Shown here: positions 1 to 32,000 of the stretch, piece by piece
Layout: the number at the start of each line of letters is the position of its first letter
Numbering within the stretch: position 1 is the stretch's first letter
Assembly: GCF_000007225.1 (NCBI RefSeq)
Contig: NC_003364.1
Location: 1,530,001-1,562,000 of the forward strand
Direction of reading: 5' to 3'
Origin: Pyrobaculum aerophilum str. IM2
GTDB taxonomy: Archaea > Thermoproteota > Thermoprotei > Thermoproteales > Thermoproteaceae
Length of the DNA stretch: 32,000 nucleotides
Program-made: the position numbers and the translations under genes
The notes under the pieces: model-generated
Database searches by the model: none
The model's input: the letters and a program-made list of their open reading frames with translations, nothing else
What the model was told of the DNA's origin: nothing

Positions 1-1
1 A

Positions 2-919
2 ATGCAGACTCAAGAGCGCCTCCCCGACGAGGAGTCCCTTAAAGTCCTCTTCGAGGACTATCTGGACATGACGCCTACGCAAGTATTCCTCTGGGCCTCT
101 CAGAACATCCACCCGCAGAAGACGCCGTCTGAGCTAATGCCAACTGAGCCGTATGTTCAAGCCAGCCACGCCTCTTCGGGCGGGATGTGGGCATCGGGAC
201 CTCCCGACATTGCGCCGGAGGAGTACAAATGGGGCCCGAACAGAATGCTCACAGTGGAGGGCCTATTCGGCGCGGGGGACGTGGTGGGGGCCTCGGGGCA
301 TAAATTCAGCAGCGGCTCTTTTACCGAGGGGAGAATAGCGGGCAAAGCCGCTGTTAGATACGTGCTGACCCAAGCCAAGGACTACAAGCCCACTATAAGC
401 AACGACACTATTGAGCGGTATTAGGAAATTGTGTATAGGCCTTTGGAGTGGTATCACAAAAACAAGCCGTTGACCACCACGCCGAAGATGCCCCCGCAGT
501 ATACCAACTGGTTTGAAATACACCCCAACTATTTAAACTGGTACCAGCTGTTAGTCAGGCTCCAGAAAATAATGGACGAATACGCCGCTGGATGGGGGAT
601 GTTCTACACCACAAACATGTACCTCTTAAACAGAGGCTGGGAGCTGTTGAAAATGCTAGAAGAGGACTTCCGCTTCGCCGCCGCGGCGAGCCTCCACGAG
701 CTCTTAAGAGTGTGGGAGTTCTACCACCGCCTCTTAGTGGGACAGGCCGTGGTGTTCTCCATGATGCATCGCAAGGAGAGCCGCGGCTATTACTTCAACG
801 CCGACTATCCGTATATTGACGAAGAGAATTGGCACGTCTTCACTCACGTCAGAAGGGATCCCAAGACCGGGCAGTGGAGCTTTAGGACATCCCCGGTGAT
901 ACACATAATCCCGCCCTAA
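2..919 (+). pseudogene. aprA: Adenylylsulfate (APS) reductase alpha subunit, C-terminal ~305 codons (5' end lies outside the window). One reading frame, interrupted by an in-frame TAG at 422-424.
   Basis: The translation (GDVVGASGHKFSSGSFTEGRIAGKAAVRY ... RLQKIMDEYAAGWG ... HRKESRGYYFNADYPYIDEENW) matches the AprA C-terminal half as I recall it from Archaeoglobus and Desulfovibrio. ORFs 2-424 and 431-919 share a frame and are separated only by tat TAG gaa att gtg. Confidence 0.8.
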
Positions 920-920
920 T

Positions 921-940
921 TTTTATATATAATTTTTTTT
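921..940 (+). terminator. Oligo-T tract downstream of aprA, a possible archaeal terminator
   Basis: ttttatatataatttttttt lies directly after the aprA TAA and includes a T8 run at 933-940. Archaeal termination commonly uses oligo-T. Confidence 0.35.
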
Positions 941-1014
941 ACCACGCCCACTCCCCTTTTTTATGATCCATAATTTTAAAAATAAGTTTTTAAAGGGAAT
1001 CGCTAGGCCTTTTT

Positions 1015-1518
1015 ATGCTCGTCGGGGTGATCTCAGACACTCACGACGACTACAAGGCCATTTATAAATTTGGGGAAATTGCCAGGAGGGTGGGCGTGTC
1101 GGCTGTTATACACGCCGGCGATTGGACCTCGCCGTTTTCAATGTTAAAAATGAGGAGGGCGCTGGGCCGGGAGATACCCGTTTACACCGTGTTCGGCAAT
1201 AATGACGGCGATAGATACAATTTCGCCAAAAGAGCCGCAGATTCCCAAGTGGATATACTGGGCGAGGCTGGGGTGGTAGAGCTCGACGGCGTGAAAATAG
1301 GGGTTTACCACGGCACTTCTGAAATACTAGTAGAGGCAATGGCCAAGTCGGGGCTTTTTGACGTCGTTATCTACGGCCACACCCATAAAATAGATATAAG
1401 GCGCGTAGACGGGGTGTTAGTTGTAAACCCTGGGGAGGCGTGCGGCTGTGCCAGCGAGAGGAAGACGGCGGCTTTGTTAAATGTGGAAAAAATGGATGTG
1501 GAAATTATAGATCTTTAA
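1015..1518 (+). CDS. Metallophosphoesterase, MJ0936/YfcE-like
   Basis: Ordered calcineurin-like motifs are present: ISDTHD, HAGD, GNNDGD, YHGT, GHTH. Confidence 0.8.
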   Translation: MLVGVISDTHDDYKAIYKFGEIARRVGVSAVIHAGDWTSPFSMLKMRRALGREIPVYTVFGNNDGDRYNFAKRAADSQVDILGEAGVVELDGVKIGVYHGTSEILVEAMAKSGLFDVVIYGHTHKIDIRRVDGVLVVNPGEACGCASERKTAALLNVEKMDVEIIDL

Positions 1519-1526
1519 AAAACAAA

Positions 1527-1862
1527 TTAGACGCAGCCTGTGGGCTTCGGCGCGCCTGCCACTTTACAAGCTCCGTGCGCAGGCCCCGAGGGGAATAGCT
1601 GGTAGATTTTCTCCAAGGAGAAGCCCGTCTCTTTAGTGACCATTTTAATTGGCGGGCAGGAGCCGAAGGTCTCCCAATACTCCCTTAAGTATTTTACCAA
1701 CTTCCAATGCTCCTCGGTCATTTTTTGTATGCCCTCTAGCTCTCTGGCCAACCACTCAGCCACTTTTTCGTCCCAGTCCTCTGGGTTTTGCATAAAACAG
1801 TCCTCGTCTAGTATAACTTTTTTGCCATCAACTTGGTACTCGCCGGGACATTTCACTGGCAT
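1527..1862 (-). CDS. dsrC: DsrC/TusE-family protein (dissimilatory sulfite reductase gamma subunit)
   Basis: 111 aa with the characteristic C-terminal arm ...GACKVAGAPKPTGCV. It carries both conserved Cys residues: the penultimate Cys, and a second Cys with ten residues between them. Confidence 0.9.
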   Translation of the reverse strand: MPVKCPGEYQVDGKKVILDEDCFMQNPEDWDEKVAEWLARELEGIQKMTEEHWKLVKYLREYWETFGSCPPIKMVTKETGFSLEKIYQLFPSGPAHGACKVAGAPKPTGCV

Positions 1863-1992
1863 GTTGAGCCCTACTGTTATAGTTTGTTAATTTTTATTCT
1901 CAATTTTCTGAGCATATACCCGATGTAATCGCCATATAGCTATTGCATATTCTAGTTAATAATATTTAAAAATCGGGCTCTTGAAAGCATTC
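1863..1992. promoter_or_regulatory. Divergent AT-rich promoter region between dsrC and the dsrE-like gene
   Basis: TATA-like atatttaaaaa (1962-1972) lies ~21 nt upstream of ATG 1993. On the minus strand, aataaaaatta (plus-strand 1887-1898) lies ~25 nt upstream of the dsrC ATG (1862). Confidence 0.4.
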
Positions 1993-2343
1993 ATGGCCGA
2001 TAAAGTGGCGTTTCTGGCAACAATGCCGCCGGCAGATACGCCGATGATTTCCACTATGCTGGGTTACGCCCTCGCCGCGGCGTCAATGGGGTTTGAGGTG
2101 TTGATCTTCTGGACGTTAGACGGAGCTCACGTAGTTAAGAAGAAAGTGTTTGAAAAACTGGACAAGCAGATTCAAGAGAGGTTTAAACAGTGTTTAGAAA
2201 TGGGCTGTAAAATGTGGCTGTGTTCCTCCGCAGCTGCCACTTTTAACATAAAAGAGGATGAAGTGGTTGAGGGGGTGAAAATAATGGGCATTGCCAGCTT
2301 TTATGAATTCGCCAGCGAGGCAAAAATAACGCTCACTTGGTAG
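1993..2343 (+). CDS. DsrE/DsrF-like family protein (COG2044-type)
   Basis: Small alpha/beta protein with the LCSSAA Cys motif. It parallels VCETAA in the second DsrE-like gene at 22396. I chose ATG 1993 over TTG 1981 because of the TATA spacing. Confidence 0.7.
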   Translation: MADKVAFLATMPPADTPMISTMLGYALAAASMGFEVLIFWTLDGAHVVKKKVFEKLDKQIQERFKQCLEMGCKMWLCSSAAATFNIKEDEVVEGVKIMGIASFYEFASEAKITLTW

Positions 2344-2610
2344 CTACACCACTTCTATTGCGTCTAAAACCCTAAATTTTTGATTTAAATGTTGTAAATA
2401 CGGCTCTGCCCTATCTCTCAATAGGTACAGCGCCACAGCTCCCCAGTTGTGGAAGGCCTTGTCCAATTCCACGTTTATTTTAAGCGCTATGAACCCCGCG
2501 GCCCGCCCCCCTCCGCACTCCACGGGGTAAATAGAAAAAGCGTATTTAGTGGATTGCCCCTGCCACGGGATGTCCTCGGCCACGTCTATTAAAAGCGTCT
2601 CGTTCTCCAA
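2344..2610 (-). CDS. Hypothetical protein. The open frame continues upstream to 2724 without a canonical start codon.
   Basis: The ORF-track start is TTG at 2610. The same frame stays open for 38 more codons (YIPFHDLLFAFTLDGEDYLLGFLDLKKRVLIEAPSCDN) that look coding but contain no ATG, GTG or TTG. Confidence 0.4.
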   Translation of the reverse strand: MENETLLIDVAEDIPWQGQSTKYAFSIYPVECGGGRAAGFIALKINVELDKAFHNWGAVALYLLRDRAEPYLQHLNQKFRVLDAIEVV

Positions 2611-2816
2611 GTTATCGCATGAGGGCGCCTCGATTAAAACTCTCTTCTTGAGGTCGAGAAAGCCGAGGAGGTAGTCCTCTCCGTCTAGCGTAAATGCAAA
2701 TAACAGGTCGTGGAAGGGTATGTATTAAACCCCCTGGCTGTTGGCGGATAAAAGATATGGGATTTGGTCGAGGAAAACCCTCGGTTGCGACCTGGCCCTT
2801 TGTATAAACTCCTCCA

Positions 2817-3965
2817 TCACAAGGCGTCTCTCAGCCTCTTATACACATCACCTCTGCCGCGGAATGTCAAGAACGTCCTGGCGAACTCGGGAACTCTCTG
2901 ATAGTAGTCGTGTACTTCCTTCAGCCCCACTAGCTCGAGGAATTTAGACCACCCAACTCTGTCAATAAAGTCCGCCAGCCTCTCGCCGGGCTTGGCGTGC
3001 TGACGCCACACCTCTATAACGTGTTTCACTACGGCGATAATTTCCTCATACCTAGGCGGCTTGGCGGGAAGCCAGGGAATTAACACTCTGGCCAACCTGG
3101 CGCCTCCACCTGTATTTGACATCTTCCCGCCGACGAGTATGGCGACTCCGACGTTTTCTGGGTCATAATCAAAGGCGTCGCAGTTCTCTTTACAACGGGC
3201 GCAGTTTATACACTTCTCGCCGAGGAGCACTAGCTTGACCTTATCGCCCTCTCTCCTCAAAGTGTGTGCGCCGGTGGGGCAGACTTGCACTAGGAATATT
3301 TGGCTTTCAGTTACCTTAGCTAATGCTCTTGGAGGCGGCAGACACATGCCGATAACCTCCTCTCTTATTTTCGGCGGGGCGCCCCACTGGCCCACAATAG
3401 CTATGTCAATGGCGGTCCCGCCTGCGCACATAGCAGGACAACCGGATACAAATATGCGTAGCTTGGCGGGGAGGCTCTCTTCTTTGAAATAGGGGGCTAA
3501 GGCGTCGCCCAAAGCTTTTGTAATACTGGGCGAATCAACTACTGCTGTAGTACACGTGAGAAATGCAGTACACGAATTTATTCCCCACATTGATCTACCC
3601 CACCCTCCCACTGGGAAGCCCATTTTCTCCACCTCTTCTTTTATCTTCAACGCCTTGTCTAGAGAGTCGGTGAGAATTTCCAAATTGCCGTTGCGGGTGA
3701 TTTTTATACCGCCGATGCCCAGCTTATCTGCAATATCTATAAATTTTCTCAAAGTCTCCGTGCTCATTCTGAAATTCGGCGGAGTGCCCACCTTTACGGT
3801 GAACACCCTATCCCCAGTTGAGGATATGGGTTCAATAATGCCGTAGCCGTGGAACTTCCTGTCCACCCACTTGCCCACATTGCGCCTTATTAACTCGGGC
3901 AACCACTCAGTGTAAGGAACTGGCAACCTCTTCTGAAGCCTCTGCGCGACGGGGTCGGCGGTCAT
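2817..3965 (-). CDS. dsrB: Dissimilatory sulfite reductase beta subunit, copy 1
   Basis: Siroheme/[4Fe-4S] Cys motifs SCTAFLTC (CX5C) and GCPAMC (CX3C), plus a ferredoxin insert CINCARCKENC. Start MTADPVAQ overlaps the dsrA stop (ATGA). Confidence 0.9.
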   Translation of the reverse strand: MTADPVAQRLQKRLPVPYTEWLPELIRRNVGKWVDRKFHGYGIIEPISSTGDRVFTVKVGTPPNFRMSTETLRKFIDIADKLGIGGIKITRNGNLEILTDSLDKALKIKEEVEKMGFPVGGWGRSMWGINSCTAFLTCTTAVVDSPSITKALGDALAPYFKEESLPAKLRIFVSGCPAMCAGGTAIDIAIVGQWGAPPKIREEVIGMCLPPPRALAKVTESQIFLVQVCPTGAHTLRREGDKVKLVLLGEKCINCARCKENCDAFDYDPENVGVAILVGGKMSNTGGGARLARVLIPWLPAKPPRYEEIIAVVKHVIEVWRQHAKPGERLADFIDRVGWSKFLELVGLKEVHDYYQRVPEFARTFLTFRGRGDVYKRLRDAL

Positions 3966-4613
3966 GGCCTCTTCCCGAAGTACTCCTCTACTATCTTGCC
4001 GGCCCAATTAGCCCACATTGTCCTCTCCTCGTCGTCTAGCACCGCGCCTGCTCTCAACGACGGGTGTAGAGTGGGCTTCCTCTCCTCATTTATGCCGAGG
4101 ATTTCCGTGAGGTATTTCTTAAACCCGACCTTCATAATAAAGTCGCCAATTCTGTCTTTATGCTTCACCACGCCCTTTTCCATGTACTCCATCCAGCTCT
4201 CCACAGTCTTTACCACCCAGTCCATGGCCTCCTCCACTGAGTTAACAACTGCCAACGGCTTGCCCATTTTGCCGCCGAATCTGCCCTTTACATGCCCGCC
4301 GACGACTACGGCTATTTTCACCTTCTTCCCCGGTTTTATTGCTGGGAACGCCGCTCTTATGCAGTGCATGGATTTTTTACACCTACTGCCGTCTATTTTC
4401 AACTCCTTACCGTCCCATGTAATTGCCCCGCTTGGGCAATTAGCTGCCAGCTTGGCCGGGTCCACCTCCCCAGCCTCAATCTTCCTCCTCAAAAGCTCTT
4501 GATCCACCTCAGGAGCGCCCTCCCAAACGCCAATAAAACCAAAATCAGCGCGATGAACAGCCCTGGTGCAGTCGAAGGGACAGCCGGAGAACTTCGCCTT
4601 GAACTTAAAGGGA
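3598..4613. repeat. Left arm of a 1016-bp inverted repeat (dsrA 3' part plus dsrB 5' part)
   Basis: Reverse complement of 16611-17626. Every stretch I compared by eye was identical. The ORF-track translations crossing the two arms are identical in pairs across the repeat (3996-4502 vs 16722-17228; 4292-4729 vs 16363-16932; 3556-3846 vs 17378-17677). Confidence 0.9.
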
Positions 4614-5209
4614 TAGTTGGGAGTGACAATGTTGTCATTTACGCGCTTGCCTTTGTGAAACTCCGCGTACCACTTCAAGGTGTCGTACAGGGCGAACTCG
4701 CAGAGGGCAGGCCCCACGCAGGCGTTTAGCGCCCTTATGGCGTCGCCGCTACCGCCTACATCTGTGCCTATCTCCCTAAGGGCGTCTACCATCTGCTCAG
4801 CGGTTTCGGGGGTGAGGTTTAAGACCAAGGCCCCCGTTTGCCCCACCAGCTCTATGAGGCCTACGCCCAACTCCCGTGAAATCTTAGTGATTTTCCTAAC
4901 GAAGTCGGTCCTCAAGAACTTCCCCGGGGTGTGGAACACTCTAAAGTGCACCTCACTGCCGCCCCCCGGGACCCAGTCTCTAGCCCACCTCGAAAGCACA
5001 CCAGTATTGACATATTCAACTTTTACGGCTGCTGGGCCCCAGGGGCTTTTCCTAGCCACTAGCCCCACTCCATATACGTGAAGCGGGTATCTTGTCTTTC
5101 TAAGCTCTGTCACGTGGCTGGGCCAAGGCCCCTTCTCAAGCTCTTTTAATACCTCCTCAGCCCTTTGTAGAAGCTCCTCTTTAGGCGGGAGACCAGGTGG
5201 AGCTGACAT
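3962..5209 (-). CDS. dsrA: Dissimilatory sulfite reductase alpha subunit, copy 1
   Basis: Motifs ACVGPALC (CX5C) and GCPFDC (CX3C), plus a ferredoxin-like segment NCPSGAI...CKKSMHC. I prefer ATG 5209 (MSAPPGLPP) to GTG 5224 because of the TATA spacing. Confidence 0.9.
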   Translation of the reverse strand: MSAPPGLPPKEELLQRAEEVLKELEKGPWPSHVTELRKTRYPLHVYGVGLVARKSPWGPAAVKVEYVNTGVLSRWARDWVPGGGSEVHFRVFHTPGKFLRTDFVRKITKISRELGVGLIELVGQTGALVLNLTPETAEQMVDALREIGTDVGGSGDAIRALNACVGPALCEFALYDTLKWYAEFHKGKRVNDNIVTPNYPFKFKAKFSGCPFDCTRAVHRADFGFIGVWEGAPEVDQELLRRKIEAGEVDPAKLAANCPSGAITWDGKELKIDGSRCKKSMHCIRAAFPAIKPGKKVKIAVVVGGHVKGRFGGKMGKPLAVVNSVEEAMDWVVKTVESWMEYMEKGVVKHKDRIGDFIMKVGFKKYLTEILGINEERKPTLHPSLRAGAVLDDEERTMWANWAGKIVEEYFGKRP

Positions 5210-5228
5210 GAGTAAAGTCAACACAGGG

Positions 5229-5240
5229 AAATATTTAACT
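5229..5240 (-). promoter_or_regulatory. TATA-like box for the dsrAB copy-1 operon
   Basis: Minus-strand ttaaatat (plus-strand 5231-5238) lies 22 nt upstream of ATG 5209, inside a 127-bp AT-rich spacer. Confidence 0.4.
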
Positions 5241-5351
5241 TATTAACTATTATTTGCTAATAACTTCTTTCTATTTACAAATACATTACTATAAAATTTT
5301 TTATTTGATTTAACAGAAATGGTGATAGAGGTATATAAGAATGCAATAGTG

Positions 5352-6011
5352 TCAAGATTTACACCTCCTTACAATTATTAAAACAGGTTTATACCCGTTA
5401 AAAGTATCGAGTTTTTCAATTTTTACTTGTTGGCAACTCCCGCCCATAGACACGGCGTGGCATACAAACACCTCTACTCCTTTTTTACAATTTCTCTCTA
5501 TTGCCCTCCTAACAACGTCCAGTCTCTCCCCCATCATGAAAATTACCGCTGTATCAGCCGCGATATTGCCCAAAATATCCTCGTCGAAGTGAGGAAAGGA
5601 GAATAGGGCTACGTGTCTCAAGGTCTTGCCGTCAGTCAGCTCAATTTTGTGTAAAGCCGCGGCTGCGGTGAAGGCGCTCACGCCCGGGACTACCTCGCAG
5701 GGAACTCCCCTAGCCTCTGCTTTTTTACATATTTGAATCCCCCTGCCGAAAAGAGTGGGATCGCCGTTTTTCAGAACAACCACCCTGGCCCACCCTGCGG
5801 CCTTTTCCACCAGCCTCTCAACTACGGCGTCGTGCTCAGACTTCTTATGTCCTATCTTTATTTTCTCGGCCTGCGGAGCGTACGTGTGCACCAGCTCCTC
5901 CGGCACTAAATCGCCGTAGGCCACAACGTCTGCCTCTCTTAACAACTCAACAGCCCTAAGCGTTAGGAGTTTGGGATCGCCGGGGCCTGCCCCCACTACG
6001 TAAATCGGCAT
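5352..6011 (-). CDS. cobA: Uroporphyrinogen-III C-methyltransferase (SUMT, siroheme branch)
   Basis: N-terminal tetrapyrrole-methylase motif IYVVGAGPGDPKLLTLRA, then GDPTLFGRG and VPGVSAFTAAAA. I prefer the start at the MPIYVVG Met. Confidence 0.85.
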   Translation of the reverse strand: MPIYVVGAGPGDPKLLTLRAVELLREADVVAYGDLVPEELVHTYAPQAEKIKIGHKKSEHDAVVERLVEKAAGWARVVVLKNGDPTLFGRGIQICKKAEARGVPCEVVPGVSAFTAAAALHKIELTDGKTLRHVALFSFPHFDEDILGNIAADTAVIFMMGERLDVVRRAIERNCKKGVEVFVCHAVSMGGSCQQVKIEKLDTFNGYKPVLIIVRRCKS

Positions 6012-6115
6012 AAAGCCTTGAGTAAATAGCCGATGTAGGCATAACTCTGCATAAGGCAACCACCTTTTCTCAATCCTCGGTAAATCCGTTGCTTCTCAGC
6101 TCTATTGCCCATATC

Positions 6116-6370
6116 TTAAGAAAAGGTTAATTCAAGTTTTATACTAGAAATTATGTGCGTTTCATCTAGCCACTTTTCCAATGCCTTAATACAAGACTTT
6201 AGCGTCTCAACATCATCAGCACTGCACCCAAAACGTACGGTTTCCCCAACAATTTCCGCTAGCCATACATAGTCTCCGTGATCTTTGTAGTATAAATTTT
6301 CACTTTTACTCCATCCGTATTTATTTAAAAGCTCAATAATCTCCTCGGGATCTGATACAACTATGATCAT
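6116..6370 (-). CDS. Hypothetical 84-aa protein, 4-nt overlap with the cysH stop
   Basis: ORF in the low-GC block. Its start overlaps the end of cysH (6367-6370). I recognised no motif. Confidence 0.5.
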   Translation of the reverse strand: MIIVVSDPEEIIELLNKYGWSKSENLYYKDHGDYVWLAEIVGETVRFGCSADDVETLKSCIKALEKWLDETHIISSIKLELTFS

Positions 6371-7170
6371 TTAATTTTGATCTTCAGCTTAAACACCGTT
6401 TCCATGTGCCTTTCAAATGAGCCTGCCTCCAGCGAGCAATGTATTCCGCACTCTTTCGGAGCGTTTTTCTCCCACCACCAACGCCCTTTTCTTAGCTCCT
6501 CTCCTGTCACATCCCCGAGGCTTACAAAGGTAGGCCTTGTACAGGGCTCGCACCCTATGCTAGTATAGCCGCGATCGTATAATTTGCAGTATGGCAAATT
6601 ATATTTCTTTATATACTGCCACACTTCGTCCCACGTCCAATCACATATAGGCGATATTTTTAATATTCCGTAATGATCGTGATCGATTTGGATTTTCCTT
6701 GTTGTAGCTCTTGTGGGGAATTGATCTCTACGTAAGCCTGTGATCCACGCGTCTAGTCCTGACAGAGCCCTCAGTAAGGGATTCACTTTTCGTATTTTAC
6801 AACATAAATGCCTAAGCTCTACGTCACGATAGAATGGATTAATGCCATATCTCTTTACAAATTCCTCAATTTCTTTAGTATCTGGATAGTAAATTTCTAT
6901 CTCAACGCCGTAGTGTTCGCGTACTTTGTCCACTAACTCATATATTTCTTCGGGCAAACGGCCGGTATCCAGCATAAAAACTCTAATCTTATCGGGAGCT
7001 ACTTTGTGCATAATGTCTAGCACTACTACATCCTCAGCTTGACCACTAAAGGCCAATGCTATATTGGGATAGAATTCATTAAGAGCCCAGCTTAATAATT
7101 CCTCAGCCGTAGAATTCTCAAACCTTAGGGACAGCTCTTCCACTTCTAAATCAGTCCACTCGCGCCTCAT
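6367..7170 (-). CDS. cysH: Assimilatory APS/PAPS reductase carrying the Fe-S cysteine set
   Basis: PAPS-reductase fold motifs (FSGQAEDVVVLD, catalytic KECGIH), plus the CC (HLCCKIR) and CxxC (GCEPC) cysteines typical of the [4Fe-4S] APS-specific class. Confidence 0.9.
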   Translation of the reverse strand: MRREWTDLEVEELSLRFENSTAEELLSWALNEFYPNIALAFSGQAEDVVVLDIMHKVAPDKIRVFMLDTGRLPEEIYELVDKVREHYGVEIEIYYPDTKEIEEFVKRYGINPFYRDVELRHLCCKIRKVNPLLRALSGLDAWITGLRRDQFPTRATTRKIQIDHDHYGILKISPICDWTWDEVWQYIKKYNLPYCKLYDRGYTSIGCEPCTRPTFVSLGDVTGEELRKGRWWWEKNAPKECGIHCSLEAGSFERHMETVFKLKIKIK

Positions 7171-7171
7171 A

Positions 7172-7783
7172 CTAACGCTCTACCTTTTCTGTATTTAAAT
7201 ATGTCTGATAATGAATTTTTTCCATGTAAAAGATATCTTGACCGCTTTTGCTGCATCTCACCAAATATCCGCTTCTTATCAGCTCTAGTATAATTGCGTG
7301 GGCCTCAGATAGGCTAATATTATCCCCGTGAACAGCCCTTAAATAATACATTAGGCAGTGTTCTAGTTGTCCCATAGGTATCGCCTTCCCTAAGCTTAAT
7401 TTCTTAACATTGCTTGTCATCATCTCTTCTCTTCTCGACATTTCCTCGGCTAAACCGCTCTTCTCTAAGAACTCCAGCGCATACAATGCGCGGATCGAGA
7501 CGTCGGCTTTCTTAGGCAACATGGGCCATAAGGTGGTTATAATGAAATAATGCAAAGCAATACCTCCCTCAACTTCTATATTACAAGATAAACCCCCCAA
7601 TTTATCTGACAATTTACTAAGACCTCTATAGAAAGTCTCTCCCCCGTACCACGTAGTATATATATCTTCCATCTCGGTATAGACGCAATCCATGGCGCAT
7701 GAGAGAGCCCATAAATATACGGCAAGTCTCTCCCCGGGCTCTAACGACTCAAGTATTTCAGCCACCGCCTTTTTAGTGATCAT
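7172..7783 (-). CDS. Hypothetical 203-aa protein embedded between sir and cysH
   Basis: ATGA overlap with the sir stop (7780-7783), and it ends 1 nt before the cysH start codon. The C-terminal part (ISLSEAHAIILELIRSGYLVRCSKSG) looks winged-helix-like. I recognised no family. Confidence 0.6.
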   Translation of the reverse strand: MITKKAVAEILESLEPGERLAVYLWALSCAMDCVYTEMEDIYTTWYGGETFYRGLSKLSDKLGGLSCNIEVEGGIALHYFIITTLWPMLPKKADVSIRALYALEFLEKSGLAEEMSRREEMMTSNVKKLSLGKAIPMGQLEHCLMYYLRAVHGDNISLSEAHAIILELIRSGYLVRCSKSGQDIFYMEKIHYQTYLNTEKVER

Positions 7784-9384
7784 TTTCCCAGCGCTAATTG
7801 TACTCCTAGTTTACCCGATATGTAATCAGCTAGTTCTCTTAAGTCTATTCTAGCAATGAAGGTAGGAAAGTCCTCACCTGGTGCCCGCTTATTGATGTAA
7901 TATTCAACAAGGTAAGTTATGCAGTCCTTAATCTTATCTGCAGGCACTTTTTTAAACAATACTTTGCCTATGGCGGTCCTTTTACCATAATCCCCTCCTA
8001 CTAAGACATCATACGCTTTAACAAACCTTCCATCAGGCATTTTAGCCGTGGTGGCCATAAGGCCTATGTTCCCAATCCAATACCATGCACAAGCGTGTGG
8101 ACAGCCCACAATATGTATAGGAGGAAGATCCTGTATTTCGCCGAATCTCTCTTTCAAGCTTTTTATTAATTCAAGTAGAAGTCCCTTCGTGTCGGAAATA
8201 GAGTAATTACAATAGGGATCTCCAGTGCAAGCCACAGACATGGCCACAAGAGGCGTCTGTTCTACAGCATAACCCCACTTCTGGCAAAACTCTTTCACGA
8301 TCTCAACCTTGTCCTCCGGGACGCCTGCTAGAATTAAATTCTGACGTTGCGTCAGCCTCACTTCCTTGACTCCCACAGCTTCTGCTAAATCTGCAAGCTT
8401 TATCAAGAACTCCCCTGTCACTATCCCTGCTGGTATGGCAACTCCGACAGCATATGTGCCGTCTTTAAGCCGTTCTACCCCTATATGATCGGTCTTGCCC
8501 AGAGACTCAGGCTTAGAAGGATAATCTTCCAGCCTTTGACCTAATCGATTTTCTACAAGCTCTCTGAACTTATCTACCCCAAGATCGTCGATCATAAACT
8601 TAATTCTAGCTCTAACACGGGAGAGACGATATCTAGGCTCTTCTCTCCAGACATCTAATACAGCTTTTACAAACTCAATAACCATTTCTCTAGGCACAAA
8701 TACTGGCATATGCCTTCCTACACGAGGCGCCAGAGAGAGACCGCCGCCAATCAGTACTGTATAACCGTATTTGCCGTCTTTGGTGACTCCTATCAAAGCT
8801 AAATCTTGAATTTCGGGTACGCTGCACATATAAGGACACGCGGTGATTGTGATTTTAAACTTCCTGGGTAAATCAGCATATATGGGATCCAAGAGAAAGG
8901 CCTTATCTATTTTATATACATCATCTCTAACATCAAACAACTCATTAACGGTAAGGCCTGCCAGAGGGCAAGTGGTTATATTCCTTACCGTATCCCCCTC
9001 TGTTCCTATAGTTAAAATCCCCACATCTTTTAACTGAGCAAGTACTTCTGGAAGGTACTTAAGCTCTATCCAGTGTAACTGGATGTCTTGTCTAACAGTT
9101 ATCTCGGCGTAATTCTTGCCATATTTATAAGACAATTCCCCAATTCTCCGCAATTGATGCGGTTTTAAAATACCACCAGGTATCCTAAGGCGTAACATGA
9201 GATACCCGGTCCTAGGCCTATCATGTACTACCCCTAGCCAGTATAACCTGATAAACTCCTCTTCGGGTATATCGCTGTAGTGGCGCCTAGCCAAGGTTTC
9301 CAGCTCCTCAAGTAATTTAAAGGGATGTTTGTCCCGTTTAATTTTCTCTATTAAATTCTTCTTGTAGACCTCCTCCCAGCTCAT
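7780..9384 (-). CDS. sir: Assimilatory-type sulfite (nitrite/sulfite) reductase hemoprotein, ferredoxin-dependent type
   Basis: Duplicated NIR_SIR architecture with the siroheme/[4Fe-4S] motifs ACTGDPYC (CX5C) and GCPHAC (CX3C). I prefer ATG 9384 (MSWEEVYKK) to GTG 9420. Confidence 0.9.
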   Translation of the reverse strand: MSWEEVYKKNLIEKIKRDKHPFKLLEELETLARRHYSDIPEEEFIRLYWLGVVHDRPRTGYLMLRLRIPGGILKPHQLRRIGELSYKYGKNYAEITVRQDIQLHWIELKYLPEVLAQLKDVGILTIGTEGDTVRNITTCPLAGLTVNELFDVRDDVYKIDKAFLLDPIYADLPRKFKITITACPYMCSVPEIQDLALIGVTKDGKYGYTVLIGGGLSLAPRVGRHMPVFVPREMVIEFVKAVLDVWREEPRYRLSRVRARIKFMIDDLGVDKFRELVENRLGQRLEDYPSKPESLGKTDHIGVERLKDGTYAVGVAIPAGIVTGEFLIKLADLAEAVGVKEVRLTQRQNLILAGVPEDKVEIVKEFCQKWGYAVEQTPLVAMSVACTGDPYCNYSISDTKGLLLELIKSLKERFGEIQDLPPIHIVGCPHACAWYWIGNIGLMATTAKMPDGRFVKAYDVLVGGDYGKRTAIGKVLFKKVPADKIKDCITYLVEYYINKRAPGEDFPTFIARIDLRELADYISGKLGVQLALGK

Positions 9385-9493
9385 CTTACGTTTTCTCGAA
9401 AAGTCGTTAAAAAGAAACACATTCCCTGAAAAATTTTCAAGGGAGAATTTTCACTTTTCGAATAGTTATAATTGGAAAACTTTCCTTCGGATC
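9385..9493. promoter_or_regulatory. Divergent promoter region between sir and the TauE/SafE gene
   Basis: A 109-bp AT-rich spacer. atagttataatt lies ~20 nt upstream of ATG 9494, and minus-strand ctttttaac lies ~21 nt upstream of ATG 9384. Confidence 0.4.
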
Positions 9494-10360
9494 ATGCCGA
9501 GCTATGCACTGGACCCCCTTATTGCAAGCATTATATTTTTTATAGCCTCTGTGCCAATGGGGGCTTTTGCGTATGGGTTTTCAAGCATTTCTGCCCCCCT
9601 ATTACTTCTATGGTATACAAATAAACAGGTAGTCCCCGTGTTAAACCTTATAGAAGTTTTTCAAAATACAGCTATGATAATAATGAACAGAAGGGGTCTT
9701 ACAAAACGAGTATTATTTCAGATATTACCTTTTGCAAGCGGCGTGGTACCGGGAATATTTCTTGGCGTATACATACTTAACTACGGCGATCCCCAGTTTC
9801 TCAAATTAATGGCATATTCGGTTTTAACGCCACTTGTTTTACTACAAGCAGCAGGCATAAGAAGACCTTTAGGCGCGACATGGCTCCCCATGACGGGGAT
9901 CGCCGTGGGAACGCTATATGGCTCAACTACAATCTCTGGTCCGTTAATAGCCCTAGTTCTCAACAACAACGGTTTAGTTAAGGATGAGTTTAGAGCTGGG
10001 ATGTCCGTAGTGAGAGTGATCGAATCATATTTCACGGCAACGTTATACTTAATACACGGTTATTTCACACTAGGTGTAGTGTATACCGCGGCTATAACAT
10101 CACTACCCATAATCTTGGGAATAGCGCTAGGCAGATGGATAGTAGCACATGTAAGGCCCGAGCTTTTTAGAAGACTTGTTATGAGTTTTGATGCGTGGGT
10201 AGTAGGATATGGTCTGTCCAACACAGCGGCACAATTAAAAATAATACCAGCAACCTGGGCACCATTGCTCTTCTTAGCGGTGGCACTTACAGATTCTTTA
10301 TTGTTCGTTTTATATCTAAGGGGTAGACTTCAGCCAAGAGTATTTGGTATACATGCTTAA
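9494..10360 (+). CDS. TauE/SafE (DUF81, TSUP) family anion permease, putative sulfite/sulfonate transporter
   Basis: 288 aa, very hydrophobic with ~8 predicted helices. Gly-rich helix motifs (GAFAYGFSSISAP, GTLYGSTTISGP) are typical of the two-repeat TSUP fold. Confidence 0.75.
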   Translation: MPSYALDPLIASIIFFIASVPMGAFAYGFSSISAPLLLLWYTNKQVVPVLNLIEVFQNTAMIIMNRRGLTKRVLFQILPFASGVVPGIFLGVYILNYGDPQFLKLMAYSVLTPLVLLQAAGIRRPLGATWLPMTGIAVGTLYGSTTISGPLIALVLNNNGLVKDEFRAGMSVVRVIESYFTATLYLIHGYFTLGVVYTAAITSLPIILGIALGRWIVAHVRPELFRRLVMSFDAWVVGYGLSNTAAQLKIIPATWAPLLFLAVALTDSLLFVLYLRGRLQPRVFGIHA

Positions 10361-10456
10361 ATAATAGTAATTTTAGTATTCAGCATTCTTAAAATTTCGC
10401 AATGACAATTTTTCATTATGCGGGATCTATAAAAAACCGTTAAGTAATTCCACATA

Positions 10457-10723
10457 ATGAAAATCTACGTAAAATTCCTAGGTCCTTATATGGAAAAAGC
10501 CGGCACATCGGACGACGAAGTGGAAATAGATAATGAGATTACGCTGGGTGAGCTACTAGAACTAATGGCAAGAAAATATAACATTACAGAGCTATTAAAC
10601 TTCCCCAATTCTCAAGAGGTAGCAGTTTTAGTTAATGGAACACAGGCTGATGATGTAAAAAAACGGCTGAGTGACGGCGATGAGGTGGTTATCTTACCAG
10701 CATTAGCCGGCGGATGTTCATAG
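10457..10723 (+). CDS. ThiS/MoaD-type ubiquitin-like sulfur carrier ending ...AGG-CS
   Basis: 88 aa with the beta-grasp pattern (KIYVKFLG...LVNG...DGDEVVILPALAGGCS). The diglycine is followed by two extra residues. Confidence 0.75.
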   Translation: MKIYVKFLGPYMEKAGTSDDEVEIDNEITLGELLELMARKYNITELLNFPNSQEVAVLVNGTQADDVKKRLSDGDEVVILPALAGGCS

Positions 10724-11409
10724 ATATAGACCATTTTAAGCTAAATGAAGTTATAATCATTGACGCAAGGCCGCGTATTTTTTATACGAAATCGCACATA
10801 AAAGACGCGGTAAATATTCCTATTTCTCAAATCATGGATCCCCTCACAGGTATGCCCAAACCTCCTGAGGAACTTTCAGATGTCTTTACTAATGCTGGTA
10901 TCGTGGAGAATGTGCCAATAGTAATATATGATGACTACCCCGGAGTTAATGCGGCCAGATTGGCGTGGACTTTACACTACTGTGGCTTAAAAAACGTAGC
11001 TATCATAAGGAAGTTCTTCAGATATATTTCTGCTCATCTCCCTATCGAAAACTCTAACGCCCCTCCTCAACGGGGTAGGGTTAGGTGTGTACAAAACCCA
11101 AATGTATTGGCGGATTACGACACTGTGAAGAATTATAAGGGCCTTATAGTAGATTTAAGAAGTCGCCGTGAATATATAAAGGGACACATAAAGGGGGCTG
11201 TAAACATACCATGGAGCGATCTCATAAATAATGAGGGCTTTTTAAACGATTATACATGGCTCCCACATGACGAGGAAGTGATCGTCTATTGTGGTCAAGG
11301 TCTCTACTCGGCCATCGGCTATGTGGCATATGCAGACTTGGGAATAAGGGTTAGGCTATATGCCGGAGGATATCAAGACTGGCTTAAACACGAAGCTAAC
11401 CAGGAATAG
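10714..11409 (+). CDS. Tandem-rhodanese sulfurtransferase
   Basis: Two rhodanese modules. The N-terminal one is inactive (YDDYPG). The C-terminal one carries the active-site loop VYCGQGLYS. It overlaps the carrier gene by 10 nt. Confidence 0.85.
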   Translation: MFIDIDHFKLNEVIIIDARPRIFYTKSHIKDAVNIPISQIMDPLTGMPKPPEELSDVFTNAGIVENVPIVIYDDYPGVNAARLAWTLHYCGLKNVAIIRKFFRYISAHLPIENSNAPPQRGRVRCVQNPNVLADYDTVKNYKGLIVDLRSRREYIKGHIKGAVNIPWSDLINNEGFLNDYTWLPHDEEVIVYCGQGLYSAIGYVAYADLGIRVRLYAGGYQDWLKHEANQE

Positions 11410-11536
11410 TTTATCGTTAAATTATCTCTTATAATTATCCCGGGCTCTTTATCATATGTATTTCCGTTAAGACGTTCGCCGTAGCTGTTTCTTGACGTGG
11501 GTGCACCTCTCTGCAAAACTTAGAGGCACGGGGCTT

Positions 11537-11847
11537 GTGGTGTTAGAGCTTTTAAAGCCTTGGAGAGATCCGGCGGGTTATAAGAGGGGAGGCTGTTGGA
11601 GGCCAGGTATGAGGCGGAGCTTGCGCTTAAGTTTTTAGAACAGGGGCTTTACAGAAACGCCGCCGGCAGGGCGTTTCAGGCGTGGAGAGCCTTGCTGGCG
11701 GCCATCGCCGTGGATTACGGCCACGTCATAGCCGAGAGTTTTAAGGGAGTTAAGGCGACTAGAGAGGACAAGAGGGTTTGCCTAGCCGATTTTATAATTG
11801 CCTTCACGCCCACAGGCTATATGCTGGCAGTAGCTAAGGCGTTATAA
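11537..11847 (+). pseudogene. PaREP1-family gene, apparently frameshifted near its 5' end
   Basis: The hallmark GLYRNAAGRAFQAWRALLAA is in ORF 11596-11847. The expected N-terminal LKPWRDPAGYKRG is in another frame just upstream (from GTG 11537/11540). The two frames join if the G4 run at 11586-11589 gains one G. Confidence 0.6.
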
Positions 11848-11930
11848 GACGTTACTGGGGTTAAACTCGCCGACTTGACTGCCCAAGATAGGAAGACATT
11901 ACACATTCTCGTCTCGTTCCCAATGATTAT

Positions 11931-13347
11931 TCAAAAAAATAAATTCTTCTCCCTTAAGGTATTGCCCTTGCCCGCACGCGCCGTAATGCCATACTGGCGC
12001 TGGAACGCCCAGAGAGTTGAACGGGAACACAAGGCCCTCAAGACGTTGTATGTGTAGGGGTGTATGTGTAAATACTGGGCGTGCATATTCCACTTAACCA
12101 CGCCGTCCCAGCCGCCCCCACTCCCACTCCCCTCTCCAGCCGTATTGCCAGCTTAGGCCTCTCTATATTATCCTTAGAGTAGTGAAACTCGTGGCCGATG
12201 ATCCTCGCCCCGACGGGGGCTATGGGAGTTTCGCCCACCACCTCCCCCCAGGCGTAGCCCTTGCCCACTGGCCTTTCGAGCATTACAGTGACGGCGTCTA
12301 AAGCCCCCACCATTTCGTACTCGCTCCTGTCTATTATTATAGAAGAAGTCATGTACATCAAGCCGCCGCATTCGGCGTACAGCCTCCCGCCCCCCTCTAT
12401 GTATTTCAACAATGCCCTTCTAAACGGCCTGTTCCTCTCCAGCCCCTCTGCCATTACCTCCGGAAACCCCCCGCCTACTACTACCACGTCTACAGGCGGA
12501 ACCTCTTGGTCTCTTAACGAGTCGAGAAATATTAAGTGCCCCAGAGAGGCCGCCTCTTCTAAAAGCTCGGGGTAGTAGAAGGTGAAGGCTCTGTCCATAA
12601 TTACGCCTATTTTACAGCCAAGGGGCTTGGGCGATTCGTCGGACAGATCTGCCTCCACCTCCCCGGCCCTTTTCGCTATAGACAATACGGCATCTAAGTC
12701 GAGGTGGGGCAAGACGTAATTCTCCAAAACCTCCACAATTCCGCTAGAATCAAGGCGCTCGTCAACAGGGACGAGGCCTAGGTGGCGGTAGGAAAAGGCC
12801 TCTGATATTTTCTTAGATTTAGGCACCACCCCCACCACCTCAACCCCCTCCTCTGGAATTGATTTAACAAGCTTCTCAGCCTGTCTGGGAGTTACATTTG
12901 TCAACACCACTCCCGCGATGTCCACCTGGGGGTCAAAGGCCCTCAGCCCCCTCACCACGGCCCTTAGAGTTCTGTTAACTCTCTCGCCGTTTAATACTAA
13001 AATCACAGGGGCTTTGAGAATTTTGGCCACCTGGGCAGTGGAGCCGGTTTCAGTAACGCCGTCTACCGAGTCGTACAAGCCCAAAACTCCCTCAATAATC
13101 GCAACGTCGGAGCCCGCGGCGTATTTAACAAACCTCTTCTTTACCCCCTCCACCCCCATTAACATAACGTCGAGATTTCTGCCGGGCCTTCCAGCGGCAA
13201 CTTTGTGGTAAGAGGGGTCGATGTAGTCAGGCCCGATTTTAAAAGGGGCTATTTTAAGCCCCCTTTTAGCCAGTCCGTAATCCCCAGGGATATAATAGTC
13301 TTGCCCGACATCCCCTTAGGCGCCGAGATTACCACGCGCGGGATCAC
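11931..13347 (-). pseudogene. CbiA/CobB-family a,c-diamide synthase (DsrN-like siroheme amidase candidate), disrupted by at least two frameshifts
   Basis: Three frames read in sequence. First: VIPRVVISAPKGMSGKTIISLG..LKGGLK* (13347-13249). Second: IAPFKIGPDYIDPSYH...GHEFHYS...LERGVGV. Third: GGGWDGVVKWNMHAQYLHIHP... (to TGA 11931-11933). The shifts coincide with the A4/G5 runs at 13252-13263 and the G5 run at 12115-12119. The 3' end is uncertain. Confidence 0.75.
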
Positions 13348-13396
13348 GTAAAAGCGTCGATGTAATTTAAAAACCTTTATTACCCAATTCCTAGAA

Positions 13397-13975
13397 CTAC
13401 CTCCTCCTGGCCTTCACCCTCAAAATCCCAGGCGCCGTGACGAGATCTGCGATTTCGTACCCCAAGTCCTCCAACATGCACTTAACTGCCGAGGCCGTGA
13501 CTTCGACGCTCTCCATGCTGTACCCCACTCCTATTGTGTCGAGGACGAACTCGCCTCCCTCCGCCTTGATTTCAAACCTCCTGGCGGGCACCACGTTGGC
13601 GAGGTATCTGGCAAAATATGTGGCGTTTTCCAACGTGCCGAAAACGGCCTTTATATACCCGGCCAACATCTTACCGGCCTCGCACCACACGCCCAAGGCC
13701 ACCTCTTTATTTAATTTAGACATCTCCACAACCATTTTATCCAGCAGGCGGCCGGGCACTGGCACAGTCTCTAACTCAGTCATAACTTTATAAAACGTGG
13801 CTATGTCTTTAATTTGTTGTACTGAAAAGCCCTCTTTTATTAACGTCAAGCCTACGCTTAATATCTGATTAGCCAGGGCGAATTGAGTAAATCCCATTGA
13901 CTCCGCCGTGTTTGCCAACTCCTCGGCCAGCTCTCTGGCTACTGCGATATTAACTCTGTCTTTCTTCGCGCTCAC
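13397..13975 (-). CDS. Hypothetical protein with a possible ribbon-helix-helix-like N-terminus
   Basis: 192-aa ORF with a GTG start. The N-terminus KKDRVNIAVARELAEELANTAESMG resembles a CopG/RHH strand-helix. The rest is unrecognised. Confidence 0.45.
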   Translation of the reverse strand: MSAKKDRVNIAVARELAEELANTAESMGFTQFALANQILSVGLTLIKEGFSVQQIKDIATFYKVMTELETVPVPGRLLDKMVVEMSKLNKEVALGVWCEAGKMLAGYIKAVFGTLENATYFARYLANVVPARRFEIKAEGGEFVLDTIGVGYSMESVEVTASAVKCMLEDLGYEIADLVTAPGILRVKARRR

Positions 13976-14051
13976 GAAATTTTATAAAACACACATTTTT
14001 ATGTTTAATTGTTATGTTAACGCGAATATGGCTGTGAAGTTTTGACTCCCC

Positions 14052-14444
14052 TTAAATACTCTGCCCCTCACTGTGTGAAAATATGCAATTTAAAACCCTC
14101 TTTGCTATCTCTCTGGCCAGTAACTCTACATACCCCCTCCCCAGCAAGTTCACCACCCCCCTCTGCCTTCCCCTGAAAGTCCACGTCTTTCCGTCAACTG
14201 TCAGCACGAACTCCAGCCTGCTGCCCGGCGCCAATCCAAAACCCTCGAAAAGAAGCTTTCCATTTCCAAGCCTCCTCTTAATGTAGAGCCTGGTTTTAGG
14301 CAGTAGCCACTTGTCCACATTTGGCTCAAAAATCGCGTAACCTCCCTCCTCTCCCACATATCTCCACCCCATGCACTGCATGACGGCGATGATCTCCACT
14401 TCGCCCACGGGCGCCTCTAGCTCGCCTCGGAGCTCAAAATCCAC
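14052..14444 (-). CDS. Hypothetical protein
   Basis: 130-aa ORF with a GTG start and coding-like composition. No recognisable motif. Confidence 0.4.
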   Translation of the reverse strand: MDFELRGELEAPVGEVEIIAVMQCMGWRYVGEEGGYAIFEPNVDKWLLPKTRLYIKRRLGNGKLLFEGFGLAPGSRLEFVLTVDGKTWTFRGRQRGVVNLLGRGYVELLAREIAKRVLNCIFSHSEGQSI

Positions 14445-14485
14445 GGCTTAATGTCTTTGTTATAAATACATATCTACACACCAAC

Positions 14486-15193
14486 ATGCGGGTTGTTGTC
14501 ACAAGCCCCTTCGCGGGAGAGGCTTTTACAAGAGTGTTAAAAGGCGTGGAGGTGGCCGTGGCCCCGGTGTTAAAACTAATGCCTGTGAAAGTAGAAGGGG
14601 AGGCGGTTGCGAGCGCCGTGTCGAACAGCGACTTGGTGGTCTTCGTCTCCGGCAGGGCGGCTTATAGGCTCAGAGAAGAGGGCATACGCCTAGATCTCGC
14701 CGGCAAGATCGTGGCGACGGCTGAGGGGAGAAAGGGGGCTGTGATGGTGAAAAACGCCTTTGGAGTAGAGCCGCAGTTAGTGGCCGACAGCGCGGAGGAG
14801 CTGGCACGGTTGATTGAGAGTTGCCGCGTCGCCACTGTGTTCCACCACGGGGAGCGGGCTGAGGAGTTGATGAAAAGGCTGAGCTCTCTGTGCAGCCGGG
14901 CGTACGAGTTCTTCACCTACAGGGCAGTGCCTGACGACGAAGCGCTCCGCGCCCTACCCCCCGGCGAGGTCTACGTATTTTTCAGCGCCCTGGCGGCTGA
15001 GCTTGTGGCCGCGCGGAGGAGGGACGTGTTAGAGAGAGCCGTTATCATCGCGGCGGGCCCTGCGGTGAAAGCCGCGTTGGAAAAACACGGCTTAAATGCC
15101 GCAGTCCCGCCGAGCGGGCGCATCGGAGAAGTCGCTTTATTTGTCAAGCGCCTTGTTGAGGAACTCGGCAACAGCCTCGGCCAGATAGGCTAA
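14486..15193 (+). CDS. Uroporphyrinogen-III synthase-like (HemD family) protein
   Basis: Two-lobed HemD-like pattern: VVVTSP...DLVVFVSGRAA...IVATAEG...VYVFFSALAAE...IIAAGPAVKAAL. Confidence 0.55.
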   Translation: MRVVVTSPFAGEAFTRVLKGVEVAVAPVLKLMPVKVEGEAVASAVSNSDLVVFVSGRAAYRLREEGIRLDLAGKIVATAEGRKGAVMVKNAFGVEPQLVADSAEELARLIESCRVATVFHHGERAEELMKRLSSLCSRAYEFFTYRAVPDDEALRALPPGEVYVFFSALAAELVAARRRDVLERAVIIAAGPAVKAALEKHGLNAAVPPSGRIGEVALFVKRLVEELGNSLGQIG

Positions 15194-15958
15194 AAAGGGC
15201 TTCTCGGGGACTATAACCCTCGTGACGCCGTATTTCCTCACCTCTTGCTCAGTCACGGGGCCCACAACCGCTATAACTGACCTCCCCGAATTCGCCGTCT
15301 CCACCACTTCGCGCAAAATGCCGGCGCGCTCAACGGCTTTGAGAAAGGCCTCGGCCCCCAGGGCGCTGGTGAAAATAAGTATGTGATTCCCCTCTAAAAA
15401 CCTCCTCGCCGCCTCCAAGGCGTTTGCCTCGGGGGCCTCCTCCGTTGTGTAGACCTGGACGTATTTGACGTCAGCGGCGATTTTCCTCAACTCCTCCAGA
15501 AGCTCTGAGTCAACAGCGCCGTAGAACGACACCACCAGCCTCTTCCCCCTCAGCGCCTCTGCCGCTCTTACGAGCAACTCGTCGGAGGTCTCGCCGTAAT
15601 TGGGGCACTCAAGGTGGAAGTGCGTCTTGACGTTGCCAGAGGCCTTCATTCCCCTGCAGAGGAGCTCCCTCTGCGAGAGGAGCGTCCTCACTTCCTCAAG
15701 CCTCTGCGCCCTTTTGGCCAGCTCGGCGAGACCCCACGCCGATTGGCCGGTCATGAATAACACGGCTTGTGACCACGTCAAATGGCCTATGACAGTGCTG
15801 ATATCGCTACCGCTCTCCTCCACTTTAACCGTTGGTAGGTATACGGGCTCTCCCCCCGCCTTTATTATGAGCTTGGCCAACAGCTCGGCCTTGGAGGGCC
15901 TCCCCGACGTGATAATCACCGTCCACTTGCCCACGCCCTCTATATATTCTACCTTCAT
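15137..15958 (-). CDS. Uroporphyrinogen-III synthase-like (HemD family) protein, second paralogue
   Basis: HemD-like pattern: VIITSGRP...AVLFMTGQSA...LIFTSALGAEAF...IAVVGPVTEQEVRKYG. The 3' end overlaps the convergent HemD-like gene by 57 nt. Confidence 0.6.
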   Translation of the reverse strand: MKVEYIEGVGKWTVIITSGRPSKAELLAKLIIKAGGEPVYLPTVKVEESGSDISTVIGHLTWSQAVLFMTGQSAWGLAELAKRAQRLEEVRTLLSQRELLCRGMKASGNVKTHFHLECPNYGETSDELLVRAAEALRGKRLVVSFYGAVDSELLEELRKIAADVKYVQVYTTEEAPEANALEAARRFLEGNHILIFTSALGAEAFLKAVERAGILREVVETANSGRSVIAVVGPVTEQEVRKYGVTRVIVPEKPFLAYLAEAVAEFLNKALDK

Positions 15959-16017
15959 AAGTCTTTATTTCACATTTAGGAGAAATAAGGGTTTTTAGAC
16001 TAGATCGATAGGCACTT

Positions 16018-17262
16018 ATGGAAGTTCGTGTAAAAAGGCCCCTTACAGTAGATGAATATGCAAAAGAGGGAATGGAGATGTTAAAATACTATGAGTCCGG
16101 CCCCTGGCCTAGCCACGTGGCGGAGCTGAAGAAGAGCAAATACCCCATTGAGGCATACGCCGCGGGGCTTGCCGCCAGGAAGACCATGTGGGCGGCCGGG
16201 TCGGCGAAAATAAGATATGTATACACTGGGTTTATCGCCCGCAGGACTCGCGACGGGAAAATAGCCGAGCTCCACTTCCGCGTATGGCAACCGTCAGGAT
16301 ATCTCTACAGCACTGAGAAGCTGAGAAAACTAGTGGACTTCGCCGATAAATACGGCCTTGGGCTAATAGAACTGGCGGGACAACAGGGACAGATGATAAT
16401 ATCCGTGAGGCCCGAGGTGGCCGATGAGGCAGTGGATTATTTGAGAAACGTAGTTGGTACAGATATCGGCGCCACTGGGGACACCATTAGAGAGCTGGCC
16501 GCGTGCGTGGGGCCCGCCCTCTGCGAGTTCGCCCTGTACAACACCTTGGAGGCCAGGGACAAGTTCTTGACCCATCCCAAGATATACGAGTGGATGTCCA
16601 ACCAGCTGTTTCCCTTTAAGTTCAAGGCGAAGTTCTCCGGCTGTCCCTTCGACTGCACCAGGGCTGTTCATCGCGCTGATTTTGGTTTTATTGGCGTTTG
16701 GGAGGGCGCTCCTGAGGTGGATCAAGAGCTTTTGAGGAGGAAGATTGAGGCTGGGGAGGTGGACCCGGCCAAGCTGGCAGCTAATTGCCCAAGCGGGGCA
16801 ATTACATGGGACGGTAAGGAGTTGAAAATAGACGGCAGTAGGTGTAAAAAATCCATGCACTGCATAAGAGCGGCGTTCCCAGCAATAAAACCGGGGAAGA
16901 AGGTGAAAATAGCCGTAGTCGTCGGCGGGCATGTAAAGGGCAGATTCGGCGGCAAAATGGGCAAGCCGTTGGCAGTTGTTAACTCAGTGGAGGAGGCCAT
17001 GGACTGGGTGGTAAAGACTGTGGAGAGCTGGATGGAGTACATGGAAAAGGGCGTGGTGAAGCATAAAGACAGAATTGGCGACTTTATTATGAAGGTCGGG
17101 TTTAAGAAATACCTCACGGAAATCCTCGGCATAAATGAGGAGAGGAAGCCCACTCTACACCCGTCGTTGAGAGCAGGCGCGGTGCTAGACGACGAGGAGA
17201 GGACAATGTGGGCTAATTGGGCCGGCAAGATAGTAGAGGAGTACTTCGGGAAGAGGCCATGA
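16018..17262 (+). CDS. dsrA: Dissimilatory sulfite reductase alpha subunit, copy 2
   Basis: Same Cys motifs as copy 1. The N-terminal ~200 aa are strongly diverged from copy 1, and the C-terminal ~216 codons are identical to it. Confidence 0.9.
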   Translation: MEVRVKRPLTVDEYAKEGMEMLKYYESGPWPSHVAELKKSKYPIEAYAAGLAARKTMWAAGSAKIRYVYTGFIARRTRDGKIAELHFRVWQPSGYLYSTEKLRKLVDFADKYGLGLIELAGQQGQMIISVRPEVADEAVDYLRNVVGTDIGATGDTIRELAACVGPALCEFALYNTLEARDKFLTHPKIYEWMSNQLFPFKFKAKFSGCPFDCTRAVHRADFGFIGVWEGAPEVDQELLRRKIEAGEVDPAKLAANCPSGAITWDGKELKIDGSRCKKSMHCIRAAFPAIKPGKKVKIAVVVGGHVKGRFGGKMGKPLAVVNSVEEAMDWVVKTVESWMEYMEKGVVKHKDRIGDFIMKVGFKKYLTEILGINEERKPTLHPSLRAGAVLDDEERTMWANWAGKIVEEYFGKRP

Positions 17263-17626
17263 CCGCCGACCCCGTCGCGCAGAGGCTTCAGAAGAGGTTG
17301 CCAGTTCCTTACACTGAGTGGTTGCCCGAGTTAATAAGGCGCAATGTGGGCAAGTGGGTGGACAGGAAGTTCCACGGCTACGGCATTATTGAACCCATAT
17401 CCTCAACTGGGGATAGGGTGTTCACCGTAAAGGTGGGCACTCCGCCGAATTTCAGAATGAGCACGGAGACTTTGAGAAAATTTATAGATATTGCAGATAA
17501 GCTGGGCATCGGCGGTATAAAAATCACCCGCAACGGCAATTTGGAAATTCTCACCGACTCTCTAGACAAGGCGTTGAAGATAAAAGAAGAGGTGGAGAAA
17601 ATGGGCTTCCCAGTGGGAGGGTGGGG
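16611..17626. repeat. Right arm of the 1016-bp inverted repeat
   Basis: Reverse complement of 3598-4613. A further identical 32-nt patch at 17643-17674 follows a 16-nt divergent gap. Confidence 0.9.
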
Positions 17627-18374
17627 GCCTACTCTGTGGTCTATAAATTCGTGTACTGCATTTCTCACGTGTACCACGGCGGTTGTAGACGCGCCGAGTA
17701 TTACTAAAGTGCTGTACGACCACTTAAAGCCCTACTTCACCGGAGAGGTGAAACTGCCGGCTAAGTTGAGGATTAACGTGTCGGGATGCCCCAGCTCTTG
17801 CGGAGGCTTTACCTCTGATATAAATATCGTCGGCCACTACGGAGACGCGCCGACTTACGACCCAGAGCGCGTCAAGTTATGTCTGCCTAAGTCGGCTAAG
17901 GCGCTTGAGATGGGCCACGTGCCCGAGGTGGCTGAGGTCTGCCCCACCGGCGCAATTAAAGTATACGGCAAGCCTGACGGCACCGTAGGCTTAGACGTCA
18001 TTAGGAGCAAATGCATTGCCTGCGGCCGTTGCCGCGACGTCTGCGACTGGATTGATTTCGACGAGTCTAAAGCCGGCGTGGCTATTTTAGTAGGCGGAAA
18101 GGCCAGCAACACTGGCCGCGGCCCCATGCCCTCTATACAAGTAATACCGTGGGTGCCCGCCATACCGCCTGAATATAGAGAGATCGTGGCCGTTGTGAAG
18201 ATAATTATAGACGTCTGGAGGACAAACGCCAGAGAGGGCGAACGTATCGGCGACTGGATAGCCCGGATTGGAATGGAGCAGTTCTACAAGCTCTTAGACA
18301 TACCTGTGACTAAGTGGAACAAGCCTGTAACGCTGGCCGGGGAATTCGGGATAAGACAGTTCGGCCCTATTTAA
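17259..18374 (+). CDS. dsrB: Dissimilatory sulfite reductase beta subunit, copy 2
   Basis: ATGA overlap with dsrA. The first ~122 codons are identical to copy 1 and then diverge (GCPSSC, CIACGRCRDVC). Confidence 0.9.
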   Translation: MTADPVAQRLQKRLPVPYTEWLPELIRRNVGKWVDRKFHGYGIIEPISSTGDRVFTVKVGTPPNFRMSTETLRKFIDIADKLGIGGIKITRNGNLEILTDSLDKALKIKEEVEKMGFPVGGWGPTLWSINSCTAFLTCTTAVVDAPSITKVLYDHLKPYFTGEVKLPAKLRINVSGCPSSCGGFTSDINIVGHYGDAPTYDPERVKLCLPKSAKALEMGHVPEVAEVCPTGAIKVYGKPDGTVGLDVIRSKCIACGRCRDVCDWIDFDESKAGVAILVGGKASNTGRGPMPSIQVIPWVPAIPPEYREIVAVVKIIIDVWRTNAREGERIGDWIARIGMEQFYKLLDIPVTKWNKPVTLAGEFGIRQFGPI

Positions 18375-18375
18375 A

Positions 18376-18861
18376 GTGAGTATTTACTACATAATTGGAA
18401 ATCTTCTTTTACAACTCCGCTTCCGTTATGGAGTTGAAGAAGTTGACGACAGCGTTGAGCTTGTAAATTTAGTAAAGTCCCAGGAGGAGGGAGTTGAGAA
18501 GACGTATATCTACTCGCCCCCGGGGCGTCCGCGGCCCTATTTAATATCAGCCATGCTGTCCCCTCCATACGTGGCGCTGGCAGTGGCGGATTTAGACGAT
18601 GTGCGGCAGATACACGCCGATATCCCCCTTGAGGACGTTGAGGAGGCCACTACGGTGGTAGTGGACAACTACGCCCCGTTTATAATGCCCTTAAAAAAAG
18701 ACGATGGGGTTATCTACGGAGTGCTGGGGTTTAAGACTGTGGTGGAGTCCGATGTTTTAACCGGCGGGTTCTTTGAAACATTGCTTGAAGACTTCGAGTT
18801 AAACAGCGATAAATACTTTAGTTCAATTGTTAATAAACTCACTGAATTGAAACAAAAATAA
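18376..18861 (+). CDS. Hypothetical protein downstream of dsrB copy 2 (start uncertain)
   Basis: 161-aa ORF starting with GTG 2 nt after the dsrB stop. It is acidic and does not look like DsrD. I recognised no family. Confidence 0.4.
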   Translation: MSIYYIIGNLLLQLRFRYGVEEVDDSVELVNLVKSQEEGVEKTYIYSPPGRPRPYLISAMLSPPYVALAVADLDDVRQIHADIPLEDVEEATTVVVDNYAPFIMPLKKDDGVIYGVLGFKTVVESDVLTGGFFETLLEDFELNSDKYFSSIVNKLTELKQK

Positions 18862-18950
18862 GATAATACCCCTTTTCTGTTCACATATTTATTAATAAAT
18901 CTCCTTATCTATGTGTATATAGATATCTTTAGATATTTGTAAAGTTAAGT

Positions 18951-18984
18951 AAACTTTAAATATATTAAAACTTTAAATATATTA
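18951..18984 (+). repeat. Tandem 17-bp direct repeat (aaactttaaatatatta, two copies) containing TATA-like boxes
   Basis: 18951-18967 equals 18968-18984 exactly. The second copy ends 16 nt before ATG 19001. The palindrome agatatct (18921-18928) lies upstream. Confidence 0.6.
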
Positions 18985-19000
18985 TGTTTCACAATAGATA

Positions 19001-19696
19001 ATGTTGTATTGGCCTAAACTTGACGATTCCGCCAATAACATTGTTGCATATGTAGTGAGCAACGGCCCTGTCACTATGTACCGCGTCGCCAGGGATTTAA
19101 ATCTCCATTTTTCCCATGCGTATAGAAAGTCGAAGAAGCTGGAGGACTCCGGTTTGTTGACCTCTATCGGAGGCCCCAGGGCGAGCCTTTACGACGCCAC
19201 CGTTCGAGGCCTGTTGTATGCCTATGTGGCAAAGCTGGCGAGCCGCGAGATTATATTAAAGAAACTGAGGGTGGTGCTGGGGCTACACCTCTTCTCTCTG
19301 GAAGAGGTGGAGAGCTTTATAAAATTCTTCTTAACAGTGGCGAATAAAGAGGCGCCCGTGGGCAGTCTTGCCACAATGGTCAGTTATATTTTGGACAAAT
19401 GCGGCTCTGATTATACAAGGTGTATGGCCAACCTCGACGAAAGAGACCGGGTTCTCGCCAGCAGGGTCATGGCCTATGGCATAATAAAACTTATTCACAA
19501 CTTCTTCGGCGACTCTCTTGTAGTAGCCGACGAGGGCTATTACGCCATTGTGAAATTAAGTACTAGGCAGCTGCTGGCAGTGCAGTGCAAGCTGTGCGGG
19601 AGGGAGAAATACTGTAGCCTGGATCCGTGTCCCTCGTTGAAAGACATAATTGAGGTAAAGTTGAGAGACGCCTCTAGGCTAGTGCCAGCCTTTTAA
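19001..19696 (+). CDS. Hypothetical protein with an N-terminal winged-helix-like domain (putative regulator)
   Basis: The N-terminus NNIVAYVVSNGPVTMYRVARDLNLHFSHAYRKSKKLEDSGLL resembles an archaeal wHTH. The C-terminus has a CKLCG...C..C cysteine cluster. Confidence 0.5.
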   Translation: MLYWPKLDDSANNIVAYVVSNGPVTMYRVARDLNLHFSHAYRKSKKLEDSGLLTSIGGPRASLYDATVRGLLYAYVAKLASREIILKKLRVVLGLHLFSLEEVESFIKFFLTVANKEAPVGSLATMVSYILDKCGSDYTRCMANLDERDRVLASRVMAYGIIKLIHNFFGDSLVVADEGYYAIVKLSTRQLLAVQCKLCGREKYCSLDPCPSLKDIIEVKLRDASRLVPAF

Positions 19697-20096
19697 TCCA
19701 CTTTTCTAAAATCTCCGCGCTTTCTATAAAATTGACAAGTGGGATGTTGGTTTTACAAACGCACCTCACGGCGCCTCCGTCGTTTTCCAATAGGTACACG
19801 CCGTCTCCGCCGTTTGCCAGCGCTAAGGCGTATTCCCCATCTGCGTAGTACTCTATATAAGGCGGGTGTAGCCGGGGCGGCGTTGCCTTCTCAGTGCAGT
19901 CGGGGAAGCTTGTGGCCTCTAAGGCCCACGCCAGTTCCTCATCTCTTATACAACGGCCTCCTGCGCTTAAGACGTGGCCGAACAGGTATAAGCCGTCCTC
20001 TAGCACAATCCCCTTGTTGGGGACTCTACACGGCTCGCCGTTTTTAATAATAAATTTCTTTAATTCTGAAAACAGCTCTGGCAAGTAAATACTCAC
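19674..20096 (-). CDS. Hypothetical protein, weakly SMI1/KNR4 (SUKH)-like, coupled to tusA
   Basis: The GTG start overlaps the tusA TGA (GTGA). The pattern LPELFSELKKF...NG...GGDGVYLLENDGG...FIESAEILEKWI is reminiscent of SUKH domains. Confidence 0.4.
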   Translation of the reverse strand: MSIYLPELFSELKKFIIKNGEPCRVPNKGIVLEDGLYLFGHVLSAGGRCIRDEELAWALEATSFPDCTEKATPPRLHPPYIEYYADGEYALALANGGDGVYLLENDGGAVRCVCKTNIPLVNFIESAEILEKWIKRLALA

Positions 20097-20320
20097 TTCA
20101 ATCTCTTAACAACTATTTTTAACGTTCCGTCGGGGAGCTTCTCGCTGGAAATCACCTCATGCCCCATTCTCTTAGCCCAGGCCTTGATGTCTGGATCCGC
20201 CGCAGGGTCTGTTGCCAGGACTTCTAAAACATCGCCGATTTCAATCTGGGTTATTGCCTTGGCGGTTTCCATAACTGGCACGGGGCAGAACTTCCCCCTG
20301 ACGTCTAGGACTTTTGGCAT
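20093..20320 (-). CDS. tusA: TusA/SirA-family sulfurtransferase
   Basis: 75 aa. DVRGKFCPVPVMETAKA carries the CPxP active-site motif. Confidence 0.85.
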   Translation of the reverse strand: MPKVLDVRGKFCPVPVMETAKAITQIEIGDVLEVLATDPAADPDIKAWAKRMGHEVISSEKLPDGTLKIVVKRLK

Positions 20321-20444
20321 GGACTCTCCACAGCTCCCCTTTATAAATTTAGTTACTAATTCGCGCGGGAATATCTCTCCTCTTTTATAAGTGCAAAATT
20401 AACACATTTACATAATGTTTATAAAGTAATGTGGTACTGTAGCT

Positions 20445-20696
20445 GTGAGCGAGGCGGTGTTAGACGAGGTCAGGCGAGTGTACGTGCTGGACTTAAGGGG
20501 GTATGTGTGTCCATATCCTCAACTGGCCACTGTGAGGGCTATGCGCAAATTGCCCAAGGGAAGCGTCCTCGAGGTTATTACCGATAATCCCCCTAGTTGT
20601 GAAAACGTGCCGGCCGTAGCTAGGAGAGAGGGGGGCCTTGTGGAGGGGGTTTATGAAGTAGAGCGCGGAGTTTGGAAAATTGTAATTAGGGTATGA
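20445..20696 (+). CDS. TusA-like protein (second copy)
   Basis: 83 aa. [17 protein letters not shown] carries the CPxP motif. GTG start. The stop overlaps the start of the next gene (ATGA). Confidence 0.8.
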
Positions 20697-22399
20697 ACAG
20701 GCTGGAGAGGTTTAAAGAGAGGGTTAAGCTCTATAGAGAGGCTGGGATTGCCTTGGAGTCCCTCTCTCTGGGCTGTTCGGTGAAGGTGGATTTGTACAAC
20801 GTCTTGTACCCGGCCCTCCAGTTGCTCCGGGAGGAGATGTACAAGCTGAATTTAGTAATCGCCCCCAGGGAAGACGCGGCGATAATGCCTGGGGCTTCCG
20901 CCGCGCTGAGGCGGTATTTCCTAGACGTGGAGAACCCGCGGCTCGACCCGGCGGAAGTGGAGAAGCTGTCGCCCACAGTGGCAATAGTGCTGGCCCAAGT
21001 GTACATGGGCAAGGCCGCGGCGCCCGACCTCTTCGCCAAGTACGTCGCCGGGCTCTACAAGGCGCTTGGGTCCAGTAGACACAAAGTGTGGCTGGGGAAG
21101 GGCCACAGCATTATCAGCACTAAGAAGGGGGCTGAGTTCTTCATGGTGGACTTCCTAAAGGCGGAGGGGCAGGAGGGGTATATAGTGGCTAATAACGACA
21201 CAATACAAGTTATTGACCCCTCTGAGGATTTCGACTCGCCGCTACAAATCGCCGTCGCTGTAAACAACGCTCTTAACGACTTGTTCACAAAAGGGGCGTG
21301 GAAGGATATTCACATAGCCCCCGTATACGACGCGCCGCCGCCTTTTAGAGGGCCTTTAGAGGCGAGGGTGAAGAGCTACGCCTCCAGCCTGGGGAAACTT
21401 GTTGAGGCCCCGCAACCTGAAATGGGTTACCTCCTCCTAGGCGCCACTGCATATGCGAGGCTCGACCGGGAGCCGCCCCTTTTTTACGACAAAATAAGAG
21501 AGGGCTTCGTGGTCGTGGTCACGAGGCCCTTCGGCGAATTGGCCTACTTCACCACCTACGTGGCAGTTCACACCGACGAGACTTTGATGAAAAAATTCGA
21601 GGAGGAAGTGATGCCAATAGAACAGTTTGAGGCCGAGAAGCGCAGGGTGTTAGAAATTATGGCAACGCCGAATTTAGAAGCGGCCAAGGCCATTTACCAA
21701 TACCTCCCCGACTTGGGAGAGCGCTTTGATCCCGAGGCTCACATCGCCGCGACTATTGACGTCTCAGGCCCGGGGATATTTGTATTTAAGGAGGTGGCGG
21801 AAAGGGCAGGCGTCGACATTAGGCTTTTTGACGTCCCGTTGATGTCAAGCGCAGTTTCTAAATTCGCCGCAGATAATTACATAATGCCCGACGCCACCGC
21901 TGGCACTAACGGGGCCATTGCCATATTTGCCAGCAGAAAAGTGGCCGAGGAGCTGGTGGAAAAACTCTCAAAAGCACCCCACGCAAAACCGACAGTAATA
22001 GGCGTAGTTGAGGGGAAGGGGGAGGGCAGATTGATAGTGCCGGAGTGGGCCCTTCAGTACATCTCCAGCAAGAAGCTGAGGGAGAAGCTGGGGGCTGCCT
22101 CCGTCCTCGGGGGGCTTGCCAGAGTGGTCGGGAGGCCTATACGCGCGGTGGCGTATGTAGAAGGGGCTGTGCAAGGCGTCGGCTTCCGCCCAATGGCCCG
22201 GGCGAGGGCCAAGGCCCTTGGCTTGTTGGGATACGCCAAGAATCTCCCAGACGGCAGGGTGGAGGTGGTAGTCGAGGGAGACGAGGAGAGAGTGCGGAAA
22301 TACGTAGAGGAGTTGTGTAAGGGGTTTGAGAACTGCAGAGTGGGCCAAGTGATATACGCGGAGGCAAGGGGCGAGTTCAGCGACTTCTCAATTTTATGA
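20693..22399 (+). CDS. SelD-like (PurM/AIR-synthase-fold) protein fused to a C-terminal acylphosphatase domain
   Basis: N-terminal GCSVK has the same Cys-x-x-Lys spacing as Sel[42 protein letters not shown] and TAGTNGAI follow in SelD order. The last ~90 aa carry both acylphosphatase signatures ([12 protein letters not shown]; [17 protein letters not shown]). Confidence 0.7.
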
Positions 22400-22764
22400 A
22401 AATAGGGGTAATAATCGCCTCCGACGATCCCATGAGGCTGTATGTAGCCGCCACGTATATAGCCACTGAGGTGGCCAGGGGGAATGAGGTTGGCGTTTTC
22501 GTCACCGGCAGGGGCGTGGTGCCGTTCTCCAAGGGAGATCTCTCTGACTATCCAGAGGCTGTCAAAATGAGAGAAATGAAGGTGACTTGGCTGGAGATAT
22601 TCAAAGCGGCGAAGCCGCTGGGGGTAAAGGTGGCTGTCTGCGAAACTGCGGCGAAGATATACGGCCTAACTGCCCAGGACTTCCGCCATTTGGAAATTGT
22701 TGACGAAATTTCCTCTATGTATTCATTCCTAGAAGAATATGGGGAAAAAATTGTTACGTTTTAA
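22396..22764 (+). CDS. DsrE/DsrF-like family protein (COG2044-type), second copy
   Basis: 122 aa with [11 protein letters not shown] and the [12 protein letters not shown] Cys motif. ATGA overlap with the SelD-like gene. Confidence 0.7.
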
Positions 22765-22836
22765 GCCTTCTTCTCAGACTCTTTCTTCTTCTCTTCCACT
22801 TTTTTCGGTGGGGCGCACATAGTCACAAATTTATAT

Positions 22837-23193
22837 TTAGAATTTAAATTTTTCGAATAAAGAGGGGCTCACTAACTTGGCGAGGTAATCGCATAAGATG
22901 TCGGCGCATTTGACGCACATCTCGCCTTTGGGATCTGTTAAGCGTTTTTCAAGACAGCGCGCGCACCGCATTACCTCTTCGGGGGGATTTGGCGACAGCT
23001 TTTTCAAAAGGGCCGGTAGCGCCTCTACGCTCGGCGTGGGGCTGTGAGGGGGCCTGCCCAGTAGGCCCAGTATTAAAGAGCGCACGGCCACAAAGGCGTT
23101 GTAACAAGCCCACGGGTGGTCCCCCAGCTCCAGCCCTCTGAGCGCCTCTTTCATGTGTCTATAATGTCTCTCGAGCCACTTGGGGTGAATCAC
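22837..23193 (-). CDS. Hypothetical protein: helical N-terminus (weakly HEPN-like) plus a CxxC...CxxC pair
   Basis: 118 aa with a GTG start. RCARCLEKRLTDPKGEMCVKC looks like a zinc-ribbon-type Cys pattern. Confidence 0.35.
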   Translation of the reverse strand: MIHPKWLERHYRHMKEALRGLELGDHPWACYNAFVAVRSLILGLLGRPPHSPTPSVEALPALLKKLSPNPPEEVMRCARCLEKRLTDPKGEMCVKCADILCDYLAKLVSPSLFEKFKF

Positions 23194-23231
23194 GTGGCGA
23201 ATAAAATTTAACTATATATCACTCTCGCCAC

Positions 23232-23708
23232 ATGCTATTGTCCATGTGTAAAACCGCCTCTATTTTAGACTACCGGCCGGTGGTTTTTCTAGACGGCGAG
23301 GGCTACGTCAGAGTCACCGCCGACAATGGGAGGAGCATAGTGGCCAAGGCGGTGAGGGGGCCGTGTAAAGGGGTGTCTCGGGAAGTCGCTTTCCTCCTAT
23401 ATCCCTATTACGGCTGGGGGAGGATGGAGGTGGCGGCGGAATTCCAAATAGAGCCCGTGGACCCCGTCAGAGCCACGAGAGTTGTCATGAGAGTCCCCTT
23501 CGGCATCAGCGAGGTAGTGGTGAGGAGACAGCTGGAGGGCTATCCCATTTATGAGGGGTCTGTGGCGTTGGAGTACTTAGAACATATTGAATTCGGCGAG
23601 GTGGTGCACGTAGAGCCGTCGCAGTTTTCCGTTCTCACGTCTGAGACTAAGCTTAGGCTTGTGGAAGTCCCAGTGGAGGATTCAGAGATTATATTCTTGC
23701 GCCGTTAG
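23232..23708 (+). CDS. Hypothetical protein
   Basis: 158-aa ORF with coding-like composition. No recognisable motif. Confidence 0.4.
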   Translation: MLLSMCKTASILDYRPVVFLDGEGYVRVTADNGRSIVAKAVRGPCKGVSREVAFLLYPYYGWGRMEVAAEFQIEPVDPVRATRVVMRVPFGISEVVVRRQLEGYPIYEGSVALEYLEHIEFGEVVHVEPSQFSVLTSETKLRLVEVPVEDSEIIFLRR

Positions 23709-23760
23709 TATATATATTATCCACAGGGTGGAAATAATGTTTTTCATAACGTTTTAGTAT

Positions 23761-25128
23761 ATGCCCATGCCAGCTCCTCTGGAGCCCCACGGCGGTCGTT
23801 TAGTATATAACGTAATTGAGGACAGAGATAAGGCGGCGGCTATGATACAAGGGCTGCCGTCTATTGAAATTGAGCCGACGTTAGGCCCCGACGGCTCGCC
23901 TATCCGCAACCCGTATAGAGAGATCATGTCTATTGCATACGGCTTCTTCAGCCCGGTGGAGGGCTTTATGACGAGAAATGAAGTGGAGTCGATTCTCAAA
24001 GAGAGGAGGCTTTTAAACGGCTGGCTCTTCCCCTTCCCCTTGATATACGACGTCGACGAGGAGAAGATTAAGGGCATTAAAGAGGGAGACTCAGTCCTTC
24101 TAAAGCTCAAGGGTAAGCCTCTCGCCGTGTTGAACGTTGAGGAAATATGGAGGCTTCCAGACCGCAAAGAGCTGGCCGATGCGGTCTTCGGCACGCCGGA
24201 GAGAAATAAGGAGGTTGTGAAGAAGAGATTTGACGAGAAACACCCAGGGTGGCTGATCTACCGATCGATGAGGCCGATGGCCCTCGCCGGAAAAATTACT
24301 GTTGTAAATCCGCCGAGGTTTAAAGAGCCTTACTCGCGGTTTTGGATGCCTCCGCGCGTCTCGAGGGAGTACGTGGAGAAAAAGGGGTGGCGGATAGTAG
24401 TTGCCCACCAGACTAGAAACGTCCCCCACATAGGCCACGAGATGCTTATGAAAAGGGCAATGTTCGTGGCGGGAGGCGAGAGGCCTGGAGACGCCGTTTT
24501 AGTCAACGCTATAATTGGCGCCAAGCGGCCTGGGGACTACGTGGATGAGGCGATTTTAGAAGGCCACGAGGCGTTGAACAAAGCCGGGTATTTCCACCCA
24601 GACCGCCACGTGGTCACCATGACGCTATGGGATATGCGCTACGGCAACCCTCTTGAGTCTCTTCTACACGGCATAATTAGGCAGAACATGGGGGCTACTC
24701 ACCACATGTTCGGCCGCGACCACGCCGCGACTGGCGACTATTACGACCCCTACGCCACGCAGTACTTATGGACCAGAGGGCTCCCCAGCTACGGCTTAAA
24801 CGAGCCTCCCCACATGACTGACAAGGGGCTGAGGATAAAGCCGGTTAACCTCGGCGAGTTCGCCTATTGTCCCAAATGCGGCGAGTATACATACCTCGGC
24901 ATGTCCTACGAGGGGTATAAAGAAGTGGCGCTGTGTGGACACACGCCGGAGCGCATCTCCGGCTCCCTCCTCCGCGGCATTATAATAGAGGGCTTGAGGC
25001 CGCCTAAAGTGGTGATGAGGCCTGAGGTATACGACGTAATTGTGAAGTGGTGGAGGGTATACGGCTATCCCTACGTGACCGATAAATACCTAAGAATAAA
25101 GGAACAAGAGCTAGAGGTGGAGCTATGA
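23761..25128 (+). CDS. sat: Sulfate adenylyltransferase (ATP sulfurylase)
   Basis: The motif HQTRNVPHIGHEMLMKRA and the downstream GRDHAA are ATP-sulfurylase signatures. There is a C-terminal Cys pattern CPKCGEY...CGH. Confidence 0.9.
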   Translation: MPMPAPLEPHGGRLVYNVIEDRDKAAAMIQGLPSIEIEPTLGPDGSPIRNPYREIMSIAYGFFSPVEGFMTRNEVESILKERRLLNGWLFPFPLIYDVDEEKIKGIKEGDSVLLKLKGKPLAVLNVEEIWRLPDRKELADAVFGTPERNKEVVKKRFDEKHPGWLIYRSMRPMALAGKITVVNPPRFKEPYSRFWMPPRVSREYVEKKGWRIVVAHQTRNVPHIGHEMLMKRAMFVAGGERPGDAVLVNAIIGAKRPGDYVDEAILEGHEALNKAGYFHPDRHVVTMTLWDMRYGNPLESLLHGIIRQNMGATHHMFGRDHAATGDYYDPYATQYLWTRGLPSYGLNEPPHMTDKGLRIKPVNLGEFAYCPKCGEYTYLGMSYEGYKEVALCGHTPERISGSLLRGIIIEGLRPPKVVMRPEVYDVIVKWWRVYGYPYVTDKYLRIKEQELEVEL

Positions 25129-25469
25129 CATATAAAATAGGGCTTTTAATAGACGAGAAGAGATACGAGGCTATTAAAAACACCCCGCTGGCCCAGAGTT
25201 TAAAGTCTATGTTCGGCGGCGAGATAAAGATGTTAGAGGTTGAGGTTGATGAAGAGACCGCCAAGAGAATACTCGCGGAATTCCCGTCGGCCAGAGTAGA
25301 CGCGAGGGGCTTTCTCGAGGATCTGCCAGTGGCGTTTAAGAGGGCGCTCTTCGAGGCCATAGCCCAGGAGGGGAATGCGGACAAATCGGTGTTCGAAAAA
25401 GTGTTTCAAAAAATCGACGTTATTAAAGAGGCGGCGAAGAAGGAGAAAGAATACGTGCCCCCGCCGTAG
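25125..25469 (+). CDS. Hypothetical 114-aa protein translationally coupled to sat
   Basis: ATGA overlap with the sat stop. Charged, helical-looking protein with a lysine/glutamate-rich tail. No family recognised. Confidence 0.5.
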   Translation: MTYKIGLLIDEKRYEAIKNTPLAQSLKSMFGGEIKMLEVEVDEETAKRILAEFPSARVDARGFLEDLPVAFKRALFEAIAQEGNADKSVFEKVFQKIDVIKEAAKKEKEYVPPP

Positions 25470-25647
25470 GTTGGAGCAATACTTTTTTCAAATAGGCCGA
25501 GTGCTTAACGACAAACACATAAGTTTTCCCATCCTTCTCAGTCCTTATAGTTACGCCCTTGAAGTTTTTAACCGCCTCCGACAGGGGGAGCCCGGCGTAT
25601 TGAGGCGGGAACTCCACCACGTCGTTTTTCGCCCTTATATACGCCAC
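25423..25647 (-). CDS. Possible small protein (74 aa)
   Basis: ORF with a GTG start. The N-terminal 50 aa look protein-like (AYIRAKNDVVEFPPQYAGLPLSEAVKNFKGVTIRTEKDGKTYVFVVKH). The C-terminal tail overlaps the convergent gene by 47 nt. Confidence 0.3.
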   Translation of the reverse strand: MAYIRAKNDVVEFPPQYAGLPLSEAVKNFKGVTIRTEKDGKTYVFVVKHSAYLKKVLLQPTAGARILSPSSPPL

Positions 25648-25767
25648 TACGTCGCATAGACAGAACTTTTACAACACCTCTTCGTATTCCATATGGATCA
25701 CTGGACTATTCCTAAAATACTTTATTACTAGGCCGTGGGAAACACCTATTTTCAATAATGTGGGAAC

Positions 25768-25779
25768 AATTTTATTAAA
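25768..25779 (+). promoter_or_regulatory. TATA-like box upstream of dsrM
   Basis: aattttattaaa ends 21 nt before ATG 25800. Confidence 0.4.
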
Positions 25780-25799
25780 GGCAATACAGAGGTTCACAT

Positions 25800-26558
25800 A
25801 TGGACCCAGTCACAATAATTTTATACGGCGTATTTCCCTATATTTCACTACTGCTTTTTGCGGGGGGCGTGTTGTATAGACTCGGCAGCTGGCTGTCCGC
25901 CAGCGGCCTCACGGGGCTTTACTCAGTGGCGGTTAAGGGCTATACCTGGAGCTTTGGCTCCAGGCTGGGGGAGGTTTTAAAACGGGTTTTCCTCCTATAC
26001 ACCTTGACGATGTCCGACAAAATGCTTTTAGTGGGCTCGTTCCTATTCCACTGGGGCATTTGGATAGCGTTGCTGGGCCACGCCTCTATGATTATCCCGC
26101 CGGAGCAATTCGGCATGCCTAAAGAGACGCATAAGGCCATTGCGCTATACGCCGGAGGGACAGCTGGCGTCATGTCGCTAATAGGCTTAGTGATACTCCT
26201 CATAAGAAGGATTGTGAGGAGCGACGTGAGGAGGCTGAGCTTTCTAGACGACTGGTTCGCCTTAATCCTCCTGCTCCTCCTCGTGGCCGTGGGGAATTAC
26301 CAGACGCTTGTGCTACGCCCTGACTACATGGAGACTGTAGCCCCGTGGGTCCAGTCCGTGTTGGCGGGGAGCCCCAGGCTTGAGCTAGTGGAACACTGGG
26401 ACTTCGCCACTAAGCTACACGTCTTCCTGGCGCTGTTGTTTATCGCGTACGTCCCGTTCGGTAAGTTAATACACCCCTTCTCCTTCTTGGCAATGCCGAC
26501 GTTGTGGAAAAGCCCCACGAAACTATACGGCTACATATTGGCGAAAATAAGAGGGTAA
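25800..26558 (+). CDS. dsrM: DsrM (NarI/HdrE-like membrane di-heme b subunit)
   Basis: Five to six hydrophobic helices. The conserved His-bearing segments FHWGIWIALLGH and HVFLALLFIAYVPFGKLIHPF are typical of NarI-like cytochrome b. Confidence 0.85.
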   Translation: MDPVTIILYGVFPYISLLLFAGGVLYRLGSWLSASGLTGLYSVAVKGYTWSFGSRLGEVLKRVFLLYTLTMSDKMLLVGSFLFHWGIWIALLGHASMIIPPEQFGMPKETHKAIALYAGGTAGVMSLIGLVILLIRRIVRSDVRRLSFLDDWFALILLLLLVAVGNYQTLVLRPDYMETVAPWVQSVLAGSPRLELVEHWDFATKLHVFLALLFIAYVPFGKLIHPFSFLAMPTLWKSPTKLYGYILAKIRG

Positions 26559-26609
26559 TTAACAACTTTTTTGAAATAAGATTTATAGAAGACCCACGGC
26601 TATTCACAC

Positions 26610-28330
26610 ATGACTGTAGCGGAGGCACAACACGCACACGAGGCGGTTTCCGCCCCGTCTTTGTTCAAAGCCGCCTACAACGAAAGACACCTATCCGGTA
26701 CCGCTCTTATTCAAAACCGCCGACGGCACACGGCGCAGTTACTTTCATAAGTCAGGAAATCATGTCAGGAAAGCGTACTTCCTCTTGACAAATGCCAATA
26801 TCAGGACGACTGGCAAATTGCTGAGCAAGGCGGCTCTAGCCTTGAACAAACCCCCACAGTTAATCAATGTTAAATACCAGTTGAATTAGAGACATGGAGT
26901 CCCCCTACGCCCCCCACCCCGCCCCGGGCAGGGCGGGGCGGCCCTGGCGCGCGGGCCGAAGGCGGGGAGAGCCCGCCGAGGGGGTTAGCGACACTCCGGG
27001 CGTTGCCCGCCCCGGAAGCCTCTGGCGATCCGGGGCCCCGTGCCCCCCCGGGACGCCCGGAGAGCAGAAAGGGGGCATGTGTCTAGACAACTGCCCCACC
27101 TACGTGAGGACTTAGGATATTTTCAACTCGCCGGTGGGCAGGGCGGAGTTGTTAAGGGCTGTGTTAAAAGCCGACTCGCCCAGCGGAAAAATCTTCGGAA
27201 AATTAGTCGGGGCGGCGAAACTCACTGAGGAGCACTTAGAGAAAATATATACCTACTACTACCAATGCCTGGAGTGTAGGAAGTGCGCATACGCCTGTCC
27301 CTTCGGCATTGACCAAGCCGATATAACCCGGCTGGTTAGGGATGTGATGTATGAGGCAGGTATAATTTCGAAATACATCGCGACGGTAATAGACGCAGTG
27401 GAGAGGACTGGCACTAACCTCGGCATGAAGCCTCTGGCGGTAGTCAAGTCTATTACATTCGCCGCGGGGGAGATAAAGGAGGAGAAAAAAGTGGAAGTGG
27501 AGTATTACATTTACAGAGACGATCAGGGGAAGATGTTAAAATATAAAGGCGATCAGCTAGTGGGCGAGGTGACTAAGGAATCAGGGGACTGGCCCGAGGC
27601 CTTGTTATTACCTCCTTCCGCCGACTTCTTTACAAATATAGAGACGTTAAAGGGGTATATGCTCTTCCTCCACCTAATGGGAATTAAATTCGCCTTCTCC
27701 ACTGAAATGGCCGAGCTGGCAAACTTCGGCTTGTTCGCAAGCGAGAGGCACATGAAGTTCATCGGCCAGAAGGCGGTGAACGCCGCCTTAAGGCTTGGGG
27801 TTAAGTTCGTAATTGCGGGGGAGTGCGGACACGGATGGAGGGCGTTTAAAAACTACACAGGCCCGGAGCTGGAGAAACACGGCATTAAGACAATGCACGT
27901 ATTCCACCTCGTAATAGACGCTATTAAAAACGGCAAATTGAAGCTAAACCCTGAGGCGAATGGAGATATAGTGTACACATTCCAAGACTCTTGTAACTAC
28001 GCCAGAGGCGGCGATTTGACTGAGGAGCCCCGGTTTATAATTAAACACGTGGTGAAGAAATTCGTCGAGTCTCCCAACAACCGGGAGAAGACTTGGTGTT
28101 GCGGCGGCGGGGGAGGCCTGTTGACTGACGGGCTTTTGCCGTAGAGAATTCAATACGCCAAGAACTGGTACGAAGACGCCTTGAAGGCAGGCGCCAACCA
28201 CGTGGTGAGGGCTTGCGCCATATGCAAGGCGCAGCTAAGCCACACTATTCCGCACCTCAACAAGGAGTACGGCAAAAGTATTACATACAGCGGGTTAATG
28301 GATTTAGTCTACAAGGCCACAGTGGTGTAA
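26610..28330 (+). pseudogene. dsrK: DsrK (HdrD-like CCG-domain Fe-S protein), disrupted. The 5' third is scrambled, and there are in-frame TAGs at 27113-27115 and 28142-28144.
   Basis: The body reads ...GMCLDNCPTYVRT*DIFNSPVGRAELL...YQCLECRKCAYACPFG...TWCCGGGGGLLTDGLLP*RIQYAKNWYEDALKAGANHVVRACAICKAQL... in a single frame, ending at TAA 28328-28330. A DsrK-like N-terminal segment (KPPTTKDTYPVPLLFK) lies in a different frame at ~26665-26715. The start is uncertain. Confidence 0.8.
26898..27075 (+). other. Extremely GC-rich structured element embedded in the dsrK 5' region (possible ncRNA, intron or insertion)
   Basis: By hand count, 134 of 160 nt are G or C in 26901-27060, against ~45% in the preceding 60 nt. 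Nested helices: 26901-06/27070-75, 26917-24/26931-38, 26939-44/26953-58, 26961-66/26972-77, 26994-27002/27054-62 and 27009-15/27030-36. Confidence 0.5.
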
Positions 28331-28428
28331 TAGCTGGCAATAAATTCGAATTCTATTCGAAATTTATTTCGCAGATATTCCTATTTTGCCAGTTAATAAT
28401 ACATTTTAACATAAGTATCGACGATTCT

Positions 28429-29571
28429 ATGAAATCGGTAGTAATAATAGGTGGGGGAGTTGGGGGCTTGTTCACCGCCAATAAATTGGCGTCTAAATTA
28501 TCGGCAGAAATTAGAAGAGGCGAGGTGTCAGTAACTGTAGTGGAGCCTCAAGACAGACAAGTGTACCAGCCGGGCTTTCTATACGTGCCGTTTAAAGAAT
28601 TAACGCCTGATGTAATGTTCAAGCCTGTGTCTAAACTGGTGTCGCCGTTAGTAAAAGTGGAGAGAGAGCCCGCGGCTAAAATTGACCTGTCGGCGAAGAA
28701 AATAGTTTTGCAAAGCGGTAAGGAGCTGAAATATGACTACTTAATCGTGGCGACTGGGGCTGTGGTGAAGACGGGGAGCTACCCCGGGTTTGGAGAGGCG
28801 TGGCACACCTTATGGACTTATGAAGGCGCTAAGAGACTGAGGGAGGCGTTGAGGAGGTTTAACGGCGGCACAATCGTAGTCTCTGTGACGTCTACGCCGT
28901 ATAAATGCCCCGTCGCTCCGTACGAGTTCCTCGGACTCTTGAACGACTATTTAATGGCCACCGGGCTCAGGGCGAAGACAAAGGTTATTTTCACCACAGT
29001 GGCGCCGCACCTCCACGCCCAGCCGCAAGTCAATAAATTCCTAGAGGAGATCATGAGGATGTGGGGCTTTGATTACAAGACGAAATTCCAAGTAAACGCA
29101 ATAGAGCCCGGCAAAATCTCCGGCCCGGAGGAGATTAAGGCAGATTTAATTATGGCAGTGCCGCCTCACGGAGGCTCCGAGGTTGTGACTAAGTCCGGGA
29201 TAGGAGACCAAGCTGGGTGGGTGCCAGTGGATAGACACACGCTTCAGATTCAAGCCCAGGGCGCCACTGGGGCGGAATACGCCATAGGCGACGCCACTAA
29301 CCTTCCAGTTCCTAAGGCGGGTTCCGTGGCTCACTTCCAGAGCGAGATTGTGTCGTCGAGAATAGCAGAGGAGATACAATTGGGATACTCCGACACTGAA
29401 TACGACGGCCGCGTTATATGTTTTATACTCACAGGCTTTGAAGAGGCAACTGTGGTCTCGTGGAATTACGAAAACCCGGCGAAATACCCGCCGCCTCCCA
29501 GCCGCTTCTTCAACCGCTTGAAAGACATGACTAATTACTCTATATGGTCAGTGATGAGGTGCGGGCTATGA
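28429..29571 (+). CDS. FAD-dependent pyridine-nucleotide-disulfide oxidoreductase, SQR/NDH-2 family
   Basis: N-terminal VVIIGGGVGGLFTA dinucleotide fold, then IVATGA, YKCPVAPYEF and AIGDATN. I placed the start at ATG 28429. The ORF-track extension from 28213 lies over the out-of-frame dsrK 3' end and the spacer that follows it. Confidence 0.8.
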   Translation: MKSVVIIGGGVGGLFTANKLASKLSAEIRRGEVSVTVVEPQDRQVYQPGFLYVPFKELTPDVMFKPVSKLVSPLVKVEREPAAKIDLSAKKIVLQSGKELKYDYLIVATGAVVKTGSYPGFGEAWHTLWTYEGAKRLREALRRFNGGTIVVSVTSTPYKCPVAPYEFLGLLNDYLMATGLRAKTKVIFTTVAPHLHAQPQVNKFLEEIMRMWGFDYKTKFQVNAIEPGKISGPEEIKADLIMAVPPHGGSEVVTKSGIGDQAGWVPVDRHTLQIQAQGATGAEYAIGDATNLPVPKAGSVAHFQSEIVSSRIAEEIQLGYSDTEYDGRVICFILTGFEEATVVSWNYENPAKYPPPPSRFFNRLKDMTNYSIWSVMRCGL

Positions 29572-30023
29572 CGGCCCAAGAGCTCAAGCCCAGCGAGGAG
29601 AAAATAGAAAAACTCATAGAATTGCTTCAACAAGACAAAGTCCAAGAGGCTTTGATAAGCATAGTTGAGCGCCTCGACATAATTAAAGAGTTGGTCAACA
29701 CGCTGTATGACTTCAAGAGGAGCGGAGTATTAGATGACCTGTTAAACGCCGCCGCCTCGCTTAGGTTCTTCACCGAGGGCCTACTCACCAGGGAGTTCAT
29801 GGAAAGAGTATCTATACTACAAGAGGTGGCCCTGATTGCCGGCAACAATTTAGCAATGGACAGCTCTAAGGTGGACTGTCTCACATACGCCGTAGCCGCA
29901 GCGGATGACGCAAAGCCCGTGGGCCTATTTGGCTTATTAAACGCCTTGAGAGATCCAGAGGTGCAGAGAGGACTGGGCTTTTTAATAGCAGTGCTTAAAA
30001 AACTCGGTTCTTGCCAGCGCTGA
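29568..30023 (+). CDS. DUF1641-family protein
   Basis: ATGA overlap with the flavoprotein stop. The C-terminal GLFGLLNALRDPEVQRGLGFLIAVLKKLG matches the DUF1641 pattern as I remember it. Confidence 0.7.
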   Translation: MTAQELKPSEEKIEKLIELLQQDKVQEALISIVERLDIIKELVNTLYDFKRSGVLDDLLNAAASLRFFTEGLLTREFMERVSILQEVALIAGNNLAMDSSKVDCLTYAVAAADDAKPVGLFGLLNALRDPEVQRGLGFLIAVLKKLGSCQR

Positions 30024-30035
30024 AATCCCCCCTTT

Positions 30036-30557
30036 TTACGTTGAATTTAACATCTCGTACCGTCTTATAATTTTCAACTCTGTAGCGCTGAGCTTCCTCC
30101 TAGCCACTTCAGACTTCTTTAATTCGCCCTCCCGAGCCGTCACCTTGTATATGGTGATCTCCCCGGGGTCTTCCCGCACGGCGTATCTGACCTCCTTGCC
30201 CTCTATCAGCTTGGGGAAATCGGCGAGTTCCTCAACGGCGTAGTAGGCGGGAGTGTGAAGTATGGCGACTCTCTCCACATACGGAAGTAGAGACGCCACG
30301 GCCTCGGCGAGGTCGTTTCTATAAGGCCCCATTAAAAAGAGGGCGTGTCTAGCGGAGTTGCGGAACTGCGCAGCGGGGACGGCCTCTACCCTCTTGCCCC
30401 TCGCCATTAACAAGGCCGTAATGGCAGAGGCCATTGAGATACAGCTGGGCGAGTTTTCAAAAACTATAACCACGTCGTCTAAATCAGAGGCCATGTCGGC
30501 GTATATTAAAGAGAGGACAGCTCTGTACTCCACCTCGGCCCCCTCCATTGAGGACAT
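30036..30557 (-). CDS. Hypothetical protein
   Basis: 173-aa ORF with coding-like composition. No motif recognised. Confidence 0.4.
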   Translation of the reverse strand: MSSMEGAEVEYRAVLSLIYADMASDLDDVVIVFENSPSCISMASAITALLMARGKRVEAVPAAQFRNSARHALFLMGPYRNDLAEAVASLLPYVERVAILHTPAYYAVEELADFPKLIEGKEVRYAVREDPGEITIYKVTAREGELKKSEVARRKLSATELKIIRRYEMLNST

Positions 30558-30630
30558 TGCGAATACTAGTTTTAAACATTGAGGGGCGAAATCAAGTGAG
30601 CATTAAAATACTGTTGCCAGTTGGCAGTAT

Positions 30631-32000
30631 ATGTATGACGTTGTAGTCCTCGGGGGCGGCAGCGCTGGCGTGGCCGCCGCCGTGAAGGCGGCGCAACTAG
30701 GGGCTAAAGTAGCCGTTGTAAACTCAGGGCCTCTCGGGGGTACTTGTGTTAATGTTGGCTGTGTGCCCAGCAAATTTCTCATCAGAGCGGCTCAGCTAAA
30801 ACGCTACGCAGAACGCCCCTTCTTCAAGGGCATTTCCGCCAAAGTGGAGGTGGCTTTTGACGCGCTGTTGCAACACATGAAGGAAGTGGTGGAGGAGTTG
30901 CGCAGGGAGAAATACGAGGAGGTTTTGAAGTATTACGACGTCGACATTATAGAGGGATACGGCTACTTAAAAGATGCAAAGACCGTGAAAGTAGGGGAGA
31001 GGGAGGTGCGGGGCGAGAAGATAATAGTGGCCACTGGGGCCAGGCCTAGGGTGCCTGAGATCCCGGGCCTTAAAGAGGCCATGGCGCGAGGGATGGCCTT
31101 CACCAACGAGGAGTTTTTTAAACTTGATCATATGCCCAGCTCTATAGTGTTTATCGGCGGCGGCGCCATAGCCGCCGAGCTGTCGCAAGCGCTGGCGAGG
31201 CTGGGGATAGAGGTGGCCGTAATATACCGCAGCTCTTTTTTAAAATACGAGGAGGAGATTGCCTCCAAATTCGTCGAAGAGCTTTTAGCAAACGAAGGCG
31301 TCCGCTTAATAAAAGCCGCGGTCACTGCGGTGGAAATTAGGGGCAGGGAGGTGGAGGTGAGACACTCAGGGGGCTCCGTTAGGGCCGAGGCCCTCTTCGT
31401 GGCGGCTGGAAGGGCGCCCAATATTGAGCCGCTTGGGGGCCTCCTAAAACTGGGGCCTAACGGCGGCGTTTTAGTCAACGAGAGGATGGAGACCTCCCTC
31501 CCAGGCGTTTACGCCGCGGGAGACGTCACGGGGGGTTTAGAGGGCGCGCGCTTCTTAGAAAACGCCGCCGCCAGACAAGGCGTTGTGGCGGCGGTAAACG
31601 CCATGGGGGGAAATGCCAAGTTCAACCCCCTGGCGGTTCCCCGCGTGGTCTTCACAGATCCGGCAGTCGCCAGCGTGGGCCTCAGGGAGGAGGACATGAT
31701 TAAAGGCGGCATAGGGTGTCGTTGTAGAGCCGCGCCTATTGAGGCAGTCGCGGCAGGGTGGACTAAGGGGCAGACAACGGGGTTTATAAAAATCAACACA
31801 TACCCAGAGACTTGGAAAGTATCTGTAAAGAGGGGGAAAATAGCGGGAGCTTTAGTCGTTGCGCCGGAGGCAGAGGAGTTAATAAACGTCTTCGCCATGG
31901 CGATTCAGCTGGGGCTCACGGTAGAAGACTTGATTGAGTGGCTACCCAGTTTCCCCTCTTACGGAGAGGCCCTGAGGCTGGCCGCGCTTGCCTTTTATAC
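30631..32000 (+). CDS. Class-I pyridine-nucleotide-disulfide oxidoreductase, MerA/Lpd-like (3' end outside the window)
   Basis: MYDVVVLGGGSAGVAAA followed by the redox-active GGTCVNVGCVPSK, then a second dinucleotide fold VFIGGGAIAAEL and YAAGDV. I translated it by hand and the frame stays open to the window edge. Confidence 0.85.
   Translation, partial: MYDVVVLGGGSAGVAAAVKAAQLGAKVAVVNSGPLGGTCVNVGCVPSKFLIRAAQLKRYAERPFFKGISAKVEVAFDALLQHMKEVVEELRREKYEEVLKYYDVDIIEGYGYLKDAKTVKVGEREVRGEKIIVATGARPRVPEIPGLKEAMARGMAFTNEEFFKLDHMPSSIVFIGGGAIAAELSQALARLGIEVAVIYRSSFLKYEEEIASKFVEELLANEGVRLIKAAVTAVEIRGREVEVRHSGGSVRAEALFVAAGRAPNIEPLGGLLKLGPNGGVLVNERMETSLPGVYAAGDVTGGLEGARFLENAAARQGVVAAVNAMGGNAKFNPLAVPRVVFTDPAVASVGLREEDMIKGGIGCRCRAAPIEAVAAGWTKGQTTGFIKINTYPETWKVSVKRGKIAGALVVAPEAEELINVFAMAIQLGLTVEDLIEWLPSFPSYGEALRLAALAFY

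What the first reader, a model, noticed from the sequence alone, without database searches (positions are those of the whole stretch)
422..28144. Three clean in-frame stops in sulfate-respiration genes are all TAG and share the context TAG-RRW-ATT
Seen in sequence:
- aprA has tat TAG gaa att (422-430).
- dsrK has act TAG gat att (27113-27121) and ccg TAG aga att (28142-28150).
- In each case the conserved protein continues in the same frame on both sides, so these are substitutions rather than frameshifts.
- All three are amber codons, followed by a purine-rich codon and then ATT.
- TAG also ends several well-bounded genes here (2341, 2344 on minus, 7172 on minus, 10721, 11407), each followed by a different sequence.

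Inference, with two competing readings:
- (a) Ordinary nonsense decay of a pathway no longer used.
- (b) Context-dependent amber read-through or recoding that keeps these genes partly functional.

With n=3 the shared 9-nt context may be coincidence. Three independent hits on the same +2 codon are nonetheless unexpected.
Basis: partly seen in the sequence, partly recalled or inferred. Interest (0 to 1): 0.7.

Follow-up and report, generated by a model that had tools for sequence, protein, structure and literature searches.

The report
Strain-specific nonsense mutations in decaying genes
The three in-frame TAG codons are real, but they are ordinary and already annotated nonsense mutations in decaying sulfur-metabolism genes of Pyrobaculum aerophilum IM2; near-identical strains carry sense codons there, so this is not a recoding signal.

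Summary
The window comes from Pyrobaculum aerophilum str. IM2. TAG sits in frame at 422 (aprA), 27113 and 28142 (dsrK-like), followed by GAA-ATT, GAT-ATT and AGA-ATT. Independent assemblies of the same strain reproduce all three.

They are not conserved. Strains 99.1-99.9% identical carry AAG at 422 and TTG at 28142. At 27113 they carry AAG, TAG or TTG. Other Pyrobaculum species have Lys/Arg or Leu/Ile at these sites. The downstream RRW-ATT codons are already present next to the sense codons, so the shared context is inherited coding sequence. A shared run of this kind has a post-hoc p of about 0.01.

The same genes carry lesions that no read-through could repair:
- aprB has a -1 frameshift in a C-run.
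- In dsrK, 185 nt that include two Fe-S cysteines are replaced by about 424 nt of foreign DNA, which shifts the frame.
- The cobB/dsrN-like gene has a 4-nt deletion.
- A neighbouring small gene has an in-frame TAA in this record.

About 45% of single-step nonsense mutations are expected to give TAG, so three out of three is unremarkable. TAG also terminates 9 of 39 genes in the window. GenBank already labels these pieces 'authentic frameshift' and 'degenerate'. Reading (a), decay, is supported. Reading (b), recoding, is not.

The parts
2..919 (+). 3' part of aprA (APS reductase alpha subunit), interrupted; GenBank AAL64283.1 covers 431-919 as 'part 2, authentic frameshift'
   Evidence: the intact close homologue P0122 scores 718 bits on TIGR02061 aprA, cutoff 642
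422..430 (+). TAG GAA ATT; TAG replaces AAG (Lys)
   Evidence: position 422 is A in L013, L016 and L017 (98.2-99.7% identical strains) and the codon is AAG in L003; Lys in P0001, P0002, P0122
26610..28330 (+). remnant of the dsrK-like Fe-S/CCG protein gene (493 aa when intact); the 336-aa piece is GenBank AAL64320.1 'iron-sulfur binding reductase, degenerate'
26650..27077 (+). about 424-428 nt of unknown origin replacing a 185-nt dsrK segment that is 100% identical in 7 other strains; shifts the frame (+239 nt) and removes the first two Cys of the CxxCxxCxxxCP motif
26890..27075 (.). 78% GC, strongly structured part of the insert, closed by an imperfect inverted repeat; no known RNA family
27113..27121 (+). 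TAG GAT ATT; ancestral AAG (Lys). Also TAG in L019, L022, L023; TTG (Leu) in L018, L024
28131..28131 (+). GAG to GGG (Glu to Gly) at a residue invariant in orthologues; shared only with TAG-bearing strain L023
28142..28150 (+). TAG AGA ATT; TTG (Leu) in all five other strains, CTC/CTA/ATA in other species
2344..2817 (-). 157-aa hypothetical gene next to dsrB with in-frame TAA at 2727-2725; TAC (Tyr) in every other assembly, including re-sequenced IM2
12038..13351 (-). cobB/dsrN-like a,c-diamide synthase gene with a 4-nt deletion near 13277 that frameshifts the P-loop region (437 aa intact in L028)
25800..26558 (+). intact dsrM/NarI-like cytochrome b gene, partner of dsrK

Best explanation
The three TAGs are independent, recent, loss-of-function point mutations in the Pyrobaculum aerophilum IM2 lineage: AAG to TAG, AAG to TAG and TTG to TAG, all single A/T transversions. 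They lie in genes of an APS-reductase / DsrMK-type sulfur module that this lineage no longer needs. Translation simply terminates at them. The shared downstream RRW-ATT is the pre-existing coding sequence (Glu-Ile, Asp-Ile, Arg-Ile) and a coincidence, not a signal. Shown here: the polymorphism, the ancestral codons, the co-occurring lesions, and the use of TAG as a terminator. Inferred: absence of protein product, and relaxed selection as the cause.
For: Source and prior annotation: exact protein look-ups place the window in P. aerophilum IM2. The pieces are annotated 'authentic frameshift' and 'degenerate'. Meyer & Kuever 2008 (PMC2211403) already note that IM2 aprBA is frame-shifted. Polymorphism: 422 is A (AAG) in three strains 98.2-99.7% identical. 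28143 is T (TTG) in five strains. 27113-5 is AAG, TAG or TTG among strains less than 1% apart. No orthologue in other species has a stop. The downstream codons GAA ATT, GAT ATT and AGA ATT are identical in strains that carry the sense codon. Further lesions in the same operons: aprB C6 to C5 frameshift; dsrK 185 to 424 nt replacement, which removes two Cys ligands and shifts the frame; Glu to Gly at an invariant residue; 4-nt deletion in the cobB/dsrN-like gene. Other strains inactivate the same genes differently: a 524-nt aprB-aprA fusion deletion in L013, an 806-nt dsrK-sqr deletion in L022, and extra missense changes in TAG-bearing alleles P0155 and P0158. Other nonsense mutations in the region lack the context: TAA TAC ATA and TAG CCC GTG in L018/L024. 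Expected TAG share is 45%, and 9 of 39 terminators are TAG. There is no tRNA in the window or in six fetched loci, which include IM2 flanks and other strains' copies of this region. There is no significant or shared structure downstream of the TAGs.
Against: ATT at +2 in all three cases is nominally unlikely: 2.6% per site, and post-hoc p is about 0.01 for a shared run of at least 3 nt. The site-1 TAG allele persists in at least four sampled lineages, and in L019 and L023 it is the only disabling lesion in dsrK (L023 also carries the Glu-to-Gly change). Leaky function there is therefore not excluded. No proteomic data and no genome-wide tRNA scan could be run.
Confidence: 0.93

Rival explanations
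1. Context-dependent amber read-through or recoding: TAG followed by RRW-ATT is decoded at some rate by a suppressor or near-cognate tRNA and keeps AprA and DsrK partly functional.
For: All three stops are TAG and share ATT at +2. The motif occurs only at these three places on both strands of the window. The site-1 TAG is found in several strains whose dsrK has no other disabling lesion.
Against: The stops are absent from near-identical strains and from all other species. The context is ancestral. In IM2, dsrK lacks two Fe-S cysteines and is out of frame with its start codon, and aprB is frameshifted, so read-through cannot restore either enzyme. TAG ends 9 of 39 genes. No tRNA gene was found in the window or in six fetched loci, which include IM2 flanks. 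There is no downstream structure or shared sequence beyond 9 nt. TAG-bearing alleles accumulate further missense changes and deletions.
Confidence: 0.03
2. Mutational hotspot: the genes are decaying, but a sequence-context-dependent process favours A:T to T:A transversions just upstream of (G)RRWATT. That would explain both the shared motif and the double hit at codon 27113-27115.
For: All three IM2 events, and the TAG/TTG difference at 27114, are A/T transversions 1-2 nt upstream of G-RRW-ATT-like sequence. One codon has three alleles among strains less than 1% apart. Post-hoc p is about 0.01.
Against: The sample is tiny and the pattern was defined post hoc. Most single-step routes to TAG are transversions anyway. 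The other two nonsense mutations in the region are G:C to T:A changes without the motif. The TAG to TTG step is better explained by selection for reversion.
Confidence: 0.06
3. Sequencing or assembly errors in the reference record.
For: One in-frame stop (TAA, 2725) is seen only in the window and not in three re-assemblies of the same strain.
Against: Independent assemblies from different runs match the window exactly at the TAG sites they cover: three at the aprA TAG, and L021 at both dsrK TAGs and the whole insertion, with L025 and L026 matching up to their ends inside the insertion. The original annotators marked the aprA interruption 'authentic'.
Confidence: 0.01

Closest known systems
Disrupted aprBA and 'degenerate' Fe-S reductase genes annotated in P. 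aerophilum IM2 (AE009441: AAL64283.1, AAL64320.1; noted by Meyer & Kuever 2008, PMC2211403)
   Same: These are the very same loci and lesions. The interpretation as non-functional genes of an unused pathway is also the same.
   Different: The record calls the aprA lesion a 'frameshift', but it is a nonsense substitution. The strain polymorphism, the order of lesions in dsrK and the inserted DNA were not described in the sources I could read.
Programmed stop-codon read-through (e.g. TMV-type UAG-CAA-UUA context; MuLV UAG plus pseudoknot) - from general knowledge
   Same: An amber codon followed by a defined hexanucleotide.
   Different: Those signals are conserved, have a functional extension product and often a downstream structure. 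Here the stop is polymorphic, the context is inherited, and the product cannot be functional.
Pyrrolysine decoding of in-frame UAG in methanogen methyltransferase genes - from general knowledge
   Same: In-frame UAG in archaeal metabolic genes.
   Different: Pyl sites are conserved across species and need pylTSBCD. Here orthologues have Lys or Leu, TAG is a common terminator, and no tRNA was found in the DNA available.

Membership tests
Ordinary pseudogene (nonsense decay) | The premature stop lies where orthologues have a sense codon, one base change away | tested here: met
   AAG to TAG (422), AAG to TAG (27113), TTG to TAG (28142)
Ordinary pseudogene (nonsense decay) | The lesion is polymorphic among very close strains | tested here: met
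   Strains 98.2-99.9% identical carry sense codons
Ordinary pseudogene (nonsense decay) | Additional independent disabling lesions in the same gene or operon | tested here: met
   aprB -1 frameshift; dsrK 185 to 424 nt replacement plus a second TAG plus Glu-to-Gly
Ordinary pseudogene (nonsense decay) | No full-length protein made | not testable with these tools
   Needs proteomics
Programmed stop-codon read-through / recoding | Stop codon conserved at the site in relatives | tested here: not met
   No TAG at these sites in the other-species orthologues examined: seven dsrK loci (L001-L006 and L009 at site 1; L001-L006 at site 2) and, for aprA, locus L003 plus proteins P0001, P0002 and P0122. 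Sense codons in conspecific strains.
Programmed stop-codon read-through / recoding | Stimulatory context or downstream structure specific to the stop | tested here: not met
   The context exists unchanged next to AAG/TTG alleles; fold z-scores are -1.9, -0.1, -1.6 and there is no shared sequence beyond 9 nt
Programmed stop-codon read-through / recoding | Read-through yields an intact functional product | tested here: not met
   dsrK is out of frame with its start and lacks two Cys ligands; aprB is frameshifted
Amber reassignment / pyrrolysine-type decoding | tRNA with CUA anticodon (and pyl genes) present | tested here: inconclusive
   No tRNA in the 32-kb window or in six fetched loci, which include IM2 flanks; the rest of the 2.2-Mb genome was not available
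Amber reassignment / pyrrolysine-type decoding | TAG rare or avoided as a terminator | tested here: not met
   TAG ends 9 of 39 genes in the window
AprA (TIGR02061) | Score above NCBIfam equivalog cutoff | tested here: met
   Intact close homologue P0122: 718 bits against a cutoff of 642; the window fragment gave over a thousand hits, the best 120 dominated by proteins named adenylylsulfate reductase subunit A
DsrK (NF045796) | Score above NCBIfam equivalog cutoff | tested here: not met
   Intact allele P0153: best hit is DsrK, but 323 bits against a cutoff of 400. 'DsrK-like, next to a NarI/DsrM-like cytochrome b' is the safe name

The most novel reading that the evidence does not exclude
In wild P. 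aerophilum strains where the site-1 TAG is the only disabling lesion in dsrK (L019, L023), the amber codon may be leaky, decoded by a near-cognate tRNA in the G-purine-rich context. The AAG/TAG/TTG series at that codon would then reflect a tolerated, partly functional intermediate. That would be a first hint of functional amber read-through in Thermoproteales.
Probability: 0.03. Interest if true: 0.6.

Novelty: already known. Interest (0 to 1): 0.1.

Why it matters
As a recoding candidate it does not hold up, so it should not be carried forward as evidence for amber read-through in Crenarchaeota. Its residual value is as an example of gene decay caught in progress. The same APS-reductase and DsrMK genes are being inactivated independently, by different lesions, in closely related P. 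aerophilum lineages. One nonsense codon appears to have reverted to a sense codon (TAG to TTG). This bears on the long-standing question of whether Pyrobaculum APS reductases are functional at all.

Tried and rejected
- Rfam scans of the whole window at gathering thresholds, and of 26500-27200 at E up to 10, found no family for the GC-rich insert or anything near the TAGs.
- tRNA scans of the window and six loci found nothing.
- Exact-pattern scans for the insert found nothing: two in metagenome contigs, one in viral contigs. BLAST of the insert against the phage and plasmid collections also found nothing. Its origin stays unknown.
- P0097 and P0121 end exactly at the Tyr before the aprA TAG site, which looked like a conserved stop. 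In fact the contig ends there, and the next base is A, not T.
- I first counted 27077 G-to-A as an IM2-private missense change in dsrK. It probably belongs to the inserted DNA. Without it, the enrichment of IM2-private changes in dsrK is not significant, so I do not rely on it.
- The P. aerophilum genome paper (PMC117417) is not held in the library.
- A search for SRR606249 gave nothing useful. That this run is a synthetic community containing IM2 DNA rests on my memory only.
Full report
**Observation.** TAT TAG GAA ATT lies at 419-430 in the aprA frame. ACT TAG GAT ATT lies at 27110-27121 and CCG TAG AGA ATT at 28139-28150, both in the dsrK-like frame. The window is a sulfur-metabolism island. 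It holds the aprA 3' part, dsrC, dsrE, two dsrAB pairs, an assimilatory sulfite reductase, PAPS reductase, TusA, sat, a dsrM-like cytochrome b, a dsrK-like gene and an SQR-like gene. It also has a PaREP1 ORF. TAG terminates 9 of the 39 genes I delimited, none with RRW-ATT after it.

**Source and prior knowledge.** Exact protein look-ups identify the window as Pyrobaculum aerophilum str. IM2.
- Sat is AAL64316.1.
- The 162-aa aprA piece is AAL64283.1, 'adenylylsulfate reductase alpha subunit part 2, authentic frameshift'.
- The 336-aa dsrK piece is AAL64320.1, 'iron-sulfur binding reductase, degenerate'.
- Meyer & Kuever 2008 (PMC2211403) state that the IM2 aprBA sequences are frame-shifted and suggest decay of an irrelevant pathway.

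The interruptions are therefore already on record as pseudogene lesions.

**Not sequencing errors.** Assemblies from independent runs match the window base for base. L012 (ERR9765783), L014 (GCA_013329805.1) and L015 (SRR606249) cover the aprA TAG. L021 (GCA_013329805.1) covers both dsrK TAGs and the whole dsrK insertion. L025 (JGI 3300030446) and L026 (ERZ926311) match as far as they reach and end inside the insertion, at 26789 and 26918. The single exception is position 2725.

**What the TAGs replace.** In other Pyrobaculum and Thermoproteus genomes the aprA site is Lys. The codon is AAG in L003, and the residue is K in P0001, P0002 and P0122. dsrK site 1 is AAG, AAA, AGA or AGG. Site 2 is CTC, CTA or ATA.

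More telling are conspecific strains 98.2-99.9% identical to IM2.
- Position 422 is A (AAG) in L013, L016 and L017.
- Position 28143 is T (TTG) in L018, L019, L020, L023 and L024.
- Codon 27113-27115 is AAG in L020 and L027, and Lys in proteins P0151, P0153 and P0160.
- The same codon is TAG in L019, L022 and L023, and TTG in L018 and L024.

The downstream codons GAA ATT, GAT ATT and AGA ATT are unchanged in the strains with sense codons. The 'context' is therefore the ancestral Glu-Ile, Asp-Ile and Arg-Ile coding sequence and did not arise with the stops.

**Other lesions in the same genes.**
- In IM2, dsrK homology to all orthologues begins only at about 27074. A 185-nt segment, 100% identical in seven other strains, is replaced by about 424 nt of unrelated DNA at 26650-27073/27077. 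This deletes the first two cysteines of the CxxCxxCxxxCP motif. It also puts the native start (26610) out of frame with the rest of the gene, since 424 - 185 = 239.
- An invariant Glu is changed to Gly at 28131. That change is shared only with the TAG-bearing strain L023.
- aprB, just upstream of the window, has a C6-to-C5 frameshift in all IM2 assemblies. It is intact in L016 and L013.
- The cobB/dsrN-like gene (12038-13351, minus strand) has a 4-nt deletion near 13277, relative to L028, that frameshifts the P-loop region.
- The 157-aa gene at 2344-2817 (minus strand) has TAA where every other assembly has TAC, including re-sequenced IM2.

**Other strains break the same module in different ways.**
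- L013 has a 524-nt deletion that fuses aprB to aprA.
- L022 has an 806-nt dsrK-sqr deletion and a +1 frameshift in a dsrE-like gene.
- L019 has a dsrB frameshift.
- L018 and L024 have GAG to TAG in a 158-aa gene, context TAG CCC GTG.
- TAG-bearing dsrK alleles P0155 and P0158 carry extra missense changes.

The order of events in dsrK reads as progressive decay. The site-1 TAG, shared by four lineages, came first. Glu-to-Gly (IM2 plus L023) came next. The second TAG and the insertion, found in IM2 only, came last.

**Statistics.**
- From the window's own codon usage, 45% of single-step nonsense substitutions give TAG, 33% TAA and 22% TGA. Three of three TAG therefore has P of about 0.09. Four TAG among the five nonsense polymorphisms seen has P of about 0.13.
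- ATT follows at +2 at 2.6% of TAG-mutable sites, and RRW-ATT at 0.6%.
- As a post-hoc test, three random nonsense-mutable sites share a run of at least 3 identical bases within +/-12 nt with p = 0.011. They share at least 5 identical columns with p = 0.036.
- This is a mild coincidence. Two further nonsense mutations in the region do not share it.
- There is no significant RNA structure downstream of the TAGs (z = -1.9, -0.1, -1.6) and no similarity beyond the 9-mer.
- No tRNA gene is present in the window or in six fetched loci, which include IM2 flanks and other strains' copies of the region.

**Conclusion.** The best explanation is ordinary, recent, strain-specific pseudogenisation, with confidence 0.93. 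Translation terminates at the TAGs. Even complete read-through could not rebuild DsrK or AprBA in IM2.

Read-through (0.03) is not strictly excluded for the wild strains in which the site-1 TAG is the only disabling lesion in dsrK. A context-dependent A/T transversion hotspot (0.06) could lie on top of the decay and explain the motif. A genome-wide strain comparison would settle it.

**Family names.** aprA membership is solid: 718 bits on TIGR02061 against a cutoff of 642 for the intact homologue. The 'dsrK' is best called DsrK-like: its best NCBIfam hit is DsrK, at 323 bits against a cutoff of 400. It lies beside a NarI/DsrM-like cytochrome b.

**Side observations.**
- The three-allele codon (AAG, TAG, TTG) is most parsimoniously AAG to TAG to TTG. 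That makes it a pseudo-reversion of a nonsense codon to Leu at a Lys/Arg-conserved position.
- The inserted DNA ends in a 78%-GC element of about 185 nt. It folds at -125 kcal/mol (z = -3.6) and is closed by an inverted repeat. It has no Rfam, phage, plasmid, viral or metagenome match.
- The two dsrAB copies share a 1137-nt, 97%-identical inverted segment within flanks that are otherwise about 75% identical, which suggests gene conversion.

Noticed in passing
window 26650-27077 (GC-rich core 26890-27075): About 424 nt of unknown origin replace 185 nt of dsrK in IM2 only. The 3' half is 78% GC, folds at -125 kcal/mol (z -3.6) and is closed by the inverted repeat TAGAGACATGgagtCCCCCT / AGGGGGCATGTGTCTA. 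The left junction forms the hairpin GGCGG-TTT-CCGCC. There is no Rfam, phage, plasmid, viral or metagenome match. Two assemblies of the strain break inside it, which hints at a repeat or an ncRNA-derived filler.
   Followed up: partly
window 27113-27115 and loci L018-L024, L027: One codon has three alleles (AAG Lys, TAG stop, TTG Leu) among strains less than 1% divergent. Parsimony favours AAG to TAG to TTG, meaning a nonsense codon reverted to a non-ancestral sense codon in an otherwise intact dsrK.
   Followed up: partly
window 2725-2727 (minus strand), gene 2344-2817: An in-frame TAA is present only in this record. All other assemblies, including three of the same strain, have TAC (Tyr). 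This is probably a reference error or a clone-specific mutation.
   Followed up: yes
window 12038-13351 (minus), near 13277: A 4-nt deletion (relative to L028) frameshifts the first ~25 codons, including the P-loop, of the cobB/dsrN-like a,c-diamide synthase gene. This is another lesion in the siroheme/dsr cluster.
   Followed up: partly
L012 7509-7999, L015 3569-4059 (aprB, about 1.4-1.9 kb upstream of the window start): aprB of IM2 has a -1 frameshift in a C-run (C5 against C6 in L016 and L013). This is typical homopolymer instability.
   Followed up: yes
window 3477-4613 and 16611-17747: A 1137-nt inverted repeat, 97% identical, spans the dsrA 3' and dsrB 5' parts of the two dsrAB paralogue pairs. 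Their flanks are only about 75% identical. This suggests recent gene conversion.
   Followed up: partly
L013 about 3880-3895 (against L016 3799-4322): The strain from ERZ1669402 has a 524-nt deletion between short direct repeats (both encode GVVR). It fuses the AprB N-terminus to AprA residue ~92. This is an independent inactivation of aprBA.
   Followed up: yes
L010 end (8076) and P0121: Contigs of two Pyrobaculum MAGs end exactly one base after the Tyr codon that precedes the aprA TAG site. This mimics a conserved truncation, but the next base is A (Lys codon).
   Followed up: yes
window 17645-26649 against L018-L027: SNP patterns among strains are mosaic. For example, L022 and L019 switch between IM2-like and L020-like haplotypes. 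This indicates recombination among P. aerophilum lineages, or chimeric metagenome contigs.
   Followed up: no

Follow-up and report, generated by a model that had tools for sequence, protein, structure and literature searches.

A perfect 1016-bp inverted repeat within the paired dsrAB operons of Pyrobaculum aerophilum IM2 as a probable product of recent gene conversion

The chromosome of P. aerophilum IM2 carries two head-to-head (inverted) dsrAB operons, and these ancient paralogues share an internal block of 1016 bp that is identical in both. Our account of this block, which we consider very probably correct, is that RadA-type homologous recombination recently copied approximately 1 kb of operon 2 onto the matching part of operon 1, that this was one episode of a family-wide process of conversion and inversion, and that the resulting repeat provides a substrate for a flip in IM2.

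The repeat and its genomic setting

The window (the whole stretch analysed, 32,000 nt of the IM2 chromosome) contains the following features, in window coordinates.

1527..1862, minus strand: dsrC (PF04358), downstream of operon 1
2817..3965, minus strand: dsrB1, 382 aa, exact match to AAL64288; TIGR02066, 445.9 bits
3598..4613, minus strand: arm 1, in operon 1; recipient (converted) tract with copy-2-type sequence
3962..5209, minus strand: dsrA1, 415 aa, exact match to AAL64289; TIGR02064, 396.5 bits, above the cutoff
5210..5351, minus strand: dsrA1 upstream region, AT-rich, putative promoter 1
4614..16610, no strand: spacer between the arms, 11,997 nt, predicted to be invertible by homologous recombination between them
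6100..11900, no strand: assimilatory module, low GC (0.40-0.44)
15959..16017, plus strand: dsrA2 upstream region, putative promoter 2
16018..17262, plus strand: dsrA2, 414 aa, exact match to AAL64305; type N2M2
16456..16551, plus strand: 96-nt island of 80% identity, pairing with 4673-4768
16611..17626, plus strand: arm 2, in operon 2; donor copy
17259..18374, plus strand: dsrB2, 371 aa, exact match to AAL64306; TIGR02066, 354.7 bits
17627..17747, plus strand: imperfect extension of the repeat on the dsrB side, pairing with 3477-3597
18376..18861, plus strand: 161-aa ORF directly downstream of dsrB2

A first-pass annotation of this DNA had described an apparently perfect inverted repeat, and a base-by-base register comparison confirmed it: 3598-4613 is the exact reverse complement of 16611-17626 (1016/1016 nt, 0 mismatches), and the repeat is genuine in the finished IM2 genome. 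A repeat search returned inverted arms at 3477-4613 and 16611-17747 (1137 nt, 97% identity). As had been described, the block takes in the last 216 codons of dsrA with the stop, the ATGA overlap at 17259-17262 and 122 codons from the start of dsrB; in arm 1 this amounts to 651 nt from the 3' end of dsrA1 and 368 nt from the 5' end of dsrB1, with a 3-nt overlap at the ATGA junction. The edges likewise agree with the earlier description. Identity drops to background immediately left of 16611, and on the right come a 16-nt patch with 6/16 matches (17627-17642) and then 32 nt without a mismatch (17643-17674, 32/32), after which identity decays, the extension running at ~70-80% beyond these two patches. 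The right edge is also that of a 291-nt perfect tract in the relative L011. On the dsrA side, ~60 nt of unrelated sequence separate the block from the island at 16456..16551, which encodes the CX5C siroheme/[4Fe-4S] motif region (ACVGPALCEF).

Outside the block the operons are ~55% identical. The N-terminal parts of DsrA, previously estimated to be about half identical, share 43% of residues (85/196 aa), and the C-terminal parts of DsrB share 51%. Since flanking paralogous DNA is ~50-60% identical and orthologous DNA from P. oguniense is 70-89% identical across the block, identity over 1016 nt is not a matter of chance. DsrA1 is a mosaic of 199 N-terminal aa of type 1 and 216 C-terminal aa of type 2 (typed N1M2), and in DsrB1 the first 122 aa are DsrB2 sequence and the rest is type 1. 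The best profile match of dsrA2 is TIGR02064 at 331.7 bits, under the 392.85 cutoff; its product aligns to Archaeoglobus fulgidus DsrA (3MM5_A).

Within the spacer lie the 5' half of each dsrA and the region upstream of it, siroheme genes (cobA-like, cobB/dsrN-like and two hemD-like) and the assimilatory module, with genes for PAPS/APS reductase, assimilatory sulfite/nitrite reductase, TauE, a ThiS-like protein, rhodanese and PaREP1. This module, missing from P. oguniense, has been inserted into the spacer. One MAG contig, 12,199 nt long, comprises the spacer plus 99 nt of each arm. Both promoters are putative and were called from sequence only; TTAAATAT lies ~25 nt 5' of the dsrA1 ATG, and promoter 1 would travel with the N1 segment upon inversion. 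In relatives, too, dsrC is linked to C1-type dsrB, and the 161-aa ORF is conserved beside C2-type dsrB.

Direction and recurrence of conversion

Operons were typed by segment, N and M lying within dsrA and C in dsrB, with types 1 and 2 denoting the copies. In the M segment, both IM2 copies share 78% identity with P. oguniense copy 2 and 51-52% with copy 1. The other segments of IM2 copy 1 group with copy 1 of relatives (N, 78-79% vs 56-57%; C, 76-77% vs 53-55%). In neighbour-joining trees the type clades had 100% bootstrap for N, M and C; the M segment of IM2 copy 1 falls among the copy-2 sequences, again at 100%, whereas the N and C segments of that copy remain among those of copy 1. Because, judged against relatives, the block is of copy-2 type in both operons, these comparisons show copy 2 as the donor and copy 1 as the recipient. 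Non-reciprocal gene conversion wiped out the type-1 M segment of dsrA1; the copied tract starts in mid-dsrA, crosses the divergent dsrA 3' part and reaches into the first third of dsrB. IM2 operon 1 is the only N1-M2-C1 arrangement among 47 typed operons.

Close strains of P. aerophilum differ in their tract edges, and conversion is therefore ongoing. In the MAG JAOAJA01, 99.58% identical to IM2 across the spacer, copy 1 has type-1 bases at 6 positions in the first 22 nt of the block, and in strain NMUF01 type-1 sequence extends ~75 nt further into it. A second, older M-spanning tract (91-100% identity) is present in L091. The base-by-base comparison and the segment phylogenies were both checks that the first-pass annotation had proposed; with the copy-2 placement of M from copy 1 and the differing edges in near-identical strains, they bear out its suggestion of recent, patchy conversion between old paralogues.

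Every two-copy relative, including the complete genomes of P. oguniense and Thermoproteus tenax, has a 'hot' tract in mid-dsrA that is near-identical within the genome and ~20% different between genomes. Its tree clusters by genome, with 100% bootstrap for IM2, P. oguniense, L013 and L011+L090, and at T. tenax DsrA aa 241-280 the paralogues are 100% and the orthologues 80% identical. The longest exact inverted repeat of each two-copy relative measures between 31 and 291 nt, with 224 nt in the complete genome of P. oguniense TE7 and 291 nt in L011. This pattern shows concerted evolution, in which the hot tract is homogenised continually within each Pyrobaculum or Thermoproteus genome, and the IM2 block is one episode of the family-wide process.

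With regard to mechanism, we favor double-strand-gap repair anchored on two older homology islands, the hot tract and a 'B5' tract at the start of dsrB. Both are near-identical within relatives, and our reasoning is solely that their outer edges coincide with those of the IM2 block. Selection, besides mechanics, may shape edges that recur. Profile annotation matched no spacer or flanking gene to a recombinase family, which points to RadA-type homologous recombination, as with tufA/tufB. The spacer genes match only HEM4, CbiA/GATase_3, PaREP1, Rhodanese, ThiS, TauE, NIR_SIR, PAPS_reduct and TP_methylase; four small ORFs (84, 118/130, 192 and 203 aa; 6116-6370, 14052-14444, 13397-13975 and 7172-7783) are without any family match, and a novel recombinase could formally still lie among them.

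Inversion and rival explanations

The 47 typed operons comprise N1M1C1 (23), N2M2C2 (14), N2M1C1 (6), N1M2C2 (3) and N1M2C1 (1), so that nine are reciprocal recombinants, all intact. One case is a pair of natural populations, L100 and L090, that are ~100% identical save for a ~200-nt crossover zone and differ solely in the orientation of the central segment, with reciprocally swapped 5' halves, on exact repeats of only 93-109 nt. L090 aligns to L011 in three segments, plus/minus/plus, as an inversion predicts. Reciprocal exchange at this locus was also seen in L013, L012, L092, L115, L118 and L136; in the parental/recombinant population pairs L093/L115 and L097/L118 exact repeats measure 140-254 nt, and these arrangements could reflect assembly mis-threading. 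Crossover points vary between lineages. Taken together, the alignments and typing show that hot-tract crossovers have repeatedly given the reciprocal arrangement, an inversion of the segment between the copies. Shuffling of DsrA N- and C-modules does occur in relatives, whose copies have only the short hot tract in common.

The 1016-bp repeat should be an excellent substrate for inversion in IM2. It had been proposed that a flip would break no ORF, and inverting 4614-16610 in silico leaves all ORFs intact; relatives (L100 vs L090) show such an exchange. It had also been proposed that a flip would shuffle domains, which holds for the module swaps of relatives but not for IM2, where DsrA1, DsrA2, DsrB1 and DsrB2 are unchanged because the joined halves are identical. 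What would change is operon pairing and promoter context: each promoter and dsrA 5' half would be re-paired with the other dsrB 3' half and its downstream genes (orf88 and dsrC in one case, orf161 in the second), so that the predicted re-pairing stands without giving IM2 new proteins. The proposed reversible switch finds no support in a spacer without a recombinase match or in mixed-junction contigs that cannot phase a 1016-bp repeat.

It is possible, though in our judgement unlikely, that the repeat is kept since frequent reversible inversion joins promoters and DsrA N-terminal modules to alternative DsrA C-terminal and DsrB modules; clonal populations would then mix sulfite reductase operon configurations, as bet-hedging or regulation. 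Consistent with this, mock-community contigs of IM2 DNA include both junction types (L003 is N2+block+C1, L007 and L087 are N1+block+C2, and L001, L002 and L004 are parental), near-identical natural populations differ in orientation only, recombinant operons are common and nearly all two-copy loci have an inverted arrangement. However, mixed junctions are what random graph resolution would yield from short-read/k-mer contigs, the IM2 flip makes no new protein, the locus has neither recombinase nor regulatory element, and inverted orientation is expected regardless, because direct repeats would delete one copy. That a site-specific invertase of the phase-variation or shufflon type acts on the arms is extremely improbable: the geometry is that of an invertible segment swapping 5' gene parts, as in hsdS or pilin shufflons, but the arms are 1 kb of coding homology rather than short recombination sites, and the shifting crossover points and lack of a recombinase family match on spacer and flanking genes also argue against it.

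Assembly could in principle have produced the identity if copy 1 is truly diverged and copy-2 DNA was threaded through it via shorter hot and B5 repeats. Relatives do carry such repeats (in L011 the hot tract is 100% identical and the B5 tract perfect over 291 nt), numerous short-read contigs stop at 16611 (L005, L006, L008), and the IM2 orientation and arm 1 interior, as opposed to the junctions, have assemblies as their basis. We disfavour this reading and hold it very unlikely. IM2 is a finished isolate genome; assemblies of its DNA (L001, L002, L004) cross the arm edges at 100% identity, those of other P. aerophilum strains are interrupted where the repeat begins or ends, and k-mers of the N1/block and block/C1 junctions, which bound arm 1 on either side, turn up again in independent datasets, a PacBio run among them (L004, L087, L003). 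Among 133 DsrA homologues from 5.8 billion proteins there was no IM2-like type-1 M, all N1M1 proteins coming from other species, and the left edge at 16611 is unlike those in two other strains, which a generic graph error would not be expected to give. Purifying selection without recombination deserves next to no credence, even though the hot tract encodes a CX3C cluster motif and a ferredoxin-like domain and its protein is 74-92% conserved between genomes. Identity is 100% at every synonymous site of the 1016 nt, divergence between orthologues in this block is 11-30%, the block includes the M region (~33% protein identity between paralogues elsewhere) and the hot tract clusters by genome, not by paralogue; the within-genome versus between-genome comparison refutes purifying selection alone. 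We continue to favor recent conversion of operon 1 by operon 2. In related archaea the dsrAB pair repeatedly copies and flips segments, scrambling a marker in wide use for tracing how sulfur respiration originated.

Comparison with known systems

More than one dsrAB operon per genome is also found in Chlorobaculum tepidum, with two nearly identical copies, and Moorella thermoacetica, with a second copy (PMC2702494, PMC4351914). Such duplicates have been described as near-identical and recent or as deeply divergent, unlike the Pyrobaculum mosaic, and the literature searched describes no mosaic, concerted-evolution pattern or inversion polymorphism of any dsrAB.

There is closer precedent in tufA/tufB of Salmonella and E. 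coli. These inverted duplicates co-evolve by gene conversion (PMC6735719, PMC5485169), and chromosomal inversions also arise from their recombination (Abdulkarim & Hughes 1996 and Hughes 2000, via PMC6735719; Paulsson et al. 2017, PMC5485169). As at dsrAB, two inverted paralogues on one chromosome undergo non-reciprocal conversion that depends on homologous recombination, with variable end points and without a dedicated recombinase, and inversion of the DNA between the copies is another possible outcome of that recombination. The tuf genes are ~99% identical over their full length and share a function, whereas the dsrAB paralogues are ~45-55% identical except at the islands. Unlike tufA/tufB, the dsrAB tract crosses a gene boundary (dsrA into dsrB), crossovers in relatives give rise to chimeric DsrA subunits (N1M2, N2M1), the organism is a hyperthermophilic archaeon and the evidence is comparative rather than experimental.

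In the shuffling of hsdS target-recognition domains and in invertase shufflons, short repeats and usually a dedicated tyrosine or serine recombinase bring about regulated phase variation. There, as here, inversion between gene-internal repeats swaps the 5' and 3' halves of paralogues with ORFs intact, and Pyrobaculum relatives gain new DsrA module combinations; the dsrAB locus differs in having no recombinase match and no new protein in IM2. Plastid large inverted repeats (10-25 kb) undergo flip-flop homologous recombination into two approximately equimolar orientation isomers, with no gene loss. Both that system and dsrAB involve general homologous recombination between long perfect inverted repeats, those of dsrAB measuring 0.1-1 kb.

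The inverted repeat and the two dsrAB operons

The two dsrAB operons of Pyrobaculum aerophilum IM2 share a block that is identical at every position and lies in inverted orientation. A repeat search of the whole window returned a single long inverted pair, 3477-4613 and 16611-17747 (1137 nt, 97%), within which base-by-base comparison of the two operons in the register x + y = 21224 gave 1016 matches in 1016 positions (16611-17626 against 4613-3598), as the exact repeat noticed in the first-pass annotation had led us to expect. Translations agreed with the extent proposed there, that is, the final 216 codons of dsrA with the stop, the ATGA overlap and the initial 122 codons of dsrB. The edges were also as described: immediately left of 16611, on the dsrA side, identity drops off at once, and on the dsrB side a 16-nt patch with 6 matches is followed by 32 identical nucleotides (17643-17674) and then by a tail decaying at 70-80%. 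Beyond the block the N-terminal parts of DsrA are, as had been claimed, diverged (85/196 residues identical, 43%) and the C-terminal parts of DsrB are 51% identical. About 60 nt upstream of the block, a further island (16456-16551 / 4673-4768; 96 nt, 80% identity) codes for the CX5C cluster motif.

1527-1862: dsrC (PF04358), downstream of operon 1
3598-4613: arm 1 of the block, in operon 1 (dsrA1/dsrB1, minus strand)
4614-16610: spacer between the arms
16611-17626: arm 2 of the block, in operon 2 (dsrA2/dsrB2, plus strand)

All four genes correspond to exact protein matches of P. aerophilum IM2 (AAL64289/AAL64288 for operon 1, AAL64305/AAL64306 for operon 2). A longer DsrA1 beginning at GTG 5224 (420 aa) was discarded, as an exact look-up came back empty and the database record has ATG 5209 as the start (415 aa). 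DsrA1 passes the dsrA equivalog model TIGR02064 (396.5 bits, cutoff 392.85); DsrA2 has the same model as its best family at 331.7 bits, under the cutoff, and aligns to A. fulgidus DsrA (3MM5_A) with E = 3.7e-55. Since the C-terminal 216 residues are common to both proteins, the difference in score resides in the N-terminal half, and the N-terminal module of copy 2 is less canonical than that of copy 1. Both DsrB proteins exceed the cutoff of the dsrB equivalog TIGR02066 (445.9 and 354.7 bits, cutoff 341.5). The siroheme/[4Fe-4S] motifs CX5C...CX3C are intact in the translations of all four subunits (ACVGPALC and SGCPFDC in both copies of DsrA, NSCTAFLTC and SGCPAMC/SGCPSSC in DsrB). The alpha-subunit model, the beta-subunit model together with the order dsrA then dsrB in one operon overlapping at ATGA, and the cysteine motifs together with the nearby dsrC identify these as dsrAB operons of predicted activity.

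Gene conversion and its edges

To place the block, relatives with two inverted dsrAB operons were taken from genome and metagenome collections, aligned to IM2 and divided into five segments: N (5' half of dsrA), hot (mid-dsrA), M (3' part of dsrA), B5 (5' third of dsrB) and C (rest of dsrB), with 1 or 2 denoting resemblance to the copy 1 or copy 2 family. The complete genome of P. oguniense TE7 carries operons N1M1C1 and N2M2C2.

Identity of IM2 segments to the two P. oguniense copies
IM2 copy 1, segment N: 78-79% to copy 1; 56-57% to copy 2
IM2 copy 1, segment C: 76-77% to copy 1; 53-55% to copy 2
Both IM2 copies, segment M: 51-52% to copy 1; 78% to copy 2

In neighbour-joining trees the type-1 and type-2 clades each received 100% bootstrap in N, M and C, and IM2 copy 1 was placed with type 1 in N and C and with type 2 in M, again at 100% in each case. 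This combination implies that operon 2 overwrote operon 1 between the block edges; copy 2 is the donor and copy 1 the recipient of gene conversion. Across the block the paralogues are 100% identical in IM2 and 70-89% identical to P. oguniense, so that paralogues are closer than orthologues, and the phylogenies of tract and flanks are incongruent with an identifiable donor. The proposal of the first-pass annotation, recent gene conversion between old paralogues, is therefore upheld by the separate segment trees. The repeat search found no M1-type sequence in the 32-kb window and the database homologues included none close to IM2, as would be expected had a non-reciprocal event removed the original segment; IM2 operon 1 was the sole N1-M2-C1 arrangement among 47 typed operons.

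Homogenisation is family-wide and ongoing. In the hot tract, paralogues within each two-copy genome are 84-100% identical, identity between genomes is about 71-88%, and sequences group by genome with 100% bootstrap. Among two-copy relatives the longest exact inverted repeat measures anywhere from 31 to 291 nt: it is 224 nt long in P. oguniense TE7 and reaches 291 nt in the retrieved locus L011, whose tract ends on the right exactly where the IM2 block does. The two DsrA proteins encoded by the complete T. tenax genome match at 100% over aa 241-280, a stretch with 80% identity among orthologues, and another locus (L091) holds a second, older tract spanning M (91-100% identity). The left edge varies even between close strains. 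A contig of the MAG JAOAJA01, 99.58% identical to IM2 and made up of the spacer with 99 nt of arm at each end, keeps type-1 bases in copy 1 at 6 of the 22 positions that open the IM2 block, and strain NMUF01 retains type-1 sequence about 75 nt further into the block; both assemblies break at the repeat. Zero differences in 1016 nt, together with unlike edges in near-identical strains, indicate that homogenisation occurred later than, and independently of, the strain split. Since the IM2 block begins and ends at the outer edges of the hot and B5 islands, respectively, we infer that conversion may have proceeded by double-strand-gap repair anchored on these two islands.

Other arrangements were also encountered. 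In L094 (ERZ1684501 NODE-10, 138,720 nt; 329-973 and 6055-8345) a C2-type dsrB fragment lies upstream of, and on the same strand as, an N1M1C1 operon, so the copies may be in direct rather than inverted orientation; the locus has practically no exact inverted repeat (16 nt). Ten metagenome loci (L106-L111, L113, L114, L120, L155) form a clade of P. islandicum/neutrophilum-like operons that share about 75% identity with type 1 and are all N1M1C1, with the second copy absent within the flanks retrieved. Some Pyrobaculum lineages may have copy 1 alone.

We favor gene conversion over the other readings of the block. That its identity is an artefact of assembly collapse is disfavoured in that: (i) the IM2 record (2,222,430 bp) is a finished genome; (ii) both arm-1 junctions were seen again in independent datasets; (iii) no IM2-like M1 sequence was present among the DsrA homologues returned from 5.8 billion proteins and (iv) the left edges are specific to strain. 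Purifying selection alone, which would hold the two copies alike through constraint on the proteins, is refuted by the identity of all synonymous sites and by the grouping of the hot tract by genome. A site-specific invertase acting on the arms, as in a switch or shufflon, is not supported. No recombinase family was found among the Pfam and NCBIfam matches of the spacer and flanking genes, where four small ORFs had no match of any kind, and the crossover or tract ends differ among strains and lineages and sit in 0.1-1 kb of coding homology.

The spacer and its possible inversion

Family matches bear out the siroheme genes and assimilatory module previously assigned to the 12-kb spacer, which holds cobA-like, cobB/dsrN-like and two hemD-like genes plus a low-GC module comprising PAPS/APS reductase, assimilatory sulfite/nitrite reductase, TauE, ThiS-like, rhodanese and PaREP1 genes. 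The low-GC stretch, with the assimilatory sulfate-reduction module and the PaREP1 gene, runs from about 6100 to 11900 (GC 0.40-0.44 versus about 0.52). It is missing from the P. oguniense spacer, in which only cobA, cobB/dsrN and the two hemD-like genes are kept, and in L011, L090 and L100 the operons lie merely about 180-300 nt apart, so the spacer was enlarged by insertion in the P. aerophilum lineage. The following genes within or near the spacer are of separate interest.

12038-13347, minus strand: cobB/dsrN-like a,c-diamide synthase gene, first ~60 residues missing relative to the family profile
2-919, plus strand: aprA (APS reductase alpha), split into two ORFs by an in-frame TAG at 422-424 (GAG CGG TAT TAG GAA ATT GTG)
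20693-22399, plus strand: SelD-related 'HyperS' protein, putatively of sulfur metabolism, that carries a fused acylphosphatase domain (NF038049, 679 bits)
19674-20696 and 22396-22764: two TusA-like genes and a DsrE-like gene

Compared with its counterpart in JAOAJA01 (437 aa, 99.2% identical), the cobB/dsrN-like gene has lost four nucleotides (TGTA) following nt 70 and is consequently frameshifted in IM2. The aprA split recurs in the gene calls (462 + 162 aa) for an independent contig, L004, which derives from a PacBio run on IM2 DNA, and the interruption could reflect a pseudogene, read-through or recoding. The HyperS gene, flanked by the TusA-like and DsrE-like genes, lies with them in the interval from operon 2 to sat.

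Long inverted repeats flank the spacer, and when 4614-16610 was inverted in silico every ORF remained intact, as the first-pass annotation had anticipated. All four polypeptides were exactly unchanged, and its further suggestion of domain shuffling does not hold for IM2: a flip there shuffles no protein domains and alters only the pairing. After a flip, predicted promoter 1 and the 5' half of dsrA1 would stand ahead of the 3' part of dsrB2 and orf161, and predicted promoter 2 and the 5' half of dsrA2 would stand ahead of the 3' part of dsrB1, orf88 and the dsrC neighbourhood, both promoters being assigned from AT-rich, TATA-like sequence only.

In relatives the two copies have only the short hot tract in common, so the same exchange yields chimeric DsrA (N1M2, N2M1), and intact operons encoding such chimeras were found. 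DsrA proteins were of types N1M1 (40), N2M2 (29), N1M2 (7) and N2M1 (7); operons, typed with an identity filter because DsrB queries otherwise cross-match DsrA at about 30% identity, were N1M1C1 (23), N2M2C2 (14), N2M1C1 (6) and N1M2C2 (3). The clearest pair is L100 (JGI Ga0197142_1002616), in the parental arrangement, and L090 (ENA ERZ27245883 k141_53871), in the recombinant one. These loci, from different samples, are about 100% identical apart from a zone of about 200 nt in the hot tract; the N2 copy of L090 runs on as the M1-C1 of L100 and its N1 copy as M2-C2. Against the related L011, L090 aligns in three segments (plus/minus/plus), the pattern of an inversion. Mis-threading is unlikely since the exact repeats, 93 and 109 nt, are shorter than the final k-mer (k141) of the L090 contig. 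The same pattern in L093/L115 (99.6-99.9%) and L097-L098/L118 (98-99%) is suggestive of inversion polymorphism and is graded no higher owing to exact repeats of 140-254 nt. The recombinant arrangement also occurs in more distant lineages (L013, L012).

With regard to IM2 itself, contigs 100% identical to it occur in several 'metagenomes', and, of the projects they come from, two sequenced mock communities with IM2 DNA: PRJEB12287 (Schirmer 2016) and PRJEB52977 (Meslier 2022). Three contigs show reference junctions (L001, L002, L004) and three show recombinant ones (L003, N2+block+C1; L007 and L087, N1+block+C2), and three contigs begin exactly at 16611. We do not take these as proof of both orientations, as all are short-read or k-mer assemblies, which cannot phase 1016 bp, and a 3/3 mixture is what random graph resolution gives. 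PRJEB52977 includes a PacBio run (ERR9765783) and ONT runs (ERR9765780-82), and such public long reads could give the flip frequency. As a practical caution, this locus causes breaks or mis-threading in short-read assemblies and in MAGs.

A bolder reading is that the inverted dsrAB operons of Thermoproteaceae constitute a naturally flipping, recombinase-independent device, with both orientations coexisting at appreciable frequency in clonal populations (including IM2 cultures), combinatorial isoenzymes or expression states and a hot tract kept by selection to that end. We consider this improbable; if it were true, flipping would keep re-pairing a promoter and DsrA N-terminal module with the other DsrA C-terminal and DsrB modules.

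Implications and comparison with known systems

Archaeal-type DsrAB from Pyrobaculum, Thermoproteus and relatives lies at or near the root of DsrAB trees and is drawn on both for inferring how dissimilatory sulfite reduction originated and for dating that origin (PMC4351914, PMC7174415, PMC12948486). Thermoproteaceae dsrAB genes combine at least three modules (N, M and C) with unlike histories and also contain a tract evolving in concert within genomes, and such mosaicism means that concatenated DsrAB trees and node calibrations in which they are included can be misled. DsrAB analyses should go segment by segment or leave out converted tracts. The persistence in nature of chimeric DsrA (N1M2, N2M1) and mixed operons provides a natural experiment in enzyme modularity, and it follows that the isoenzymes appear able to exchange N-terminal halves of DsrA. 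The locus is also a clean and testable example, from a hyperthermophilic crenarchaeon, of homologous recombination driving both concerted evolution and inversion.

In searchable papers dsrAB is a single-copy operon or occurs as simple duplicates, and we found no account in the searchable literature of conversion or inversion between the Pyrobaculum copies. The closest known system is the tufA/tufB pair of Salmonella: these inverted paralogues co-evolve through conversion, and the recombination behind it can end in an inversion instead (PMC5485169; Hughes 2000, as cited in PMC6735719). Unlike tufA/tufB, the dsrAB paralogues are deeply diverged save for homology islands, their tract crosses the boundary between dsrA and dsrB, reciprocal exchange makes chimeric enzyme subunits in relatives, and the host is a hyperthermophilic crenarchaeon.

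Follow-up and report, generated by a model that had tools for sequence, protein, structure and literature searches.

Archaea encode a family of SelD-like proteins that Li, Jiang, Ni, Liu & Zhang described by comparative genomics (Li et al. 2014, BMC Genomics 15:908; PMC4210487). The same paper reported that Thermoproteales members are fused to an acylphosphatase and that genes of TusA and DsrE type lie nearby (the latter encoding a COG2210 protein that the authors termed 'Prx-like'), and it put forward a thiophosphate hypothesis for the family's function. A May 2026 review still treats that function as speculative, and we found no biochemical or genetic characterisation of any member of the family (NCBIfam NF038049, SelD_rel_HyperS, 'SelD-related putative sulfur metabolism protein') in the literature. 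Several better-known systems resemble parts of it. Genuine SelD clusters with YedE/YedF and occurs in fusions to an NADH-dehydrogenase-like domain (PMC5322559, PMC4561486). YeeD-type TusA proteins accept sulfur from thiosulfate supplied by YeeE (PMC11073785). In Sulfolobales (Metallosphaera cuprina), a DsrE3A/DsrE2B/TusA relay linked to the sHdr complex carries thiosulfonate from tetrathionate; in that work DsrE2B was unreactive with every sulfur compound tested and Metallosphaera TusA, when offered polysulfide in vitro, did not take up sulfane sulfur (PMC4175335).

The Pyrobaculum aerophilum locus

Here we analyse a 32,000-nt stretch of the P. aerophilum genome (the window). A preliminary description had placed in it a divergent TusA gene, a second TusA gene, a 568-aa fusion protein and a DsrE-like gene. 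All four open reading frames lie exactly at those positions, the last three are indeed chained by ATGA overlaps (GGTATGAAC at 20693, between TusA and the fusion, and TTTTATGAAAATA at 22396, between the fusion and the DsrE-like gene), and the divergent TusA is separated from them by a gap of 124 bp, as it had said. The features are as follows.

19674..20096, minus strand: 140-aa open reading frame, family not assigned; its start overlaps the stop of the next gene by 4 nt
20093..20320, minus strand: TusA(-), 75 aa, Pfam TusA 7.8e-24, Cys12 in CPVP; divergent from the main operon
20321..20444: divergent intergenic region, 124 bp, read from the sequence
~20341-20350 and ~20418-20427: TATA-like boxes TTTATAAA near both start codons
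20445..20696, plus strand: TusA(+), 83 aa, YedF-type, Pfam TusA 2.7e-21; first gene of the operon
20693..22399, plus strand: 568-aa SelD-like/acylphosphatase fusion
20693..22093, plus strand: SelD-like PurM-fold module, residues 1-467, NF038049 678.9 bits
20774..20785, plus strand: SelD-like Cys loop, placed by local alignment on C17-G-C-K20 of E. coli SelD
22094..22150, plus strand: inter-module linker, residues 468-486, disordered in the model, variable in sequence, columns unconserved
22151..22399, plus strand: acylphosphatase domain, residues 487-568, Pfam PF00708 6.5e-23 (match 487-567)
22396..22764, plus strand: DsrE-family carrier, 122 aa, DsrE2B-like/COG2210 type; last gene of the operon

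The CPxP motif of TusA(-) is read from its translation. The TATA-like boxes ('TTTATAA') stand at both sides of the gap 20321-20444 and are putative promoters. The 140-aa frame had no match in Pfam or NCBIfam, and the P. oguniense cluster (L001) showed no counterpart next to it; it is possibly co-transcribed with TusA(-), and its membership in the system is uncertain. The window also holds two DsrAB-like pairs, DsrC, DsrE, rhodanese, TauE, PAPS reductase, assimilatory sulfite reductase, ATP sulfurylase, DsrMK-like proteins and an SQR-like protein. It contains no Sulf_transp transporter.

By sequence, this cluster belongs to the SelD-like sulfur module of archaea (NF038049; Li et al. 2014). The fusion protein matches the family model at 678.9 bits (cut-off 250) over residues 5-467 and is 99% identical to a P. 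aerophilum protein named as a member; the only other NCBIfam match is SelD, at 25.8 bits against a cut-off of 291. The Cys-x-x-Lys loop, the fusion (reported from all Thermoproteales) and the SirA/TusA and COG2210 neighbours are all shared with the published family, from which the protein shows no essential difference. The preliminary description had warned that comparative genomics might already list the protein as SelD-like, and Li et al. and NF038049 bear this out. The 'candidate uncharacterised system' is not a novelty: the 2014 paper already contains the family with its fusion and neighbours, as well as the thiophosphate idea.

The fusion protein beside SelD and HypF/HypE

The PurM/SelD kinship that had been claimed for the N-terminus rests on profile search, the NCBIfam match and structure comparison rather than on Pfam, since in the 568-aa protein AIRS is undetected and AIRS_C is weak and below threshold (E 0.033); the other models proposed for this check, for acylphosphatase, TusA and DsrE, all matched. 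With the family profile as query, the top PDB match is human SPS1 (1.8e-6). The AlphaFold2 model (pLDDT 90, pTM 0.78) has low-confidence stretches only at residues 26-28 and 470-480, the latter with pLDDT below 50, and in Foldseek it lies nearest to SPS1/SelD (2.6e-16 to 1e-12), with HypE, ThiL and PurM behind. Its Cys loop is flexible, like that of SelD.

The module carries G27-C28-S-V-K31, D61, NNDT (167-170), N192/D196, D356-x-SGPG and TxGTNG (402-407). The first of these, GCSVK, had been read as the SelD Cys-x-x-Lys: G27-C28-x-x-K31 and R59-x-D61-A-A do align with G16-C17-x-x-K20 and R49-x-D51-A-A of E. coli SelD, with modest statistics (score 35 against 21 +/- 4.2 for shuffles, whose maximum is 42.5; hhalign E 0.017). 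By hhalign or pairwise alignment N192/D196 and D356 map to N87/D91 and D227, all invariant in the family, and the counterpart of Asp68 is ambiguous (D153 or D169). G-C-x-[VI]-K-[VIL]-D is shared by 76/76 full-length homologues, a partly circular count given that this motif formed part of one fishing pattern; the motif is also invariant in alignment columns, and divergent representatives retain the loop as CGCxxK.

Between D61 and D169 there are 108 residues, against 17 from D51 to D68 in E. coli SelD, so that the insertion, announced as ~100 aa, is real and amounts to ~90. It carries an invariant GKGHSI (135-140). The GGHS motif of SelD is missing at its usual position and GKGHS is found inside the insertion instead, which means that the two active sites may not be alike.

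The acylphosphatase domain is complete, again as claimed, with the phosphate-binding loop G491-x-V-Q-G-V-G-F-R499 (GxVQGVGFR) and the catalytic Asn517, and its best PDB match is the Sulfolobus solfataricus acylphosphatase (1y9o/2bjd, 4.3e-16). Arg499 and Asn517 are retained in 43/43 fused or adjacent copies. Eighteen loci have the fusion, including all Thermoproteales homologues seen, which agrees with the conservation anticipated for it. In 24 more the acylphosphatase is a separate gene directly downstream, at a gap of -23 to +27 nt in 23/24 (-4 being commonest); outside Thermoproteales this is the usual arrangement, the gene overlapping the stop codon of the SelD-like gene.

Thus, family members resemble SelD/SPS2 in their PurM fold (the best structural and profile match), in the flexible N-terminal (Sec/Cys)-x-x-Lys loop and in the Asp/Asn nucleotide/metal ligands, and they keep similar company: a YedE/YeeE-type membrane protein, a TusA/YedF protein and an NADH-dehydrogenase-like flavoprotein. 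They differ in the GKGHSI-bearing insertion after the first strand, with no GGHS in place, in never carrying Sec, in having hosts without known selenium traits and in their acylphosphatase coupling, which exists only on the SelD-like side. HypF and HypE, which synthesise the cyanide ligand of [NiFe]-hydrogenases, also combine an acylphosphatase module with an ATP-dependent PurM-fold enzyme, in their case on a protein-Cys-bound group. Unlike theirs, the reactive Cys here is N-terminal as in SelD, the HypE C-terminal Cys and the YrdC/Kae1-like carbamoyl-transfer domains are missing, and the context is one of sulfur rather than hydrogenase genes.

Partner genes and distribution

TusA is the conserved core partner of the SelD-like gene and DsrE is lineage-specific. 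TusA adjoins the SelD-like gene in 51/77 loci, most commonly with a 4-nt overlap, and this overlapping-codon coupling is seen across many orders. DsrE lies within 4 kb in only 13/77 and immediately downstream only in P. aerophilum and P. oguniense. The neighbourhood conservation that the preliminary description had counted on holds for TusA; for DsrE it is confined to certain lineages. TusA(+) has Cys22 in CPYP and a second conserved cysteine, Cys52, in NPPSCENVP; its best matches are YedF (PRK11018, 58.7 bits, cut-off 79) and, in the PDB, E. coli YedF (1je3, 7.8e-12). The same-strand TusA immediately upstream in other loci is of YedF type with CPxP in 27/27, and has two Cys in 25/27. The DsrE-like protein (Pfam DsrE 27.9 bits, gathering threshold 22.7) has a single Cys82, and its sole PDB match is 2qs7 (5.7e-5, Cys aligned), which is SSO1126, a DsrE2B (PMC4175335). 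The locus thus shares with the DsrE3A/DsrE2B/TusA relay a TusA and a small DsrE protein with one conserved Cys in a sulfur cluster, but the relay as described has no SelD-like enzyme.

A YeeE-family protein (Pfam Sulf_transp, PF04143) neighbours the gene in 24 loci, with YedE/FdhT as best match (119-162 against a cut-off of 350). There it adjoins a CPxP TusA-family protein, as in YeeE/YeeD (TsuA/TsuB) and YedE/YedF; in family loci, unlike those systems, the SelD-like enzyme and acylphosphatase come after the pair, and the proteins stay below threshold for the TsuA/TsuB and YedE/YedF models alike. A nearby flavoprotein matches type III SQR and TIGR03169 ('Nterm_to_SelD', an oxidoreductase type known from fusions in which it precedes SelD), also below thresholds. 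Since all three matches are sub-threshold, we regard these partner genes as paralogues of the selenium partners of SelD.

The family's distribution reaches well beyond Sulfolobales and Thermoproteales, into Desulfurococcales, from which it had been stated to be absent (PMC4210487), Acidilobaceae, Pyrodictiaceae, Ignisphaera, Thermofilaceae, Thaumarchaeota and several euryarchaeal-labelled MAGs. What we add to the 2014 account is this wider range, an acylphosphatase encoded as a neighbouring gene of its own outside Thermoproteales, the YedE-, YedF- and Nterm_to_SelD-like partner set and the AlphaFold model closest to SelD/SPS structures.

A possible reaction and its alternatives

To explain this arrangement we propose that the SelD-like module uses ATP to phosphorylate TusA-delivered sulfane sulfur on Cys28 and that the acylphosphatase hydrolyses a phospho(thio)anhydride, a scheme to which we give an even chance. 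The homology and fold, the residue conservation, the tightness of the operon and the surrounding sulfur genes are directly supported; ATP use, sulfur substrate, product, direction of transfer and acylphosphatase substrate are inferred. Sulfane sulfur would be loaded onto the CPxP Cys of the YedF-type TusA, in other lineages probably from thiosulfate through a YedE/YeeE-like importer or from rhodanese release, and would then be handed on to Cys28, within the flexible loop near the N-terminus of the PurM-fold enzyme. As in selenophosphate synthetase, Mg-ATP would be bound by Lys31 together with the conserved Asp/Asn residues, and attack of the bound sulfur on the gamma-phosphate would yield thiophosphate or a Cys-bound perthiophosphate, with AMP and phosphate. 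The fused acylphosphatase, its catalytic residues intact, might hydrolyse a phospho(thio)anhydride-type intermediate or by-product, making the reaction irreversible or releasing sulfur onto an acceptor; in P. aerophilum, the DsrE2B-like protein could serve as acceptor or donor. The sulfur-activation interpretation of the preliminary description is partly supported, and nothing we found overturns it.

We know of no thiophosphate-consuming enzyme, and none is evident in the family neighbourhoods; nor is thiophosphate an acyl phosphate, so that in its simplest form the scheme offers the acylphosphatase no obvious substrate. If the chemistry were instead of acyl type and took place on a carrier protein, with no free thiophosphate released, the acylphosphatase would have a chemically natural substrate, and the strict retention of its catalytic residues would fit. 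The PurM module and acylphosphatase could play the parts of HypE and the HypF N-domain towards a group bound to a carrier Cys, and HypE structures do come second to SelD in Foldseek, just as a standalone acylphosphatase from one family locus also matches the HypF model TIGR00143; the missing HypF domains and HypE-type C-terminal Cys speak against this, as does the invariant N-terminal Cys-x-x-Lys loop, the defining feature of SelD. Alternatively, thiophosphate could attack an acyl-adenylated ubiquitin-like carrier (MoaD/ThiS/SAMP), the acylphosphatase cleaving the acyl-thiophosphate to a thiocarboxylate, which would amount to a cysteine-desulfurase-free sulfur route to cofactors and tRNA. An acyl-thiophosphate also figures in 'Model 1' of Li et al. 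(PMC4210487), hosts of very different energy metabolism would fit a housekeeping role, and MoeB/ThiF/UbaA-type E1 genes (L050, L059, L067, L071) and a directly downstream MoeA (L009, L016, L018) do occur. These neighbours are rare (4/77 and 3/77 loci), dissimilatory sulfur genes surround the locus here and in Sulfolobales, and absence of the family from some free-living Thermoproteales (P. islandicum, P. neutrophilum) argues against an essential biosynthetic role; we consider acyl-type chemistry unlikely.

The module could also be a PurM-type kinase or ligase using ATP on a non-sulfur substrate, its acylphosphatase clearing an acyl- or imino-phosphate product and its TusA/DsrE neighbours regulatory or incidental. 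PurM-superfamily members phosphorylate very diverse substrates, ThiL, HypE and PurM structures all match (1e-12 to 1e-10), the 90-aa insertion and displaced GKGHS suggest a remodelled active site, and the divergent relatives P0155 and P0175 have no adjoining sulfur genes. An invariant Cys exactly at the Se-binding position of SelD, the TusA coupling in many orders and the repeated co-occurrence of YeeE, rhodanese and DsrE make this distinctly unlikely. For a divergent selenophosphate synthetase serving a cryptic archaeal selenium-utilisation trait, which Li et al. did not fully exclude (PMC4210487), one can cite the retained Cys-x-x-Lys loop and the fact that, among curated families, the enzyme and its three partner types come closest to SelD, YedE/FdhT, YedF and Nterm_to_SelD; those matches nevertheless fall far under their cut-offs, every sequence seen has Cys at the catalytic position, sulfur islands surround the genes and the host orders lack SelA/SelB/YbbB/YqeBC (PMC4210487), so we hold it to be very unlikely. 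Most improbable of all is a non-catalytic scaffold or regulator that binds nucleotide and sulfur carriers like metazoan SPS1. Human SPS1, the best structural match, is described in PMC3218224 as a SelD paralogue without selenophosphate synthesis and was solved within a DNA-binding complex (PDB 9hjt description). The catalytic Cys/Sec is, however, no longer present in SPS1, while the NF038049 family has an invariant Cys, Lys and set of Asp/Asn ligands, and the attached acylphosphatase retains its catalytic residues.

The operon and its published family

The N-terminal part of the 568-aa protein belongs to a family that is already described. Residues 5-467 match the NCBIfam family NF038049 (SelD_rel_HyperS) at 678.9 bits (679.8 for residues 1-470; cut-off 250), and the match covers positions 1-464 of the 465 in the profile. 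Li, Jiang, Ni, Liu & Zhang reported this "SelD-like" family in Sulfolobales and Thermoproteales in 2014 (PMC4210487). They already noted that Cys-x-x-Lys and the Asp/Asn ligands are conserved, that every Thermoproteales SelD-like protein is fused to an acylphosphatase, that SirA-like (TusA) and COG2210 "Prx-like" (DsrE-type) genes lie nearby and that the family co-occurs with AprAB, and they proposed two models for its synthesis of a thiophosphate compound (PMC4210487). In reviews of 2022 and May 2026 the function is still presented as speculation, and neither 'thiophosphate synthase/synthetase' nor 'sulfide water dikinase' turned up in the literature that we searched. Family, fusion and hypothesis have thus been known since 2014, so the cluster is an independent rediscovery of a published prediction and, with an NCBI annotation family to its name, has to be counted as already known. 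The preliminary description had offered it as a new candidate, a claim that we withdraw; its caveat that a SelD-like family might have been listed before was well placed, as both the 2014 paper and NF038049 attest. What we add to the 2014 work is the conservation of a standalone acylphosphatase, a parallel with YedE, YedF and a flavoprotein, a broad distribution and a displaced GKGHS motif.

Genes of the operon and its divergent neighbour (coordinates from the ORF list, strand, product)
20093-20320, minus: TusA(-), TusA-like protein (Pfam TusA, 7.8e-24)
20445-20696, plus: TusA(+), TusA-like protein (Pfam TusA, 2.7e-21)
20693-22399, plus: SelD-like/acylphosphatase protein, 568 aa
22396-22764, plus: DsrE-like protein, 122 aa (Pfam DsrE)

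The ORF list and the DNA bear out the four genes and the chain of three that had been described, and the closest database match to the 568-aa protein, at 99% identity, is a P. aerophilum protein. ATGA start/stop overlaps, both read in the DNA, join TusA(+) to the 568-aa ORF and the 568-aa ORF to the DsrE-like gene, and the spacer to the divergent second TusA is indeed 124 bp, with TATA-like boxes near each start. The two TusA proteins score 83.8 and 75.6 bits against PF01206 (gathering threshold 28.6) and carry the sulfur-binding Cys in CPxP, read from the translations as C12-P-V-P and C22-P-Y-P. The TusA directly upstream of the SelD-like enzyme forms a coherent two-Cys subtype, with CPYP and NPxSCENVP. 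For TusA(+), the best PDB match is E. coli YedF (1je3, 7.8e-12) and the best NCBIfam match is the YedF model, at scores that do not reach the YedF cut-offs of PRK11018 and TIGR03527 (58.7 vs 79 and 29.9 vs 110 bits). Long-form YedF ends in a DsrE-like domain with CGxC; here a gene separate from TusA encodes the DsrE-like part, a protein with one cysteine and no CGxC. This protein scores 27.9 bits against PF02635 (gathering threshold 22.7); its cysteine, Cys82, lies in the context VCETA and aligns with the Cys of 2QS7/DsrE2B. On this one weak PDB match, we tentatively place it in a DsrE2B-like subgroup.

Relation to SelD and the PurM fold

As judged from sequence, the relationship between the 568-aa protein and SelD is remote. 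The SelD model PRK14105 is the sole other NCBIfam family matched by the N-terminal 470 residues, at 25.8 bits for a cut-off of 291 and over residues 268-439 only. A single-sequence phmmer search of the PDB returned acylphosphatases only and no SelD. With a profile of the family, the same database gave human SPS1 first (1.8e-6), then HypE and PurM. The profile searches foreseen in the preliminary description had therefore a mixed outcome: TusA, DsrE and acylphosphatase models all score above threshold; Pfam AIRS is not detected in the 568-aa protein and AIRS_C matches weakly (14.8 bits, E 0.033, gathering threshold 23.1), while the SelD-like assignment is recovered by the family profile, which finds SPS1, and by NF038049.

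Structure prediction agrees with the SelD-like architecture that had been proposed. An AlphaFold2 model computed with 31 homologues has a mean pLDDT of 90 and a pTM of 0.78; its confidence drops only in the Cys loop (residues 26-28) and in the linker between the domains. When the model is compared with the PDB by Foldseek, SPS1, Leishmania SPS and the Aquifex and E. coli SelD proteins come first (2.6e-16 to ~1e-12) and HypE, ThiL and PurM next (1e-12 to 1e-10), the matches to SelD, HypE, ThiL and PurM having a probability of 1.00 and a target-normalised TM of 0.57-0.70 over ~300-330 columns. The N-terminal module is predicted on this model to adopt the two-domain PurM-type fold.

SelD catalyses the selenide-dependent conversion of ATP to AMP, phosphate and selenophosphate, and its metal-ATP ligands in E. 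coli are four Asp and one Asn (D51, D68, N87, D91 and D227). The motif G27-C28-S-V-K31 of the 568-aa protein has a Cys where SelD has the catalytic Sec/Cys, followed by x-x-Lys. Local alignment sets it on G16-C17-G-C-K20 of E. coli SelD and R59-E-D61-A-A on R49-D-D51-A-A, with a score of 35 against 21 +/- 4.2 for shuffled sequences (~3 SD), which is suggestive, not decisive; the earlier pairing of GCSVK with the GCGCK of SelD thus falls on C17/K20, at a modest score. Further along, hhalign places N192/D196 on N87/D91 and D356 on D227, in an alignment that runs from N192 onward only. C28/K31, D61, N192, D196 and D356, and the G27-C28-x-x-K31 motif as a whole, are invariant in 30-31 diverse homologues. 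The motif is also kept in 76/76 loci, a conservation that, for it as for NNDT, is partly circular because the loci were fished with peptide patterns that contained the two motifs ([TA]GCAVKVDL and NNDTI[QH][IV][IV]D). From the matches of the N-terminal region to SelD, HypE and PurM, together with the aligned invariant residues, we conclude that the 568-aa protein is a SelD-like member of the PurM superfamily and not a SelD.

The insertion noticed earlier after the first motifs is real: 108 residues separate D61 from the invariant NNDT (167-170), against 17 between D51 and D68 in E. coli SelD, and AlphaFold2 models the insertion as extra strands and helices. By alignment, D68 corresponds ambiguously to D153 or D169. 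We favour D169, given its spacing to N192/D196 and the divergent relatives, in which N-x-D is kept and D153 lost. The family-specific insertion also holds an invariant GKGHSI (residues 135-140, nt 21096-21113), while the GGHSI of SelD is not found where it normally lies. The inserted GKGHS hairpin aligns weakly (E 0.04) with the GGHS hairpin of SelD, and relocation or duplication of the hairpin that bears the motif is possible. Aligned separately to SelD, the N-terminus and the insertion give weak and partly contradictory mappings (E 0.02-0.1), so we claim no residue-level mapping for the second Asp or for GKGHS. We rejected an origin of the insertion by internal duplication of the segment that follows it, which left no significant signal (E 0.056).

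Partner genes and possible chemistry

The C-terminal acylphosphatase is readily recognised (PF00708, residues 487-567, 81.3 bits vs a gathering threshold of 22.5, E 6.5e-23). Acylphosphatases bind phosphate through the loop V-x-G-x-V-Q-G-V-x-F-R and have a catalytic Asn; both signatures are present, as had been read, in G491-A-V-Q-G-V-G-F-R499 and N517. Scanning one genome per species gave 98 loci, 80 of which were kept. Among the 77 with a full-length SelD-like gene, the acylphosphatase is fused in 18 and follows directly downstream as a separate 90-110-aa gene in 24. In 23 of these 24 the distance between the SelD-like stop and the acylphosphatase start is -23 to +27 nt, most commonly a 4-nt overlap. 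Equivalents of Arg499 and Asn517 are kept in 43/43 fused or adjacent copies. The fusion is found in 18/19 Thermoproteales loci, and the exception, L036, appears to be an assembly with a frameshift. The acylphosphatase is an old and catalytically constrained partner, not a Thermoproteales oddity.

In L036, from Thermocladium modestius, two ORFs of 397 and 116 aa (8001-9635) take the place of the single gene, and the second has residues doubled relative to a close relative, L014 ('GGEVQGVGGLRP' vs 'GEVQGVGLRP'). Doubled residues are typical of indel sequencing errors, so this sole apparently unfused case among Thermoproteales is probably an assembly artefact.

For the other partners, ORFs were called, clustered and the recurrent clusters annotated at the same 77 loci. 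Gene calling was crude, and because many contigs are truncated the counts are lower bounds.

Partner genes at the 77 loci with a full-length SelD-like gene
TusA within 4 kb: 57/77
TusA adjacent: 51/77
YeeE/YedE-family membrane protein (PF04143): 24/77
Two-domain rhodanese: 21/77
DsrE within 4 kb: 13/77
DsrE adjacent: 2/77
ThiF/MoeB-type E1: 4/77
MoeA directly downstream: 3/77

The TusA-SelD-like pair is the core of the system, and the upstream TusA most commonly shares a 4-nt overlap with the SelD-like gene. DsrE is a lineage-specific addition; as a core partner it was rejected, being adjacent at just two loci. The conserved neighbourhood anticipated in the preliminary description hence holds for TusA and for the Thermoproteales fusion and fails for DsrE.

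The family is small, with 203 matches at E <= 1e-3 among 1.84 billion cluster representatives, and widely spread. Beyond Sulfolobales and Thermoproteales, loci occur in Desulfurococcales, Acidilobaceae, Pyrodictiaceae, Ignisphaera, Aeropyrum and Thermofilaceae, and also in Thaumarchaeota/Nitrososphaeria, Hydrothermarchaeales, Methanomethylicia (Methomethylicia-type lineages), other euryarchaeal-labelled MAGs and one Acidobacteriota MAG, MAG taxonomy being as labelled by the depositors. Its presence in non-hyperthermophile lineages was unexpected. Six marine or groundwater Thaumarchaeota MAGs (L070, L072, L073, L074, L077 and L079) share a fixed gene order of TusA, YeeE-like, two YncE-like beta-propeller proteins, SelD-like, two TusA, rhodanese, a small ORF and a UbiA-like prenyltransferase; acylphosphatase is absent from this arrangement. 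The Acidobacteriota-labelled MAG (L032) has the SelD-like gene with rhodanese, a nearby acylphosphatase and TusA on a 407-kb contig, from either horizontal transfer into bacteria or mis-binning.

Some matched proteins stand apart. A divergent clade of ~430-490 aa (P0171, P0175, P0188 and P0219) keeps CGCxGK, KGH(S/T/A), N-x-D, NxxND, (T/S)D(I/V)SGxG and TxETNG, and its neighbours on the one contig examined (L083) include no sulfur genes. Another group of ~500 aa (P0155 and P0160) has 'PCGCSIK' and no TusA neighbour (L082). Lacking sulfur neighbours, P0155 and P0175 give no help with function. P0237, a surface-repeat protein of 1864 aa, matches profile positions 122-192 11 times in repeats that resemble prealbumin/SpaA-type units, and is probably a compositional artefact.

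Several partners resemble components of the selenium module. In the YeeE-family neighbour, the selenium protein YedE/FdhT outscores the thiosulfate transporter TsuA, and a recurrent flavoprotein matches both type III SQR and TIGR03169 "Nterm_to_SelD", a domain that many bacteria carry in fusion with genuine SelD. In the window this flavoprotein (28213-29571) adjoins DUF1641, and it is also found in Sulfolobales loci. Genuine SelD clusters with YedE and YedF (PMC5322559) and occurs fused to an NADH-dehydrogenase-like domain (PMC4561486), and for YeeE/YeeD, experiments have established the import of thiosulfate and sulfur intermediates bound to cysteine (PMC11073785). Since their scores lie below the family thresholds, the TusA, YeeE-like protein and flavoprotein are paralogues and not selenium proteins. 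The four-part architecture of transporter, TusA-like carrier, dikinase and flavoprotein thus appears, from these comparisons, to exist in a sulfur-context version, a parallel that strengthens the inference of SelD-type chemistry on sulfur delivered by a TusA-type carrier. The flavoprotein and DUF1641 lie together near the SelD-like gene in the window (28213-30023), in P. oguniense (L001, 881-2026) and at L038, L048 and L030; the Sulfolobales arrangement is TusA-flavoprotein-DsrE-DUF1641.

Homology, conserved residues and genomic coupling are what we show; as a mechanism, we propose that TusA would bear a sulfane sulfur and hand it to Cys28 of a mobile loop, while Lys31 and the Asp/Asn set of the PurM-fold site would hold Mg-ATP. 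Phosphorylation of this sulfur would then yield thiophosphate or a perthiophosphate on the Cys, along with AMP and phosphate as SelD does, and a phospho(thio)anhydride species would be hydrolysed by the acylphosphatase. We infer substrate, product and direction, and give this sequence of steps, taken whole, about an even chance. The interpretation of the preliminary description was reasonable and passes its own computational tests. The acylphosphatase is the weakest point of the mechanism, since thiophosphate in its free form is no acyl phosphate. The domain would find an acyl substrate if thiophosphate made by the enzyme from TusA sulfur attacked an acyl-adenylated ubiquitin-like carrier, and the acylphosphatase cleaved the acyl-thiophosphate to a thiocarboxylate. 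Such a route fits the finding of ThiF and MoeA beside some of the genes, and also the presence of the family in organisms with unrelated energy metabolisms, but these neighbours are rare and we consider the route improbable.

HypE and HypF invite comparison: the C-terminal cysteine of HypE bears the carbamoyl/cyano group, and HypF has YrdC and Kae1-like domains. YrdC and Kae1-like domains are absent from the 568-aa protein and its neighbours, and the PurM-like module, unlike HypE, ends without a cysteine, its sole invariant Cys being N-terminal. A cryptic selenium role, in which the enzyme would be a divergent selenophosphate synthetase, is unlikely: the selenium-utilisation traits SelA/SelB, YbbB and YqeB/YqeC are missing from all sequenced Crenarchaeota (PMC4210487), and none lies within the 32,000-nt window. 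That role, a non-sulfur substrate and a non-catalytic function are each less likely.

Should the predicted TusA-fed, ATP-dependent activation of sulfur be borne out, the SelD-like protein would be a sulfur twin of selenophosphate synthetase and the first known enzyme to produce an inorganic sulfur donor activated by ATP, be it thiophosphate or a phosphorylated persulfide. Such an enzyme could account for the movement of sulfur, in many hyperthermophilic archaea, between thiosulfate or persulfide carriers and sulfur-oxidising, sulfur-reducing or biosynthetic enzymes, and would assign a function to acylphosphatases. The whole selenium-activation module would have a sulfur paralogue, which bears on which came first. 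Were the acyl-thiophosphate route true, sulfur could enter molybdopterin, thiamine and tRNA without a cysteine desulfurase, archaeal acylphosphatases such as Sso AcP, studied for many years, would gain a first physiological substrate, and thiophosphate would be a real archaeal metabolite. With family, fusion and hypothesis in the literature since 2014, the value here is a well-defined biochemistry target and not a discovery, and the new comparative points sharpen what to test in an uncharacterised enzyme.

The surrounding sulfur island

The operon sits in a sulfur island.

Sulfur-related genes of the window (strand where assigned)
1527-1862, minus: DsrC
1981-2343: strong DsrE (85 bits)
2817-4007/3962-5224 (2817-5224), minus: first DsrAB-like pair
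5352-6059: siroheme-related methylase
6367-7170: PAPS reductase
7780-9420: assimilatory-type sulfite reductase
9494-10360: TauE
10714-11409: rhodanese
12038-13165: DsrN-like amidase
14486-15958: HemD homologues
16018-17262/17217-18374 (16018-18374), plus: second DsrAB-like pair
23761-25469: ATP sulfurylase, with DUF6955 overlapping its stop
25800-28144: DsrM-like and DsrK-like proteins
28213-30023: SQR-like protein and DUF1641

At the window edge, two adjacent ORFs on the same strand (2-424 and 431-919), of which the second alone matches a family (C-terminus of a fumarate reductase/AprA-type flavoprotein, 9.8e-10), may be an AprA tail split by a frameshift or stop. The DUF6955 gene (25125-25469, 107 bits), of an uncharacterised family, overlaps the ATP sulfurylase stop by 4 nt and is thus translationally coupled to Sat. 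A 161-aa ORF (18376-18861) without Pfam or NCBIfam family begins 2 nt downstream of dsrB; P. oguniense has one of equal length in this position, so the ORF is probably real and dsr-linked. The extra ORFs that flank the SelD-like gene at Pyrobaculum and Thermoproteus loci matched nothing informative in Pfam beyond unrelated genes. A 140-aa ORF of no known family (19674-20096, minus) overlaps the TusA(-) stop by 4 nt, beside a TrmB/Csa3-like HTH protein with weak matches (19001-19696, plus); both are absent at the P. oguniense locus. The operon is followed directly by a HEPN-domain ORF on the other strand (22837-23193, minus), whose 22.0 bits equal the Pfam gathering threshold of 22.

Follow-up and report, generated by a model that had tools for sequence, protein, structure and literature searches.

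The GC-rich, hairpin-rich segment interrupting dsrK in the DNA analysed here (32 kb, in the following the window) is probably the conserved 3' module of 424 nt of foreign DNA, namely a structured RNA borne by a mobile element and captured in a pseudogene. The foreign DNA replaced 185 nt of dsrK in a single lineage within a population of uncultured Pyrobaculum (MAG GCA_013329805.1). The module is a compact element which travels with plasmid-like elements in Pyrobaculum, has no counterpart in Rfam and terminates precisely at its 3' end where recombination junctions occur. Very few non-coding RNAs have been described from mobile elements of Thermoproteales, and the module would add to them if it is transcribed.

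Foreign DNA in a decaying dsrK gene

Strains 99.6-99.9% identical to the window (blastn) carry an intact DsrK of 493 amino acids. In the blastn comparison with contig L001, positions 16780-26649 and 27074-32000 of the window were aligned, and positions 9852-10036 of this contig represent the segment absent from the window. The locus is composed as follows:

26610..26649, + strand: surviving start of dsrK, 13 codons (MTVAEAQHAHEAV), matching MTVAEARHGHEA of the orthologue P0001
26650..27077, + strand: whole foreign insert, 424 nt of it unambiguous (26650-27073), replacing 185 nt of dsrK
27078..28330, + strand: rest of the dsrK/hdrD-like frame, with in-frame TAG codons at 27113-27115 and 28142-28144

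The first-pass annotation had placed the element at 26898-27075. These limits have to be revised, as the foreign DNA starts at 26650 and ends at 27073-27078, and the part noted before is the 3' 40% of the unit. The right junction shows a microhomology of 4-5 nt (GGC.T, 27074-27078). No target-site duplication was found at the dsrK insert; there is a 185-nt deletion instead. The net length change of +239 nt shifts the frame. The lost nucleotides encode residues ~14-75 including CVHCG, the first CX2CX2C, and the 'missing Fe-S motif' is thus the outcome of the deletion accompanying the insertion. As had been described, the segment translates to P/G/R/A-rich sequence, only the half-motif CLDNCP survives, and stop codons are present upstream in all three frames. 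An alignment with orthologous DsrK proteins, which had been suggested as a check, revealed no homologous coding segment at this position in any of them.

Intact Pyrobaculum DsrK-like proteins share 88-90% identity with the remaining frame 27078..28330, and the two TAG codons correspond to K and L in orthologues. Codon 89 of dsrK is a TAG also in the insert-free contigs L002, L005 and L006, indicating that dsrK was already inactivated or dispensable and that the insert therefore has no function for this gene. Among the strains, codon 89 occurs as AAG, TAG or TTG. In the sister contig L005, dsrK contains a deletion of 806 nt. Hence, dsrK is decaying in this population. For annotation, dsrK of the window should be treated as a pseudogene with a deletion-insertion lesion, which cannot be counted as part of a functional DsrMK module in the MAG.

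These data also bear on the suggestion that the segment might be a degenerate or atypical intron. The flanking pairings on which a recoding element or any kind of intron, bulge-helix-bulge included, within a functional dsrK would be based do occur in the fold. The outer gaca/tgtc pairing, however, is coincidental, since it uses native dsrK sequence (27080-83). Splicing could not restore DsrK because the 185 coding nucleotides including CX2CX2C are absent. Furthermore, the true left boundary (26650) precedes the proposed helix by about 250 nt, the right one lies at about 27077, and no bulge-helix-bulge motif is formed at these junctions. The frame is shifted and contains two extra in-frame TAG codons, dsrK is uninterrupted in near-identical strains, and elsewhere the same element occurs in contexts that are non-coding or antisense and unrelated to dsrK. 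An intron is already refuted by comparing the window with the intact alleles, and we consider its probability practically negligible.

Three further assemblies, obtained from other samples (L012, L013, L014), contain the left junction and the arm following it with 100% identity. The same assemblies contain the first 10-30 nt of the GC-rich core, and the last 64 nt of the core together with the right junction are present in five other contigs. The whole insert is spanned by the MAG contig only, and the pairing of left and right flank across the 134-nt shared core rests on this contig. Every other contig terminates within the core or directly in front of it, and in L016 the same core and the 3' part of dsrK are preceded by a different upstream flank, which would be that of a second copy. 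Both observations would be expected if the MAG contained a chimeric join or a misassembly of this high-GC region. Such an artefact is nevertheless very unlikely in view of the independent assemblies covering both junctions, the verification of the core in the finished P. arsenaticum genome and the position of the breaks, which lie exactly where branches of a k = 31 graph are expected for a two-copy repeat. Logan unitigs end at 26938 and start at 27013, which fits branching of a k = 31 graph at 26908/9 and 27042/3. From these break points a second context for 26909-27042 in the same samples can be deduced. Extreme-GC repeats break short-read assemblies, and they can be traced via the spurious ORFs which gene callers predict in them.

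Composition and fold of the GC-rich core

The exact count of 134 G+C in 160 nt (0.8375) at 26901-27060 agrees with the previous hand count and is the highest value of any 160-nt segment in the window. The mean GC content of the window is 0.503, and the next-best segment elsewhere reaches 0.6875. The following features were assigned to the core:

26901-06/27070-75, + strand: closing helix CCCCCU/AGGGGG (minimum-free-energy fold)
26909..27062, + strand: conserved GC-rich core (blastn, nhmmer, alignments), 94% identical to P. arsenaticum
26917..26938 (26917-24/26931-38), + strand: hairpin H1 (CCCCGCCC / GGGCGGGG), invariant except for the loop and the closing pair
26939..26958 (26939-44/26953-58), + strand: hairpin H2 (CGGCCC / GGGCCG), invariant in five copies
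26961..26977 (26961-66/26972-77), + strand: hairpin H3 (GGCGGG / CCCGCC)
26994-27003/27053-27062, + strand: 10-bp long-range helix enclosing hairpins 27009-27036 and 27037-27052 (minimum-free-energy fold, inverted-repeat search)
27009-16/27029-36, + strand: 8-bp hairpin inside the long-range helix (inverted-repeat search)
27063..27077, + strand: 3' terminal segment AGCAGAAAGGGGGCA (GGAATAGGGGTCGT in other copies), the element end in every copy

All helices listed in the first-pass annotation occur in the minimum-free-energy fold. Two of the lengths given there had to be corrected, the long-range helix comprising 10 instead of 9 bp and the enclosed hairpin 8 bp. The + strand of 26885-27090 folds with -125.7 kcal/mol compared to -106.9 +/- 4.7 kcal/mol for dinucleotide shuffles (z = -4.0), and none of the 200 shuffles folds as well. 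For the - strand z is -2.3. The full 259-nt element of P. arsenaticum folds no better than its shuffles (z = -0.85). With a GC content of 84%, the sequence can adopt many other folds, and the structures predicted for single sequences do not agree with the consensus.

The comparison of copies shows that the hairpins are conserved. In the 10-bp helix two compensatory changes from U-A to C-G distinguish the window from the other copies, and no substitution among the compared copies breaks an internal base pair. In the five-copy alignment 97.2% of the cells are paired in the helix set, compared to 37-59% in slid controls. The observed covariation was reached by 30 of 500 column shuffles, a value obtained from five distinct copies with little variation. 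One copy (L027) carries a 15-nt insertion in the loop of H3 forming CCC-UUCG-GGG, i.e. an extension of the hairpin by a C(UUCG)G tetraloop. This tetraloop is an RNA-stability motif. Extra copies and, to some extent, covariation, whose absence had been named earlier as a possible refutation, were thus found. The core of ~170 nt and ~84% GC appears structurally constrained, and may form a compact and very stable + strand RNA composed of three hairpins and a helix-enclosed domain with two hairpins.

The Rfam scan proposed previously did not assign the element to a family. No covariance model of Rfam 15 matched in the window at the gathering score, and three copies searched at E <= 10 yielded nothing but noise against a set including RNase P type T, SRP, tRNA and the CRISPR repeat. 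ARAGORN found no tRNA. RNase P type T had been considered due to the P4-like GAGUCCCCC...CAGAAAGGGGGC, and was rejected as there are neither upstream P1-P3 helices nor a covariance-model match.

The core resembles the GC-rich non-coding RNA genes of hyperthermophiles (Rfam Hgc families, Pyrobaculum type T RNase P RNA) in its sharp GC spike within a genome of ~50% GC, the nested G:C helices, a TATA-like box at about -25, the UUCG-capped variable hairpin and the compensatory changes in one helix. It differs from them in that it has no Rfam match and is dispersed and linked to mobile elements, instead of being located at one conserved chromosomal locus.

A dispersed repeat family linked to plasmid-like DNA

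According to its direct sequence homology to the paREP13 ORF region, the window element belongs to a paREP13-type family of Pyrobaculum repeats. The translated core shows 78% identity (E = 1.1e-13) to P0127 (AAL63760), annotated as paREP13 in P. aerophilum, and the first ~65 residues of the paREP13 ORF correspond to the same element translated in frame 2. The six-frame core peptide matches P0122 from P. arsenaticum, P0121 and P0126, too. At DNA level the copies are 94-97% identical. Copies of the core were detected by nhmmer with E = 4e-41, and the element recurs in other Pyrobaculum MAGs. The copy of the finished genome, 94% identical to the core over 152 nt (blastn), is located as follows:

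CP000660:1307603-1307855, - strand: P. arsenaticum copy

The window copy has a different and longer 5' arm. paREP13 is annotated as a protein. However, each of the three ORFs called over copies of the element uses another frame or strand, and the copies differ by indels of 1 nt and 15 nt, indicating that the ORFs are spurious. Likewise, the C-terminus of the P. arsenaticum 'secretion ATPase' (ABP51010) is a spurious translation of the element. A non-coding repeat is thus spuriously translated in at least three database 'proteins', namely paREP13, the tail of ABP51010 and, in several MAGs, hypothetical proteins. Neither Pfam nor NCBIfam contains a model of paREP13. In the literature searched, including small-RNA catalogues, we found no description of paREP13 or of GC-rich elements in Pyrobaculum. 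Exact-pattern scans of viral contigs gave only low-GC chance matches, blastn against phage and plasmid collections gave no match, and a scan of genome contigs with a 20-mer straddling the repeat boundary gave one chance match in a Clostridiales MAG. Metagenome contigs yielded no match in a collection that evidently does not include even the JGI sample containing the locus.

Every copy ends with the same 3' nucleotides, which are followed by at least six different flanks, the sequence after the element differing among the window, P. arsenaticum, L023, L024, L027 and P. aerophilum. Three different 5' flanks were observed. Several copies are found within plasmid-like DNA or next to it. L024 matches the plasmid-like contig L025 with 96-98% identity, and this match extends exactly to the point at which the element begins. 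L025 encodes ParA, a T2SSE ATPase, a helicase and a RecA-like ATPase, and contains blocks of iterons, whereas the GC-rich core is absent. A consistently adjacent partner protein was not found. The T2SSE ATPase of L025, considered as kin of the truncated P. arsenaticum ATPase, proved to be unrelated. An att site was considered as well and discarded, as the compared flanks contain no partial duplicate of either element end and the L024/L025 junction has no shared core. The earlier proposal of an inserted structured-RNA gene or a mobile element is in agreement with the foreign origin of the DNA, its RNA-like appearance and its membership of a dispersed repeat family linked to mobile elements.

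The part of the insert in front of the core contains these features:

26650..26908, + strand: variable 5' arm, 259 nt, ~48% GC
26752..26772, + strand: pair of TCAGGAAA, 13 nt apart, similar to blocks of iteron-like motifs in a plasmid-like element of Pyrobaculum
26870..26877, + strand: TATA-box-like TTAAATAC, ~25 nt upstream of the GC-rich part (read from the sequence)

In the alignment, only the last ~50 nt of the arm are weakly similar to the other copies, the rest of it being without a homologue there, and its 82-codon open frame has neither a Pfam match nor a protein homologue. The 8-mers TCAGGAAA/TTTCCTGA occur only twice in the window, both in the pair of the arm, and a third TCAGGA is located at 26801. 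Blocks of such pairs with a spacing of 12 nt are present in L025, L024, L023 and L021. The best local match of the arm among the compared loci is the block of P. arsenaticum (26 nt, 88%, E = 0.037). Between the iteron-like pair and the GC-rich hairpins there is an AT-rich stretch (26860-26895).

The TTAAATAC motif aligns with AATCAAAATT of other copies and is followed by a common AGAG.CATG. It is a putative promoter element, and the core may be expressed from this TATA box of its own ~25 nt upstream. In the short-form copies the TATA-like box is poor, and no oligo-T terminator was found after the element.

Alternatively, the element might act at DNA level as folded single-stranded DNA and not as RNA, being a cis element of the plasmid-like element such as a replication origin, a single-strand origin or a recombination site. 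The order of iteron-like pair, AT-rich stretch and GC-rich hairpins is reminiscent of an iteron-type plasmid origin. The association with DNA encoding ParA, helicase and RecA-like ATPase and the behaviour of the conserved 3' end as a recombination junction would also be in line with such a role, and the compensatory changes from U-A to C-G are symmetric between the strands. However, the + strand folds better than the - strand, the tetraloop extension is an RNA-stability motif on the + strand only, the related plasmid-like L025 lacks the element altogether, and the short-form copies contain no clear iterons but only degenerate iteron-like sites. A DNA-level element is therefore improbable. The structured RNA we prefer would serve the mobile element and not the host.

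Proposed capture at the conserved 3' end

For the insertion into dsrK we propose that DNA of a mobile element ending in the module became linked to the chromosome through its conserved 3' end, where the GGC.T microhomology is located. In a later deletion the rest of the element could have been lost together with the 185 nt of dsrK, so that only the core and the 259-nt arm were retained. Capture of filler DNA in decaying pseudogenes shows a similar pattern, with 185 nt lost, 424 nt gained, microhomology at one junction, a prior nonsense codon in dsrK and other lesions in sister strains. It differs in one respect, as the dsrK fragment ends exactly at the conserved 3' terminus of the family, which suggests that the element end took part in the joining and that the insert is not a random piece.

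The sharply conserved 3' end followed by variable flanks could also be explained by a non-autonomous transposable element (IS200/IS605-type PATE or MITE) that transposed into dsrK. The structured 3' part would then be its right end, possibly an omega/reRNA-like scaffold with the variable 3' flank as guide. PATEs derived from IS200/IS605 and the omega/reRNA ends of TnpB elements share with our element a hairpin-rich, precise 3' end as well as the lack of both target-site duplication and strong terminal inverted repeats; moreover, contigs break at the element, and CCGCCC starts both the insert and the short form. On the other hand, neither TnpA, TnpB nor another transposase adjoins any copy in the flanks examined, and no TnpB-like protein overlaps the core in protein libraries of 5.8 billion and 1.8 billion. 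The 5' flanks (GGCGGTTT, GGGCGCCA and CCGCGGCG directly before the element) have no common target motif, and 185 nt of the target were lost. The copy number appears to be low, the element being apparently single-copy in P. arsenaticum, where a Logan unitig runs straight through it. For a MITE, a target-site duplication is missing, and the terminal complementarity is weak and dependent on G-U pairs. Transposition is thus a possible but unlikely explanation compared to the capture of a mobile-element-borne RNA.

Concerning the function of such an RNA, we can only speculate. By analogy with the layout of TnpB reRNA (scaffold and 3' guide), the core, whose conserved scaffold stops precisely at the transition to locus-specific sequence, might be a guide-type or integration-directing RNA, or else a plasmid-maintenance or anti-defence RNA of Thermoproteales, and we regard this assignment as rather doubtful. 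One natural position of the element is directly downstream of a mini CRISPR array borne by a mobile element. In the Rfam scan of the P. arsenaticum locus only the neighbouring CRISPR repeats scored.

Replacement of a dsrK segment

The window is 100% identical to contig DUJP01000037.1 of the NCBI assembly GCA_013329805.1 and shows the gene order sat, a DUF6955 gene, a dsrM-like gene (Nitrate_red_gam) and a dsrK/hdrD-like gene. In the last of these, the C-terminal 417 codons exhibit 88-90% identity to intact Fe-S/CCG proteins (485-495 amino acids) of Pyrobaculum species and 81% to a Thermoproteus tenax protein. The DsrM of the window recurs without any difference in eight contigs of other samples, several of which also encode an intact DsrK of 493 amino acids. 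In blastn, contigs with this DsrM match the window at 99.1-99.9% identity on either side of a 424-nt insert (26650-27073), which substitutes for 185 nt of intact dsrK (9852-10036 of contig L001). Thereby the intact alleles set the insert boundaries, a comparison proposed in the first-pass annotation. Only CLDNCP survives because the lost 185 nt encoded residues ~14-75 including CVHCG. This remaining motif, the stops upstream and the low-complexity P/G/R/A translation had been described before and were all confirmed. Compared to the intact allele, no target-site duplication was found at the insert; the right junction exhibits a GGC.T microhomology (window GGGGGCATGTGTC, intact TGCGGCGTGTGTC).

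The rival reading as an atypical intron, considered by the first-pass annotation, and that as a recoding element are excluded, since the insert replaces coding sequence and its net length change of +239 nt shifts the dsrK frame.

An assembly artefact would be another reading. The left junction and the 5' part of the insert (the arm, 26650-26908) are 100% identical in contigs of ERR1254308, JGI 3300030446 and ERR9765783, which stop at 26918, 26789 and 26938, respectively. Contigs of SRR4028133, SRR4136273, SRR4136277 and ERR9765783 all begin at 27013 and continue into dsrK. The insertion lesion is real. The ends of the Logan unitigs (k = 31) at 26938 and 27013 are those expected from branch points at 26908/26909 and 27042/27043, indicating that these samples contain 26909-27042 in one further context. 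This context is displayed by L016, a MEGAHIT contig of ERR1254308, whose first 261 nt are unlike the arm and which is 100% identical to the window from 26909 on. In L016 an upstream flank of CRISPR-trailer type (1-261) is joined via the shared core to the 3' part of dsrK. The assembler probably created this join across the repeat; alternatively the contig might be a real recombinant between two copies.

The GC-rich element and its copies

As stated in the first-pass annotation, 134 of the 160 nt at 26901-27060 are G or C (0.8375), the highest G+C among all 160-nt segments of the 32 kb (runner-up elsewhere 0.6875, mean 0.503). All helices proposed there are present in the minimum-free-energy fold of 26885-27090 (+ strand). 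In the shuffling control it had suggested, this fold (-125.7 kcal/mol) surpasses dinucleotide-preserving shuffles (-106.9 +/- 4.7; z = -4.0, 0/200 as good); that of the - strand is weaker (z = -2.3). The 13-nt string GAAGCCTCTGGCG of the apical hairpin (27015-27027) recurs in dsrK at 27427-27439, 350 nt 3' of the insert, probably by coincidence (expected by chance ~0.15).

Exact-pattern scans found no further copies of the core (26909-27062). The family was traced by comparing a concatenated six-frame translation of the core with protein databases, which led to ORFs called over other copies. These are P0121 and P0123 from Pyrobaculum MAGs, P0126 from another MAG, P0127 (P. aerophilum AAL63760, annotated as 'paREP13') and P0122, the P. 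arsenaticum 'type II/IV secretion ATPase' ABP51010 (L021 6001-7284). The element, read in antisense, supplies the final ~90 residues of ABP51010, whose real T2SSE domain is truncated, being cut off past the Walker A region. The ORFs are spread over three different frames or strands, and indels of 1 nt and 15 nt separate the copies, indicating that the element is non-coding. Copies were located at DNA level in:

P. arsenaticum CP000660, ~1307603-1307855, minus strand (locus L021): element copy, 94-97% identity group
Loci L023, L024 and L027: element copies, 94-97% identity group

These four are 94-97% identical among themselves and to the window core. One Logan unitig crosses the P. arsenaticum copy uninterrupted, so this genome appears to hold one copy of the element. 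The label paREP13 goes back to a genome annotation of 2002; the searchable literature yielded no account of the element, and no protein-family model covers it.

The short form (~253 nt) comprises a moderately AT-rich 5' block of 86 nt, beginning with CCGCCCGACCGG, and a GC-rich core of ~165 nt ending in ...GGAATAGGGG(T/A)CGT. The window insert begins with CCGCCC like the short form, but its arm differs (259 nt); only the last ~50 nt of the arm show weak similarity to the short form, through AATCAA..TT and AGAG.CATG blocks. Within the arm lies:

26870-26877: TATA-like TTAAATAC, ~25 nt 5' of the GC-rich part

Such a spacing is typical for an archaeal TATA box and its start site, and by this general promoter knowledge TTAAATAC is a putative TATA box.

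Homology ends at the same 3' nucleotide in all copies, and the sequence beyond differs between the window (dsrK), P. arsenaticum (a truncated ATPase gene, antisense), L023, L024, L027 and P. aerophilum. The L027 copy lies upstream of gatD. A transposon right end or an omega-RNA-like element is a rival reading.

Single-sequence folds vary from copy to copy because many G:C alternatives exist, and for the P. arsenaticum element at full length the fold has no stability advantage over shuffles (z = -0.85). A consensus structure was curated by hand and evaluated on five copies, with the following enclosing helices:

26911-15/26980-84, + strand: helix enclosing hairpins H1-H3 (26917-38, 26939-58, 26961-77)
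26994-27003/27053-62, + strand: helix enclosing two further hairpins

In this structure 97.2% of cells are paired, compared to 37-59% after shifting the partners by one to three columns. Compensatory change from U-A to C-G was detected in two pairs; equal covariation occurred in 30/500 shuffles. The fifteen substituted columns (nine unpaired, four in two compensated pairs, three helix-terminal) leave every internal base pair intact. In L027 the H3 loop is longer by 15 nt, giving a CCC-UUCG-GGG hairpin; this motif stabilises RNA and exists on the + strand only. Taken together, these findings point to a structure under constraint, probably an RNA of the + strand, although the five copies are too small and uniform a sample for proof. 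A rival reading is a DNA-level origin or recombination site. The Rfam covariance-model scan proposed by the first-pass annotation matched no family in any copy.

Plasmid-like relatives and a CRISPR array

L024 shows 96-98% identity to L025, a plasmid-like contig of 16.7 kb, up to the exact element start. L025 encodes ParA, a T2SSE-type ATPase, a helicase and a RecA/KaiC-like ATPase; viral hallmark genes and the element are absent from it. Palindromic blocks of TTTCCTGA/TCAGGAAA sites characterize this plasmid-like family and occur in P. arsenaticum, too, 2 kb from the element:

L025 6050-6190, 7560-7720, 9260-9430, 13500-13600, 16590-16672: TTTCCTGA/TCAGGAAA blocks
L024 530-700; L023 790-950; L021 9350-9490: TTTCCTGA/TCAGGAAA blocks
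L021 7325-7553: four-repeat CRISPR array, Rfam CRISPR-DR45

The blocks are intergenic, ~107-135 nt long and recur both in a plasmid-like Pyrobaculum element and in the chromosome of P. arsenaticum; probably they represent arrays of binding sites (iterons or operators). The window contains just two TCAGGAAA 8-mers, both in the arm and 13 nt apart, and the best local match of the arm among the loci compared is the P. arsenaticum block.

In P. arsenaticum and the organism of L016 the element lies directly 3' of a CRISPR array with four repeats, at its trailer end. In P. arsenaticum this is 'Crispr6', transcribed toward the element (PMC3396285), with only 26 nt of a last spacer separating both. 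The surroundings (ParA, truncated ATPase, iteron block) look like a mobile-element remnant.

Of the readings considered, the evidence best supports a structured, non-coding module of paREP13 type, associated with mobile elements, that was captured in a dispensable gene. This module would probably have entered dsrK by joining at its conserved 3' end, probably followed by deletion.

Decay of dsrK

Besides the insert, dsrK carries two in-frame stops:

27113-27115, + strand: TAG, Lys in orthologues
28142-28144, + strand: TAG, Leu in orthologues

Codon 89 is TAG in the window and in the insert-free strains L002, L005 and L006, AAG in L003 and TTG in L001 and L007; the insert is thus located on an allele with the same TAG as insert-free strains. 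In this series of alleles from near-identical strains, a single step separates TTG from TAG and two steps separate it from AAG, which suggests either reversion of the nonsense codon or tolerance of TAG. The sister strain L005 exhibits an independent 806-nt deletion within dsrK (window-equivalent 27885-28690). This loss and the TAG in insert-free contigs indicate that dsrK is undergoing loss in this population.

Elsewhere in the window, a 1137-nt inverted repeat (3477-4613 and 16611-17747, 97% complementary) over NIR_SIR-type genes flanks a 12-kb segment, a candidate for an invertible segment or a recent inverted duplication.
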